A DNA stretch of 62,461 nucleotides, the filler included, from Rhabdomonas costata (lineage: Eukaryota), in the NCBI GenBank assembly GCA_019059605.1. It is 29 parts of 29 records of this genome, joined end to end, with 100 filler letters (N's around TTAATTAATTAA, not from the genome) between each part and the next. Parts side by side here need not be neighbours in the genome. Positions count along the whole stretch, not along the records: positions 4,319 to 6,377 come from JAHMHO010006007.1; positions 6,478 to 8,536 come from JAHMHO010006008.1; positions 8,637 to 10,695 come from JAHMHO010006009.1; positions 10,796 to 12,853 come from JAHMHO010006010.1; positions 12,954 to 15,012 come from JAHMHO010006011.1; positions 15,113 to 17,181 come from JAHMHO010006012.1; positions 17,282 to 19,339 come from JAHMHO010006013.1; positions 19,440 to 21,497 come from JAHMHO010006014.1; 21 more parts are not named here. The stretch is one strand, 5' to 3'. Positions within the stretch are counted from its first letter, which is position 1; each line of letters starts with the position of its first letter. Positions 1-62,461 of the stretch are shown here, piece by piece. The position numbers and the translations under genes were made by a program. A model generated the notes under the pieces. It saw only the letters and a list, made by a program, of their open reading frames with translations, did not search any database and had not been told where the DNA came from.

Positions 1-147
1 GGGGGGGGGGTGGAACGAGGTGTGCCAGTATCCATTAGATGATTTTTAACATTTCTCGTTTTTTTTAAGTACAGCATGCATTCAAAGTACAAAATATGCT
101 CTTTCGCTCTGATCACTTGATTGCTTGGCTGCTTTGTTTTATGTTAG

Positions 148-830
148 GCTGCCAACGGGGATGTTGTCGCCCGAGGATATCGAAGAATTGTTTACGGGGA
201 CCACGGGCCCTATGTGGAGCTTGATCGTAGCTCTGTAGTCTTCTCCTCATTGCGTCTGAATGAGGCCAAGCGCCACCCCAACCGCTACTATGACGAGTGG
301 TTCTCCACGGACGGTATCTCGTTGCTTTTTTTAATTCGGCGGAACTCGGTGCATTTGTTCAATATTCCTCCATAGACATAAAGACCAGCAATCCAGACTT
401 ATTGACGAGTTAAGCAGCGACTGGGAGACTCTAGATGCCCTTTTTCTTCTTCTTCTTCTTGCATGCATGCATGCATGCTTGCTTGCTTGCTTGCTTGCGA
501 CCATGCTTGCGACCATTTGCCATGTTCATGTTCCCCGGGTTGCATTTTATTCTCTTGCATTTGATTTGATCTGTGGGATTTCAGTAACGTGAAGCAGTGC
601 AATTTCTCCTTTTTTGCATTTTCACAAACGCCTGGTACTCTTTCTGTTTGTCCGTGCGTGGGACCGCAGGTAAGCTTTTTCTGTACGACCAGCTTCGAAG
701 CGTGTCCGACCAGCCCAACCCTCCCCCTGGACCGTACTCCGTGAACAACAACCGTCGCGAGGGGTATGCTGACTACCGCGTGGGGCAGCTCTATCTGGGT
801 CTCTCGGATGAAATCCAGGTGGGCACTTAG
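148..830 (+). CDS. 3' part of a conserved-looking protein of unknown function (exons 148-313 and 670-830)
   Basis: A GT-AG intron at 314-669 joins in phase to give AANGDVVARGYRRIVYGDHGPYVELD...YYDEWFSTDG|KLFLYDQLRSVSDQPNPPPGPYSVNNNRREGYADYRVGQLYLG...*. The first exon is missing from the ORF track. Confidence 0.75.
460..500. repeat. Compound microsatellite (GCAT)n/(GCTT)n in an intron
   Basis: tgcatgcatgcatgcatgcttgcttgcttgcttgcttgc is directly visible. Confidence 0.9.
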
Positions 831-1599
831 CCCTCGTGCCCGGAAGGGATATCCCTTGTGCGCGGATCCACCTCCCCAGCAGAGGCTTCAGGTTCCGATA
901 ACCGACCACTCCGCAGGTCATGCCACCATCGGCAATGTTAGCAGGAGAGGCCACGGGATCTCAGCCTATGTAAGGCTACGGATCCGGACCTGGTGCACTT
1001 CCTGAGGATGGATGGCTACACTTATTGTAAGTTTCTTGGGGACTTCAGCATGCCCGAGCATCGAGCATTGTGGGGTTTCACCGCAAGGTGGCTCGTATTG
1101 ATTGATTGCCCTCCGTTTTAAAGAGGGGTTTTGCGCGAACGCCGTTTTGCTTTCAATCGGCCTACTTGGTTCCCCTGGCGCACGCGCTGAGATGGAAACT
1201 GAAAGCCACGACGTTAAAGCAATTGTACTGAAAGAGCTTGGAAAACATCAAGCATGTTGCGTCGTTCTTTCCGGCCCTGCCTTTTGCCGATTTTTGTCAA
1301 TCGCCAGTTGTTCCATCCTGCGCTGGTGTTGTGTCAATGGGTGTTGTGCCAGTGCCGGGGCGCGCTAAGATTGCACCTGTGCTTTTCCCGATCAACATCA
1401 ATCCGAAATTGCAACAATGCCTTTGAGCTAAATTTTGGTCGTTTCTTGATACTGTTGGTGGTTGTTTTTTAGGTGCTTCCCAGCTATCATCCAGACCATG
1501 GCAAAACCGAAGCTGAACTCGCGATTCTGTGTCCATGCTCCGGCACCCAAACCACTTCTGTCGGTCGAGCTTCTCTCCAGAAATCCTGTTTTTGCAAAA

Positions 1600-2059
1600 A
1601 AAAAAATTCACCGTCCCAAAAAACAAGCGGGTGCCCAATCGACAGCACAGCCAAGGATAAAGGAGCAGCTTTGGCACTCGAAATCCCGCGCCGGTCCCAC
1701 CGGGGAATCCTTTTCCCCAAGCGGCATTCCAAACCAATGTTTTGGTCCCTTTCTTCGTGCTCCCCGGCGGCCCCCGGGAATGAAGAACGGCTTTTTCATC
1801 CTATTGGCTCCGCTTTTTTTTTCCGATTCCTTGCGGTGGACCGAGCAGCGGTCATTTTCCCTCAATCAAATGGCCCCCGTATTCCGTTAGGAGCAACCAT
1901 CACGGTGGCCTTTTCCCAAGCCGGTTTGAGACACCCCCTGCGCCGGCGGCTCCGGAGATCCGGGTGCTTTTGATCTTGGGGCTTTTAGAATTTCTTCCGT
2001 GCTGCTGATTCTTATTAGGTAGTGCGCCGCGGTACCTGGTCCCGCGGCGCACCACCAAC
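1600..2059 (-). mobile_element. Degenerate dispersed element, probable tyrosine-recombinase relic (copy 1)
   Basis: Shares collinear blocks with 13900-14470 in opposite orientation (cagcacagccaa, ccggtcccacc, gggaatgaaga, ggaccgagcagcggtc, ccaagccggtt). The minus-strand translation gives NRLG..WLL, DRCSV, PFFIP and SFILGCA. Confidence 0.5.
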
Positions 2060-2159
2060 NNNNNNNNNNNNNNNNNNNNNNNNNNNNNNNNNNNNNNNNN
2101 NNNTTAATTAATTAANNNNNNNNNNNNNNNNNNNNNNNNNNNNNNNNNNNNNNNNNNNN
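2060..2159. other. Artificial contig linker (N-run, TTAATTAATTAA, N-run); 28 such linkers occur about every 2.16 kb up to 60306-60405
   Basis: An identical 100-nt spacer carrying stops in all six frames separates contigs of near-identical length. Confidence 0.98.
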
Positions 2160-2739
2160 GCAACCAACCTTTTCCTTCTTCTCCTCTTTGCGTTTTTGTT
2201 GTGCCAAGATGCCGTTCACCGCCGCCGCCCTTTCGGGGGGTGTTCACACCAATGTCAGAACAGGTGGGCACCCTGGAACTTGACGCCATGAGCGACACAG
2301 GATGGCGTCATGGAAGGTTGCCGTTTGGTGGTGGTGGTGGTGGAGGTGGTGGTGGTGTGTTCGTCAAGCTCCGGATCTTGGGGGCCTCAAGGCGCTCCGA
2401 AAACGGCTGGTGGAGGGGGCTGCCGGGGGGCAGCCCGAAGCTGTGGTTGTTGCTGCTGCTGCGCCTGCTCTGCCCGGGGCGCCTGCCGAAGCAGATTCAA
2501 AGATCACCCAGGCAAAAACTACAGGATCGCGCCAGTGGAGCCGGAAGGAGCATTGTTTTGCCCGCCGGCAGGGGGAAGCACACCGCATCTCGGCGATGCT
2601 TGCGGGAACAGGTTGCGGTCTTCTTCTGCTGCTGCCGCTGCCGCTGCGGCTTCTGGGGGTTCTTCGGCTTTGGGGCTTCTTGGGCTTCGTGGTCCGGCTC
2701 TTCCTTCCGGGGCCGTCGTCGTTATCAGGGCTTTAGCCC

Positions 2740-3240
2740 GGGCTCCTCCTTGGCGACCGCGCCATCCGAAAACCCGCTATGTCCCCATTTGTGCCCGCCT
2801 GTTCGCTCGTTGCTTCGGGCCCCTACCTGGTTAGATTTAGCTTTTTTCGTGCTTTGGGAATGAAGCGTCTGGTTTCCGGCATTGGATGGGGATTGTGCCC
2901 CGTCCCCGCGTTTTTTTTCCGAACGAAACGGGTTCGGCACGTTTCAGAGCCACGGGCGCTAAATTTGATACGTTTCCTGTTTGATTTCGGCGAGCAATCG
3001 TGGGTCCTGCATTCATCAACGGCAATATCGCAAAATCATTGGTAAAGAGTTTCTGTTGGCGTTCAAAAAAATCAAAAAAAAAAGCTTGCCGACAGGATGG
3101 CTAACACCAATGAGCGGCGCTGTGTTTCCCCGTGGCCTCTGCCGAGCCCTGTCGATCAAAGACGCCCAGGACTGACAAAGGGGGGCCAATGCTATGGACA
3201 AAAACCTGCCGTAAAACCTAAGCCTCCGCCAGAGGACGCC
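2740..3240 (-). mobile_element. Possible third, more diverged tyrosine-recombinase relic
   Basis: Minus-strand fragments occur in YR order (GNTAPLIG, RRNQTG, RFIP, WGHSGFSDGAVA). Shares gggaatgaag with the other two copies. Frameshifted. Confidence 0.3.
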
Positions 3241-4002
3241 CGTCACTAAATGCTGCGTTCGTTTGACATTTTGTGACACAAACGCCACCCCTGCGCATTG
3301 TAGGTCGGGCTGCAAAAACCCAGGGCCAAGTGTGCAAAATAGGGGGGTTAATAGCAACACGGTCCGCACACGGAGGAGCCGAAATACGAATTCAAAAGGA
3401 CGACTGGATGTTGGAATTCTGGAGGACTGGAATAGGATTCTCTTAAACAATGGAAGCACCCACAGCTACAGTAGTTCATCAGAACGGCCCAAAGCAAGCA
3501 AGCGGGCAACCAAACAAGCAAAACAACGGAGCCTCGATACCAACTTCAAAAGCCTAGGATTAATGGGTACTGGAAATCCACCATTGAGTAATACTAATGC
3601 AACAATGGGGGGCAATGTGCACTGGGAACTGGAAACCTAAAGTAGAAATCCTGGACGACAACTAACGAATTCATTGCGCGCCTTGGCAAGGCGCGGCTTC
3701 GTCACATCCCGGTCAACGTCTCCAAAATGCTGTGCGTTGGATGCAAAGCACGCTTCACCCCCTATGGACACCTGGAAAGCTGATCCAAGAAACAGTGCCA
3801 TCGCCTTGGCGGACTGCATGGATCCAAACGTAACACTGCACGAAGCAGTACACACAACCAGGGAAGCGCATTCAAGAGGATCAACAGACAAAACAACCTA
3901 ACGAAACAATTGCACTGCAAGCCGCTCCTTCCTGTAACAGCGGAAGCCGCTGCCCGCAAGACGGAGGGTGCAGCTAAAAAACGCTGTCAATACACCCATC
4001 CC

Positions 4003-4218
4003 TCACCGGGATGAGCTCAAGCGCCGCTTCTCAGGACAGAAGCGAGTGAGGCAGTCCAAGTCCTTCAGGTCAATAGGCAGGGCGACGTCCCCATCCTTGT
4101 GACTCGGGGCCTTCTTGGGTGGCGGTCCCCACCGTTTGTACACTGACGCCCAGTCACAAGGGAACTCGGGCTTGTCCAGCAGAGCGTTTACCTTATTGTG
4201 AAGCTGGCACACCCACAC
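4003..4218 (-). CDS. ERV1: Erv1/ALR-family FAD sulfhydryl oxidase, C-terminal part
   Basis: WVCQLHNKVNALLDKPEFPC matches the Erv/ALR W-x-C-x2-HN-x-VN-x2-L-x-K-P-x-F-x-C motif and is followed by a tail with CLTRFC and a stop. Confidence 0.9.
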   Translation of the reverse strand: MWVCQLHNKVNALLDKPEFPCDWASVYKRWGPPPKKAPSHKDGDVALPIDLKDLDCLTRFCPEKRRLSSSR

Positions 4219-4318
4219 NNNNNNNNNNNNNNNNNNNNNNNNNNNNNNNNNNNNNNNNNNNNTTAATTAATTAANNNNNNNNNNNNNNNNNNNNNNNNNN
4301 NNNNNNNNNNNNNNNNNN

Positions 4319-4665
4319 GGGGGTATCGTGGCAAGGGCGGTGAAGCCCCTAGCGGTGAAGGCGCGGAGGGCGAGGGGGAGAGCAGTGCCTCGGAGGATGA
4401 CCGAGAGGGTGGGGACAAGAAAGGTAGCGGGGGCGAGCAGGCTGCAGAGTCCGCAGAGATCCTCCGGCAGGGTCGCGCGCTGGCCAGGCTTAGATACAAC
4501 GACCTCAGGCACATCCTGGGACGGCTGGAGCAGATGGACCAGCGCAGCGGTGAGGCTTCGGGCCCAAGAGAGGGGTCCTCCTCCTCGTCATCCTCATCTT
4601 CACCCTCATCATCTTCCTTTTCCTCTTCTCCGTCATCTTCACCTTCACCTTCCACATTGCCCTGA
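4319..4665 (+). CDS. Terminal exon of an unknown Gly/Glu/Ser-rich protein
   Basis: Open frame from the contig start to TGA at 4663-4665, GC3-rich, including a helical segment AEILRQGRALARLRYNDLRHILGRLEQMD. Confidence 0.5.
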
Positions 4666-5610
4666 CTTTCATCTTGATTGCCTTTCGGAGCTTCTAGCAG
4701 GGTTCTGTCCCGCTTCAACGTTGGGTTCTTCGGTGACATCAGAGCTTTCATGCCTTCTTTTCCGGTGATTGGAATTGAACTGCCAGCAAAGCAGCGGATT
4801 GAGTCAGAATCGTCTCATGTCAGCTCAGGTGAGGCACCGCTTGTCCACCTAGTGCCCAAAATATTAGTGAATTGATACTCGGTTTAATTATGGAAACCAC
4901 TTAACTTTTCCCAACAAGTCTTCCTTCCAACCCCTCTGGAATCAGGTGCTTTGACGACTCATAGTTCAGCATAACTTCATGAACTTCAAAGATGGCATTG
5001 CCATTTAGAAAGCGCCCCGCTTTCCCCACAGCCATTTTCCTTTTTTCTTTCCACGGGATACCCTACCCTCCTATGCGGTGAGGATTGCCCCGTTGGTGGT
5101 TCAATGCACGTGGAGGACTCGGGCAATTCCTCGCAGGAACCGGTACTTTGTGACAATTGTTGCCTTGCGTCTTCCGGTGTCACCAGCGTCACTACCGTTT
5201 TTTCTTGTCCTTCTTGGTACATACTACTAATTCTTTGTACTGTGATTATTATGCGCTTTTCCTTCAAAAAGGTAGGAGTGTGGGCATCCACCATGCCTCT
5301 CTGCTTAAGAGTGTTTATTTACTTGGAGAGAATATCTACGTCACATGCCTCAGCAGGCATTTGTAATAAGCACCTGTAACAGCGAAGGATATAAAAGGGA
5401 GTTGGCACGAACTTACCATGGGGAGGTAAGCACATGGATAGAGCCACACCACAGCACTTCGGAACCACAAAGTATTCGCAGGCATACACGCACGCGCACG
5501 CAAGCAATTGAAGCAAGCACAAAACCTCTCACACATGCCAAGCTTATCGTGAAGGCTTTCGCGCACACATTCTCGCCGCCAGTGAAGCATGAAATAACTC
5601 CATTTCAGCG

Positions 5611-6145
5611 ATGTGGTATGGTCGCCAGGCTGCGGGCGGAGGTTTTGGGGATGAGGTCCGGCTTTGCCCTGTCGAGCTTCCGCCCGCTGCCGAGAGTGCT
5701 GGCGCAGGGCAGCCCCCGGTTGACGTTGCCCTCGCCGCCGCCGCAACATGCAGCGTCCACGCACGGTCGGTGGGCACCACGCGCAGTGCCAAGCGCCGGT
5801 GCGTCACGCTCACCCTGCTGGTGGCGATCGCCCTGTTCAACTACATTGACCGCCAGGTCCACCGATTTCGTTGGCAAAAAGAAATGTTGGGAGTACGGCA
5901 CGGTGTGGTTTTTCAATTCTCCAGATATGTCGTTCAGCATGGTCTTCGCTGCGACTCAGTGTTTCAGACGCTTGTACCCCATTTGAGAGAGAGAGAGAGA
6001 GTGTGTGTGTGTCTATCTGTGTTTGTGTGTATGCAGGGCTTTGCCGAATATGACTACTGGGTGGATGTCTTTGCAGGTTCTCGCTGCTGTGGTGCCGCGG
6101 ATTCAGACCGAGTTCGGAACATCGGACGCTGCTACCGGAATGCTG
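5611..6145 (+). CDS. Spinster-like MFS transporter, N-terminal exons (5611-5856 and 6077-6145)
   Basis: TLTLLVAIALFNYIDRQ|VLAAVVPRIQTEFGTSDAATGML is the MFS TM1 NYxDR motif plus loop 1, joined across an in-phase GT-AG intron. Confidence 0.85.
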
Positions 6146-6171
6146 GTACTGATTTGGATTCTTGTTTCATA

Positions 6172-6271
6172 AGCTGTTCCCTTCCCCCCGGGACTTCCAC
6201 TTGTTGCGCCGAATGCAGGCACGCTGTTCCCTTCCCCCCGGGACTTCCACTTGTTGCGCCGAATGCAGGCA
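6172..6271. repeat. Tandem duplication of about 50 bp in an intron
   Basis: gctgttcccttccccccgggacttccacttgttgcgccgaatgcaggcac occurs twice back to back. Confidence 0.9.
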
Positions 6272-6682
6272 CATAACATATTGCAGCTGTCGGTCAGCTG
6301 CAATATATGTAACCAAGGTTCAGCCATTCGAATTGGTAGCCTGAATCCCGAGGCCACGAGAATGGTGGCACTCAAATNNNNNNNNNNNNNNNNNNNNNNN
6401 NNNNNNNNNNNNNNNNNNNNNTTAATTAATTAANNNNNNNNNNNNNNNNNNNNNNNNNNNNNNNNNNNNNNNNNNNNGGGTTTTTTTCGAACAGGCATTG
6501 ATTCAGTTGGCGTATTGTTTTCTATTAATTGCACACTCAGCCGAGCGAATCAGCTGATGCCGACCGTGAGAATCCGAGGTCGAGCATGTTCGCGCGTGCC
6601 ATAGTAAAAATGGCATGTCGCCAAATTCCAATAAGGAGGTGAAAGGACAGGGAAGTGCAGCAAGAGGTTGCGCGTGCTTCCT

Positions 6683-6830
6683 GCTATATATAGCAGGCTA
6701 CACCGTAAACTGAGAGTTTTTAACCACGGCACACCACAGGATGCCGCGAAGGACCACCGGCATAAATAGAGGCTAATAAGACTTCTGTTCGAAATGTCAC
6801 ATACTAAATTCTCAGGGTACTCGGGGTTAC
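6683..6830 (+). repeat. Dispersed repeat family A (also 12010-12115, weaker near 30870-31140)
   Basis: tatatagca.gctaca.cg.aaactgagagttttt...gatgccgcgaagga...aagacttctgttcgaaat.tcac is shared between contigs. atactaaattct also occurs near 31018. Confidence 0.8.
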
Positions 6831-7057
6831 TAGCCTTATATATCATTCCGAATGGTGGCAAGACAGTGAAATAGTATCCAGTATGCACGTTTCCGCTTGA
6901 ATAGGGGGACCATTCTGGAGTCCTACACACAGTTCCACATTCACAGAGCCGCTGTCAGAAGCGCCCACAATCCGCTTCTCAAGGAAACGGAAGACTTCCG
7001 TTTCCTGTTTGCAGGCGATGAGTTGTTTGTGTTTGTCTGTGTGAATGCCTCCCAAAG

Positions 7058-7822
7058 GTACACGGATTGGGTGCTGGCCGCGCACCGCGCCAACGCGGAG
7101 TTCTACGACCGCGAGCTTTCCAGGGTGGGCTGTGTTACCCTGCTGCAGGTGTTTCCTTTGCACAGCGTATGAGTGTATGGGTAAGTTAGGGAGGAAAATT
7201 GGAAACCTCCGTTCGCCGTATTCGTAATGGTCATTTTTGTCCCCCCTGTGTAAACGAACGGCGCCACACTGGAGCCAAAGCCTACTCTTTAGACAACGCC
7301 AATGCGCATATGTTGTCCATAACTGTCTGTCTTCCAGCAATGCGTTTCCTTCGGCGGAATGTTTTGGTGACTTGCCAATTCGAGACGCCGAACAGCAGCG
7401 AATTCCCCCCCTCCCAACCGCTCTGTAGCTGTGCGTTTTTGGCCCTTCTGATCTCTAGATCTCTTTGACAACACGCTCGGGTTTAGGTGCCCGCTTCTGC
7501 GCGGTCGGCGTGCTGGCTGTACACGCTTCGGGTTGCCCAGAAGCCTGCCTTTCTGCCGTTCATGGCTGCTCGTGGGGTGACCGTCTCCCAAGTCCACCGC
7601 CGCAATGATACTCACAGCTGTGTCGCGGAGTTCGCCTCGGCCCTGCCCGCGCTGGACGATTTGGAGAAGAGCCTGGTGTGCCTTCCCGTGGGATGGTGGG
7701 TCACCCCAGCGATGCGGGCTTGGGTGGTGCAGTGCGTGCGGGAGTTCGACTCTGCCTTGCAAAAGCAGAACCCCTTGGCTGCGACCGGTGAGGATGGAGG
7801 TGGACTGCCCAGCAAGCTCTGA
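7058..7822 (+). CDS. DegT/DnrJ/EryC1/StrS-family PLP-dependent sugar aminotransferase, C-terminal exons (7058-7148 and 7487-7822)
   Basis: HRANAEFYDRELSRVGCVTLLQ|VPASARSACWLYTLRV..F..FMAARGVTVSQVHRRNDTHSC...LPALDDLEKSLVCLPVGWWV is the typical DegT small domain. The GT-AG intron is in phase. Confidence 0.8.
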
Positions 7823-8711
7823 GTTGCAGAGGTTTGGGGCGAGGAAGGTCCACGTTTACTATCTTTACTATCGGCCAACATCGGATCTGACCTGAAATGA
7901 CCCAGCGGCCAGGTGTGCAAGCTGCGGCGCTTGTGCAGATCAGCTGTAAGCATTCAGGGCAGCCCGGGTTGTGCCCAGTGACATGATGTCGCCTCGAACG
8001 GAGCAGCATCTGGTAGCCTGTGTCAATTGCCATCGCGACCCTTCATCCGATCACCCCAAAAGTTCACAGTGCTGTACTCTGAGTGGCTGTTCGCATTCGG
8101 TGATGCCACTAACCTTTTTCATGTTTTCCCCGCGTGATTACTCTTCGTTCTGTTGGATCCTGAGCACCTGATCCTGCTATGCTGGCAGTTCTTTGAGATT
8201 GATAAACAAGAAAACGGCTGTTTTCAATTCAGGTGAACTTTCCTTTTACTTTTTCTCCAATCTCGGCGAAGTTTACAGGAACTGTGTGGTTTAGCCATCG
8301 TCGAACTCGGCAACTTGTCAATGGTCATGAACTTTTGATCAGGCTTCCGTGACCGAAATATTTGTGTTATACTTATCTTTATGGTCCGACCTACACTGGT
8401 GCTGATATTATAGCAATGTAGCTGCTCCAGTGCTGATATTGTAGGAGTGTTTGGTTCGCAGGGAAAGCGATATTGTAACTTCCGGTCGTATCGCAGTGGT
8501 AGCGAATGTGTGAAAAACGAAGAACCATGACCACAANNNNNNNNNNNNNNNNNNNNNNNNNNNNNNNNNNNNNNNNNNNNTTAATTAATTAANNNNNNNN
8601 NNNNNNNNNNNNNNNNNNNNNNNNNNNNNNNNNNNNGTGGTGGGTGTGTTTGGGTGGTTGGGAGGCTGCTCAAATAAAGAAAAGCAAATAGAAAGTATTG
8701 TGTCTGTGTGT

Positions 8712-8775
8712 TTGTGTGTTGGGCGCATTGCGCGCTGGCTGTTGTTTGGTTGACTGGTTGCTTGGTTGTTGGTGA
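8712..8775 (+). repeat. Dispersed short repeat family C, core TGTTGGGCGCATTGCGCGCTGG (also 16946-17010, 25274-25295 and a partial inverted copy at 55969-55985)
   Basis: The 22-nt core is identical in three contigs, two copies match over about 65 nt, and all copies sit next to (GT/CA)n tracts. Confidence 0.9.
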
Positions 8776-9737
8776 TTGTGTGTGTGTGTGTGACTAAGGC
8801 CTTCGGAGTCGATTCTGGCAGTGTTGAGGAAGGTTCGAGTTTGAAAAACTGGCACCTCACATGCGGAGTTGCTTTGTGTCACAATCGTATTGCCCGGGCT
8901 GAAATCGGGGCCTAGATGGGGGCAACCGGGTGTCAGGTCTATACGTCGGCTGGACCATACAAAGCCGGGTAACCCCTATCCCAGGAATCCTCAAGCCCCC
9001 ATGGCCCAGCTGAAGGTACAAGTGAAGGTAGGCAGTACAACTGGCGGGGGTGCCGAGCAAGCTAGCCTAGATAGGGACCCCACACTTACATCTTGACCAC
9101 ATTTCCTTTTGTTTTTGGTTCTGCCGCCTTCTTTGCTGGCCAGGATTTCTTGACAGAAAAACAGGAGACCCTCCGGGCAAAAAAATCTAATGGTGACAAT
9201 CGTGGAATCAAGCAAAAGAAGCGAGAGACATGGGTTGTGAATCAACCGACAGAAGAGAACTAAAATACCAGCTTCGGTGGTGACTGGACTTGGGACTCGG
9301 AACCTGATACAAAAACAAACAGCTAGTCCAGTGGCAGTGGTAGGAACATTTAGAGACAGGTTTCCTTTTTCTTAGACGGATTCACACCACCCAATAAAAG
9401 CAGAAAACAGCAAAGCTTCAAGAGCTCAAGAGTTTGCAGAGCGCGTAAGTAGTGCGCTGTGGCAAAATCCAAAAGAGCGCCTCTCTTGCTTCCTTTTCCC
9501 CAGACAGGGATGGTGAAAGAGCTGGTCTTAACCTGAGATGTTTTTGTTGTTGCCGTTTCGCATGTTCTTTGTGAATATACCCCGAACTCATTGAGAAGAC
9601 GCGGGCCATTTAAAGGAGAGATTCAACTCTATCCAGTGCTCCCTCAGGTACTTTCCACATTCCTTGGCCTCCTTAAGAGACATTAATGGCACCCGCGCAG
9701 GACGAACCACAAGAGGAAAAGAAAGAAAGAAACACAC

Positions 9738-10248
9738 GCTGCGTGCTCAGGGCGTTCTGCGCAACTTCCAGGCCTTCCAGTAAAAGCGCATTCTGAGGAT
9801 CGTAGGCTAGCCCTGAATGCCACATGTGCGTGTGCACGAGGGAGGGTGTGCGAGATACGGAGGGTAGAAGCCAAAGGCGCCCAACGCAGGTAAACACTTT
9901 GTTGAGTACCACAACATAAAACAGGGGTGGTATAAGTAGAAATGCACCACACGCTGGAAGGGCCCTGCCTTGCTGAGCAAAGGAAGCGAATCCCCACCGC
10001 TGCCTACTCGTTCAGAAGGATTTAAGTAAAACCACTCAGAAACTCGAAAGATGGCTCGAAATATAAAAGGAGGCATCAAATCCCACTCACTGGAAGTTCC
10101 CTATTATTCTGTACTTGCGCCGCAAACGCTCCAGCCGATTTCCGATTCGATCACACATGGAGCGCAAAGCCGTACCTTCACGATAGGCCTGAATGGCCTT
10201 GTCCAGCTCCTTGCATCCCACCAGCGCAGCCCCCTTTCGAGAGTATCC
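9738..10248 (-). CDS. TPR-domain protein (STI1/SGT-like TPR), exons 10176-10248 and ~9738-9812
   Basis: GYSRKGAALVGCKELDKAIQAYREG|LAYDPQNALLLEGLEVAQNAL is a TPR repeat plus capping helix, joined across an in-phase intron. Confidence 0.8.
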
Positions 10249-11433
10249 CTGCAAGGTCCATAGCATCCTTCCACCGCATGTGATTCCAATCTGACTTATC
10301 TCGGGTAACAAGGTTCACCGCAACAGGGGGGCATCAGTAATGGCGGATTCTTAATCCAAAACCAATGCAGGAGAAGTAACCCTAACTGGTGCAACCTGTT
10401 TTTTTCACCAAGGTCACGGGGTTAATGCAAATTCGGGTGGTTTTCACGTCACATCAAAGGTCACAGTCGCACTTAGGCGACTACTTTTTTTTGGGGGGAA
10501 TTTGATGTGTGAAGTGAAAATGATGCGGTCCACGGATTCTTTAAACTCATAAACTCAAAGTAGTTCCATTCCCACCCCTTTGCACCTAAACCCACGCATG
10601 CCGCACAGGGCGTTTCTTTGTTTCTTTTCGACCACTCGAAGCCAAAAATTAAGGAAGGAAAATGGAAAGTGCGGTTGAGTTGTGGGGGGTGTGGGNNNNN
10701 NNNNNNNNNNNNNNNNNNNNNNNNNNNNNNNNNNNNNNNTTAATTAATTAANNNNNNNNNNNNNNNNNNNNNNNNNNNNNNNNNNNNNNNNNNNNGGGTT
10801 TGGTGGCAGAAATGCCTTCGCCATCACTCTTGTGCGTGGCCAGCGCGGTAGACCGCGAATATGGGTTCCAGCCGATTTCGGGGCCTGACAGCATTTGTAT
10901 CAGCGTTTGCTTTTTACACCCAACTCAGCGTCTATATGTGTATGTAGGTATGCGTGAAAAAGTGAAATGAGGAATAGGGAAAGGGCCAATACAAAATTGA
11001 GGTATCGCGCTAGTCGGGGGTTTCTCAACGTGCTTCGTTGGTTTCAGGGAGGTTTCAGGGAGCATGTGAGTTCGAAGTTATGGGCTGTTTTGCGATGCCC
11101 GGGCTTTGGGTTTGAGGACCTGTTCAATGGACGGACAAGAGAGCACCTATTATGTAATTTTTCGACAGCTGCCCGTATTGCAGTGGTTGTAGAGCTCCGC
11201 TGCACTGCATTTCCGGGATGAGGGGGGGGGCAGCCTTTTCAAATTGTCATGGCAAATTCCCAAGCGGCTGTAATGAACCGTAATAATGGTGACAAAGTCG
11301 TTCCATGTATCCGGTTAACGCCAAAACTTTCACCTCGAAAAACTGTTAGCGTCCCTGTGACACGTACTGTCAGCGTCCCTGCTGCTTCACCGGACCCGTC
11401 ATGAATGCGGTGTCCTGTGTCACGGCTCTTCAG

Positions 11434-11637
11434 GTCTGGTACCAGTTTGCTCTGGAGACTTCAGAGGACGTGTCAGTGGGGCCGATCTTCACCGCAGTGG
11501 TGCCCTGCGGGGGCACGGTGAGGACCGGGCTGGCTCTACCTGTGGTGGCGCCCGTCCGGCGCCCCGGCTCACCCAGGATATTTGCGGTGGCGGCGACGTT
11601 CTATGGCCTCCCCCGGGTTCAGGACTTGCTGGAGTCG
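11434..11637 (+). CDS. Internal exon of an unknown protein
   Basis: A GC-rich, 204-nt open stretch bounded by CAG and GT (VWYQFALETSEDVSVGPIF...VQDLLES). Confidence 0.55.
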
Positions 11638-13899
11638 GTATCTCTGTTTGCAGGGCACTGTTTTTCCGGTGTCCATAGCGGGTCTGGGGAGGTTTCTGAG
11701 TAGTGCTCTGCTCTGAACTTTGGAATTCCTCTTATGAATGACTGCTGGGGGTTACTCTGAGTGAATGTCCATATATAGAGGAACAAAGCAGGCAGAAAAG
11801 ACCTTTACCAAAACCATGCCTTGTGTGCGTTGCGTGCGTGTGAGCTTGCGCGCGCGCTTGGGTGGAGGGGTGCATAACGCTGATAACGGAATAACACGGT
11901 TTATACTATGATGACGGGACAGCGAATTCTTCCGCCCATGAAGCGGTGAGTTTGAGTGGGATCCAGATAAGATGTTGGACGGGAAAGCGATGACCATAGA
12001 AAGGGATGATGTTTTATATAGCAAGCTACAACGCAAACTGAGAGTTTTTCATCGCGGCTCAACACATGATGCCGCGAAGGATAAAAAGACTTCTGTTCGA
12101 AATATCACGAAATAGTTCTTCTGTGAGGATTGGGGACAGAAATAGACTGCACAAGCTGCTGTTTATGTTGCTGTCATATCCAGGTTTGTTTCACTGAAAA
12201 AGTTCCCCTTTCCTTTTTTTCTTCGCGCCCAGTGCGTGCGTCGAAACACGAAAACAACTACAAACACTTCAGTAACAACGACTGCGAATTTGAATGGCAG
12301 ATCGCGTGTCTTCTCCGGAGTTGTGGAGCTTGAAGGGGAGGTTTCACCTCTGAAGGGGGGGGGGGCAGCTTTCTTCGCTGACCTTTCCTGGGACCGTGAT
12401 CTTTATGGTGGACGCCAGCACGGGGTATCTCGTCGCCAGTTCCACTGGTGCCCAAGACGTGATCCACCCCCCGCTCTCCCCCACAGGGGAGTGGTCCCAG
12501 GTAATCTGGCCGTTGGCTGCTCCTATTTTCCCGGTATCACTCGTCTTCGGCGGGGTTCAAGACCATTTTCGTTGAGTTCCACAGTCCCACCTCCCCGATT
12601 TATCTGTCCCCCTTTGGATGAAGGCCACCGCTCCTCGGATTCGAGTAATCCTATCTCCTATCTCACTCCCAAGGGATGCGAGAATGCAGTGCAATTTTTG
12701 GAGCTCACCTCGCGGGTTGCAGCAACTGTGTACAGCGCGGCCTTTGCTTGAACTTGCCAGAAAAGAAAGCCCAGTGGTTGCTGTTAGTAACGGTGTGTTT
12801 TGGACACTTAAGTTGTTCCCTGTGGGTACCCGGTTGGGTCCGCCACCACACCCNNNNNNNNNNNNNNNNNNNNNNNNNNNNNNNNNNNNNNNNNNNNTTA
12901 ATTAATTAANNNNNNNNNNNNNNNNNNNNNNNNNNNNNNNNNNNNNNNNNNNNGTTGGTGGGGATTGGACTTCAGTGACAGGGCCATTCCATCCGTGCGG
13001 GTTATTCTGGACTTCGGGTAAACTTCACACTGATGCTGCGCTTTGCTGAGTGCTCAGCCCTTGGCCACGCGTCCATTGTGGGCCGTTGTGGCGATGGCTT
13101 TCGGTTGTCATCTTCCCTTGCTTCAGGAGAACGGTGAGCTGGATCAGAGAAGGGACATTGGTTCATGAAACATTTGAGTTACACGGTCCATGCCACAACA
13201 ATCCATCTGAAGTCGCACTTTCAGATTTCGTGGGAACGTGAGTTCCCGAAAAAGAAAAAAGAGCACCGTGGAGCAGATTCGCTTTTTTGGTGTAAACTGG
13301 GCATTGATGCGCACGATAATTACTTGCACGGATATTGGCAGCTGAGGTGGATTGTGGATGCCAAATGACTTGTTTCCATCGGGATGCCACCAACTCTGTG
13401 AGATTGCGCGCCCGTTATCACCAGGTTTTTAGCCGTCGCTGGTAGGCTCCAGACTTTACGTCACCGGTCGGAGCAAAAGGCCTTGACACCTTCGAGTTGG
13501 CCACGATGAACCCGATAGCGGGGTTTGACACCCCCAGGCACACCAGAAAAGGACATGCACACCTTGCACGAGGCTGTCTGCTGGGCAGGCCGGGTCCTGA
13601 GAAGGATAGGTTCCGCGTATCCCTCCGCCACCGGATTGCTCAAGCACACCGTGGCATTGCAGGGCCCTTGCTGCGGCTAATCGGGCAAGTGTGGCCTGCC
13701 AGCGCGGGTGCGGGATGGCCGCTCCCGATGTCTTTGACGGAGCCCGCGCACCTGCTAACACCCATTTGAGGGAAAAGTACCCCAGCAAAGGCGGCAAGGA
13801 AGAACAAACCGCAAGGAAAGCAAGTGTGACCACAGTTATGCGTCCAAATTATTTTTTGGGGGCAAAGGTTAACCGCTGTGTCCCTGCACCAACCCGCCA

Positions 13900-14470
13900 T
13901 TTCTCATCATAGCCGGAAACGCGGCGGCTGCCGGAACCCTAGGGGGCACGCGCACCAGCGGGGCGCCAGAGCGCATTTTGACAAACGACAACCTTGGAGC
14001 AAGGATACCCTGTGTATCTTTAAAGACGGTCCCTGTCACGAACCGGCTTGGTAACCGGCTACCGGGATGGCTGCTCCGCCCGAAAACCCGGAAACTAAGA
14101 CCGAGGGATGCGGACCGCTGCTCGGTCCAATCCTCAAGAAGGGATGGGGATAAAATCCCTTCCCATAGCGTCGCCATTGGGATGAAGCCGCTCTTCATTC
14201 CCGGCGACCGCCAAGGAGCAAAATGCAAGCAGGGAGAAAATGGGCCGCAACAAGCCAGTCGGGCACAAGGTGCCCTAGGTATGGAATGCCAAGCCCCTTG
14301 GGGCAAAGGATTCCGGCCTACCGGGGTATGGTGGGACCGGTGCGGGAATCATCGGTCAAACCAACCAAGTCAATCGGTCAAAGCGGTTCCCTTTAAATCG
14401 TTGGCTGTGCTGTTGCTTGCCTTCGTGCTCTGTGGTACGCTGTGCACCCTGTAGGCTGGCGCACCGTATG
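13900..14470 (+). mobile_element. Degenerate tyrosine-recombinase-like relic (copy 2, best preserved)
   Basis: Ordered fragments GTLGGTRTSG (box I R), LKT, DRCSV (cf. CPV), PLFIP, GSL*IVGCA (cf. HSLRxGxA) and VGWRT (cf. GxW). Homologous to 1600-2059. Confidence 0.5.
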
Positions 14471-15112
14471 CCCACCGGCACGCCGGTGGGCCAGCAACGA
14501 TTTTGGTGTTTGTTCCTGATATGGTTTCGTTTTCCGGCTTTTTGTTTTCCGAACCAATCGGAACCATGCAAGACGGAAGTTACGAGCTTGCGCCTTGACA
14601 TGCGGGGTGTGGGTTGAGGCCTGCGACTTGTAAGCCGTGTGTGCACCCGTGTGAGCTGACGGTAAAGCGGTGGATGATCAATAAATAGCCAATGCTTGAA
14701 CCTGCTTGCTGTTGACGGGTGCATATCGGGTGCGGCGGAACGGCAGATTCCCAACGATTCTCAAATTGACCCCAAAAAGTTGAAAATGAGGTTCGAACCA
14801 TGAGGTACTAATGCATAGTCGCCGACAGAGGGTAAAACCGCAGTGAACACGACACCGTTACAAGCGACAAGCGCGCTACCGCTGGGCTGGCGGGGAAAAG
14901 CCCCAAGAAAATTGGGCACTCTTAGTGCGTTCTAAATATTGTGTGTGGGCTGAGTTGTGCTGAAACAAAATCATATTTTGATTTTTATTCTTTCTTCGAA
15001 TCACCCCCACCCNNNNNNNNNNNNNNNNNNNNNNNNNNNNNNNNNNNNNNNNNNNNTTAATTAATTAANNNNNNNNNNNNNNNNNNNNNNNNNNNNNNNN
15101 NNNNNNNNNNNN

Positions 15113-16412
15113 AGCTTCCACCTGCATCCGGCTCATCTGAAGCTCCGCACCAAGTCGCTCCTCAACCTCAACTGCCGCAGTATGGTCCCGATGCTTTTCT
15201 TCGTATTCCTGCTTGAGCCGTTCAAGCTCACTGCGAGTGAATTCCAGGCTCACAGTCGAGCGCTGGTGCTCCAGTTGTAGAAGCTTGAAACCTTCGATGT
15301 TGCGTTGGTTGTCCGTCCTCAGCAACTCCTTCTCGCTGAGGAGTTGCTGCAGGTGTGCGTCTTTTTCGCGCAGTAGCTTCCGCAGCTTCTCATGTTCATT
15401 TTGAATGTGTTGTGGGTAGCAGGTGGTAAAATTAGTTCCCAAAGCCAGCTGTTGCGATGGTTTCGCCCTCATGTGCTGGCAATCGATTTGTTCCAATTGG
15501 CAGCTGGACTCCGGGGAACAAGCTGCATCGTCGGATTTGAGATTTTCAAGGCCCACTCGGGTTTCGTGTGATAGCTGGTGGGCTAAAAGCCCTCCAGATA
15601 CAACAGAAAGGCTCCTTTCTCTCTCCAGTTCTGCTTCAAACGCCAAACGCTCCACCTCAAGCTCCGTTTCTGCGCTTTCCTGAGCCATACGGTACCAAAG
15701 GATGGATTGTTCCATATCCCTGCAACGAACAAGAAGAGAGTCAACGACTCCACTTTCCTGTCGAAGCAGTTGACGAACTTGCGCCTCCCAGCAGACAATG
15801 CAATGCCGTCCTCGGCTCTCCCCCATCTGTACATCCAGAAGCTGGTCGAGAAGAGCACTCTCACGGTAACCACCATGAATGTGAGAAGGCTGCAATAAAG
15901 AAACCATAGTGGAAGAATAAACTGAGGTAAAAAAAAACATTAAAGACATTGGACAGGAGGGAGCAAACCTTCTCGTCATGCAAAATCCGAAAGGAGGTCG
16001 CGCCTAGTAATATAAAAAAGGCTCGAAAAAACAGCCAACGACCTTATTGCAAGACGAAAGCGAGACAAACGCGTTACCTGTGGGTTGAACTTGCATACTG
16101 AGTTCCGGCCTACACGAAAGAAAAACAACGAAATGATCCACGATATTAGCATATTAGCATATAAGCGTATTAGCATCCAAATGAAGAGACCTGGAAGGGT
16201 GGTGAACATCACACGCGTAGGCAATAAAGGGTACCGCAGAGGCATGCGGTGCGACAGAAAGCTGCGTTGAATTCAATGTGCTGCAAAGTGAGGTGTCTCC
16301 AGAAGTCTGAAGGAGTCCAATGGCTTTTTGAGGATCCGCCTGCGCGCGAACCTTTTCTTCGTGAACGTATTTTTTAAGAAGTCGATGCTCCTTCTTGTAC
16401 CGTTCCTTCAAC
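15113..16412 (-). CDS. Coiled-coil protein (large exon ~15113-15889, probable upstream exon ~16260-16412)
   Basis: An ORF of over 250 aa rich in E/L/Q/K/R heptads, open at the contig end. Possible further 5' exons at 16844-17163 are uncertain. Confidence 0.7.
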
Positions 16413-17771
16413 CTGTGAATTAACAAAAACCATTAAAACGGATCAAGGTAATTTGAAAAGAACACCGAAAAGAACAAGTAAAAACCTCTGATGTTCATTC
16501 ATCTTCGGACTGGGGCAAAGGTAGAAAGTTCACACCGTTGGGAATCCCACCTGCAGCACCTGCAGCGGAAAAACAAATGCAAGGCAGCAATGTGATTCAC
16601 TTTCCCAGAAATAACTGATCCGAGGCATCAAAGATACCTTTTCTAGGAATCAGGCAGTCAGCATAAAATGAAATGTGAAGTGTCCATAACTCAATGTAAA
16701 AAACCCTGCAATCAAAGCAAACACACACACACAACCAACCAGTTTGCGGTTTAGGGTTGGCAGATACCTAAACTTGGGAAAGCAATCGTTATGCAGCAAT
16801 ATTACAAGTCAAAATAACCGGCCTTAGAAATGTTCAGACCGTCACCCGCAAGGCATTGGACGTCCGTCCCATTGGTAAATCCTGCACATCGCCCCCGTAA
16901 TGCGTGTCCCAGTACGCGGATGCTCCCTCTTGGTCGATGCGTCCCTGTGTGTGTTGGGCGCATTGCGCGCTGGCTGTTGCCTGGTTGACTGGTTGACTGG
17001 TTGGTGGTGACCACTGGGGACTGACTGGCGCACGCGCTGTTGGCCACGGGTGCTCGCGAGAGGTGCCGTTGGAGCGAACGGTGCCGTGGGGAACCGAAAT
17101 CGGCTCACCACCGAACGTTCCACATCTGGTAACCTCCCATCTGCCCCACGGGTCCCGGGCCATTGTCGCGCGGCTGCTCTTNNNNNNNNNNNNNNNNNNN
17201 NNNNNNNNNNNNNNNNNNNNNNNNNTTAATTAATTAANNNNNNNNNNNNNNNNNNNNNNNNNNNNNNNNNNNNNNNNNNNNGTGTTGGGTGTTGGGTCTC
17301 TAAAGTCAGCTCTGTGGGTCCCTGGTGCGCATGCGACTGGTTGTGTTGGCTGGGATTGGTCTGCTGCTGACCGTGCTCCAGCTTTGCTGCTGTCCCAACC
17401 TACTGCCTGCGTGTTTTCCTTCTCTCTCCGTCCACGTCCGTCTGGCGCTGGCCTTCTGCGTGCATATGTGTATGTCTGTGTGCTTGTGTGTCTGTCTGTC
17501 AGAAATGTACAGGGCAGTAAAGCGTTTGCTATCTGCTTCTTCTCGTATAATATTGGCTGACAATTATTTTGTTCCGTGCTGGCGCACGCAAAGTTTTATG
17601 TATTAATCCAAGACTTAATAAGACCAATCCCAAATCACACTCGAGATGGTGTCATTGACGTCATTTCGGACTGTAATGCCACTTGTTCATGAGGAGATCA
17701 ATCGAACTACCAAAAAACGCCCTTTTATGGCGTTCCTCTTGGAGCCAGAGGAGGAGAGGGAAGAGACGTAC

Positions 17772-18683
17772 GCAAAGCATGTCGGTACGGCTGCCCCGGA
17801 GTACGGGGTACGAGGAGAGCGTTGCGATGAGCACTCCGAGATTGGTGTTGGCCTCCCCCAGAAGGTGGTTTCTGGTGTTTATCCACACAATCGGCCTCCC
17901 CGTGCTCACCTCAATCGCAAACGACCTGGAGGCACACCGTGATGACTGTGCAGCTGAAGAACTCACAACCACGAGGGATACATTAGGGCAACATCATACT
18001 GAAGATGAAGCGGCGATACACTCGCAGCATGCGGTGCGTTACTCCCATGCCTCTTGCCCTTATCGTTGAAAAAGACGCCTGAAGCGTTCACACAACACCT
18101 GATTTTATCGATATGCATTCTGAGCAGGGTTCGCGAACGTTCTCCCTGTTCTCCCTTCCGTGGTTTAGCATTTTCCTTGATGCGATTGATATCATATGCC
18201 ACAGTAGAGTGCGAGATGGTGCCAGTTAGGGGGGCATGTACAGAAACGTGATGAGCAAAAGCAGACATTTCAGTTTTCAATTTTCTGTTTTTTTTTTTGC
18301 ATATTTCAACTGTTCATGTGGTGGCACTGCCCGAAGAGTGTGGCGATGTCCAGCATTCCAGCATTGTGCTCGTGACAAGAAATAAATTGCAGCGGGTTGC
18401 TCAGTCAGAAAGTCGAGGTGCCTCGACCTAGAATTTCTGAGCACGGAATTCCTTACAAGTGCTGCGTTGCCACAGCATCCTGAAAAAGACAAGCACCCCA
18501 CCACACCCACCACCTCCCGCAGGCATACGAGTAGGTCACCATGGCGTCCCGAGGCTGCGGGCTGTCATCCCGCCAGGTGTGAGTCCCACAGTAACTCCCG
18601 GTGAACCGGACCTCACAGTAGCTTCCGGGGCACTTCAAGAACTGCAGGCTTACCACGTCCTGGAAGGACGCACCACCCGCCAT
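17772..18683 (-). CDS. Unknown protein, first two exons (18514-18683 and 17772-17925)
   Basis: An ATG-initiated exon ends in phase 2 and joins the next AG-bounded exon in frame: MAGGASFQDVVSLQFLKCPGSYCEVRF...YACGR|SFAIEVSTGRPIVWINTRNHLL... Confidence 0.6.
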
Positions 18684-19466
18684 TGAATGGAGACCCAGTG
18701 ATTTGGACCCAACATTCAGCTTCAGCCAAAAATGCCACAGATGTAACCGAAACGAAAGTTCACGCCTTAGCGCTTTATTTTTGCGCCTTTATGAGAGACA
18801 GTCTATAGCAGTCTGAAGGGTCGTTTGGAGATGATGAATGCAAAGAGCAGGTAATAATGGGAAGGGACTGAAAAGCGAGTGCGCGAAAGGTGGTGAGATA
18901 CACCAGGGTCAGGTGTAGTGCACCGAGAGATCGAGGACTATGATACACGCGAAAATGCGGCAATCTTCCATCTCGACAACTGACTGCCTAACTCAACTCA
19001 CTAAGACCAAAAAAAATGGGAGGGGCACCTGAATGTTGCCGAACAAGGGATGCCACTCTGTCGTAACCTGAGGTTCGGACTGGTGGGCCCTGCACCCACT
19101 TGCGGGGGGTCCGGAGTTGCGGAACACCAGAGTGAACTCTGTCCGCTCGGGGGTATCGCCCACAAAAATCTGTGGCACCCGTCCACCCAGGCACACATCT
19201 ACACGCAGTGGAAAGAGAGACAGGGATGGAAGGGGAGAAGCGGAGGCTGAGGCAAAGCCCTACAATGTGAACCCGAAGGAGACCACAAAAACTGTGGAAA
19301 TAAACAGTATAAAACGTTTTTCTCTGCCTTTTGGGCGGGNNNNNNNNNNNNNNNNNNNNNNNNNNNNNNNNNNNNNNNNNNNNTTAATTAATTAANNNNN
19401 NNNNNNNNNNNNNNNNNNNNNNNNNNNNNNNNNNNNNNNGGTGGGGGTGTTGGCCTTCTCCTTCCC

Positions 19467-21290
19467 CTACGTCAGCTTAGTAGTGCCCACCCTGCCTGTG
19501 TAGCGGGAAGTGTCACGACCGATGAACTCCCCGGAGCGGGCCCATTGCGGGAGGGCCTTCCCCGCCGCCCTCCACCGCTCGCTCTGCAGCTGCTTGCGGT
19601 GCATCGACCGCACCACGCCTCGGGTGTACTCCGGGCGGGCGTCTGCGGCACGGGGCATGGGCACGCTGGGGATGTGGTCCAACGCGAACGAGATTGCCAC
19701 CGTCTCTAGGTCCAGCGCCGAGGCCGGAAAGAGCTCCTTCAGCTTGTGTCCTGAGAAGGAGGGCGGGTGGGACTCCAATAACTCCCCGTCCCTACCTTGT
19801 CCCTTCGCTCTGGAGCAAAAACCCGTCAGGTCAGTGAGCTGGGCCTTTTCCGTGTCCCACAGAGGCGGCTTTTTTTTTGACTGGACAGAATAGCACCCAG
19901 GGATGCTGACGGGTTTAGACCCCATCAAAGTCCCATCTGCCCCTCAAAATTTGTCCATGAAACCATGAAAGTTCGAACACCATGACAAACGCGGTTGGAC
20001 CGAGGGACAACAACAACCATATAGACACCCTTTTCAACACAACGGCAGGGAGATTGGACCAGAGTCATGATTTCCACAAAAAGCGCAGAACGTATGGATG
20101 GCGTTAATCGCGCGAATGAAACGTGCAGGACGTCTTCGGGAAGACAGGCGCATTTCAGAGTCGTTTAATACGGATGGGGTCGGGCATTCTATTGCCGTGA
20201 AAGGCTACAGAGGAATACAGAGAATACAGCGAGAATCGAGGCAGCCACGCAGTGTACCTCGATACGCCGCAACGAACGCTCGAAAAGCTCCTGTGCAAAG
20301 AGAACGGCGTGAGGGAGAAGAGGGTGAGGGGGTGAAGGCCTAGTAAAGCGTTCCGTTTACCCATATTTGACCCCCACACACGCTCTCTCTCTCGCTCGCC
20401 CCCTCCGTGCCCATCCAAACACCTGCAACTGTGGAATCGACTCAGCCCAAGCACACGAGAAATATCACACAAAACTCAAAAAACGTAATCGTTCGGTGTT
20501 ATGTCGGAGAATAGGGGGTTTGGGAGCATTACGGCTGAAAGGGAGAGGAAAGGGCCACTTGATAGGGACGTCATTCTTCCAGCCAAAATCCAAGGCTGGC
20601 AGTTGATAGGTCGGTGGTTGGGAAGAGGTGACACACGGATGGCCGACTTCTGCAGGCGGGGGTCCTCCGTAAGCATGGCCTCCAGCTTGAGCTGCAGGTT
20701 AGGTACGGGGAACGGGGTTTTGTACTCCTCCAGGGTCAGATGATGGCGGCCCAGGTAAGTCAGGAAGGCCTTCTCGCAGGGGTGAACGAACAGCAACGCC
20801 GCCTGGGTCGCACCGCACAACAACCACGGGGTGGCGGTGGGAGAAAGGAAAGCCAACTCCTCCATGTTTTCCATTCAGAAGAAAACAAAAGGGGAAACAA
20901 GCTGAGGGAACAAGGCAAGATGGCACCGCTGCACCACGGCCGCTCAAAATGCCCAAGGTAAGGCGCTGCTCTAGTTCAGCTGACCCCTCTTCTGCGACCT
21001 CTTCGCTCATTGAGTATTACTTTCCTTTGCATGCTGTTGCACTGTTGTCGAACACATTCAGGTATTCTGAGGGCAAGGCCATTATTTCAGCCATATGAAT
21101 CAACGTATGCCACACCTCTATGAGCACGACGGGGTGGCGAAGGGGGGGAGGAGACACCAACCCACCAAACCACCCACACAAACCCCGGTGGCCCCCATTC
21201 GAGCCGTTCGCCCCACACGGTGGATGTACTCGTTCACATCCAGTGGAGGGTCGAACTGCACAATCCACTCCACCATGGGGATGTCCAGCC
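19467..21290 (-). CDS. HAS1/DDX18-family DEAD-box RNA helicase, last four exons (21184-21290, 20637-20802, 20258-20290, 19467-19750)
   Basis: [27 protein letters not shown] (motifs V-VI), [34 protein letters not shown] and [10 protein letters not shown] match the HAS1/DBP4/SPB4 C-terminal domain. All junctions are in phase. Confidence 0.9.
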
Positions 21291-22270
21291 CTGCCATATG
21301 GCATGACTCACCCCTCTTCGTGTCACACAGAAACAAGCGGATTAAAAACCAAGTTTATAGCTAAGAGGGCTAACAAGCCCACTGAACGGCAACTCAGAGG
21401 GGTTGGAGAATAAGTAACCTTTCCCCGGAAACGAAGGAAAGCATTCCGATCGCGTAACAGCCAATCTCAGGTCCTCCCCATTGAAGCCCACCCCACCNNN
21501 NNNNNNNNNNNNNNNNNNNNNNNNNNNNNNNNNNNNNNNNNTTAATTAATTAANNNNNNNNNNNNNNNNNNNNNNNNNNNNNNNNNNNNNNNNNNNNTGT
21601 GGTGGGGTACATCAAGATGCGATTGTGCTCCGAGCAAGGAGAGACATAGGGGGGCTCAACTCAACTCAGAAAGCGCACCTTAAAAAGCCAGGTCAAATTA
21701 ATGTCCGGATTAAAGATATCCGCAATTGCGCTCAACTCTCTCACCCCTCATTTTGCACGATACCCGTATTTTGTACCAGCATTGCGGAAAGGGTCACTTG
21801 GGAAGGGAGCACTTGTAATCCTTGGCAAAATACAAAAATAACGGGCATCGTTGGGCATCGAGGAACTTATCATGGGCATCGTTTGGGCATCGTGACCCAT
21901 CGGACATTTGTTGGAAGAAACTCCAATCCAATGAACAATTGGGGCTGGTTGTTAGCGCTTACTGCCAAAAAAGTGAATTCAGTGCTCATTGTATACATTT
22001 TCTGTCTTTGTGTATTTTTCCAGGCTATTTCTGATGAACCACAAAACAACAATTTTCACTACATTTAGCGCAGATTAGAACAAGAATGGTCATTTTGACC
22101 CATGTCTGTCTCTCTTCAAACTCATTTGCGGGCTTTCACAATTGCTTGAGCACGGAGCGGAGCGACGCCGTAGGCTTCTGCATCAACGCATTTTCGGTAG
22201 CGTTAAAATGGGAGCGGGGTCTGGGAATCCGCCGTTGCCAAAAAGGTCATGTTCATTCAAAACACACGCA

Positions 22271-22337
22271 CTGAGCTGGATGTGAAGCGAGAACACTGGT
22301 ACGGATACTGTCATCACCGAAGTCGGCTCGAATCCAT
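22271..22337 (+). repeat. Dispersed repeat family D with a Pol III B-box-like end (second copy 50919-50989, minus strand)
   Basis: Both copies share ctgag...gtgaa...aacac...ggt.cgg.ta...tcggctcgaatccat, including a 15-nt identity. Confidence 0.6.
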
Positions 22338-22384
22338 ATCGTTAGGATGAAGGCACCTCTGGCCCCACGCCAACCAGGTATTCA

Positions 22385-22415
<31 letters not shown>

Positions 22416-22425
22416 CACTCATTAC

Positions 22426-22735
22426 CTTCGGACATTGCGGCCCAAGCAGCGCCGGACTGAATTCTCAGTCGCACAGCCGTCAGCCAATTCTTAGTCCGCC
22501 GGGACCGGGCCTTCATTTCCACGCAGGCCTTGCTAAAGTCTTTCTGGTAGACCTCCGCTTTGGCCACCCAATGTCTTTCCCACACACTGGGAATGTACTT
22601 CACAAAGCGAAGTGCGCAACGGGGGGCTGCGCGGGGTGCTCTCCGGCAAAAAGTGTGCACCCTCCAGAAGCGATAAGCCACGCCCAGCAGAACAACGGAG
22701 AGGACCAGGCTAACGAAGGCTCGGACATCCACCAT
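22426..22735 (-). CDS. First exon of a type II membrane or secretory protein
   Basis: ATG, a signal-anchor (AFVSLVLSVVLLGVAY), then CALRFVKYIPSVWERHW, ending at a GTAATG donor. Confidence 0.65.
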
Positions 22736-23758
22736 TAGTGCAGAAGGCAAATGGTGAGGAAAGTAAAATCCCTTTCAGCGGACACAACTACGAATCAAAC
22801 CGCCCGATAACTCGATAACGAGAAAATTAGTTAGGGAGGAGTAAAGCAATTCGTGAACAAGTGTGCATTGTATATTGAAAAGGCCCGCGCCACTGTGAAG
22901 TAGTGTGTGAAGTTGCGTATTCTCCTTATGCAGGGTCATGACATCAGTCCACATAGGCCTACTGTGGCGCAGTACTTCTGGAAGACCCTATAAAACTTTG
23001 AGGGTATGAACACCTCGCACCATGGCACTGTGACAGCATGCTTATGGCATACCAATTTGTCATTCACCAAGTCGAAAGTGCAAAAGTGCGTGATAGGGTT
23101 CTAAGGCCAATCGTGTGCACTCTGCCTCTGCACCGGTGTATGTATATTAAACAATATTGCAGCCACAAAAACGTCATGCAGGGCGGTCTTTCAGCAAGAA
23201 TTTTGGGTCTGATTCAATGCTGTTTTTCATCCAGTTTTCTTGCACAAGTAATTGGGCAAACGCACACCGACTCACCTCAGACAACTCCCCGAAACTAGCC
23301 AAAGAACACAAAAATGTGGAATCAAATCACGTCAGAGGTTACCAGATGATAAGTGAAGCTCCAGATCTAATCATTAATACCTGCTGCAATCTCAAGGTAC
23401 AACCACTTAGGAGGAAGAAACGCAAGGAATCATCTCATCACATCCTTTCTTACCAGGGCCGAGAAAGCAAAGTAGCGACACAATTTCAGAGCGGAATTCA
23501 ATGGAAAAATCTTCACGCGGTTCCGCGGCACAGTGTCAGGTCCACTGTACCAGCTTTCTCCGCTTTTCTAATGGAGCTCGAGGTTCCTCTGCCCGAGTGC
23601 AGCGTGTGGAGGCTGGCAGCAGGTATTAATGATTAGATCTGGAGCTTCACACACCACCNNNNNNNNNNNNNNNNNNNNNNNNNNNNNNNNNNNNNNNNNN
23701 NNTTAATTAATTAANNNNNNNNNNNNNNNNNNNNNNNNNNNNNNNNNNNNNNNNNNNN

Positions 23759-24897
23759 GTGGATTTTCCCAATGTTCGACGACAGACGGGTCAGCATGAG
23801 GTCCGCAAAGCTCAGCCGCCCGTACCGCGAGCCCTGCCGCAGCAGGGTGGTCAGCCAGTAAAACACCACGGTGTGCCTGTTCGACGAGAGCTCCGGGTTG
23901 CGCAACACCCTGACCTCTGGGTGGGTAATCAGCCCGTCTGCGGGCAAATTTGCCAGCGGGGCATCATCATCCCCGGCCTTCTTGAAGGCCCGCTGGGCCT
24001 CGAGAAGCAGCAGCCTTTGGCCCAAGTTGCAGTACCGGACCATCTCTTGGCGGAGGTGGGCCTCGGGGCTGGGGTCAATCTGGGTAGTCTTACCCGTGCC
24101 AGGGGTTCCGATCAGGCTGGCAGCCATCAGGGAGAGCTCCTCCGACCCGCTGAGCATGGCGTTGTACTTCTCCCTCGCGGTCCACCACCGGTTGATCACC
24201 AGGGTCATCGCCATACCCAAAAGGAAAGTCACCAGGTTCTGAAGGTTCGAGGGCTCAGCAACCTTGCGAAGCATCTAAAACCCACAGGACAGCACCCAGG
24301 TATACCCACGTGCAGCCAGCATCACAACGAGGCGAAGAGAAACATACCAACAAAACCAGCATTGGCCTGTCGGTAACTACCGAAACTATCACGGTGATCG
24401 AAAGTAAAATGCGAATCTCCCCGGGGATGAACACAGCAAGGGAGGGGACTCTGCCCCGGAAGAGAACAGAAGGTGAGGCACCTGTGAGGTGTTGTTGTCC
24501 GTGAATCCTACCCAGGCCAGCCAGCCGCACCAAAACACCATCTGAAAGATAAACGTTGGGCTCTCCAGGATGGTCCCCCTCCACCATGGCGTGATCGGGA
24601 TGACAGGAAGGATGCTCAGCAGGTGGGCCTTCCATGGGAGGTACTTGTAAACCCTAAGGGGCTGGAAGTGCAGCAGGGTTCCGGCCCACTTCGCCCAGAG
24701 GCTCCCGCTGCGGAGGAACCTGCTGTCGTCGTCGTTGGCGGCCCGCACTGCAGCAGCGTTGGAGGGCGAGGGAACGGAGTTGACACTGGGAAGGTCCGCG
24801 GCTGAAGGGGCACTGGATGGCTGCCGAATGATGGAAAGGGTGTGCCGCCAGAGGTCTGTGACATAACGCTCCGTGGGAAAGTGGAAGGCACCATTAC
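23759..24897 (-). CDS. Bestrophin-family channel (exons 24482-24897 and 23759-24274), truncated
   Basis: WRGTI, LVTFLLGMAMTLVINRWW, RQEMVRYCNL, GLITHPE, VVFYW and GRL appear in bestrophin order. The intron is in phase. Confidence 0.88.
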
Positions 24898-26957
24898 CTG
24901 CAAAGAAAGTGCCAGGAAGACCCCAAACCAGCGGCGAAAAACAAAAAGTAGATTCAGCCATACGCTTTTGAGCTGTGTGTGGGAATGAGGAGGTGTCGTA
25001 AAGTGCAGCCGTGCAGGACGTGCTATAGTGCACAGTGTTGGTTCAAAGCGGGCTTCTGCAGCCTCAAACCCAACGAAATCCCCCATCTATATACCGCGCC
25101 AAGTGCCTAATTTTAGACTTTTTTGAGCGCAAAAACGAGACTGAAACAATAAAACAAAAAATCCCAGGCCTGCTTCCGCTTAGCCCTCTGACCAACAGAC
25201 CTGCAGATTAAAAAAACAAAAAAAATTCATTTCGTGTGCCACCCGGTATGAACAGGAGGAAACAACAGGTGTCTGTTGGGCGCATTGCGCGCTGGTGTGT
25301 GTATGTGTGTATGCGTGTATGGGGGCAGTGTATCTCCTCGAAGTGAAGTCCTTCAAACGCTGTGACGACAAGCAGTTCGAGCGTACCTTTCATCCATTGT
25401 TCACTCGGCACTCATGGCTACACTTAACTCCAATGAGATCTAATTGAATAAACTCATTAATGAGATTCATTAGATTCATCATTAACTATCAGTATTATTC
25501 ATTATTCATTATTACAAGATCAACACAAGCAAGGAATCACCGGGAAAAATTCTCGCCTTCGGGGCAGTGGTCTCTTCGAAGCATCCCATATCTAACTACT
25601 TTTTAGGGACTTTTTAAGAAAACTTTCCGCGTTCATCACGTAACATGACCCCAGACAAGGGCATTTCTACAGGCGAAAAAATTCGGAAAACCGTCACATA
25701 CCATTTTTTGTGTTTTCCGGTGTAACGTTACCTTGCATGAAATGCTGTGCGACAGCAGCCCAGAGCACGCTTCACAGGCAGGCGTGCCCAGCAAGTTTTT
25801 CCAACCACCACANNNNNNNNNNNNNNNNNNNNNNNNNNNNNNNNNNNNNNNNNNNNTTAATTAATTAANNNNNNNNNNNNNNNNNNNNNNNNNNNNNNNN
25901 NNNNNNNNNNNNTGTTGGTGGGGTAAAGAAATTAAGTGGAGTAGTCAGCCTTCTGGATCGATATTATCTCTGGCCACATAGGAAACCTTTAAAGTTTTCA
26001 AGTGTGCTGGTCTGAAGTCCACGCCTTCAAACACAGATTTGCGGTTCTTGCGGATTTTTGATTTCCAAAACTGGACTGGGGCTCACCTTGGCAAAACTCT
26101 ACTGTATCACTCTGCGAGCGCCTCTGGGGACAACTGTGATACCGCGATCCATAGTGGCTCTTCTGGTTTGGAGCGGTTTTCACTCTCTGTGCTCCTTGTG
26201 TCAATAAGTGTGGTGCTCGTGTCCTTGTCACGTTTCTGGTTTTTTGAATGTGTGCATGTCCACGTGTACGTTTGCTGTACCAATGCAATTTCTGGTGATG
26301 GCTCTTTCTCTTTCACTGCCAGTGGTTTGATGATGTGAGGTGAAAACTGCCGCGAAAGGGAAGCCCAATGTTGGTGTTACTCACAGACTCACAGACTCAA
26401 TTATAGGCTATCTGCTTATAGCGTCGAGATTGGGCTGAAATCCACAGTCAGGACCCAAAATTCTATCCAAAAAAGGCCCTTCCTAAAGTCTGGACCACTG
26501 CTCACTGCTGAAGCACTCAAAAATGGGTGCTTGCATCGGCATGACTTTCTTGATACCACCGGCAGTTACTTGGTTAAAGTCCCACGCCCTTCTCCGCGTT
26601 CCGGGCGGTGCCTGCTGGCAAGCGTGTATATTAGCCTTTGGAGTGTGCCCTTGAGGTATTGAGCTGTAGATAGCTTTCCGTTCTCGGCCCCCCAATTCGT
26701 ACGGCTTGGATGACTTTCTGTGAAGACCTTATCAGGTAACAACCCCAATCTTGAGAAGTCATCAATTCCCCCAATTTTTAAGCTATTTCACACCGACTTT
26801 TGAACCTCTCGGTTTTTGCTCGACGAAACCGATGAATTGACACGCTTCACTTCACGTCCTTCAGCTCTTTTCGCCGTTTTCTGTGATTGTGTGCATCCTT
26901 TTTCTTTGCTTTAGGTGTTGCCTACTTGCCCGTCTTTAGGTACCTCTACACCACCCC

Positions 26958-27947
26958 ATGTCGCATCGTGTGTTTGTGTACGGCACGCTGATGTTTGATG
27001 GGGTGCTACAGCGGCTGCTGGGGCGCGTCCCGGAGTCCATCAGACCCGCCACGCTACGGGGTTGAGCCTTGCCACCCGCCCCTTCCGGTGGGCTTCGTTT
27101 ACCTTCCTTTCTCTTCTGATAGCCATAGGAAGGGATATGTATATGGCGTACCTGCACTAGCTCGGCGCACAGAGGAATACGAAGGATCACCGTAGTCCAC
27201 ACTTCTTGATGCACTGTAACAGTTAGTTAGAGTAAAAATGGCTGTAAAGTGGAGGTAAGCATCGCTCCCTAACCCTATGAAACTTGCTGGGGGGGCTCCG
27301 CCCATACCTTCATCAAAAATATGCCGGGCTAGTGCAGGAGCGCCATATATATTACACCCCCCTCTCCCGTCACTATTCAACTTTTGAATGGTGGCACTAC
27401 TCAGTGCCTGGGTGGTGGGAACATAGGAACAGCTCCAGGTTCCACATTGTTGGCTCTGATGGCTCCCTTCCGGTCGTCGTCCGTTGAGCACTGGAATGGT
27501 TCTTCGCTCTGTCCTGTGTTGTTCTTCTCGAGCTTGCCAGCTGCGTCGGTTTGGGTCAGAAGTGCGCATGAAACTGCATCTGTCCGTGGTCGTTACGATG
27601 TAAGTCATCTCCTATTTAGATGTCAGTGCTGCCCCTGCGTAGAAGGAAGCCGCGCTTCCTCCAGCCATCAGCCATCGGTTTATCGGCACGTCATCTATTC
27701 ACCCCCCTCCCCCCCGAGGGAGAATTAGATCCTCATTCCTGTCCCTTTCGAATGGAAGGGTTTCTTATTGGCGTTGGTCCACCCCAAAGGGTTTCGGAGG
27801 CATCGGCTGCGGGGCTTGACATACCCCGGGGTGCTTGCAGACCCCTCCGGGGTAGTGGAGGGGCGTCTTCTCGTCGCCTTGACCGATGGGGAGCTGGGCC
27901 TCCTGGACACCTTCGAGGGCTCGGGGTACGACCGGCTCTCCGTGCAG
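26958..27947 (+). CDS. AIG2-like gamma-glutamylcyclotransferase (exons 26958-27060 and 27790-27947)
   Basis: MSHRVFVYGTLM...LLGRVP...ATLRG|FRRHRLRGLTYPGV...VEGRLL..LTDGELGLLDTFEGSGYDR carries the GGCT FVYGTL and LD.FEG..Y motifs. Confidence 0.92.
27139..27350. mobile_element. MITE-like insertion in the GGCT intron
   Basis: Imperfect terminal inverted repeats of about 27 bp (tatatggcgtacctgcactagctcggc / gccgggctagtgcaggagcgccatata), with TA at both outer ends. Confidence 0.7.
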
Positions 27948-28070
27948 GTGCGCTTCGGATGGCAGGACCGNNNNNNNNNNNNNNNNNNNNNNNNNNNNNN
28001 NNNNNNNNNNNNNNTTAATTAATTAANNNNNNNNNNNNNNNNNNNNNNNNNNNNNNNNNNNNNNNNNNNN

Positions 28071-28933
28071 GGGGTTGGGGGGAAGATTCTGAAGGATGAG
28101 GGGCCAGCTGGCCTGTACACGGGTGCGTGTGTCGTGCTTATGTTTGCGGATGTTTGCTCTCGTATATGCCCTTTGTCTGCGGATTTCTGATGGGGTTCAG
28201 CTCTATGTGGCTTGTTGGCCCACAGGAGGAGCCTTCACCCCGTGTATTGCCAGGTTAAACAGGTTTCGGGTATTGAGTACTTTTTGAGAAGGAAAAGCCC
28301 AAAGACTGTGACCCAATTGGAAAAGAGCCGACTGCAGTTTTGCTCATGGGAAGATTTCATTTTCGGTTCGCTTTTTCAACCCAAATGCACAAATTAATAC
28401 GCCCCCCTACCCCGCCCGCCCTTAGCAAAGCAGGGCCGGGTTGCCCCACTGTTTTTCCCACAAATGCCCCAAAGCAGTTCGGCACCTGCTTTCTTTTTGC
28501 CCTAGAACGAAGCGATCGTGAATTTTCTGTTGGACGTGAAGTGACGTGGACAGCACTGTGATGCACACGTGAAGAAGTGTTAGCGTTTGACAAGAGACCC
28601 GTGATCTTCTGGAAGTGTATTTTTGATGGAGCCGAGTCCTTTTTGACTTTTTTCTTGTTCACAAGCACAGCCCTCAAATCCGGGAACTCTCATCTAATAA
28701 CAAAAAAGGTGTGATACCCTTTCTGGCGAAGGACGTGCTTACCACCGCTCTGCAGTTCTCGTGCAAGGCCGCGCTTGGGGAGCTGTACGACTTCTGCCTG
28801 ACCTCCACCGGCTCATCAAAGGGGCCCTCTATAAGGGGAGTCGGGGTGGAGGTGGCCCTTGGGATGGCGGGGTGTGCCGTGGCCAATCTAGCGGTGCTCC
28901 CCGTGGACACATTTGTGGTCCATGTGCAGACCG
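28071..28933 (+). CDS. Divergent mitochondrial carrier (SLC25-like), exons 28071-28122 and 28709-28933
   Basis: KILKDEGPAGLYTG|VIPFLAKDV..ALQF matches the carrier EGxxGLYxG motif. LPVDTFVVHVQT is a degenerate PxDxxKxRxQ. Confidence 0.75.
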
Positions 28934-30582
28934 GTGTGCATCTGTTTCCGCCAAAGGCTTTTGGGGGAAAGCTCGCTTTGTCCGTTCGTGTTGGAGTTCT
29001 TCGGTGAGGGTCAATCGAGAAGTGCAAGTTTAGTTAGCCGTTCAACAGGCAGCGTTGAGGGGTTGATCGCAATGAAAGTAATGAAGATCTAGTTCTAGGA
29101 AAAGGGAACCTGATTCACACTTCGGCCTACCCCCACGGATTTCGTTCTGAGGAATTTCCTCTGTGGCCTGATGGAGCCATGTGGTTAACGACGGCGGATG
29201 CTTGGGCATATTGAAGAAAGGAAAACACACAATTCGAAGCTAGCCTGTGCGGAGCCACCTGAGCGAACCTCGCAAGTGCACTTATTGGCGAGGTTTCGGC
29301 CTTCCACGTGCACAGCCACCTCCACGGCCACCAGAGCAGCGATAACAAAACAGGCGAACAGCACATGACCCATTTTAAAGACCATCTGAAGGGCACCCCG
29401 CGAGAAAGGCAAGCTAGAGGAGACCCTCCCCGCCCAATCCACTTCCTCCACGCTCACCCTCACTTCTTTGCTGCAAATAGGCCCGCCAGGGTCTCTGTTC
29501 TGCTTCAGTTGTCCTCCATGTGAACCTTCGCTGTCATTGCCTTTCGTGATTGTCAATCTCTCTAAAAAATGATACCTCAGTGGAAGGAAACCAAAATTGG
29601 AATTGGAATCAGTCCCCGTCACATTAGGTTCCGCAGCAGCCCAAGTCCCCGCACATCACTGCTAAAAAACCAAAGTCCAAAACCGCGTCCACTGCCGGGT
29701 TTTCGCATCGGCAGCCAACGTCAGAGAACAGCATGCATTTGAGCACAGAGCAAGGGCCAAACCCTCGCAACAAAACGGCGGGAATCACCAGACAACACTG
29801 CGGAACGAGGAGAAACGGGGTGGGAGATCCTCAGTGCACCAGATCCCACCTTTCGCTGACCGAAAGCCATGTGGAGCGGAGGAATTCAGTGTGTGCGCGT
29901 GCTCCCAACCCATATCTCCCACAACTCCCTCAGGTGGGGAGAGAAGGATCAGTCCATGGTTGGGCGACACAAAAAGAATTCCACCCTTGCTTTCACAGCC
30001 GGGCAGGAACGGAAAAGAGTATCTGGAGGCGGCTAAAGCAACCGAAACATTGCTGCGGTGCGCTCCGTGACTGGAGCGATTTGTTCCCCTGCTTTTCAGA
30101 CGTTGCTGAGGAGGCAAAAACNNNNNNNNNNNNNNNNNNNNNNNNNNNNNNNNNNNNNNNNNNNNTTAATTAATTAANNNNNNNNNNNNNNNNNNNNNNN
30201 NNNNNNNNNNNNNNNNNNNNNCTTTCCTTCCCTTCCCTTCTCACACTTTGCAGTTGTTCCAAGTTTCGAAGGAAACATGTTATATGCAATAAAAATAGTT
30301 CAAAGGTTCCCAACATTCGCTTTTCGAAACGAGTCAGGGCAGGAGCGCACAGAGGTCCGGGCAAGAGATAATGTAATGATTTACACTGGCAAGGAAGGAA
30401 AAGGACTTGGTAGAGAAAGCGTGGAGGTCAAGCGATCATAGAGGGAAAATGTTCCCGAGAGAGTTCGTCATTTTTTGGCCGGCGGTAACCTGGTACACCG
30501 CTCCATGTTTCACTGCACTACCAAGGGCTGCAGCGGTATGGTGTGTGTATGTGTGTGTTGGGGGGGGGGTGCGCTGACACGC

Positions 30583-31954
30583 CTCCTGAAGGCTCACCAG
30601 AGATGACAAAGTGGCCAAGTTCATCGTTCCCATTGGGTCCAGAGTTCCCTCCTTGGGAAGCAAGCACACAAAAACGTAAAAATGAAAAGCACGGTCATCA
30701 AATCATAGCACATTACACAGTAAATTCAGAACGCGTTCTTTTCAGCCTCAGTAACATGAAAACGTTTCAAAAGTGTCGTATGGACCCATACCCACGCCGG
30801 AGTGCGTAAGGAACCCTACAAAGGCATTTTACAGCAGATAAGTACATAGCGTGGTAGTCACCGCAGACACGCGCCGTGAAACCATGTTTGCGCCTTATAA
30901 TGTTCTGGACGCCATGTTTACCAAGGTGCTCTATAGCGCGGTCAAAAAAGTCCAAATATACTTCATCTTAGCGACATTTTATAGCGTTCCCAGGACTTCA
31001 ATTGAAAACTCGTAACATACTAAATTCTGAGTTTCGGTAACTTACCTTTGTTCGTTAGAAAGTCGTTAACCGCCAATATTCCCAAATTATATGTGGCATA
31101 TGCTAGAAATCACGTACCTTTGAATGAAGTGAAGACAGGTTAAACGATTGTAGAGCACGTCGGGCGGTGAAGTGTTTCGGAAATTCTTACAATTTAAAAT
31201 TCAGAAAGGAATACAAAAAATTGTCATCGCATCGCATAGCTATCTGTATCATCCCAATACAATATTTTGCTGATCTGAACGAAGTCGCATCACCCGCCCA
31301 CCTCACGGTTCGCTTAGATGAGTCCGCTGTCGCGCTGTCAGCTCTTTTATGAATACCTTCAGGGCAGTCTCATCGATCAGCACGTTGGTTCCAGAGGTAA
31401 GTTGGAGCATGGCAGTCTGAAGCAGCTCCTCGCCCATCCGCTTGTGAGGGGTCAGGGGTTCTCGCTGCAGCAGATCACGGTCCAGAGGCACGAGCAAATG
31501 CCGCTCTAAAAGAATTTCCTGTGTCGAGAAAAGATAGGAAGAACCTTTTCTCGGTCCGTTTTGACGGAGTAGAGTCCAAAATACCTTCCCCCACAACGTG
31601 CTCCCTCATTCTCACCCATTAAGCACACAACTGCACCAAACTGTCGCGTCACATGAATCTCTGTTGCCATGTCAAAATTAATTCTTCAATGCACTATTGC
31701 CAGTCGATAAAGCGGTCATCGCAGCTCACATACGTATGCGCTGGAAACGGCTGAAGCGGCGCCCACGGCAGAGGGGCCCACAAAGTTCACGGGCAGGTCC
31801 CCAAGCAGTAAGCTTCCGTTCCGTTCGTAAATACCAGACAACATGTGCAAAACCAAGTAAGCCCCGGCCAAGGAGTCTCCGCCAAGAGCAGCGCCCAAGA
31901 AACTGGTCAACTCACGGAACACGAGCGGGAAGTCTTCCAATGGAATGAGTTCCG
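30583..31954 (-). CDS. MCMBP: Mini-chromosome maintenance complex-binding protein, internal exons (~31734-31954, 31357-31518, ~30583-30651)
   Basis: LGGDSLAGAYLVLHMLSGIYER, LTPHK...LQTAMLQLTSGTNVLIDETALK|EGTLDPMGTMNLATL match MCM-BP motifs. Confidence 0.88.
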
Positions 31955-32378
31955 CTCGGTCGTACAGAGACAAGCAAGGCTGACAGTGGATTACGTGGAC
32001 ATGACTGGCCAAAAACCCTGTGCAAAAGAAACGACCTTTGGAAAAGTTCCCAGATTGTGCAACTTTCCGTGATGGACCCATGTCTTGACAGGTGTCGACT
32101 AAAGAAGAAGAAATTTGGTGAGCTTCGCAAACAACCGGCGGGTGTAAACCCTACCGCATTTTGCGGGTTGCCTTTCATTTGTCTCACGGGAACGCAGTTT
32201 TCTTCTGTCCTCTTGTTTGGTCCTCAATCCAGCAGTGGTTAAATTGAAAAAAGAAAGTCAACACATGTCAACAAAAACNNNNNNNNNNNNNNNNNNNNNN
32301 NNNNNNNNNNNNNNNNNNNNNNTTAATTAATTAANNNNNNNNNNNNNNNNNNNNNNNNNNNNNNNNNNNNNNNNNNNN

Positions 32379-34330
32379 GTGTTGGGTGTTGGGTGTTGGT
32401 GGAAATCACACGGAAGAACAGACGCACAGGCCATTTTTCACAGTTTCCGCCTTGCTGGGCAAATGGCCTGTGCGTCTGTTCTTCCGTGTGATTTCCACCA
32501 CATTTCCATTAGTCTTGTGCTACGCCTACACAAACCTTGGGTGGATCGTAGAAAGCGCCAAGTTCAGACAATATCCACGCGTATGACGTATTACAAATGA
32601 CTGGAAGTCTAATCAAATCCCAGGCAGAGGTGCTGCATCACAAGGAAACAGCGGAGCAGAAGCCCACACGAGTCGAAGTTGCTTCCTTACCATTGACATC
32701 AGGTGAAGATTCATACAGAGGGAAGGCATACCAAGGCAAAACAGACAATGCAGATGCCCACTCGCCGATTTGGCAAATTCCTCACTACCACAAGAGATTT
32801 TTTGCCACCTCTCCAGATGATGCCGAGTAACTCTTCTATCGAAATTGCCAGCATATTTCTAGCGTAGCAGATCCAAAGTTAAATCCAAGAGAAGACGAAA
32901 GCTGTACCACACCGATAGTTGATATGCTTGACTTCAAAAACCACGACTAAATCTGTGGTCCTCAGCGATGCAAGGCAGACGTGCCTAAGGATGTCATTGA
33001 ACTCATTCAAACGTTTGCTCATATCTTTACATACAAGATGCCACCAGGTCTTTACCACTCCCGGGCTAATGATAACAAAATAGACATTGTGAATGAAGCC
33101 AAAAGTTCCGGCTCAACGACTATACCACATGTCCCACTTGAAGACCAGGAGTTGTAAAAGTAAATGAAGGAACTAACTGATCTTAGATTATTGAACGCAC
33201 CGTGTCTCCTTACCTAGCAGTCATTCTTTTGCACCCTAAGCCAACTGAAAAGTTTGTGTTGGCTACCAATCTTTGAACGCAATCACTACATTAGACGCGT
33301 ACCACTTCAGATGACTGATGAAATTATTGACCAGGTGATGAAAGCTTGCTACTTTACCAAGATTGATCTCCACTATGGTTTTCACCAAATCCTCGTGTAA
33401 CCAAAGCATGTACATGTCCCTTAAGACTAAGTATGGCACGCTTCACTACCAGTTCATGCCATTTTGGTTGTGTAACGACCCATGTAAATTCTAAATAACT
33501 ATGGACTTTGTCATTTACGATCTCCGTGCCTTACATTGACTATGTGCTAATCTTCACTAAAGCACGTGATGAACATCTGCACGCCATCAGACAAGTGTAC
33601 GAACGACTTGAAAAGAACCATATCTTTGCCAACCATGAGAGCTTCTCTTTCTGTCAACATGACGTTTATTACCGCGGTTTCATCGTGGTACACGAAGGTG
33701 TCCAGAAAACTGGCAGCAGTAAACATTTTTCCAACCACTCGTAACCAGGCTGATGTAGAAAGCTTAGGAGTTTGTGGTTTCTACCAAATTTCTATCCCCA
33801 ACTAAGCTACCGTTGCAGCGCCATTAACGGATATAATGAAGAATCAAAAAGATTGCCAGTGTGGTTGGAAAGAAACCAAAGCTTTCGAGAAGCTCAAACT
33901 CCGACTCATCAAACACCACGTTATGGTTGTTCCAGATTGATTTGTCCAAGCCACTTATTCTCCACACTGACGCTTCAGAAAAACACTATCACAACACGAC
34001 GACAAAGGAAACATACGGCTTGTTTCTTGCCTATCTCTGTAACTTCCCCTCAGAAAAGAACTACACGGTTCATAAAAAAGAAATGCTAGTATTGGTGGTT
34101 TCTCTAGTAGCACGTCTTTACTACCCACTGGGTGCCAAAGTGCACGTCTACAACAACAACTACGCACTAAGGTACGTGCAGAAAAGCCCCACTCCATGCA
34201 TTTATACAAATCAGATGGTCAGAAAAACTACACTCGTTTTCGATCAAGATCACCCACATGCCTTGGAGAGTTAACTCAGCCGCTGATTAGATGTTTCAGG
34301 AACCGATTAATGATTCAGTGATATTCAGTG
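32379..34330 (+). mobile_element. Degenerate Ty3/gypsy LTR-retrotransposon pol (RT and RNase H), with many stops and frameshifts
   Basis: FTKIDLHYGFHQI, KTKYG..HYQFMPF, YIDYVLIF (from YxDD), EHLHAIRQV, LGVCGFY, ILHTDAS and EKNYTVHKKEML. Confidence 0.93.
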
Positions 34331-34623
34331 TTCTGATTGCATAATACACTAAAAAGCCAACTCCAGTCTACTTTTGCGGTCCTGTCTGCGCGCCCATACA
34401 GATGCAAACATGCAGAATACTGGATCAACAAACACNNNNNNNNNNNNNNNNNNNNNNNNNNNNNNNNNNNNNNNNNNNNTTAATTAATTAANNNNNNNNN
34501 NNNNNNNNNNNNNNNNNNNNNNNNNNNNNNNNNNNGTTTTTGTGGTCCCTTTTGATTCACACACCGAAAGCAACAGGGACCACAAACGAAGCAACGAGAC
34601 TCCGACTAAAGAGGCAGTCAGAC

Positions 34624-35565
34624 CAGACTCCGGCAGGCCTCGTCGGGGAGGTTGTTGCCGCTCACCGTGAAGGAAGTGAGTTGGGGCTGGAGTGCAGGGC
34701 CAGTGCCAGCGCCACTGCGGCGCCCGTGTCCATCCCGACCCGGTCGAGGTTCAGCGAGGTCAAGGAGTGGGTCTCCTTCAGCGACGCCGCCAGAGTAGTC
34801 ACCCCTTCCGAGCCTAAGAGGCGCCACAAAGCGGTCGGGCGTTTTCCACTGCAAGAGTGCCTCAGTTGATCATCCAGAGTCGTCAGGATTCTTTGCGGCA
34901 TCTAATACAGAGAAGGCAGTTGACACAACTGCTAAAAGTGCTCTTCGGGTATACCGTAGGTTGGTATAGGTCCTTGCTTTCTCAGAAGTTTTCACACAGC
35001 CCCCGAGCTTCCCGCGGATCTATGCATCTCTGCGTGAACGTCCCCGAGTCCTTTCTCCGCAATGAGGACGCGGTGGACTATGCCACCCGGTAGTACTGCC
35101 GTCTTGTCGGTCAAGCTGTATGACGATAGCACGTCCCCCAAAACATCCTGAAGTGATCTTGGGTATGGAGAAGTGGGAGCAAATGCATATCCGTGACTCC
35201 CCAGGATTGAGTTTCCCAACTATACAACAAGGACTCTAAACTATCACCTTTGACGAGATCACTGTATTCGACTTCTCGGGGTTTGCACTCAGCTTATGAG
35301 TGTCGCCTCCAGCTTCTTGTTCTTTGCTTTTGCTCTATCCTAACCGAGATATCTGCTTATTTTTTTCCACGCCGAGAAAACCAACATTTAGGTGGAGAGA
35401 GGGGGGGTGCTGACCGATTTGGTTGCAGTCGATCTGCAGAGTCTCCAGGAAAGGGCACGTCTGAAGAAGACCGCAAATGGCATCCATCGACTTCGCGGTT
35501 AGACCTGAAAGATACCAAGCCCGCACAGCTTCGCTGGCAGCCACAAACCATACTTGACCCCCCCT

Positions 35566-35596
<31 letters not shown>

Positions 35597-36524
35597 CGAA
35601 ACCATCCATGCACGTTCGCACAACCTCTTGCGACCCAATGACCCAGTGCAAGGCCAGCAGGAAGGGTTGAAATCTTCTTCTCACTTTGGGGTTTGTGAGT
35701 GTCAGGCATAACCGGGCGAAATCCAGTCAGAGAAAAAAGCACGGTAAATACCAACGTTTGAAAGGTCGAGGTACCGCAGGTTGGCCTGCTCCGCCAGGGC
35801 GCCCAAAATGGCCTTTGTCCCGTCATCCTCGAGCAGGTTGTCAGAGAGATTGATTGTCCTGAAGCACACCACCGCCATCGAGATGAAAACCCTCACCTCA
35901 ACGGGTGCCCATGACTCACAAACGGCTTGCGACTGGTGTAGCGCTGTACGTGGTATTCATGTGCGGGAGCTGAGCCGGCGGTTCTGAGCGGTGGAGCATT
36001 ATGGTGGCGGGTGTGAGCACCAGTTCAGGTTTGCACAACTCACCACCGCTGAAGCGGAAGAACGCTTATGGAGCCATCGCGTGAGGTGGGTGTGGCAATT
36101 GACCTTGCCGCCTCAGTCCCTGCAACTACAGGCAGCTGCAATCCCACCGCAAAAAAAAGGCCTTTCCCCATAAAACGGAGCGGTGTTCACGTAATCATTC
36201 GTAATCATGACGTCCCCGGTTATTGAGAGATAAAGAGATCGAAGTGAGATCATTGCCGAACCTCAGGTTAATCCGAAAGAGGCGCTCTCCAAACTCCACG
36301 GCATGGCTGGCGTTGATCAGGTTGCTCTGCAGGTTGAGCTCCATCAAAGTGCGGTTCTGCGCCAGCGCCGGGCCGAAGTCCAGCAGCGCCGAGCCCACCA
36401 TGTTGTGAGAGAGGCTGAGGGTCTGCAGGGAGGTGTTGCTTCCTAGCATCCGGGCAAAGGCCCGGGCGCCGGCCACATTAATCTCGTTGCGGGACAGAGA
36501 GAGGTGCTGAAGGGTAGAGTTCAC
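34624..36524 (-). CDS. RNI-like leucine-rich-repeat protein (exons 36262-36524, 35752-35858, 35415-35504, 34624-34813)
   Basis: Roughly 28-aa repeats LxxLxLxxNxI/L with in-phase junctions. One apparent 1-nt frameshift at ~34683. Confidence 0.88.
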
Positions 36525-37499
36525 CTGCGGGACAGGATCAAGGACTAGAGACACCGCAAGGGTACTGACAATGGATCGGAAAAATAAAACACNNNNNNNN
36601 NNNNNNNNNNNNNNNNNNNNNNNNNNNNNNNNNNNNTTAATTAATTAANNNNNNNNNNNNNNNNNNNNNNNNNNNNNNNNNNNNNNNNNNNNGGGTTTTT
36701 GTAATTTTTCCATGCATTCGACGCTTCATCTGCAGGACAGTACAGAATCAAGCATCGAATGCATGGAAAAATTACATGGAACCGCACAATCACAGCTTCA
36801 CACTCGAGGTGCGTTCAGAGTCCTCAGCACCAAAGAACAGTGGTGGGTGGAAGAAGCGGGAATAATTTGGAAGAGGGAAGAGCAGTGGACGAATGGGAGT
36901 GGGAGTGCACTATTGAGTGGTGTGGAATCGACAGGACAACGAAAGAAGCGAGTAGGGAGAATGGGAACATGTGTGTGCGCGCGCTCGCTAGCCTCAGTTG
37001 ACGGTCTTGTCAGTCAGCCCGTTGGCTCCCGCACCCTCCTCATATATAGTATATTACTCTCCTGCTCGGGAGGAATATTATTAATAGGAAAGGCGACCAC
37101 GCAAGGAAGAAAAGACGACCCACCACAAAATCCGGACTCTCAGGGGAGGGGGGGTCAGGAAGGCCTGCCTACACCAAATACGGACATTCACGGGGAGGGG
37201 TGGAGGAGTAAGGAGACGCTGTTTCGTGCGCACAAGAAACAACCAGGCATGGGCATCAGCACCTTGCCACGAAATGCAACGTTTAAACCTCCTATTCATA
37301 TTTTCTCATTGCACGTCGAAGCGTGGGAGCCGAACACTTAGTAGAACTTTCCTGCCTACCGATTCAGCTGAGTGGTCCACGGAAACTGTAAGGGAGCTGA
37401 CAGAAGCCCCCACCTCAAAGCGGTGACAGTATCTACGACAGTTCAAACCACCAAGTTTGTCCTTGAGCCCCATCCCTCCTCCAAGGCAAAACATTGGGG

Positions 37500-37687
37500 C
37501 CTTTCTGTGGGGCATACACGCAAAAGAACAGGCCCTGCCCCAGGTCACAGAGGGAAAGGTAGAGCAGCAGCTGGTACGAGGTAGTGCGGGACTCTCGGAA
37601 GGTGGCGTAGGTCAGGATGATCGCCAGCGACCCCAGGCAGCACAGGGCCCCGGAGATAATAAACACCACATCAAACCCGGCCAACAT
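37500..37687 (-). CDS. cAMP-receptor-like (CAR/GCR1/Git3-type) 7TM protein, TM1-TM2
   Basis: MLAGFDVVFIISGALCCLGSLAIILTYATFRESRTTSYQLLLYLSLCDLGQG fits the LGSxxIIxTY...R...LLxYLSxxDL pattern. The 3' exon boundary is uncertain. Confidence 0.75.
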
Positions 37688-38850
37688 TCGCGCAAATGGA
37701 ACACCCACCCGCCCACCTCACCCACACGCACGCCCACTGTCCTACACCTCTATAGCGTCTGCACTCCTCCCTGGAGGTCGGACACCCAGCTTGGTGAGAA
37801 CCGCGCAAACTTTTTATGGGAGATGGAAATGACTTCAAACCGCTTGAGGATCCGGAAAACTCTTGGGATACAGGCTACCGAAATTCTATCTGTATCAAAG
37901 GCACAGCCGTAATTTAGATCATTCGTTTAGGTTCGTTTTTTTGGGGGGCCTACCATGGGGGAATCCCATTAAATCCATAATAAGTCCATTATAAAAATAT
38001 TTCCAATAGAGTTCACCACAAAAACAGATGCTGGGCCTCCGGGGCACTCCTGGCTTCACCAGCCACCCAACAGTTTCACTCTACCCGGGCCACTTTAATG
38101 GGATCGTGGCAACAAAAGGGGCAGCACATCGATGCGAAACATTTTTTTACCCAAACCAAAAGAGGAAAATAATAGAAGATGAAAACTGTCACTGCAAAGA
38201 CGCACAGCCGCGTGAGAGAACAAACAGGTTCTTGAAATGACGGGAAATGGGAAATGACAGCCGACTTCTTGGGAGCCGTAATCGCATAATACCGTACACG
38301 GCACAGCTAATAAACACAACACAACACCTTTATCCCTTGGCAGCAGAGCGATATCTGCATCTGCGGACTGTGGTTCGAGAGACCCTCTTAAGTGAGGCAA
38401 AAAAGATTGATTTCAGTAGTAGTAGATCCCTTTTGAGCAACCCGAGGCTACAGAGTCCCTTTATGCTGCGGTTGAATGAGGAAACGGGCCGCCTCTGGCT
38501 GACACGATAGAGACCCAGTCATTCTTTGGGACTTTTGCAGCGTTTCTGAGCCTAAAACCGCACCAGCCCTCATCCAGATACAAATTGAAATGAAGCATGG
38601 CGAATGCTCCACCCGCGACGACGAAAACGTACGACGAAACAAAGTGTTCATGGGCGACCCATTCTTGCCATAAAAAAAGATACAGTTGGAAGAGGAGCAG
38701 TTATTCGCACCTTTATACCCCTTTCCTCTTCCCCACTTTCCCAAAAACANNNNNNNNNNNNNNNNNNNNNNNNNNNNNNNNNNNNNNNNNNNNTTAATTA
38801 ATTAANNNNNNNNNNNNNNNNNNNNNNNNNNNNNNNNNNNNNNNNNNNNT

Positions 38851-39005
38851 GGTGTACAGGTTCACTGTAAAAGCCCATCCCAACGATCCTCTGACAGTCC
38901 GTGAAGTAGGGCTATTCCAATATGTATGCCACGAGTGATGAATACGTCATTTTTACAGAACTCAGGGGAACGTTGGGATGGGCTTTTACAGTGAACCTGT
39001 ACACC
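38851..39005. repeat. Perfect 35-bp inverted repeat with an 85-bp spacer (foldback or MITE-like)
   Basis: 38851-38885 ggtgtacaggttcactgtaaaagcccatcccaacg is the exact reverse complement of 38971-39005. Confidence 0.9.
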
Positions 39006-39403
39006 GCGCACCAAGCAAACCTTTTCGCCGACCTGGTCCCTTTCACAATGGACAAGGCCGCGACTCGTGTGGAGGCCACGTACAGCGAATCCCGCTGCAG
39101 TATGCTCTCCTGTGGAGTGTCACTTCGCCGCGTGGGGATGACAGTGGAACTCTCTTTCCCGTGCACCCGTTGATTCTGAACCGAAGCGTCAATGCATCTG
39201 ACTGTGCCAGTCTCTCTCACCATCTCCCTATATCACTTTTAGACGCGGACTCGCACTCACACAATGTCAGTAAGCAGCTCTCGTCAAGGCTACTGACCAT
39301 CACACTCTCTTGAATCTCGCACATGCACAGGTTTACAAGCTCAAATGGCTGAGTACAGCATCTCCACATTAGGCTGCACATTGCTCTCTCGACTTACCCG
39401 CAG

Positions 39404-40782
39404 GCAGCACGATCTACCACTTTGACAAGTGGGACCGCTTCGCGGTCGTCAACGTGTCCTCCCCAAAGCTCTCCACGGTGAAGATCATGCGCCCCGAGGA
39501 AGGACTTCCCGTGGTCGCCGTGGTGAACCCCCCGTGCCGCGTCTTGGTTGCCGAGCACCTGGACGCGGTGCACCGCCTTGCAATGGCCACCAACGAGGGC
39601 CTGTCCTTCACCCCCCTCTCCACACATCCTCGCGGAAATTTTGCCAACAAAAACTCACACGCCCACTCACGCATGTCGGATCAGAAGGAGAGAAGAAGTA
39701 GCGTAAAACGGAGGACCGGAACAGCAAGGGGATGGGCAACAGGGGGGAGAGGCGCCCGTGTAACTGGTGTTAGATGGGCGTTACACGTTTAACGCGTCTA
39801 ACGGACATCGCCAATTCCCATTGTGACACTCGCGAGAGATACGTGCTCCCTAGGATTCGGTTAGAAGCGTTGCAGGGGGTTAGGAGGCGATGCACCATCG
39901 GTATCTCGCCCGTTAATCAAATTTGTTTCGATCAGGCCAGCTGATCTTTTACGAGGACGCCCGGCTGGACCTCCACGGCAGACCGTTGCAGCCCCGGAAA
40001 GCCTGCCGGGTGAACTCCGTGCCGCTGTGCCTGCGGTGGGACGACACTCACCAGAGGCTGTTTTGGGGCAACCGCGCTGGAGAGATTATGGTGCCTGTTC
40101 CAGTGCAACCCCCTTCATACAGTGCAAACAATAATGTGACATGAAAGTTGCGTGGGCCGATTGGTTGTGTGACTTGGTTCAGTGATTCTTTCTATAAAGT
40201 GCGCTACACCGTGAACTCAGAACTGCACTAGAGCGCATTGCTAAGTTCAAACCTGAACTTCACGTTCCCCTCACCAAACAAAATGTGCGCAGACAACGGC
40301 ATTTGTATGGGGTAACAAGATTTTGAATGGAAAACCGACACGCACACACCATTTTCTGAGTTTGAGGGTGTAATTTATCGTAATTATCAAAAAAAAAAAC
40401 GTTTGGTGAAATGATGGGATTCCGCGTTTTGCAACGGCAAGAATTTGCAGAAAAAATCCAGGGTCAGGCTGCTGCTCAAGTGAGGTGTGGTTCCAGAACG
40501 TTGTTAGCCGGCTTGCTTCGAAGAATGTTGGCAAAGCGTCAAATTTACTTGGAAACATGCCCGAATGCGAAACTACAAAACTATGGCATAACACCACGCC
40601 AAACAGATCCGTTGTATTCTCCGTAGGGGATCCGGTACACCGACGACCCCGACCTCTCCAGACATACAATACCAGCTCACGCCGCACAAGGGGCCCGTGA
40701 TGGACATCTTAGTGCTGGACCGGATGCGCTGCATCGTTACCGCCTCGCTGGACAGCACCGTGAGACTTAGCGCAATGGACAA
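39404..40782 (+). CDS. WD40-repeat protein, internal exons (39404-39598, 39936-40090, ~40627-40782)
   Basis: HKGPVMDILVLDRMRCIVTASLDSTVRL and LFWGNRAGEI are WD40 strands. The first intron appears to be GC-AG. Confidence 0.75.
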
Positions 40783-41005
40783 GTGTGGAGAGAATGTGTG
40801 TGTGTTGCCGTTTGTGCGTTGTTACGCGCCGCTGAAAGGAATCCATCATGCGACCTTAAACTCCGTTCGAGCAACCCAATACCACCCATCTGCTTCAAAA
40901 ACACANNNNNNNNNNNNNNNNNNNNNNNNNNNNNNNNNNNNNNNNNNNNTTAATTAATTAANNNNNNNNNNNNNNNNNNNNNNNNNNNNNNNNNNNNNNN
41001 NNNNN

Positions 41006-43062
41006 TCTATACAGCCGTCAGGCCATCGCCCTGTGGGGAGAGTAACACTGTCTGTTGGCGTCACCATCCTGGCGCTCCACAACTTATCGATGATAGTTCC
41101 CAGTGTCCTGAGTAGTACGGCTGTGTCCCCAAGTCTCTGTAGTGGTCAGAGGTGAGCTAGGTCAGATGCCCCTGCCACGTGTAGGGTATGTCAACTTAGC
41201 CTCTGATGGTGGACATGAACCCACGTCTGAAGCATGTGGTAGTTTTGCTGGGTAGGTGACCCAAGGTCGACCTGCAGTGGGCCTGCGAAACTCACCGTAG
41301 GGAACAATAAACCCACTCAACCCACACTAGGGCTAAGCAACGTCACTCACACCCGTCCACCCGAATAATCGAAGATGCCTCCACTGCTCAAGGTACACAC
41401 ACTGATCCCAAGCACCGTACGATGTTGGCAACCTGGTAGTGGGGATGTTGGTGGTGGTACGAGTGACCAAGTGCATAGCCGAGGAGTCACTTCCTCCACT
41501 CCAACCACCTCATGCCAATACGTGAAGCTGGTGATGATGGTAGAGAGTGAGACAGAGGGCGCGCAAGGGCCGATGTCACATGCTCTACTTCAGTCGTCAT
41601 CCAAGGATCGGCCACGCAGCGTTTTGGGAGGGCCAGAAAGACCCCGAACCTGCTTGGGCTTTGCCCTCGATAAACGTTGACGTTTTGCTCGTGTACATTT
41701 GTTTTCGCCTCCGCTTCAAGGAGAGGTGTGCGCGCCAAAGTAAGGGAAGTGTGAGCTGAGCAGCTGGCTGATCTCTTGGTTACTTCAGCCCACGAACGCA
41801 GTGAGTGGGGACATTAAGGGTTAGGAGCATGGGAGCTCAGCGACCATGCGACCATCAAGACATCTTCTTCTTCGATCAGTGTCTCTTCGTTCGCTCCCGC
41901 TCTCTCCGGCCAGGCGTACAGGCGTAGCCGCAGCGAATATACCTCCGTGAAGGTTGAGTGTAGGGGTAGAGGGTGGCATCTGCGATAGGGCTGACGTCGA
42001 TGCCAAGATATCGATGTCCCGTTCTGAGGCCCTGATGGTTGTGCTGAGATGCCACCTGGATGCAATGGCTGAGGCAGAAGGGATGCCAACACCCTACACC
42101 CTTGCACTCATGCTCCCTCTGTTGCATCTCAGCATCAAGTTAGCCCCTCAGAGCCCCTCGGATACCCTTGATGTCAGGAGCAGCAGCTGAGGTGGGATGG
42201 TGGCATCTTACCAACATCAGAGGTGGGTTTTTGCGTAAGGTGGAGTAGCGTTTGCGTACCTCAGCCTTAGCAGCATGGTGGAGGTTCAGCATCACCGCTG
42301 TCTCTCCCTCACCTCTGTGGTGGGTCATGGGGCATCCATCCATCAATCAGTGGGCATTTCTGACGTCAACCCATATCGGTGTCAACATCAGCCCATCTGT
42401 GGTGCTTGTGGTGGCCATCATAGCGAGCCACTGTACCCAGAGAGGATGGTGTGACTTACCAATAGTTCGCTCCACCACCATAAGGATGGTAACGCTCACT
42501 CACATGTCGTCGTTCCACCACCCTAAGGTGCTTCCACTCCCCCCCAACATCCACATCAACATCATCAGGTGGTTCGGTCTTCCTCAGGTGGTTCGGAGTT
42601 GTGTCTCTGGGTGGGTTTGACATCCCTGGGTACGGTCAGCACAGGTGGTAGTCATGAACTCCTTCTCCGGTTACCCCGTAGTGGTGTGTGGCGTGCTCAT
42701 CCTTCAACTGTGCTTAGGGGTGGTTCTTCTTCGCGTATGTCTTACCTACAACTATAGGTAGAGTGTTACCCCTAATAGAATAGAGTAGTGCATAGCATGA
42801 CCGAGCGTTCCTGACACCACTATGTCACCTCACACATGGCCGTATCCTTCACCACGCACCCCAACCACTAGAGGCTGTCAGTCATTGCCACTACGCGTGG
42901 TTAATCGGGACAGCTCGCCTCCATCGGGATCCACCGCGAGAGGTTGAGTAGTGTGCTTCCGGTCCCTCTCTGCCTTGGCATGTAGGGTGGTCTTTAGACG
43001 TCTGGTTCTCGGAGATCATGCGTAGGTGGTTCTTGAGATCGAGGGTCTCGAGAACCACCAAC
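41006..43062 (-). mobile_element. 5' part of an LTR retrotransposon: LTR end at 42823, PBS at 42797-42819, then a degenerate gag-like region
   Basis: The minus strand reads ...gtgaCA tag TGGTGTCAGGA, i.e. an LTR-terminal CA followed by a tRNA-Leu-type PBS. Downstream frames are broken and no Gag motif is firmly recognised. Confidence 0.6.
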
Positions 43063-43510
43063 NNNNNNNNNNNNNNNNNNNNNNNNNNNNNNNNNNNNNN
43101 NNNNNNTTAATTAATTAANNNNNNNNNNNNNNNNNNNNNNNNNNNNNNNNNNNNNNNNNNNNGGTGGTGGGGAGGCCAAAATTGGCAGGTCAGGTCAGGG
43201 CGGCATATGCATTACTACGAAAGTTTTTCTGAAAATTCCCATTCTGTATGAAATATAGAAATTGCAAAGGGGCGGATTGAGAACATGTGAAAAAAAAACA
43301 GGAAAAATTGAGAAATTGAGAAATGCTAAGGGCGATGTCCGCCAGTGCCCTTTATGATATGTCTTCCGCTCCGCGTATAAATGTTGTGACATCCCCTTTC
43401 CACACGCACGCACACACCTTTCACCTTTCGATCTCGCTTTTATCATCTTTTCTGCCTCGATTGGATTGCTCATTTCCCACTCAGCGGCGCTGGTTCCGGT
43501 CGCCACTCAG

Positions 43511-45098
43511 ACAGTGGTGTACCCCTTGTTGCAGTCCGTTGGCATGAGCATGAACCCTTGCCCGAGCTTTGTCAGTGGGTCTGGGTTAGGGGTGACCCTC
43601 ACTCTCACGAACTGCCCCGTTGGTGTGTATGTGTGTGTCTGCCATTGCATCTGGTGGTTGCACAGGGAGTTCCTACGTTTCCATTTTTTTCTTGTCTCTT
43701 TCGTTTTTTTGTTGTTGTTGGGATGTGTGACTGCCATCCCCCTGGTCGAACTACTACTAGATTAGAGACTGAACGGCGACTCTCCGCCAATTGCATCGCG
43801 TGTTGCTGTGGTGTTCCCTTGCCTTCCGGGTTGGTGGAAAGCAATTGCCATCACCTTGTTCACCTTGTTCAAAGAGTCGAAGCAGGCCGAACGAATACAC
43901 CTGGCCCTTGCCGTGTGATGGGATATTTCGTAGCTTGGGAGGTCACAAAAGAAAAACGTCGAGCGGGGACATGCTCATTTTCGCAGATGTGACCCTTACA
44001 AAGCTGGGGTCATATCAATGCACGGTGAGCGCTGTGTCCTCCTATGTTTCTCCCTACGCCTACTGCAACATCTCGCTGGCCATTGCGGGCCCCCTGCAGC
44101 TGTCCAGCGGTCTCCTGACGATCCAGTTTTGCAAGGTACCTTTGTCGTCCACGCCGTACTGAGCAAGCTGGGAGGGCGGAGGGCGTAATTCCCAGTAAGC
44201 TCAGTAATAAGGCCTTTTTATCCCGCCGAGGGCAGGTCTAAGCCACCCGATAGTCGTGACTGGATTCTCGGAAATGGTGAAGAACTTCCACAGGGCCAAG
44301 CACTGGAAGCTGGATCACATGGAATTCAACAGATATACGCGCGCGCGCACGCACACACGCACACACACACTCACCCGTCGCCAACAGCGCCAGCGGGTGC
44401 GCCGTCAGTCCATAAACACACATACACAAACACACAACCAGTATCTGTCCCTCCTCTTTGTCACCCCCTCACACTCATGCACTCATACTCCTATTTCAGA
44501 AGGGTCCAACGAAAACCCGACGTGGAACCCCCCAATCGAAAAGAGTTGGTCCCTTGCTGATGATGACCCAGTCACTCCGCCGGGAGTCGAAACACCAGCC
44601 ACTCCAGCAGTGCACTGTCAGCTGCCCAGCACAGAATCCACTCCACACACTCTCACTCTGGATGTGAGCTCACATCGATTTTTTCGCGCTTGTGTTTGTG
44701 TGTGTGTGTCCATATTTCATCAATATTCGAGGGATCCTTGGCAACAGTTGCGCCATGCCATGAGCTTTATTTATGCGAAAGGGCACCGCTCCCGTTGGTA
44801 GGCGAGCCGATTCTCTTTTGACTGCTGGGGCAGCAGGTCCCCGAGAAGTGTCCAGGAAGCGGGGGAATTTCCGAAAGTCCAGCTGAAGGTAGAAAAGACC
44901 TCCACCAAAGCTATGCCTTGTGGAGCGTATGTGCGTGTGAGTTTGTCCTTTTGTTAAGATGTTTCGCGGGCTTTCCCCACCGCAGAAAGAACGAGAACAG
45001 AGTGTGTCGTGTTCTTTTCTTCATAGCAAGGGTCCGCCACCTTCACTCGAGCCATGTTCGCGACTGCGATCTACACCATCACGGGGTACGGCGCTGCG
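43511..45098 (+). CDS. Internal exons of an unknown Cys/Ser/Thr-rich, probably extracellular protein (43511-43622, 43987-44135, ~45031-45098)
   Basis: AG/GT-bounded open exons; the first two join in phase (TLTNCPV|DVTLTKLGSYQCTVSA). Confidence 0.55.
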
Positions 45099-45530
45099 GT
45101 ATGTGTGGTGCACAAAAAGCCCGTGCCTTTCTCCTTGCGTGGTGTTATTTTGTTGGGGTGCTCCACTCTTTCACTCCAACAAGCATGCGAGACTTTGCGG
45201 GACCGCTGGCCTAGTGCCNNNNNNNNNNNNNNNNNNNNNNNNNNNNNNNNNNNNNNNNNNNNTTAATTAATTAANNNNNNNNNNNNNNNNNNNNNNNNNN
45301 NNNNNNNNNNNNNNNNNNAAGCAATTTTACTGCACTTCCCCCTCTTCTTCACGGTCTTAACGGGCGAGCAGTTTCCGTTTGGCGCGCGTCGTGTGTCCTT
45401 GAGCCTGTTAACGTTGTTCTCCGAAATTCAAATCAAATTATGGGATTCGCAGATGTTTCCAGATTTGCGTTTGATACTGACTATAAGTTTTTCGCTGCTC
45501 ACATTTGATGGTGTGGTCCATGTTTCCCAG

Positions 45531-47342
45531 GCACAGGGAGGAGCTTGCTCAAATGCAGGCCAAGGTGGAGCAGATGGTGCGAGAGCACGAGGAGGTAATC
45601 CGTGACCTGGAGACCGAGAATACCACCCTCCGTTCTCAGCTCAAGGCCCAGGTCAGTTGGTGATGTCTGTGTGTGAGTGTGTGTGTGTGTGTGTGACCTT
45701 TTTCATCTCTTCCCCCTGCTTGATGGTGAGAAGTGGAGGATGTTGAAGGTTTCTGCAAAGTTCTTTTGCTTCAAAGGAACCGCGTTTGATAGCTGTTCAG
45801 AGAGTTCTTTGGCGGTGATGGTTGTGGGATCAAATGTCTCTCTGCGTTGCATACTCCCATCATGCATGTGGCGGTGACCCAAAGAGGCACCGCTTTTAGA
45901 ATTTGTGTACGTGGTTTTTGTTTCCTGTTTCCTAATGGGATTGAAAAGAACCACAAAAAACGTCACTTTGACCACGTGCACAAAGTGTGCTGGTGGCCCG
46001 CGTGCTTGTGCTTCTTTCTTTCTACATTGCGCTTGCGAGCAGGATCGTGAAGGCAAGCTTAAAGAAACTAACACCATGATGAAGCGCATCTCTGATGGTG
46101 TGCACCTGTGGTGCGATGTGGTTTTTTTGTGGGGTGCTGGGGGCGCTGAACGATTTTCAGTTTTTCGGAGATGAACGGTAAGGTGCAAAGCTGGGTCATT
46201 GTCCTTACAGTGCCGCTCCCGGGTATTTGAGACACGATTTTGGACGGATCACCCTCCCCTCCTCAAGTTCACTGGTGAGGACGTGCGCACACTACATATC
46301 ATCACGTATTGAAGAAACATCAATGCTTTGTCTCGCATTGGATGACATTGGTTGAGCCCTGAAACTTTCAGAGGACTTCTTTGGTCTTTGAAAATCCTAG
46401 ATCCTTGAAATACCGACCACTCACCCGTCCTCATCCTCATCCTCATCCTCATCCTCATCCTCATCCTCCAATCTCACCCTGTCTTGCACCCATCGATCCA
46501 TAGAGTGGGCGGCGCGCTACACGGCGCTGGAGGGGGAGCTTGAGGCGCTTCGGCCAGCCCAGGCCGAGCTACAGGAGCAGCTGCAGCAAGCCCAGCAGCA
46601 GCTGCAACAGGCCCAAGATCAGTTGCAGCAGGCGCAGGCGCAGGTGCACGCCATCCCACCTCCGACGCTCACGGCTGTTCCTCGGGATGGGTCCCCGCTC
46701 ACTGAGGGCAGCCCAGTGGACATGACAAAGGTGAGCGTCTTTTCATTGCTTCATTTTCGCTGCCACTGGGCCCCTTTTCTCCTTTTTGTTTTTGCGCTTA
46801 TTACAAAGAAGCCATGATACCTGTCTCCAAAAAGTGGAGAAGACTTGCTTGGGGTTTTAAGGACGAAAAATGGGGATTTGGCAGTTGGTTGTGCTGCGCG
46901 TCTGGCGCTTGCAGGACGGCTCTCCGGTTGAGGCCTCTCCCACGCAGCAGCTGCAGTATGTGCTGTGCCAATCGCTCCCCACATCCAGAATAGAATTATC
47001 CACGCCACCTCAGGAAAGTGAACGTTTCAAAATTGCCGTAAATATGCGTTTTTTCCTTCCAGGTGGTTAATCCGAGAAGTTCGAGGGAGGGTTTGCGAAC
47101 ATGTTTCAATCATTTTCAAACAAAAACCCTTTATCGCGAATTCGCCAAATTATTATATCTGCTATGACTCTTTTTTGACATCACCCGAGCTATGCTTTAC
47201 CCCGTTTCGTTTCTGTCGATAGTCCCCCTTTCCTATTCTTTTGTGTGGTGAAAAGCTCTTCTTGGTGAAAAAACGCCACAGGGCCAAGGAAGAAGAGATC
47301 AGAAAGCTCAAGAAGCTGCTCAAGAAGTACCGCAAGACAGAG
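45531..47342 (+). CDS. Coiled-coil protein, five exons (45531-45651, 46043-46097, 46504-46730, 46915-46955, 47282-47342)
   Basis: All four GT-AG junctions keep frame. Heptad-rich peptide EELAQMQAKVEQMVREHEEV...LQQAQQQLQQAQ...AKEEEIRKLKKLLKKY. Confidence 0.8.
46428..46468. repeat. (TCATCC)n microsatellite in an intron
   Basis: About six tandem hexamers are directly visible. Confidence 0.9.
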
Positions 47343-47943
47343 GTCCCCTTCCCTGCCTCCGTGCCACCCACAACCNNNNNNNNNNNNNNNNNNNNNNNNN
47401 NNNNNNNNNNNNNNNNNNNTTAATTAATTAANNNNNNNNNNNNNNNNNNNNNNNNNNNNNNNNNNNNNNNNNNNNTTGGAGCACTTTGGGGGGGGGGGCT
47501 GTATATACGAATCTAGTTATTTTGTTTTTGGTCATTTGCGAAGAGAATTAAAATAGAGAGAAAAAGAAATTGTTTCTGAGTAGGTCTTTCTCACCGGAAC
47601 AATGTCATCAGTCGAAACTTGTTCTTGCCGTCCTTTGGCGAAAAATAAGAATACGTCTTGTTTTGCTTGGGTTGAAGGCCGCCGCTGCCAGAGCGGGCGA
47701 GAATGTTGCCTGCAGTCTAAAGTTGGAGGACTTGAGTGACAGTGCGCCACAAAATCGATGTATTTTTGGGAGGGATCTGGTGTGCCGTAGCCCCTACTCG
47801 TTGGCGCAATTTTCTTTATATTTTCACGGTATACTTTACGTCATAAGAACGCACTGTATGACGTTGCCATACCGTTTAACGCCTCCTCTCCCCCATAATG
47901 CCCGGACCCATTTTGTGTCTCCCGTGGCCTTCGCTGAAGAAAG

Positions 47944-48175
47944 GTCTCGTCTGACTGATGTTGTGGCTTGCGATCGCTTGCGAAATGAGCAGAAGCAATT
48001 TGTGACGGGCTCGCAGTCTGTTGCTGGCAAGATCCAGGAGGTGGAGCTGAGGATGAGCTTCATGGACGATTTGGCCGAGTTGGAGGACCAGAGCCTGAAC
48101 CCTGCGCAGAGGATGCACACTGTGCAGCGAATGTACCGGGTGTACTGGTTCCTTGCCCCCAGCCGTTACCGCTGA
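47944..48175 (+). CDS. Terminal exon of an unknown helical protein
   Basis: GC3-rich open frame ...KIQEVELRMSFMDDLAELEDQSLNPAQRMHTVQRMYRVYWFLAPSRYR*. Confidence 0.6.
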
Positions 48176-48733
48176 GCCATTGTCAAGATTCGGTGGGCCT
48201 GCAGTGGTGGGAATGCATCTTTCCAATTTCGGTGCCTAACTTGGCTTCTCGCGACTACTTTGTCCTGACTTTTCTCCGGTTCGATCCAGACTGGGAGTCA
48301 GCCCTACCCTTCGCAGCTTCAGGATTACCGCTGAAGCGCAGTCATGGTGCCGCCACTGCTGACCATTGTTTAGACGGAGTCGTTGTCCTTCACAGCTTAT
48401 GATTGGGTGGTCGTAACTCTCATTGAAGGCTTTGAAGGGTATGCGTACTGGGCTACGGAGAGACATTTTGAATCGATTGTGTCCAAGGCAACGGGCATCC
48501 TTTCGCATGGCTGAAATTTGTTGGTTGTGTTTTGCGCGAGAGTTGACTCGCACCTGTTTCGTCTTTGCGGATGCTGAATTATCCTTTCAGGTGAAGAAGA
48601 GGGAAGTGTGAAGCGGAGGAAGTTGTATCCCAATCCAGTACCCTTTTGTTTCATTCACTGTGCAGGTTTTTCTTTTTGTGTCGCCTTTGTTGATCAACGA
48701 AGGCGCTGTGGGGGGGGGGGGTTGTTTTACAAG

Positions 48734-49532
48734 GTCACTACCCCTGGTTTGCGATGTATAACACCCTGGACGCCTCCCTCCCGAAGTTCGAGAACGACCG
48801 CATAAAGAAGCTGCTGCGGAACGCGGGGATCGGGTTCTGCTCCTCCGCCGTCTCCGATACCGTCAGCAACTCCCTGCGAGTACTGAAGACCTACCGCCAG
48901 ACCTCCGCCTCGACGGTGTCGTACCTTCAGGTGTTGTCGTTTGAGTGATTACGCACCCAACTTTCATCTTCGGTTTTGATCGGTATTTTGATGTACGTGA
49001 CCCGTAGAAATGAGGTTGCTTTGCCTATGGATGGAAGGGTTTTGCGTTTTGCATCTTTGGGCATCAGTACTCAGTTTTGTTCTGGCTGGCTTGGAATTCT
49101 TTGAAACGACCCAAGGGACCAAAGGAAATTCTTGCACTTATGGCTCTTAAACTGGAGCCAACAGAGCTATAGGACCCTCCTTGGGAGCACCCAGGCTGCG
49201 CGCGTCTTAGATTTGGGCCATCTTTTCTTCTCTTTCCTTCTTTCCATCATCTTTCTCCTTTATATTGTGAATGTGTGTTTCTTTTCTGTCTTTACATCAC
49301 ACAACCATACACGAACGCGAACAAACAGACACAACTGTCCCTAACTCAGAGAAGAAAACCATTGAGTTGTCGTGCCGATGGCGTCAGGGGGGGATTTTTT
49401 TCGTGGCGCAGTCCGCGAGGACCATCATCGCCTCGGACGGCCTTGTGGGGCTCTTCGGGCGCGGGCTGGCCACCCGGATTATGGCCAACGGGATGCAGGG
49501 CATGATGTTCTCGGTGCTGTGGAAGCACTTCC
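48734..49532 (+). CDS. Mitochondrial-carrier-like protein, C-terminal exons (48734-48930 and 49412-49532)
   Basis: [12 protein letters not shown]...[28 protein letters not shown]...|[34 protein letters not shown] is a recognisable atypical carrier subfamily. Confidence 0.85.
49163..49358 (+). repeat. Dispersed intronic repeat family B, about 190 bp (also 57872-58060 and the 3' half at 51518-51600)
   Basis: Shared agagcta.aggaccctcc.tg.gagcacccaggctgcgcgcgtc and ttttctgtctttacatc...gaacaaacagacacaactgtccctaa.tca.agaa. Confidence 0.92.
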
Positions 49533-49740
49533 NNNNNNNNNNNNNNNNNNNNNNNNNNNNNNNNNNNNNNNNNNNNTTAATTAATTAANNNNNNNNNNNN
49601 NNNNNNNNNNNNNNNNNNNNNNNNNNNNNNNNTGTGGGTTTTTTCGCCTGTCCCAGTCAACGGATACGAGAAAGAGCTCCTTCGTATCTCCGTACACGCT
49701 TCTGTTTGTGATGGAATTATGCATGGGTGTTGTGTCGCAG

Positions 49741-50686
49741 GGTTTGCGTCGATGTGTGAGACCGCGCTACCGGATCACCTGGTAAGGTTGACTACGGAGT
49801 ACTTCCAGGCGATGTGCCGTGAGATCGCCTCTACTGGGGGAGTTCTGGACAAGGTACCCTTGCTTGCGGCCCATCCGCCCCAGTTCGATGCTGTATCCGT
49901 TGAATGTAAGTATGTCGCCGTGCACTTTTTTCGCCGCCTCCCTACTCCCACCTCCTCCCCTTCCCCGCCTGAGAAATAGAAAAGGGAGAGGTGAGATGGA
50001 AGTAGAAGGGTGAAAGTGTTTCGCTGCCCCAGCTTCGGCTGGCGGGACTAAGGGCGATCCTTTTTTTGGCCCCCGTGGCCTCTTGCCAATGCAAGTGTGT
50101 ATGTGTTGGCAATATCCCAAAGCCTCACTTCTTTCGGGTGTACGTCTACGTATCTGTGAAGTCAAAGCAGTTCCTCCCTCTCAAGTACAGCTTAGCGTTG
50201 TGGGTCGGGAGGGGGGTGGGTGTTGCTAAAGCTCTTTATTGGGATTGAGACCCAAAGGTTCGAACCGAAGTTTGGCGATGCTCGCTTCGTTTCGGATTTA
50301 GTTTCTGTGCAGTCGTTGACAGGCTCTGTAACGCTTGGGACGCTTCTTTCACAACGCACCCCCTTCACTAGCCCAATGCTTGTGATGATGATGACTTAAT
50401 CGGTAGCATTCCAAAGCCTTCCTCTTGGCTGAATTTGCGGTTGCCCTTATCCCCGAAGCCTCACTCCTTTCGGGTGTACGTCCACACATTTGCGGAGGAA
50501 TGGGCGGGTGCGGGTGCGGGTGCGGGTACGGGCGCAGCTGATTGGGGATTGTGTGATGGCACTGTGGGGGGTGCCGGCGCGGCTGCCGGGGCACCCCACC
50601 GCAGCGTGCCGCGCGTCGCTGCAGATGCAGGCCACCCTGGTCACCCTGAACCAAAGCTGGGCCACCGAGGGCATCCCCCAAGTCAG
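49741..50686 (+). CDS. Class III adenylate/guanylate cyclase catalytic domain (exons 49741-49853 and 50538-50686)
   Basis: GFASMCE...LVRLTTEYFQAM..I..TGGVLDK|LIGDCVMALWGVP...HPTAACRASLQMQ..L..LNQSW. The Lys before IGD suggests ATP specificity. Confidence 0.92.
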
Positions 50687-52236
50687 GTACCTGCTTCCCC
50701 GCTCCTCTGTGAAGATGTTACCTTTCCTGTCTTCATCGCAAGCTTCGCTACTGACAAGACTTCGGCATACTCCTGCTGGCTGACGAAGCTCATATCTCAC
50801 CCAGGCCTTTGCCAGTCCCCAAGTTTCACCGGGGGGAGTTCTATTATTTTTCGGGGCCCAGTGATGCCCTCACTCACTATCATGCTCCTCGAGCAAGGCC
50901 AGCGTGTAAACCATGGAAATGGATTCGAGCCGAGCCGTACGGATGGGAGCCTAGCCGAACCGTGTGTTACTACCGTTCACTCTACTCAGCAGTTGTTTGT
51001 GCCGAAGTTGTTTGTGCGAGTGCCCTGTTTTCTGTGGTTCTGTACGTTTCCAGGTTTTCCCGATGCATGCACCACGCTGTGAATTCAACCAAAATCACGC
51101 ATACCTTTTCGCGTGGCGTTGTTTTTGCTTTTCTCCACCAAATCCTCTTTGCGTATGTGTGTGCCTGTAATATACTTAATGTAATCGGTTGGTCAGTGAC
51201 CTCTCAGTTACTTTTGTGGTTTTACCTTTCTGTGAATTTTAGGGCTTTCTCGTCCCATTCTTACACCCCTGAACGGTGCCACGGCTGATGCTTCCCGCAA
51301 CGGGAAAAATTGGACCTGAGGATTCCACGCAGAAGTAGTGACGCAGAAACGCTTCCGTGAAAAGGCTCAGACGAGCTCAGAGAACCCTTTTCAACTCTTG
51401 GCCGTGGTTTAATGCGCCATAGAGGTTTTCGGGACCTTCTTCTGGAACTAGAGGGGTCATTCGCATCCCGAAAAACTCTCTCCTTCGCTCTCCTTCTCGT
51501 GTGTGTGTGTGTGTGTTGCTTTTCTGTCTTTACATCGCACAAACATACACAAACACGAACAAACAGACACAACTGTCCCTAAGTCAAAGAATAAAACAGG
51601 AAGCTGCAAGCGAATTAAAAACCCAGGAGGGAGTGTTTGAGCTGTGCGTGGTTCGCCTGTCTGCAATATTCCATACAAAAACCNNNNNNNNNNNNNNNNN
51701 NNNNNNNNNNNNNNNNNNNNNNNNNNNTTAATTAATTAANNNNNNNNNNNNNNNNNNNNNNNNNNNNNNNNNNNNNNNNNNNNATTGGTTTTGGGCGCTA
51801 AATCTGCGTTGCGGCTTCTTTTACCTTTTCTCTGCTATTCCTCAGAATCTTTTCCGCAAAAATGGTGCACTTCAGATGCGCTTTATATGGTTAGCTTTCC
51901 GGGCGAGTTGTCCGTATTTTTTGGGGGGGATTCTGCTGCACCCAGTGAGAGACTGATTCCCAAAGCAACTGAAGAAAAAGGTCGGAGCCCGCATCTCCAT
52001 CCGCCAACATCACCGTTCCCCTGACTGTGGGTTCAGGGAAGTCTTTGTAATCTGCTGCTTCTTTTGTACCGGGGCCCACCGCCGGTTTTCTGTTCTTTTT
52101 CCCCTTGTGGGGTTTTTCGATGCTGTCGTGAAGGCGCCATTTTAGAAACAATAGATATAATAAGGAAGTCAATTAGCAGAAGAAAGGCAGTTAGACCCCT
52201 TTTTTTGCCCGCATGATTCCTTGCAAATAATCGCAG

Positions 52237-53513
52237 GTCGCCTCGTGACTCCCGCGTTTCTTCTCACTGTGAAGTCTTCCCCTGGAGAACAGGCTCCTCC
52301 TGCCTCACTCCCGCCCTGCACCTGCAGAGACCCACCGGGGCGGTGGATTCTTCCCACCGCCAACTTCTCCTCATCCCTGCCGAGAGCGCTGCCCAAGCTC
52401 TGCCCTGCGCTTAGCTTTAGCAATGCCTCGGCTTTGCCTCCTCAGGAGGCGGTGATGCAGTGTGGGTACCGGTGGCAGGGGATGGGGTGCGCTCTTCCCC
52501 GGTACACCCCGAGCTCCGCGGCCGCGGTGCTGACCCGGGGCTTGGGGGCCAGCACCGTGTGCTTCGCTGGGGACTCACTGGTCGAGGGCCTGGCAAAGGT
52601 CTCTGTGTGCATATTTCTCTTTCGCCTCGCCGTACTCCTGAATCACCTCACTTCCTTCACCCCACAAGTCGTACGCCTCATCTCAGAACCCGCAGAACTC
52701 GACTGATTCTCCGAATTCAAGGGAGGCGATCTCCCCAAAAAGCCGAATTCATTCAAACCGAAGAAGTGCGTCAGTGGCAGATGGTTGTGTGCCTTGCTAG
52801 CGATGGCGACCCAACCACTCTGGCGAGGGATCGAAGCACCAGTCACTCTGCGGCGCGAGAGATCAGGCAGAAAGAAGTCAGCTTTGCTCTGTGTTGTCTT
52901 ATCCTCCTGCGTACCTGTGTATCTGGTGCGCTTTCTTTTTAGGAATCAACTTTCCAGTAGTTGGGATTTTTTTTTTTTTTACGGAAATGATGATAGCCTC
53001 CGAACTGCAGGATGCACTGATTAAATGACAGAGCTTCAAATAATAGAATACTCACTCGCTCTCATACGCAACAGTAGGGTGATCGTGTGGAGGTGTGGAG
53101 ATGATCGTGTGGAGTATTGTGTGCGGACGTGTTGAGGTGTGTACTTGGTCTGTGGCTTTCACCGTGTTTGTGTTGTTTACACTTCCTTCGACGTCCTGTC
53201 AGGTTGGCTCCAGCGCCTGTGTCCGTTCACTGATCGTGGGTTTACACTTGGTATTCGAATTCAACTCGCAAGTCTTGGTTGCTACTCCCCTCCCTCTATG
53301 ACTTTGCAGTACTCCCGGTCCTTCTTGGGGAACCACTTTGGGGGCTACCGCAAGTGCCACAGCCTGTGTCAGAAGCCCGCGAAGCTCCGGACCATCCTGG
53401 GTGGCTTCCTGCGGAACTGCCGCCACGCCAGCTGCGTTCTTGTGGTGGGGACGGGGATCCATGACGTAATTGGGATGAGGCTGAAGAGTTTCGCCTCGTG
53501 CCTGCAGCAGATG
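52237..53513 (+). CDS. SGNH/PC-esterase-like protein (TBL/CASD1/NXPE-type), exons ~52237-52598 and 53310-53513
   Basis: YRWQGMGCALPRY...TVCFAGDSL carries the nucleophile GDS, and VLVVGTGIHD matches block III. Confidence 0.7.
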
Positions 53514-54244
53514 GTGTGAGGGGATGGTCGCCTCCTTGGCACGTTTGTCTGAATCTTTTCGCGGCGCCATCCCCGTTAGCAACTGTGGAAGACGGATCTT
53601 GCAAAGTTGTGAGCTGGACGAAGGTGCCCGGGCTGGAATGTTTTCGCTGGGTTTCTCATCATTGCGTGGAATTCTCAGATGAGATGCCCGAATCCAGTTT
53701 TTTCGTGCCCACGTCAAAAATGACAGCTTTGCCCAGCGTCCAGGGTATAAGTTTTAAAGCGGGTTGGAGCCGCGCTAGACGTTTAGCACGTGTCTAAGGG
53801 ACATCGCGCACCAGGCCTCACAACCAGCAGCTCATGCGTNNNNNNNNNNNNNNNNNNNNNNNNNNNNNNNNNNNNNNNNNNNNTTAATTAATTAANNNNN
53901 NNNNNNNNNNNNNNNNNNNNNNNNNNNNNNNNNNNNNNNGTTGGTTAGTTCAGGGCAGGAGTTTGGGGGAACACTCCTGGTGTTGGGTAAGGGTCTCGTG
54001 GGCTTCCAGGTGGAATCTTTTGAACCTGAGTGTGAATCTGGAGCAGTGGAGACTGAGATGATGGTGAGTGGTTCATAGATTTGGCCGGCTCCTTCGTTTT
54101 TAATGAATAGGGTTGCGTGGAGTCTTCGTAATCTTCGGCGCTGCTGTGTGCATGTCGGCTGCAATGGGCATTCAATGGCGCTTATAGATGGTTCATAGAG
54201 TGTGGTTCGCCCCATTATTTCTGCTATATGGCAGTGTGATTCAG

Positions 54245-55800
54245 ACGCGAGTGAGTGGGCTCTGGGCTTCAGATGGGGCAGAGCCAGCGGCTGGGGCTGC
54301 TGTCGGCACGGGCGTGGGAGCGCGAGGCGGTTGTTCTGGAGAGACTGATCCGAGAGGCCCCTGTGACCCACCCCAACTCCGCCACAAGCCACTCGGCAGA
54401 TCTGGCCAAGGTCTGCTTCTCGTGCTGCCTTCGTTTATCAATAATACGCGCAACGCGCATGCAGGATTGGTTCTGCACATCGAAATGAATGGCCCATTCC
54501 CATCTGTTTTTGAGTCTGGTAACTTCAGGGCGGTAGTCTCTGAATTTCCGGGCGCGACAGAATGTCGTACTTCGCTGAATCGTACGTATTTTGCAGAGAC
54601 ATGCACGCAGCTTTCGATTCCAACAGAGGTTTGAGAATAATTTTGGAGGTGTTGTGTGTGCAACGGTCGCTTCGCATGTTTGTGCACAGCGGGGGGATTT
54701 TCTTATTGTCTTACTATCGTTTGATCGCACTATCCGATCGCTGTGGTGTGCGACATAGCCCGAGGACCGTCGTAGTGCGGCCGTGGGTGCGCTGCTCCAC
54801 CCAATGGAGGCCGTCTCTGAGCATCTCTGCCGGGAAGAGTACCTTAGTGGGATGCAGGCCCTTGCCCAGGCCGCAGAGTACGTGCCATCGACCCCACCCG
54901 CAATTTTCAGCTTCCATTGCCTTCAGCCTCCTGCGCGTTTGGAGTGGAAGGCGGCATTGCACGTTCACTATGACCAGACCTGAGAGTTGGGGGGTTGGAG
55001 ACTCGTGAATCTGCGCATCTTGGAATTCCGTAAATATTGCTCCCGTTTGTTCCTGTGGTTGACTTTTTTGAATTTTCTTGTCACCTTTAGAGCAATATGG
55101 ATGAAATTTGGGCAGCAATTTGGGGTTTACGGTCCCGTTTCAGTTGAACGTGAGGGTTGTCCGTTGCCGAGACCTCCGGGTCATATCTTCACCCACCAAA
55201 GGGTCCTTGGGCTTCACCTCATGGGCCGACACTCTGTACCGCATTTAGCTTCTCTGGCACGCACTGTGACGTCACACGGAAGGGTTCACCACAAAAATAT
55301 GCCTTTCATCGGCGTGCCTTGCTCAAAGCGGGGCAGCATTTGCGTGGAAGTAGCGCCTGATGAGGATTCCAGCCGCCGCTTTGCAAGCTCGGAGCTCGGG
55401 TGTGTCGTCAAACGGGTTTCCAGCGGCGTTGAGGCTGACATTGGCCAACAACAGCTCATCAACAACGGAATGGACGCAGAACGCGGCGAATTGGAGGAAG
55501 AAATCACTTGCCCCAGTGTGATGTGTGCCGTGGGTTTTCAGGCCTGTGGCCCGGGCGGAGCTTCTGCGGACTGTGCTGCAGGAGTACCGCTCTCGGGCGA
55601 TTGGTCCCTACTCCTCAGCCTTTGAGCAGCTGCTTGTTCTGCAGCAGCACCTGCTGCTGCGATCTTCTTCAACTGGAGGCGGGCTGAGCCCCTCCACGGC
55701 CGACACTCCGACAGGGACCGCTGCGACGGCGAGGGAGTCTTCTACGGAGCATAGCGGCACTGCTGCGGAAAGCAGCCCTGGCGCGGCGACCCCTGTGACG
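54245..55800 (+). CDS. Probable exons of an unknown helical protein (~54245-54410, ~54760-54880, ~55542-55800)
   Basis: GC-rich open stretches next to AG/GT sites. Family unrecognised and boundaries uncertain. Confidence 0.4.
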
Positions 55801-56221
55801 TATACACACATATGCACGCACATGTCAAACGTACGGCGGCTCCTCCCCCGTGAGCACCCGTGTTCAGCAGGGTTTGTAGAATTAACTGCAGGCATTCAGG
55901 CACAACAGTGACGCAGTAGCAGCAGCAGCGCACTTTGTGCCTCAAAAAACACACACGCACACACACACACAATGCGCCCAACACACACACACACCNNNNN
56001 NNNNNNNNNNNNNNNNNNNNNNNNNNNNNNNNNNNNNNNTTAATTAATTAANNNNNNNNNNNNNNNNNNNNNNNNNNNNNNNNNNNNNNNNNNNNGGGAC
56101 AGGCTGTTCATCGTGTTCGGAGAGGAGGGGTAGGGAAGACGGGGAGGTGGTGGTACGGGAGGTGCAATAATAATAAGGGGACGAAAAAGGAAGGACGGTT
56201 GTGAAGAAGAACGGGCTTCAG

Positions 56222-57523
56222 GCCACTGTGGACATGCTGTGGAACCGCTACTCTGGCCTGAAGCCCGTTCTTCTTCTCAGCCTCTTCTGGAGCTGCCAGG
56301 TGGGTTGGGTTTCCTTCACACCATAATCATCTGCGGATCCTCTCAGTGCAATACGTGCCAACTCATGAGTTCAAATGATCGTCCCTGAAGTGGGAGTCGG
56401 CACTTCCTCCTCCCGCAATAAAGAACTGGCGACGCACCAAGTCTGCGGGTGATTTCGAGCCCTCTCCGCGATATTTTTTTTCCGGTTTTTTCAACACTGG
56501 CACCCCGTTTGTTGGGGCATGTATAGTTGCATGGAGTGTTTCTTGATTCTCTGTACTTTCATCTTTTTCAGATTTCAACTGAAAAATTGAAAAAATTCTT
56601 GAAAATTTTGGAATCTGGAATTCGGATTTCGAGCTAGAATTTTTCCATGAAGTTTTCTCCTTCTCTCTTCTCTTCTCTCTTCTTATTTCTTGTCTTTTTA
56701 TTTAGGTGTGGAAGAACATCGTGCACGTGGCCGTGGCAGGTACCGTGGCGACGTGGTACTTCCTGTGCAACAACATGCCTGCGTGGCCCACTGCGGGTGC
56801 GGTGCGCCGCGCCACCACCACCAGCCTAGGTAGCATCTGCCTGGGCTCCTTGTTTGTCTCCCTGGTGCAGCTCACCCGGGCCGCGGTCCAATCAATGGTG
56901 GCTCACCCTCACCCCCTTGCCTGTGTGTGCGTAAGGATCCAAAAAGGTTCAGAAGTCCCGTGCTCTGGCGAAGAGCGCCACGGTTGGGCTCTCCGTGGTC
57001 AGAAGAAGATGACATGAGAATCCTAGACAGAAGACTCAAATAGATTCCTCCCAGTCATAAGCAGACTGGACGAGCACAGAGGGTTGGAACTCCCTAAAGC
57101 CGCGGTTTAATGCTCCATTGAGGTTTCCCAAGAACAACCGTCCAGCCCGTGAAGAGCTCACACGCGAACGTGGCCAGACAAAGAGAACCGCCGTTGAAGA
57201 GCACATTTGCCGGTGCACCGGATAATGACATGTGCAGAAAGCAAGCTGAAACGCACTGCTTGATCCTCTCGTTGTTGGCTGTTGGAGAGTGGATGCCAGG
57301 TGTTGAAGCCTCGGAACACATTTCAATTTTGTAGAATTTACTTTTATAAAGAGGAAGAAGACGTTACCTTAGTTCCGGAGGGGGGGGGTGAGGGGTCGCT
57401 CTAAATTCTCTTTTTTTTCTCCAGAGGGGCAGCCGTAACAGCTTCGTGGCGATGTGCCTGGATTGCTTGCTGGGCTTTGTGGACTCCCTGATGCAGTACT
57501 TTAATGAGTACGCCTACTGCCAG
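56222..57523 (+). CDS. Choline-transporter-like protein (CTL/SLC44/PNS1), exons 56222-56299, 56706-56897, 57425-57523
   Basis: LLLSLFWSCQ|VWKNIVHVAVAGTVATWYF...RRATTTSLGSICLGSL...CLDCLLGFVDSLMQYFNEYAYCQ. Confidence 0.93.
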
Positions 57524-58346
57524 GTACCTTTGCCTTTGCTTTGTCATCTTCGACCCTCAGGATCTTCCAGATTGAGGCCGGGATGGGAATGTGCAGCAAG
57601 CTGGCGTCATCCGCGACAACCGTGTTTTCACAGCGGCGAAGATGGCACAGGACTGCTTCACATTTATCTGCAGCCTCTGAAAAAATAAGGCAAGCACCAC
57701 GAAAAAGCCTATTGCGAACGTTTTTGACGTATTTTTTTTTTACAATAATTAGTGTGACAGGTGCTCAGCAGAGAGCGGAAAAATACAAAGCACAGAGTGG
57801 GCAAGCAAACGATGTACAGAAAGGAAGCAATGAAGTACTGAGGCAAATGAAAACACCCCACGTCTGACAACAGAGCTAGAGGACCCTCCGTGCGAGCACC
57901 CAGGCTGCGCGCGTCCAGGTTAGGGGCAGCTTATCTTTTCTTTTCTTTCCATCATCGCTCTCCTTCACGGGTGTGTTTATTTTCTGTCTTTACATCGCAC
58001 ACACACCATACACAAACACGAACAAACAGACACAACTGTCCCTAAGTCAAAGAAAAAAGGCTACAACGCTGCCAACTCACAGAGGACGAGCGAATAGCAA
58101 ACACGAGAGCAAAATCACATATTGGGAGACGGGCTAAAAACAAAACCCCNNNNNNNNNNNNNNNNNNNNNNNNNNNNNNNNNNNNNNNNNNNNTTAATTA
58201 ATTAANNNNNNNNNNNNNNNNNNNNNNNNNNNNNNNNNNNNNNNNNNNNTCGTTTTAACAATATAACGCCGTTTGAATTTAACGGCGAAGCGTTCCCACC
58301 CGTGACTTGAAGGAGCGAAGAGGAGTGTCCTTTTTGGTATTTCCAG

Positions 58347-59469
58347 GAACAGCTTGATCTGCGGTGCCAGCAGCGCAATGCACTGAAGGCGGGGATCTGC
58401 GCCGTGCGGGAAGACCTCTACCAGCAGTGCTTTGGTATCTTTTGGAGTGTTGAATTCATGTCCGCCTCCCCCTTCCTGTAAGTCAATGTACTTCAAAGTA
58501 GGGTTAAGAATGCCTCTCCGACTCTGTTTCCCTTCTCGCTCCTGCTTTGGTGCTTTGGTGTTCCCCTAGATGAGGTTATTCGACAGTCGACGATGACCTG
58601 CGCGGAGCGAGGCGTGCTTCTGGCACGAATCCGTGACGAGCTTCAGATGAGCATTGAGGCGTACAAGACAATGTTTGAGGCGGCGTGCCAGCTCAGCATG
58701 AGACAGAGCCTCCTGCTGCAGAGCAAGCTGGCCCTTATCCCGCAGGTCGCTGTTCCCTCCAACACGTAAACCCATACCTGTTTGCGGATTTAGGTCAGGT
58801 GGCTTTTTTCGGTCAGCTTTACGGTTGTCTGAGTTTCTGTAAATGTCTCAGTCAGTGAGTCGCTGAAAGGTATGTCTTCAACTTGAAAAGCGATGATTGG
58901 GTATGATGGGTATGTAGTTGTAAAGTGAGTGGGTAGTTTTCCTTTTTATCCTTCAGCTGCGCCAAATGGACGAGGAGACCGCGATGGCGGAGAGACAGGT
59001 GAACGAGCTGAGGGCGAAACACGAGGCCATCGAGAAGAGGGAGGTTTGTAGGCCTGATTGAGATTGAGTAGGCAAGCGGATAAAGAGGGGGGCATGGTAA
59101 AATGTACCGACCGCGCCCAGCGTGCCTCCAACACCTTTATAATCACACAACCCTAAAACGAAAATTGAACAGGATTTTTTATTTCGATCCTTTTGAAATG
59201 CAAAAAGCTTATGCATTTGTCGTTTGTTCTGTTCATGGTGACGGTCCTGGTGGGACAAAACATGAAGGGTACCCAACTGCCTGTGATATTCAGTCGCCAG
59301 TGGCTTTTCGGCCTCTGAACGAGAGCAGAAGCAGAAGCAGAAGATATGTTCCGGTGGTGCTCAGGTGGAGCGGAGGCAGGCTGATGAGATGAAGCACCGG
59401 GAGGAGGTCAACTTCTTGAAGAAGGCCAACCTTCAGCTCACCAACGAAATCAAGCGGTACATGTCGTAG
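58347..59469 (+). CDS. Axonemal inner-arm dynein light chain p28/DNALI1-family protein, last four exons (58347-58434, 58570-58745, 58957-59043, 59365-59469)
   Basis: GICAVREDLYQQCF|DEVIRQSTMTCAERGVLLARIRDE...KHREEVNFLKKANLQL. All junctions are in phase. Confidence 0.93.
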
Positions 59470-62461
59470 CTGATGAATCGCGTTGGGGCTGCGAGCCTCC
59501 CTCGGTCTTCGTCACTTCCATCAAACTTCCGTGCAGTGCTGTCCTTTTGCCAAGGAGTATGTCTTGTTGTTCGTCGTTCGTGTAAAGACAACTCGAAGAA
59601 TTGAAGAGTGTGCTTCACTGTGCATGACAAGTTCTGTGTTCCAAATTGTGTGCCCGTGTGCCAAATTACTGTTCCGCTGGAGCGAGGGAAGCAGATCTGG
59701 AGGCATGGATTCTGTTGGTGTCGGCAGACTTGTCGTTTCCACGTTATTGTCAGTCAGAGAACTACGTGTTGGGTGAATAAAAGTTTGGGATTGTAATTTA
59801 GGAGCCAACATTTTTCAGTCTACTTCGGTTGTACGAGCCAAACACAGCTGTGTTGAGCGCTGCCTAAGGTGCTGGCCTTTTCCCTGTGGACTCGGGAAGC
59901 AATCCCACCTATTTTCTCAGTGAACTTTTTTGGTCGCACTGAAATGAACTGCTGCGAGTTCTGTCTCGCCGGTACGGTGAGCTCCCCAACTCTGCCCGCG
60001 CTCACGGCAACTCTGCTGGGGCTGTGTGGCACCCAGGCCCCTTTTGTTTGCTGGGAGCGGGGCTTCGCTCACCACCTTTCCTTGGGTGTGTCTCGAGAAA
60101 AAAAAAAGAAAAGATGAAGGTAACGCAAGATGATGGAGGTCATGTTTTCCTGTTCATTTGGAAGAACCGCCAATGGTTGTCGTAGCAAATTGTTACACAA
60201 AGAGCCCTTTTGGCTTGCCACGCCAGAACATCACAATTAGCCCCACCACACCCACACTCAGCACATTCATACCGGCTAGACACAAAACCCCAAACACCCC
60301 AACACNNNNNNNNNNNNNNNNNNNNNNNNNNNNNNNNNNNNNNNNNNNNTTAATTAATTAANNNNNNNNNNNNNNNNNNNNNNNNNNNNNNNNNNNNNNN
60401 NNNNNAAGTGTTGAGATAACGACTTAGAGGTTTTGGGTGGCTAGAGTCGCTCAGTAGCAGTTGGATGGACTGGGAGTCCAGAATGTCCCCTGTTAGGTGC
60501 TATGCGTACACGTGGTGTGTTAGTAGAAGCTTGTGCAGAGGTGATACTAATACTTCAACTTCTTAACTAATATCAAATTTGGTTACTGCGCTCTCTCCAG
60601 CGTTCTCTGATACTCCGCTGTTGATGATCTTTCATCCATTTCTCTTGGTTCGTTCCAGTGTTTCCAAGATTGCTTCTCTCAGCACTGGTCTGCTTTTTAC
60701 CTGCTGGCAATTTATACAAAACGAATCTGCCGCTGGGATTGACTGTATTTCAAAGACTCCAATTTGGCTCTACTATGATCAATCTCCTCTTTCAGTCCAC
60801 AAACGGCATCAAGCGCATCAAAAAATGGTGGCATAATAAAATGCGTATAGTAGACCACTCTCACCACATACAAACTTACAAAAGAGTCAGACGCCACCGA
60901 ATACAGGAGCGCTCTCACCTGGTTCCGTCCCACAACCATTGGCAATAAAAGCAATGGTTGATGCGGAGGCGTATCATTTAAGTTCTCCAAGCACACGTCA
61001 CCATATAAGTCCATTTTTAAAACCAAAACAAAACAAAACAAAGTGGAAAACAAAGTGTCTCCTCTAAACACATCTTTTTGCCACTCAAACTCTACCTCTG
61101 ATTGAATTTGTAACGGCGGTTGGTCAACACACAGTTCCCATAAAAGCGGCGAGTCGCCAAACATCATCGAATCCAAAATCATTAGTATTTCGCTGTTTTC
61201 TCTGCTTCCAGGATCCAATGCAATGATTTTTGGTTGTTATAAGGGTTTTCTGTGGAATTCCCATGATGCTTCAATGTTTTTCTGAAAACACAAAAGCTTT
61301 TTTGTCATCACATTAGCCTCCATGTGCGTCTCCAACACTTGAATGAAAGGTACCTCAAGTACACGTGGTGAACAAAAGTAAAACCCCTCAACACATTGGC
61401 TCCAAGTGTCATATTGGCTCCATATCCTGCAGTTTCCTCAGTGCTACTGTATCTCTACCTGCACAACACTCTGACTTAAATGGTATGTCTGCTACAATGC
61501 GTTAACTTGGTAGACCTTTATTGAACGGTGAGTTCTAACTTGGCAAACATCTGCAACCACATGTAACGAAGTGTATTTGGTACTTTGGTGCGTTCCCCAT
61601 CACTTGTGAAGGAAACAAACCTATGATACTACGTGTCAGTGGTATCAATAAGCCACAAACTCAGCATTGTGTGAAATTATATCATGTGCTACCACGTAAG
61701 TGACAGCAAAACAAAGCTTCACGACACCAAAACCTACCACTCTGCTACAATGTGTCAGATGGCACGGCGGGCTCGAACAAAATACGTGACTCATGCGACT
61801 TCCACGCGTCGCCCATTCAATACGCCCCACACCACCCTTACATCTTCCAGAAGATGAAGAGCGCAGTGACAACCAAGCATACATTTAATATCATGAGCCC
61901 ATGTGATTATGCTACCAACAACCCGTCAAAATCCGACACCCTTCTTCTATACGTTTCACTCCTCTCACTCCACCTCCATTAGGCGCTTACGTTCGATCCG
62001 TCCTGGCGTAACCGTAGCAAATACCATCAGCATGTGTTCTGATATCGAGGGCATGTCTGAGTGAAGCAAAGGCATGACCGAGTAGTGGAAGTGAAGAGCG
62101 CACAGCATATAGGATTGCAACCTTTACTCTCACTCTCACTCTTCAACATCCCTCATAGCGTAGGAATACCTGTACACATCATGATTAAGATTGTGGATGT
62201 AAAAAGAGGAATATCAGCAGCATTAATCATGCCTACTGTAACATGGCAGGCATCAATGGATGGAGTAGAAGGAGATGGATTAGACATCAAGCATAAGGTG
62301 GAAGCAAGCATCTCTGTCTCTGCATCCCCACTCAATCTGTTACACACACTCTCACTCTTACTCCTACTTTTATTCTCACTAGCGGTATTAATGCGCGTAA
62401 GGATACCAGTAGAAGAAGAAGCATCAACTAATGGAGCATTAATATCACTAGAAGCAAAAAA

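Follow-up and report, generated by a model that had tools for sequence, protein, structure and literature searches.

Do the two ends of otherwise ordinary introns in Rhabdomonas costata pair with one another, and could such pairing bear on their splicing? The window analysed here, 62,461 nucleotides in length, joins 29 unrelated contigs of ~2 kb each, and the original prediction singled out five introns in it whose 5′ end is complementary to sequence just upstream of the acceptor.

Intron set and border evidence

Twenty-three introns, 135–848 nt long, were delimited in the window, 22 of them GT-AG and one GC-AG. Independent proteins fix the borders of eight (tier 1), family conservation supports twelve (tier 2) and three were drawn ab initio, leaving 15 of the 23 with predicted borders. 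The exons of the choline-transporter-like (CTL), p28 dynein light chain and WD40 genes share 97–100% identity with EukProt proteins P0001, P0012 and P0013, respectively (identifiers beginning RCo), and as a few residues differ from the contigs these proteins can be considered independent of them; together they establish eight junctions. The borders previously drawn for the second CTL intron (56898–57424) and the second WD40 intron (39599–39935) agree with P0001 and P0013. An alternative donor for the former, GTAAGG at 56931, is in-frame and better-looking and is ruled out by P0001. After P0001 the next-best matches to CTL are from Trypanosoma, and the host is a euglenozoan, most likely a euglenid. 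Since the host is itself euglenozoan, the intron type is the one that the original prediction took as known from euglenids, and does not extend it to an unrelated lineage. Most of the 23 introns are slidable by 1–5 nt, owing to short direct repeats at their junctions.

Pairing in the introns first singled out

Every complementary string quoted in the original prediction was found in the sequence. For each intron we calculated the duplex energy between the first 30 and last 60 nt, its z-score against dinucleotide shuffles, the share of swapped pairs that equal or exceed it in stability, the rank of the terminal window as a partner for the 5′ end, and the number of end pairs expected in the whole-intron fold. 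CTL intron 2 (56898–57424, plus strand, GT-AG, 527 nt, border fixed by P0001) has arms at 56898–56926 and 57375–57400 around a perfect 11/11 complement (56906–56916 with 57384–57394), also recovered by a repeat finder; its duplex energy is −39.2 kcal/mol (z −4.6, swapped share 0.02, rank 1/88, 21.3 expected end pairs). The adenylate-cyclase intron (49854–50537, plus strand, GT-AG, 684 nt) is placed by continuity of the reading frame and cyclase motif, exon 2 aligning to residues 76–122 of PDB 1wc0 from the exon’s second residue. Its quoted strings form 6/6 pairs plus 8/9 with one G:U, within arms at 49854–49881 and 50501–50530, and its duplex energy is −45.6 kcal/mol (z −3.3, swapped share 0.00, rank 1/119, 24.9 expected end pairs). 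The 3′ arm is a G-rich (GGGTGC)n tract, and several further C-tract/G-tract inverted pairs lie inside the same intron.

The MFS intron (5857–6076, plus strand, GT-AG, 220 nt) is placed by continuity of frame and of what we take to be the MFS N-terminal motif. Here 5857–5863 and 6060–6066, the latter 10 nt upstream of the exon, form six Watson-Crick pairs and one G:U, in arms at 5857–5879 and 6039–6067 (−21.1 kcal/mol, z −2.8, swapped share 0.07, rank 1/27, 17.8 expected end pairs). These three introns lie clearly above chance. Pairing is weak in the second intron of a coiled-coil gene (46731–46914, plus strand, GT-AG, 184 nt, border ab initio only), in which the quoted strings form six Watson-Crick and three G:U pairs (−20.9 kcal/mol, z −1.0, swapped share 0.18, rank 1/19, 18.3 expected end pairs). 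The remaining example, WD40 intron 2 (39599–39935, plus strand, 337 nt, border fixed by P0013), did not rise above chance: the quoted strings pair imperfectly, the C-rich 5′ end has a superior partner mid-intron, and the terminal window ranks 29/50 (−18.7 kcal/mol, z −1.6, swapped share 0.32, 2.2 expected end pairs). Five registers (−1 to +3) of this intron yield an identical product, and it is canonical only as GC-AG.

End pairing modestly exceeds chance across the intron set

As the original prediction anticipated, true donor and acceptor ends are more stable together than swapped ends. Over all 23 introns the mean duplex energy was −19.6 kcal/mol for true and −15.9 kcal/mol for swapped pairs (p=0.0003), over the 20 introns of tiers 1 and 2 the difference held (p=0.0009), and over the eight protein-fixed introns the values were −19.1 and −13.9 kcal/mol (permutation p=0.004). 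Against dinucleotide shuffles true ends were likewise more stable (mean z −1.16, seven of 23 below −2, t-test p=0.0015). When the whole intron is considered, the 5′ end finds its best partner within the last 60 nt in 9/23 cases, where 4.9 would be expected (p=0.03), and at least 14 pairs join the two ends in 8/23 whole-intron ensembles.

Chance and low-complexity sequence could mimic much of this: introns of this genome abound in C-tracts, G-tracts and microsatellites, and a few strong matches combined with post-hoc choices may resemble a tendency without biological significance. Swapped pairs are already stable, the arms are frequently C-tracts opposite G-tracts, internal inverted pairs of this kind recur in the cyclase intron, the WD40 GC-AG intron does no better than swapped pairs, and the sample is small, with most borders predicted. 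Allowing full intramolecular competition leaves a borderline excess, with 8.65 expected pairs compared with 5.78 (Wilcoxon p=0.052). Nevertheless, the original prediction had set the window sizes beforehand, and the result is retained with windows of 20/40 (p=0.024) and 40/80 (p=0.0006). Swapped, shuffled and positional controls agree, five positional negative controls giving no excess (p 0.42–0.67), and the excess is present both in the protein-fixed introns and in the 18 introns not previously singled out (−16.9 true against −14.8 kcal/mol swapped, p=0.019; p=0.050 for the 16 of these in tiers 1 and 2). Given also the perfect 11-nt complement in CTL intron 2, we consider chance an unlikely explanation. 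End pairing in these introns is a real but modest tendency carried by a minority, about 60% (14–15 of 23) showing nothing.

The introns not previously singled out illustrate this range. WD40 intron 1 (39100–39403, plus strand, GT-AG, 304 nt, border fixed by P0013) pairs strongly between 39100–39129 and 39346–39378 (−26.7 kcal/mol, z −2.7, all swapped pairs less stable, rank 1/43, 21.3 expected pairs), while end pairing is absent from WD40 intron 3 (40091–40626, plus, GT-AG, 536 nt; −9.5, z 0.03), placed by P0013 with one residue mismatch beside the junction. CTL intron 1 (56300–56705, plus, GT-AG, 406 nt, P0001) has no end pairing in its whole-intron fold (0.0 expected pairs; duplex −10.1, z −2.35). 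The p28 introns, all plus-strand GT-AG and fixed by P0012, differ among themselves: intron 1 (58435–58569, 135 nt) has a duplex of −15.6 (z −3.0) yet 0.1 expected pairs, intron 2 (58746–58956, 211 nt) −18.6 (z −1.0, rank 1/25, 16.4 expected pairs) and intron 3 (59044–59364, 321 nt) −14.3 (z 0.8). Among the ab initio introns of the coiled-coil gene, both on the plus strand, intron 3 (46956–47281, GT-AG, 326 nt) gives −16.9 (z −3.25, rank 1/48, 14.5 expected pairs) and intron 1 (45656–46503, 848 nt, with an alternative register at 45652–46505) gives −16.6 (z 0.7).

On the minus strand, intron 1 of a DEAD-box helicase gene (20803–21183, GT-AG, 381 nt, placed by frame and the end of Helicase_C) sets a G/T-rich 5′ end opposite a C-rich 3′ segment, with a duplex of −25.8 matched by 2% of swapped pairs but a shuffle z of −0.6. 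Intron 2 of this gene (20291–20636, GT-AG, 346 nt, CTE_SPB4 continuity) shows no pairing (−5.6), and intron 3 (19751–20257, GT-AG, 507 nt, tier 2 by family conservation) reaches −22.2 (z −0.6, rank 1/84) yet has 0.3 expected pairs. Three GT-AG introns of an LRR gene, placed by LRR periodicity and frame, lie at 35859–36261 (minus, 403 nt; −20.2, z −0.6), 35505–35751 (minus, 247 nt; −16.9, z 0.1, 15.2 expected pairs) and 34814–35414 (minus, 601 nt; no pairing, −9.8, z 0.5). The intron of a Bestrophin-like gene (24275–24481, minus, GT-AG, 207 nt), its junction set by alignment to the paralogue P0015, gives −19.5 (z 0.0), and that of a TPR (Hop-like) gene (9813–10175, minus, GT-AG, 363 nt), where TPR_1 positions 4–26 fall in exon a, shows no pairing (−16.4, z 0.2). 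In the AIG2/GGACT-like gene (intron 27061–27789, plus, GT-AG, 729 nt; −22.3, z −1.8) Pfam GGACT is split across the exons, positions 1–31 in exon 1 and 35–89 in exon 2. The mitochondrial-carrier intron (48931–49411, plus, GT-AG, 481 nt; −17.5, z −0.1) has its junction from homologues P0016 and P0018. It houses a dispersed repeat at 49159–49357, and such a repeat is present within three introns of the window.

Position of the pairing and its possible meaning

The excess is localised to the first 30 nt and positions −60 to −31 (p=0.013), the partner segment lying mostly 30–60 nt upstream of the AG and not directly at it; a test of the terminal 10+10 nt gave no excess in the 23 introns (p=0.40). 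Nor did any of the 23, in any register, carry the Euglena nonconventional code 5′-N3CDG…CH′GN5-6|R. The further idea that pairing offsets a weak consensus found no support, pairing z being uncorrelated with polypyrimidine content (rho 0.01) or 5′ splice-site match (rho 0.15), nor does it follow intron length (rho 0.12), all at n=23 and low power.

Swapping the ends lowers duplex stability and the checkable borders hold, so it is plausible that a subset of these introns can form a structure bringing both ends together. We put at about even the chance that these are ordinary spliceosomal-type introns of nuclear genes, GT-AG apart from one GC-AG, of which roughly a third have a stem between the 5′ end and the region near the acceptor, akin to the ‘conventional/intermediate’ type and with a geometry like that of zipper stems. 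Such a long-range stem, joining the first ~30 nt to a segment mostly 30–60 nt from the acceptor, would close the folded intron and bring the 5′ splice site beside the expected branch point and 3′ splice site region. If formed in vivo, it may aid the spliceosome by reducing the effective distance from 5′ splice site to branch point.

The paired ends could instead record how the introns arose, as degraded terminal inverted repeats of introner- or MITE-like elements, or as leftovers of nonconventional introns that gained GT-AG borders, with no present role in splicing. Introners bearing terminal inverted repeats exist: in Amoebophrya, inverted repeats of 8–20 nt join intron ends, with direct repeats of 3–5 nt at the borders (PMC7789003), and conversion between nonconventional and conventional introns has been proposed (PMC4770533). 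The slidable junctions and the repeat-bearing introns would fit such an origin, but direct repeats at junctions also follow from the AG|GT exon/intron consensus alone. Against it, within the 60 kb the paired introns have no sequence in common and match nothing elsewhere, the 3′ arm lies 8–30 nt or more inside the intron instead of at its terminus, no target-site-like duplication was seen flanking the CTL arms, and the nonconventional code is missing from the set, making this origin improbable. That these are hybrids, with GT-AG ends yet excised by the structure-dependent nonconventional machinery, is very doubtful: in E. agilis 0.8% of introns have both kinds of motif and nonconventional-like pairing, and noncanonical machinery is suggested for these (PMC12501133), and the cyclase intron has no polypyrimidine tract (Y fraction 0.29), but the code is absent here, the terminal 10 nt are not paired in excess and the stem register differs from +4 to +6/−8 to −6.

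Comparison with known systems

Our preferred reading, of spliceosomal-type introns with an end-joining stem in some, is best placed with the euglenid conventional/intermediate introns, the role in splicing being putative. In Euglena these are described as combining canonical borders with a stable structure joining the ends, homologous introns having no common structural elements (PMC4770533). Euglena tubB intron 1 and gapC intron 1 resemble the present cases in their euglenozoan host and in that only some introns of a gene are involved (PMC3935182, PMC4770533). Such introns were described in few genes and with no chance control, whereas 23 introns were compared here with swapped and shuffled controls and the partner segment was placed at −60 to −31; judging by the EukProt identifiers, the host also seems to be another euglenid. 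GT-AG introns of E. gracilis are reported to lack terminal pairing (PMC11170887), and our 10+10-nt test was likewise negative. Euglenid nonconventional introns share end-to-end base pairing and a euglenozoan host but have non-canonical borders and pair at +4 to +6/−8 to −6 (PMC12501133, PMC4770533, PMC11170887), in contrast to the canonical, code-free introns of R. costata, whose terminal 10 nt are not paired above chance. The noncanonical introns of hemistasiid diplonemids, also euglenozoan and with extensive end pairing, lack GT-AG, are short, with medians of 37–91 nt, and have their pairing inside the terminal 9 nt (PMC12621601); those of R. costata are longer, canonical and paired further inside. 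Amoebophrya introners are mostly non-canonical and partly in repeated families (PMC7789003), unlike the paired introns here, among which no family relationship was seen within 60 kb. In yeast, long introns (RPS17B, RPL7B and others) contain zipper stems that enhance splicing (PMC12311795, PMC2536676, PMC12350175), with a known branch point and an effect shown by mutation; the stems proposed here, in an unrelated lineage, are predicted from sequence and would be of similar geometry.

Contigs, gene content and lineage

The 62,461 bases comprise 29 contigs of 2,051-2,069 bp each and do not represent a single locus, the spacers between contigs consisting of N44, TTAATTAATTAA and a second N44 (e.g. 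2060-2159 and 4219-4318). Many contigs carry G/T-only strings at the 5' end, many carry C/A-only strings at the 3' end, and several have a fold-back palindrome at one end; such palindromes lie at or near contig ends at 38851-39005, 32397-32500, 36700-36776, 56197-56282 and 2018-2056. Together these ends have the appearance of degenerate-primer amplification of a whole genome, a kit for which was used previously to make a heterotrophic euglenid draft genome (PMC8219788), and the palindromes themselves are probably amplification chimeras. The palindrome of contig 27 displaces true upstream coding sequence, so that the contig diverges before ~56225 from P0001, a EukProt protein matching the choline-transporter-like (CTL) exon, which departs from the fold-back chimera at the contig's 5' end. 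GC content is ~50% overall and the coding pieces are GC3-rich; two contigs (32379-34435 and 60406-62461) lie below the others, at 43-44%.

A Pfam search of the open reading pieces identified fragments of an Erv1-like protein, a DEAD-box helicase, a bestrophin, an AIG2/GGACT protein, an LRR protein, a TPR protein, a mitochondrial carrier, the CTL protein and the axonemal dynein light chain p28, while an Rfam scan of the whole window returned no family. An open piece at 47987-48160 matches the NCA2 C-terminus (Pfam E 6e-4, under the curated cut-off); it lies ~540 nt upstream of the exons of the carrier and could be either a neighbouring gene or a false match, and an open piece in contig 16 (33840-34271) resembles by eye a retroelement RNase H-like region. 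On the minus strand, a C-run (~34680-34700) near the end of exon 4 marks a one-base change in the frame of the LRR gene, beyond which the LRR pattern runs on in the other frame until a stop; an indel from amplification or assembly is the probable cause. A G12 homopolymer within a mitochondrial-carrier exon (48709-48720) is likewise a likely site of sequence error.

The CTL exon is 97% identical to P0001 (RCo043509, 449 aa), with Trypanosoma proteins following at ~56% identity, and the p28 and WD40 exons match P0012 (RCo005457) and P0013 (RCo052778, 100% over the exon), respectively. These EukProt RCo proteins are thus 97-100% identical to exons of the window. The genes are intron-rich, unlike those of kinetoplastids, and the host is a euglenozoan, most likely a euglenid. 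P0001, P0012 and P0013 lack the DNA between the exons and disagree with the contigs at a few residues, and they therefore provide independent, transcript-like evidence of exon borders.

Intron catalogue

We catalogued 23 introns, 22 GT-AG and one GC-AG, a GT/GC-AG register being present in all 23, and ranked their borders in three tiers. Tier 1 contains eight complete introns with borders set by P0001, P0012 and P0013: WD40 39100-39403, 39599-39935 and 40091-40626; CTL 56300-56705 and 56898-57424; and p28 58435-58569, 58746-58956 and 59044-59364. Five nucleotide registers are possible for the WD40 intron at 39599-39935, GC-AG being the only canonical one. An alternative CTL donor, GTAAGG at 56931, is in frame and has the better consensus, and was ruled out by P0001.

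The 12 tier 2 introns, with borders taken from reading frame and family conservation, are those of the cyclase, MFS, helicase (three), LRR (three), bestrophin (junction from the paralogue P0015), carrier (from the homologues P0016 and P0018), GGACT and TPR genes. Some of these borders are backed independently, in part, by continuity of domain profiles across the junction: GGACT exon 1 covers profile positions 1-31 and exon 2 covers 35-89, the CTE_SPB4 and TPR_1 profiles show similar continuity, and cyclase exon 2 aligns to PDB 1wc0 starting at the second exon residue. Cyclase exon 1 had no PDB match, and the cyclase and MFS exons, taken singly, are of insufficient length for Pfam. Tier 3 comprises the three introns of the coiled-coil gene, called ab initio, bringing inferred borders to 15 of the sample of 23; the ~6 further introns that ab initio calling would add from the remaining contigs would have borders too uncertain for inclusion.

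Further protein searches used MAFFT alignments of five unrelated exons as a joint query, with a calculated member score of 53-84 bits. Query A2 matched two of its five genes (p28 and WD40), and A3 matched one bestrophin paralogue and the carrier homologues, with no match for the LRR, helicase or GGACT genes; A4, searched against representative proteins, gave one low-complexity match and nothing usable. The protein searches thus did not fix, at transcript level, the intron borders of five genes: cyclase, MFS, coiled-coil, helicase and LRR.

The 5' splice-site consensus is weak, with G at -1 in 19/23, G at +5 in 12/23 and T at +6 in 13/23, a pattern similar to the GTGTG reported for the E. gracilis 5' splice site (PMC11170887).

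Complementarity of intron ends modestly above chance

The original prediction had described five introns (MFS, cyclase, CTL 56898-57424, WD40 39599-39935 and coiled-coil 46731-46914) in which the 5' end is complementary to sequence just upstream of the acceptor. All of the complementary strings it quoted were found in the sequence, the CTL pair being an 11-nt perfect complement. RNAduplex energies of each intron's first 30 nt with its last 60 nt, the windows specified in that prediction, were compared with swapped pairs, in which a 5' end is set against another intron's 3' end. True pairs were more stable over all 23 introns (-19.6 versus -15.9 kcal/mol, permutation p=0.0003), as the prediction required, and also in tier 1 (n=8; -19.1 versus -13.9 kcal/mol, p=0.004), tier 2 (n=12; -20.2 versus -17.8 kcal/mol, p=0.038) and tiers 1 and 2 combined (n=20; -19.8 versus -16.3 kcal/mol, p=0.0009). 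The difference is also seen among the 18 introns that had not been flagged (-16.9 versus -14.8 kcal/mol, p=0.019) and the 16 of these in tiers 1-2 (-16.9 versus -15.2 kcal/mol, p=0.050), and for all 23 with windows of 20/40 (p=0.024) or 40/80 nt (p=0.0006). Comparison with dinucleotide shuffles, also foreseen in the prediction, gave a mean z of -1.16, with z < -2 in 7/23 (t-test p=0.0015).

In scans of whole introns, the first 30 nt had their best partner within the last 60 nt in 9/23, against 4.9 expected (p=0.03). In whole-intron partition functions the expected end-to-end pairs numbered 8.65 versus 5.78 in chimeras with a foreign 5' end, a borderline excess (p=0.052, 8 swaps per intron), and their distribution is bimodal, with at least 14 expected pairs in 8/23 introns and near zero in most others. 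Clearly above chance are the cyclase, CTL (56898-57424) and MFS introns and the unflagged WD40 intron at 39100-39403; pairing is weaker or mixed in p28 intron 2, coiled-coil introns 2 and 3, helicase intron 1 and LRR intron 2. The flagged WD40 GC-AG intron did not hold up, with 32% of swapped pairs equally stable, and its C-rich 5' end pairs better with a mid-intron stretch. The pairing is therefore real for part of the quoted examples, and as a population tendency it exceeds chance modestly but robustly. Two internal repeats were seen in these genes, a 34-nt direct repeat of 91% identity inside the cyclase intron (50116-50149 and 50452-50485) and a 49-nt tandem duplication (6173-6270) in the incomplete second MFS intron.

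The further proposal that stems offset a weak consensus found no support: across the 23 introns pairing did not correlate with polypyrimidine content (rho 0.01) or 5' splice-site match (rho 0.15), nor did its strength correlate with intron length (rho 0.12).

Other sources of complementary ends

Introner- or MITE-derived introns would be expected in many similar copies, with terminal inverted repeats flanked by a target-site duplication. Inverted arms are present here, and direct repeats of 1-5 nt do occur at the junctions, where the AG|GT consensus explains them too. The 3' arm, however, stops 8-30 nt short of the intron terminus. As the paired introns showed no mutual similarity in a self-BLAST of the 29 contigs, and no target-site duplication was seen around the CTL intron arms, a transposon origin is not indicated in the 60 kb covered.

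A separate dispersed repeat is present in introns of three unrelated genes, the carrier (49159-49357), CTL (57868-58058) and cyclase (51504-51597), in the orientation of the genes, with an ~85-nt core at 82-92% pairwise identity. It has no Rfam match, and covariation is absent among the three copies, whose consensus fold is weak (-7 kcal/mol); a SINE/MITE-like element is a possible identity.

C/G-rich sequence of low complexity is common in the arms, and covariance of composition between a locus's two ends might in principle stabilise true pairs. Five positional controls gave no excess (p 0.42-0.67): upstream exon against the last 60 nt, the first 30 nt against the downstream exon, nt 31-60 against the last 60, and the first 30 against either -120 to -61 or nt 41-100. 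Regional composition is therefore ruled out as the cause by these controls, together with the shuffles. Fold-back chimeras of amplification can be dismissed, being long near-perfect palindromes at contig ends where the intron stems are short and imperfect.

Stem geometry and relation to known introns

The 5' arm begins at +1 to +5 and, in the strong cases, the 3' arm ends 8-30 nt ahead of the AG. The excess is located between the first 30 nt and -60 to -31 (p=0.013), and the last 30 nt show none (p=0.34). Nor was there any in a 10+U7+10 fold of the intron ends (true -1.67 versus swapped -1.59 kcal/mol, p=0.40; zero energy in 10/23), the terminal 10+10-nt test applied previously to E. gracilis. 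This agrees with the GT-AG introns of E. gracilis, which are reported to lack terminal pairing (PMC11170887).

Euglenid nonconventional introns have non-canonical, variable borders, in contrast to the GT/GC-AG of all 23 introns here. Their genetically defined code (PMC12501133) was sought as CDG at +4 to +6 paired to a CH'G located 5-6 nt from the 3' end, with a purine opening the next exon, and was present in 0/23 introns in any register giving the same product. The window introns are therefore not nonconventional.

A splicing role for the stems is inferred. That around one third of the canonical GT-AG introns in this probable euglenid depend on a long-range stem between the 5' splice-site region and the branch region seems to us unlikely. 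If true, it would define a structure-assisted spliceosomal class bridging, mechanistically and perhaps evolutionarily, the conventional and the structure-defined nonconventional introns, the two intron systems of Euglenozoa. The published 10+10-nt test, from which conventional euglenid introns were concluded to be unable to pair, would have missed such a class because the 3' partner lies 30-60 nt inside. If end-closing stems are enriched in canonical euglenid introns, in a register unlike the nonconventional one, RNA structure would aid splice-site pairing lineage-wide and would no longer mark out the nonconventional machinery, and the published view that the ends of conventional Euglena introns do not pair would need qualifying. 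Should the tendency fail genome-wide, the examples would be curiosities of C/G-rich introns.

As for known classes, a conventional/intermediate type has been described from single Euglena genes, with canonical borders and a stable structure joining the ends; its authors deem these introns conventional and the meaning of the structure unclear (PMC4770533). All 23 window introns share the canonical borders, and only a subset (the 8/23 with at least 14 expected pairs, or the 7/23 with z < -2) shares the end-joining structure, unlike the other introns. Yeast zipper stems, which enhance splicing (PMC12311795, PMC2536676), join the 5' splice-site region to a stretch upstream of the branch point, and the window stems would be alike in this if a branch point is presumed; in the CTL intron, what may be a CTAA-type motif lies immediately 3' of the 3' arm. 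The window introns are thus best read as further members of the known euglenid conventional/intermediate type, with a zipper-stem-like geometry.
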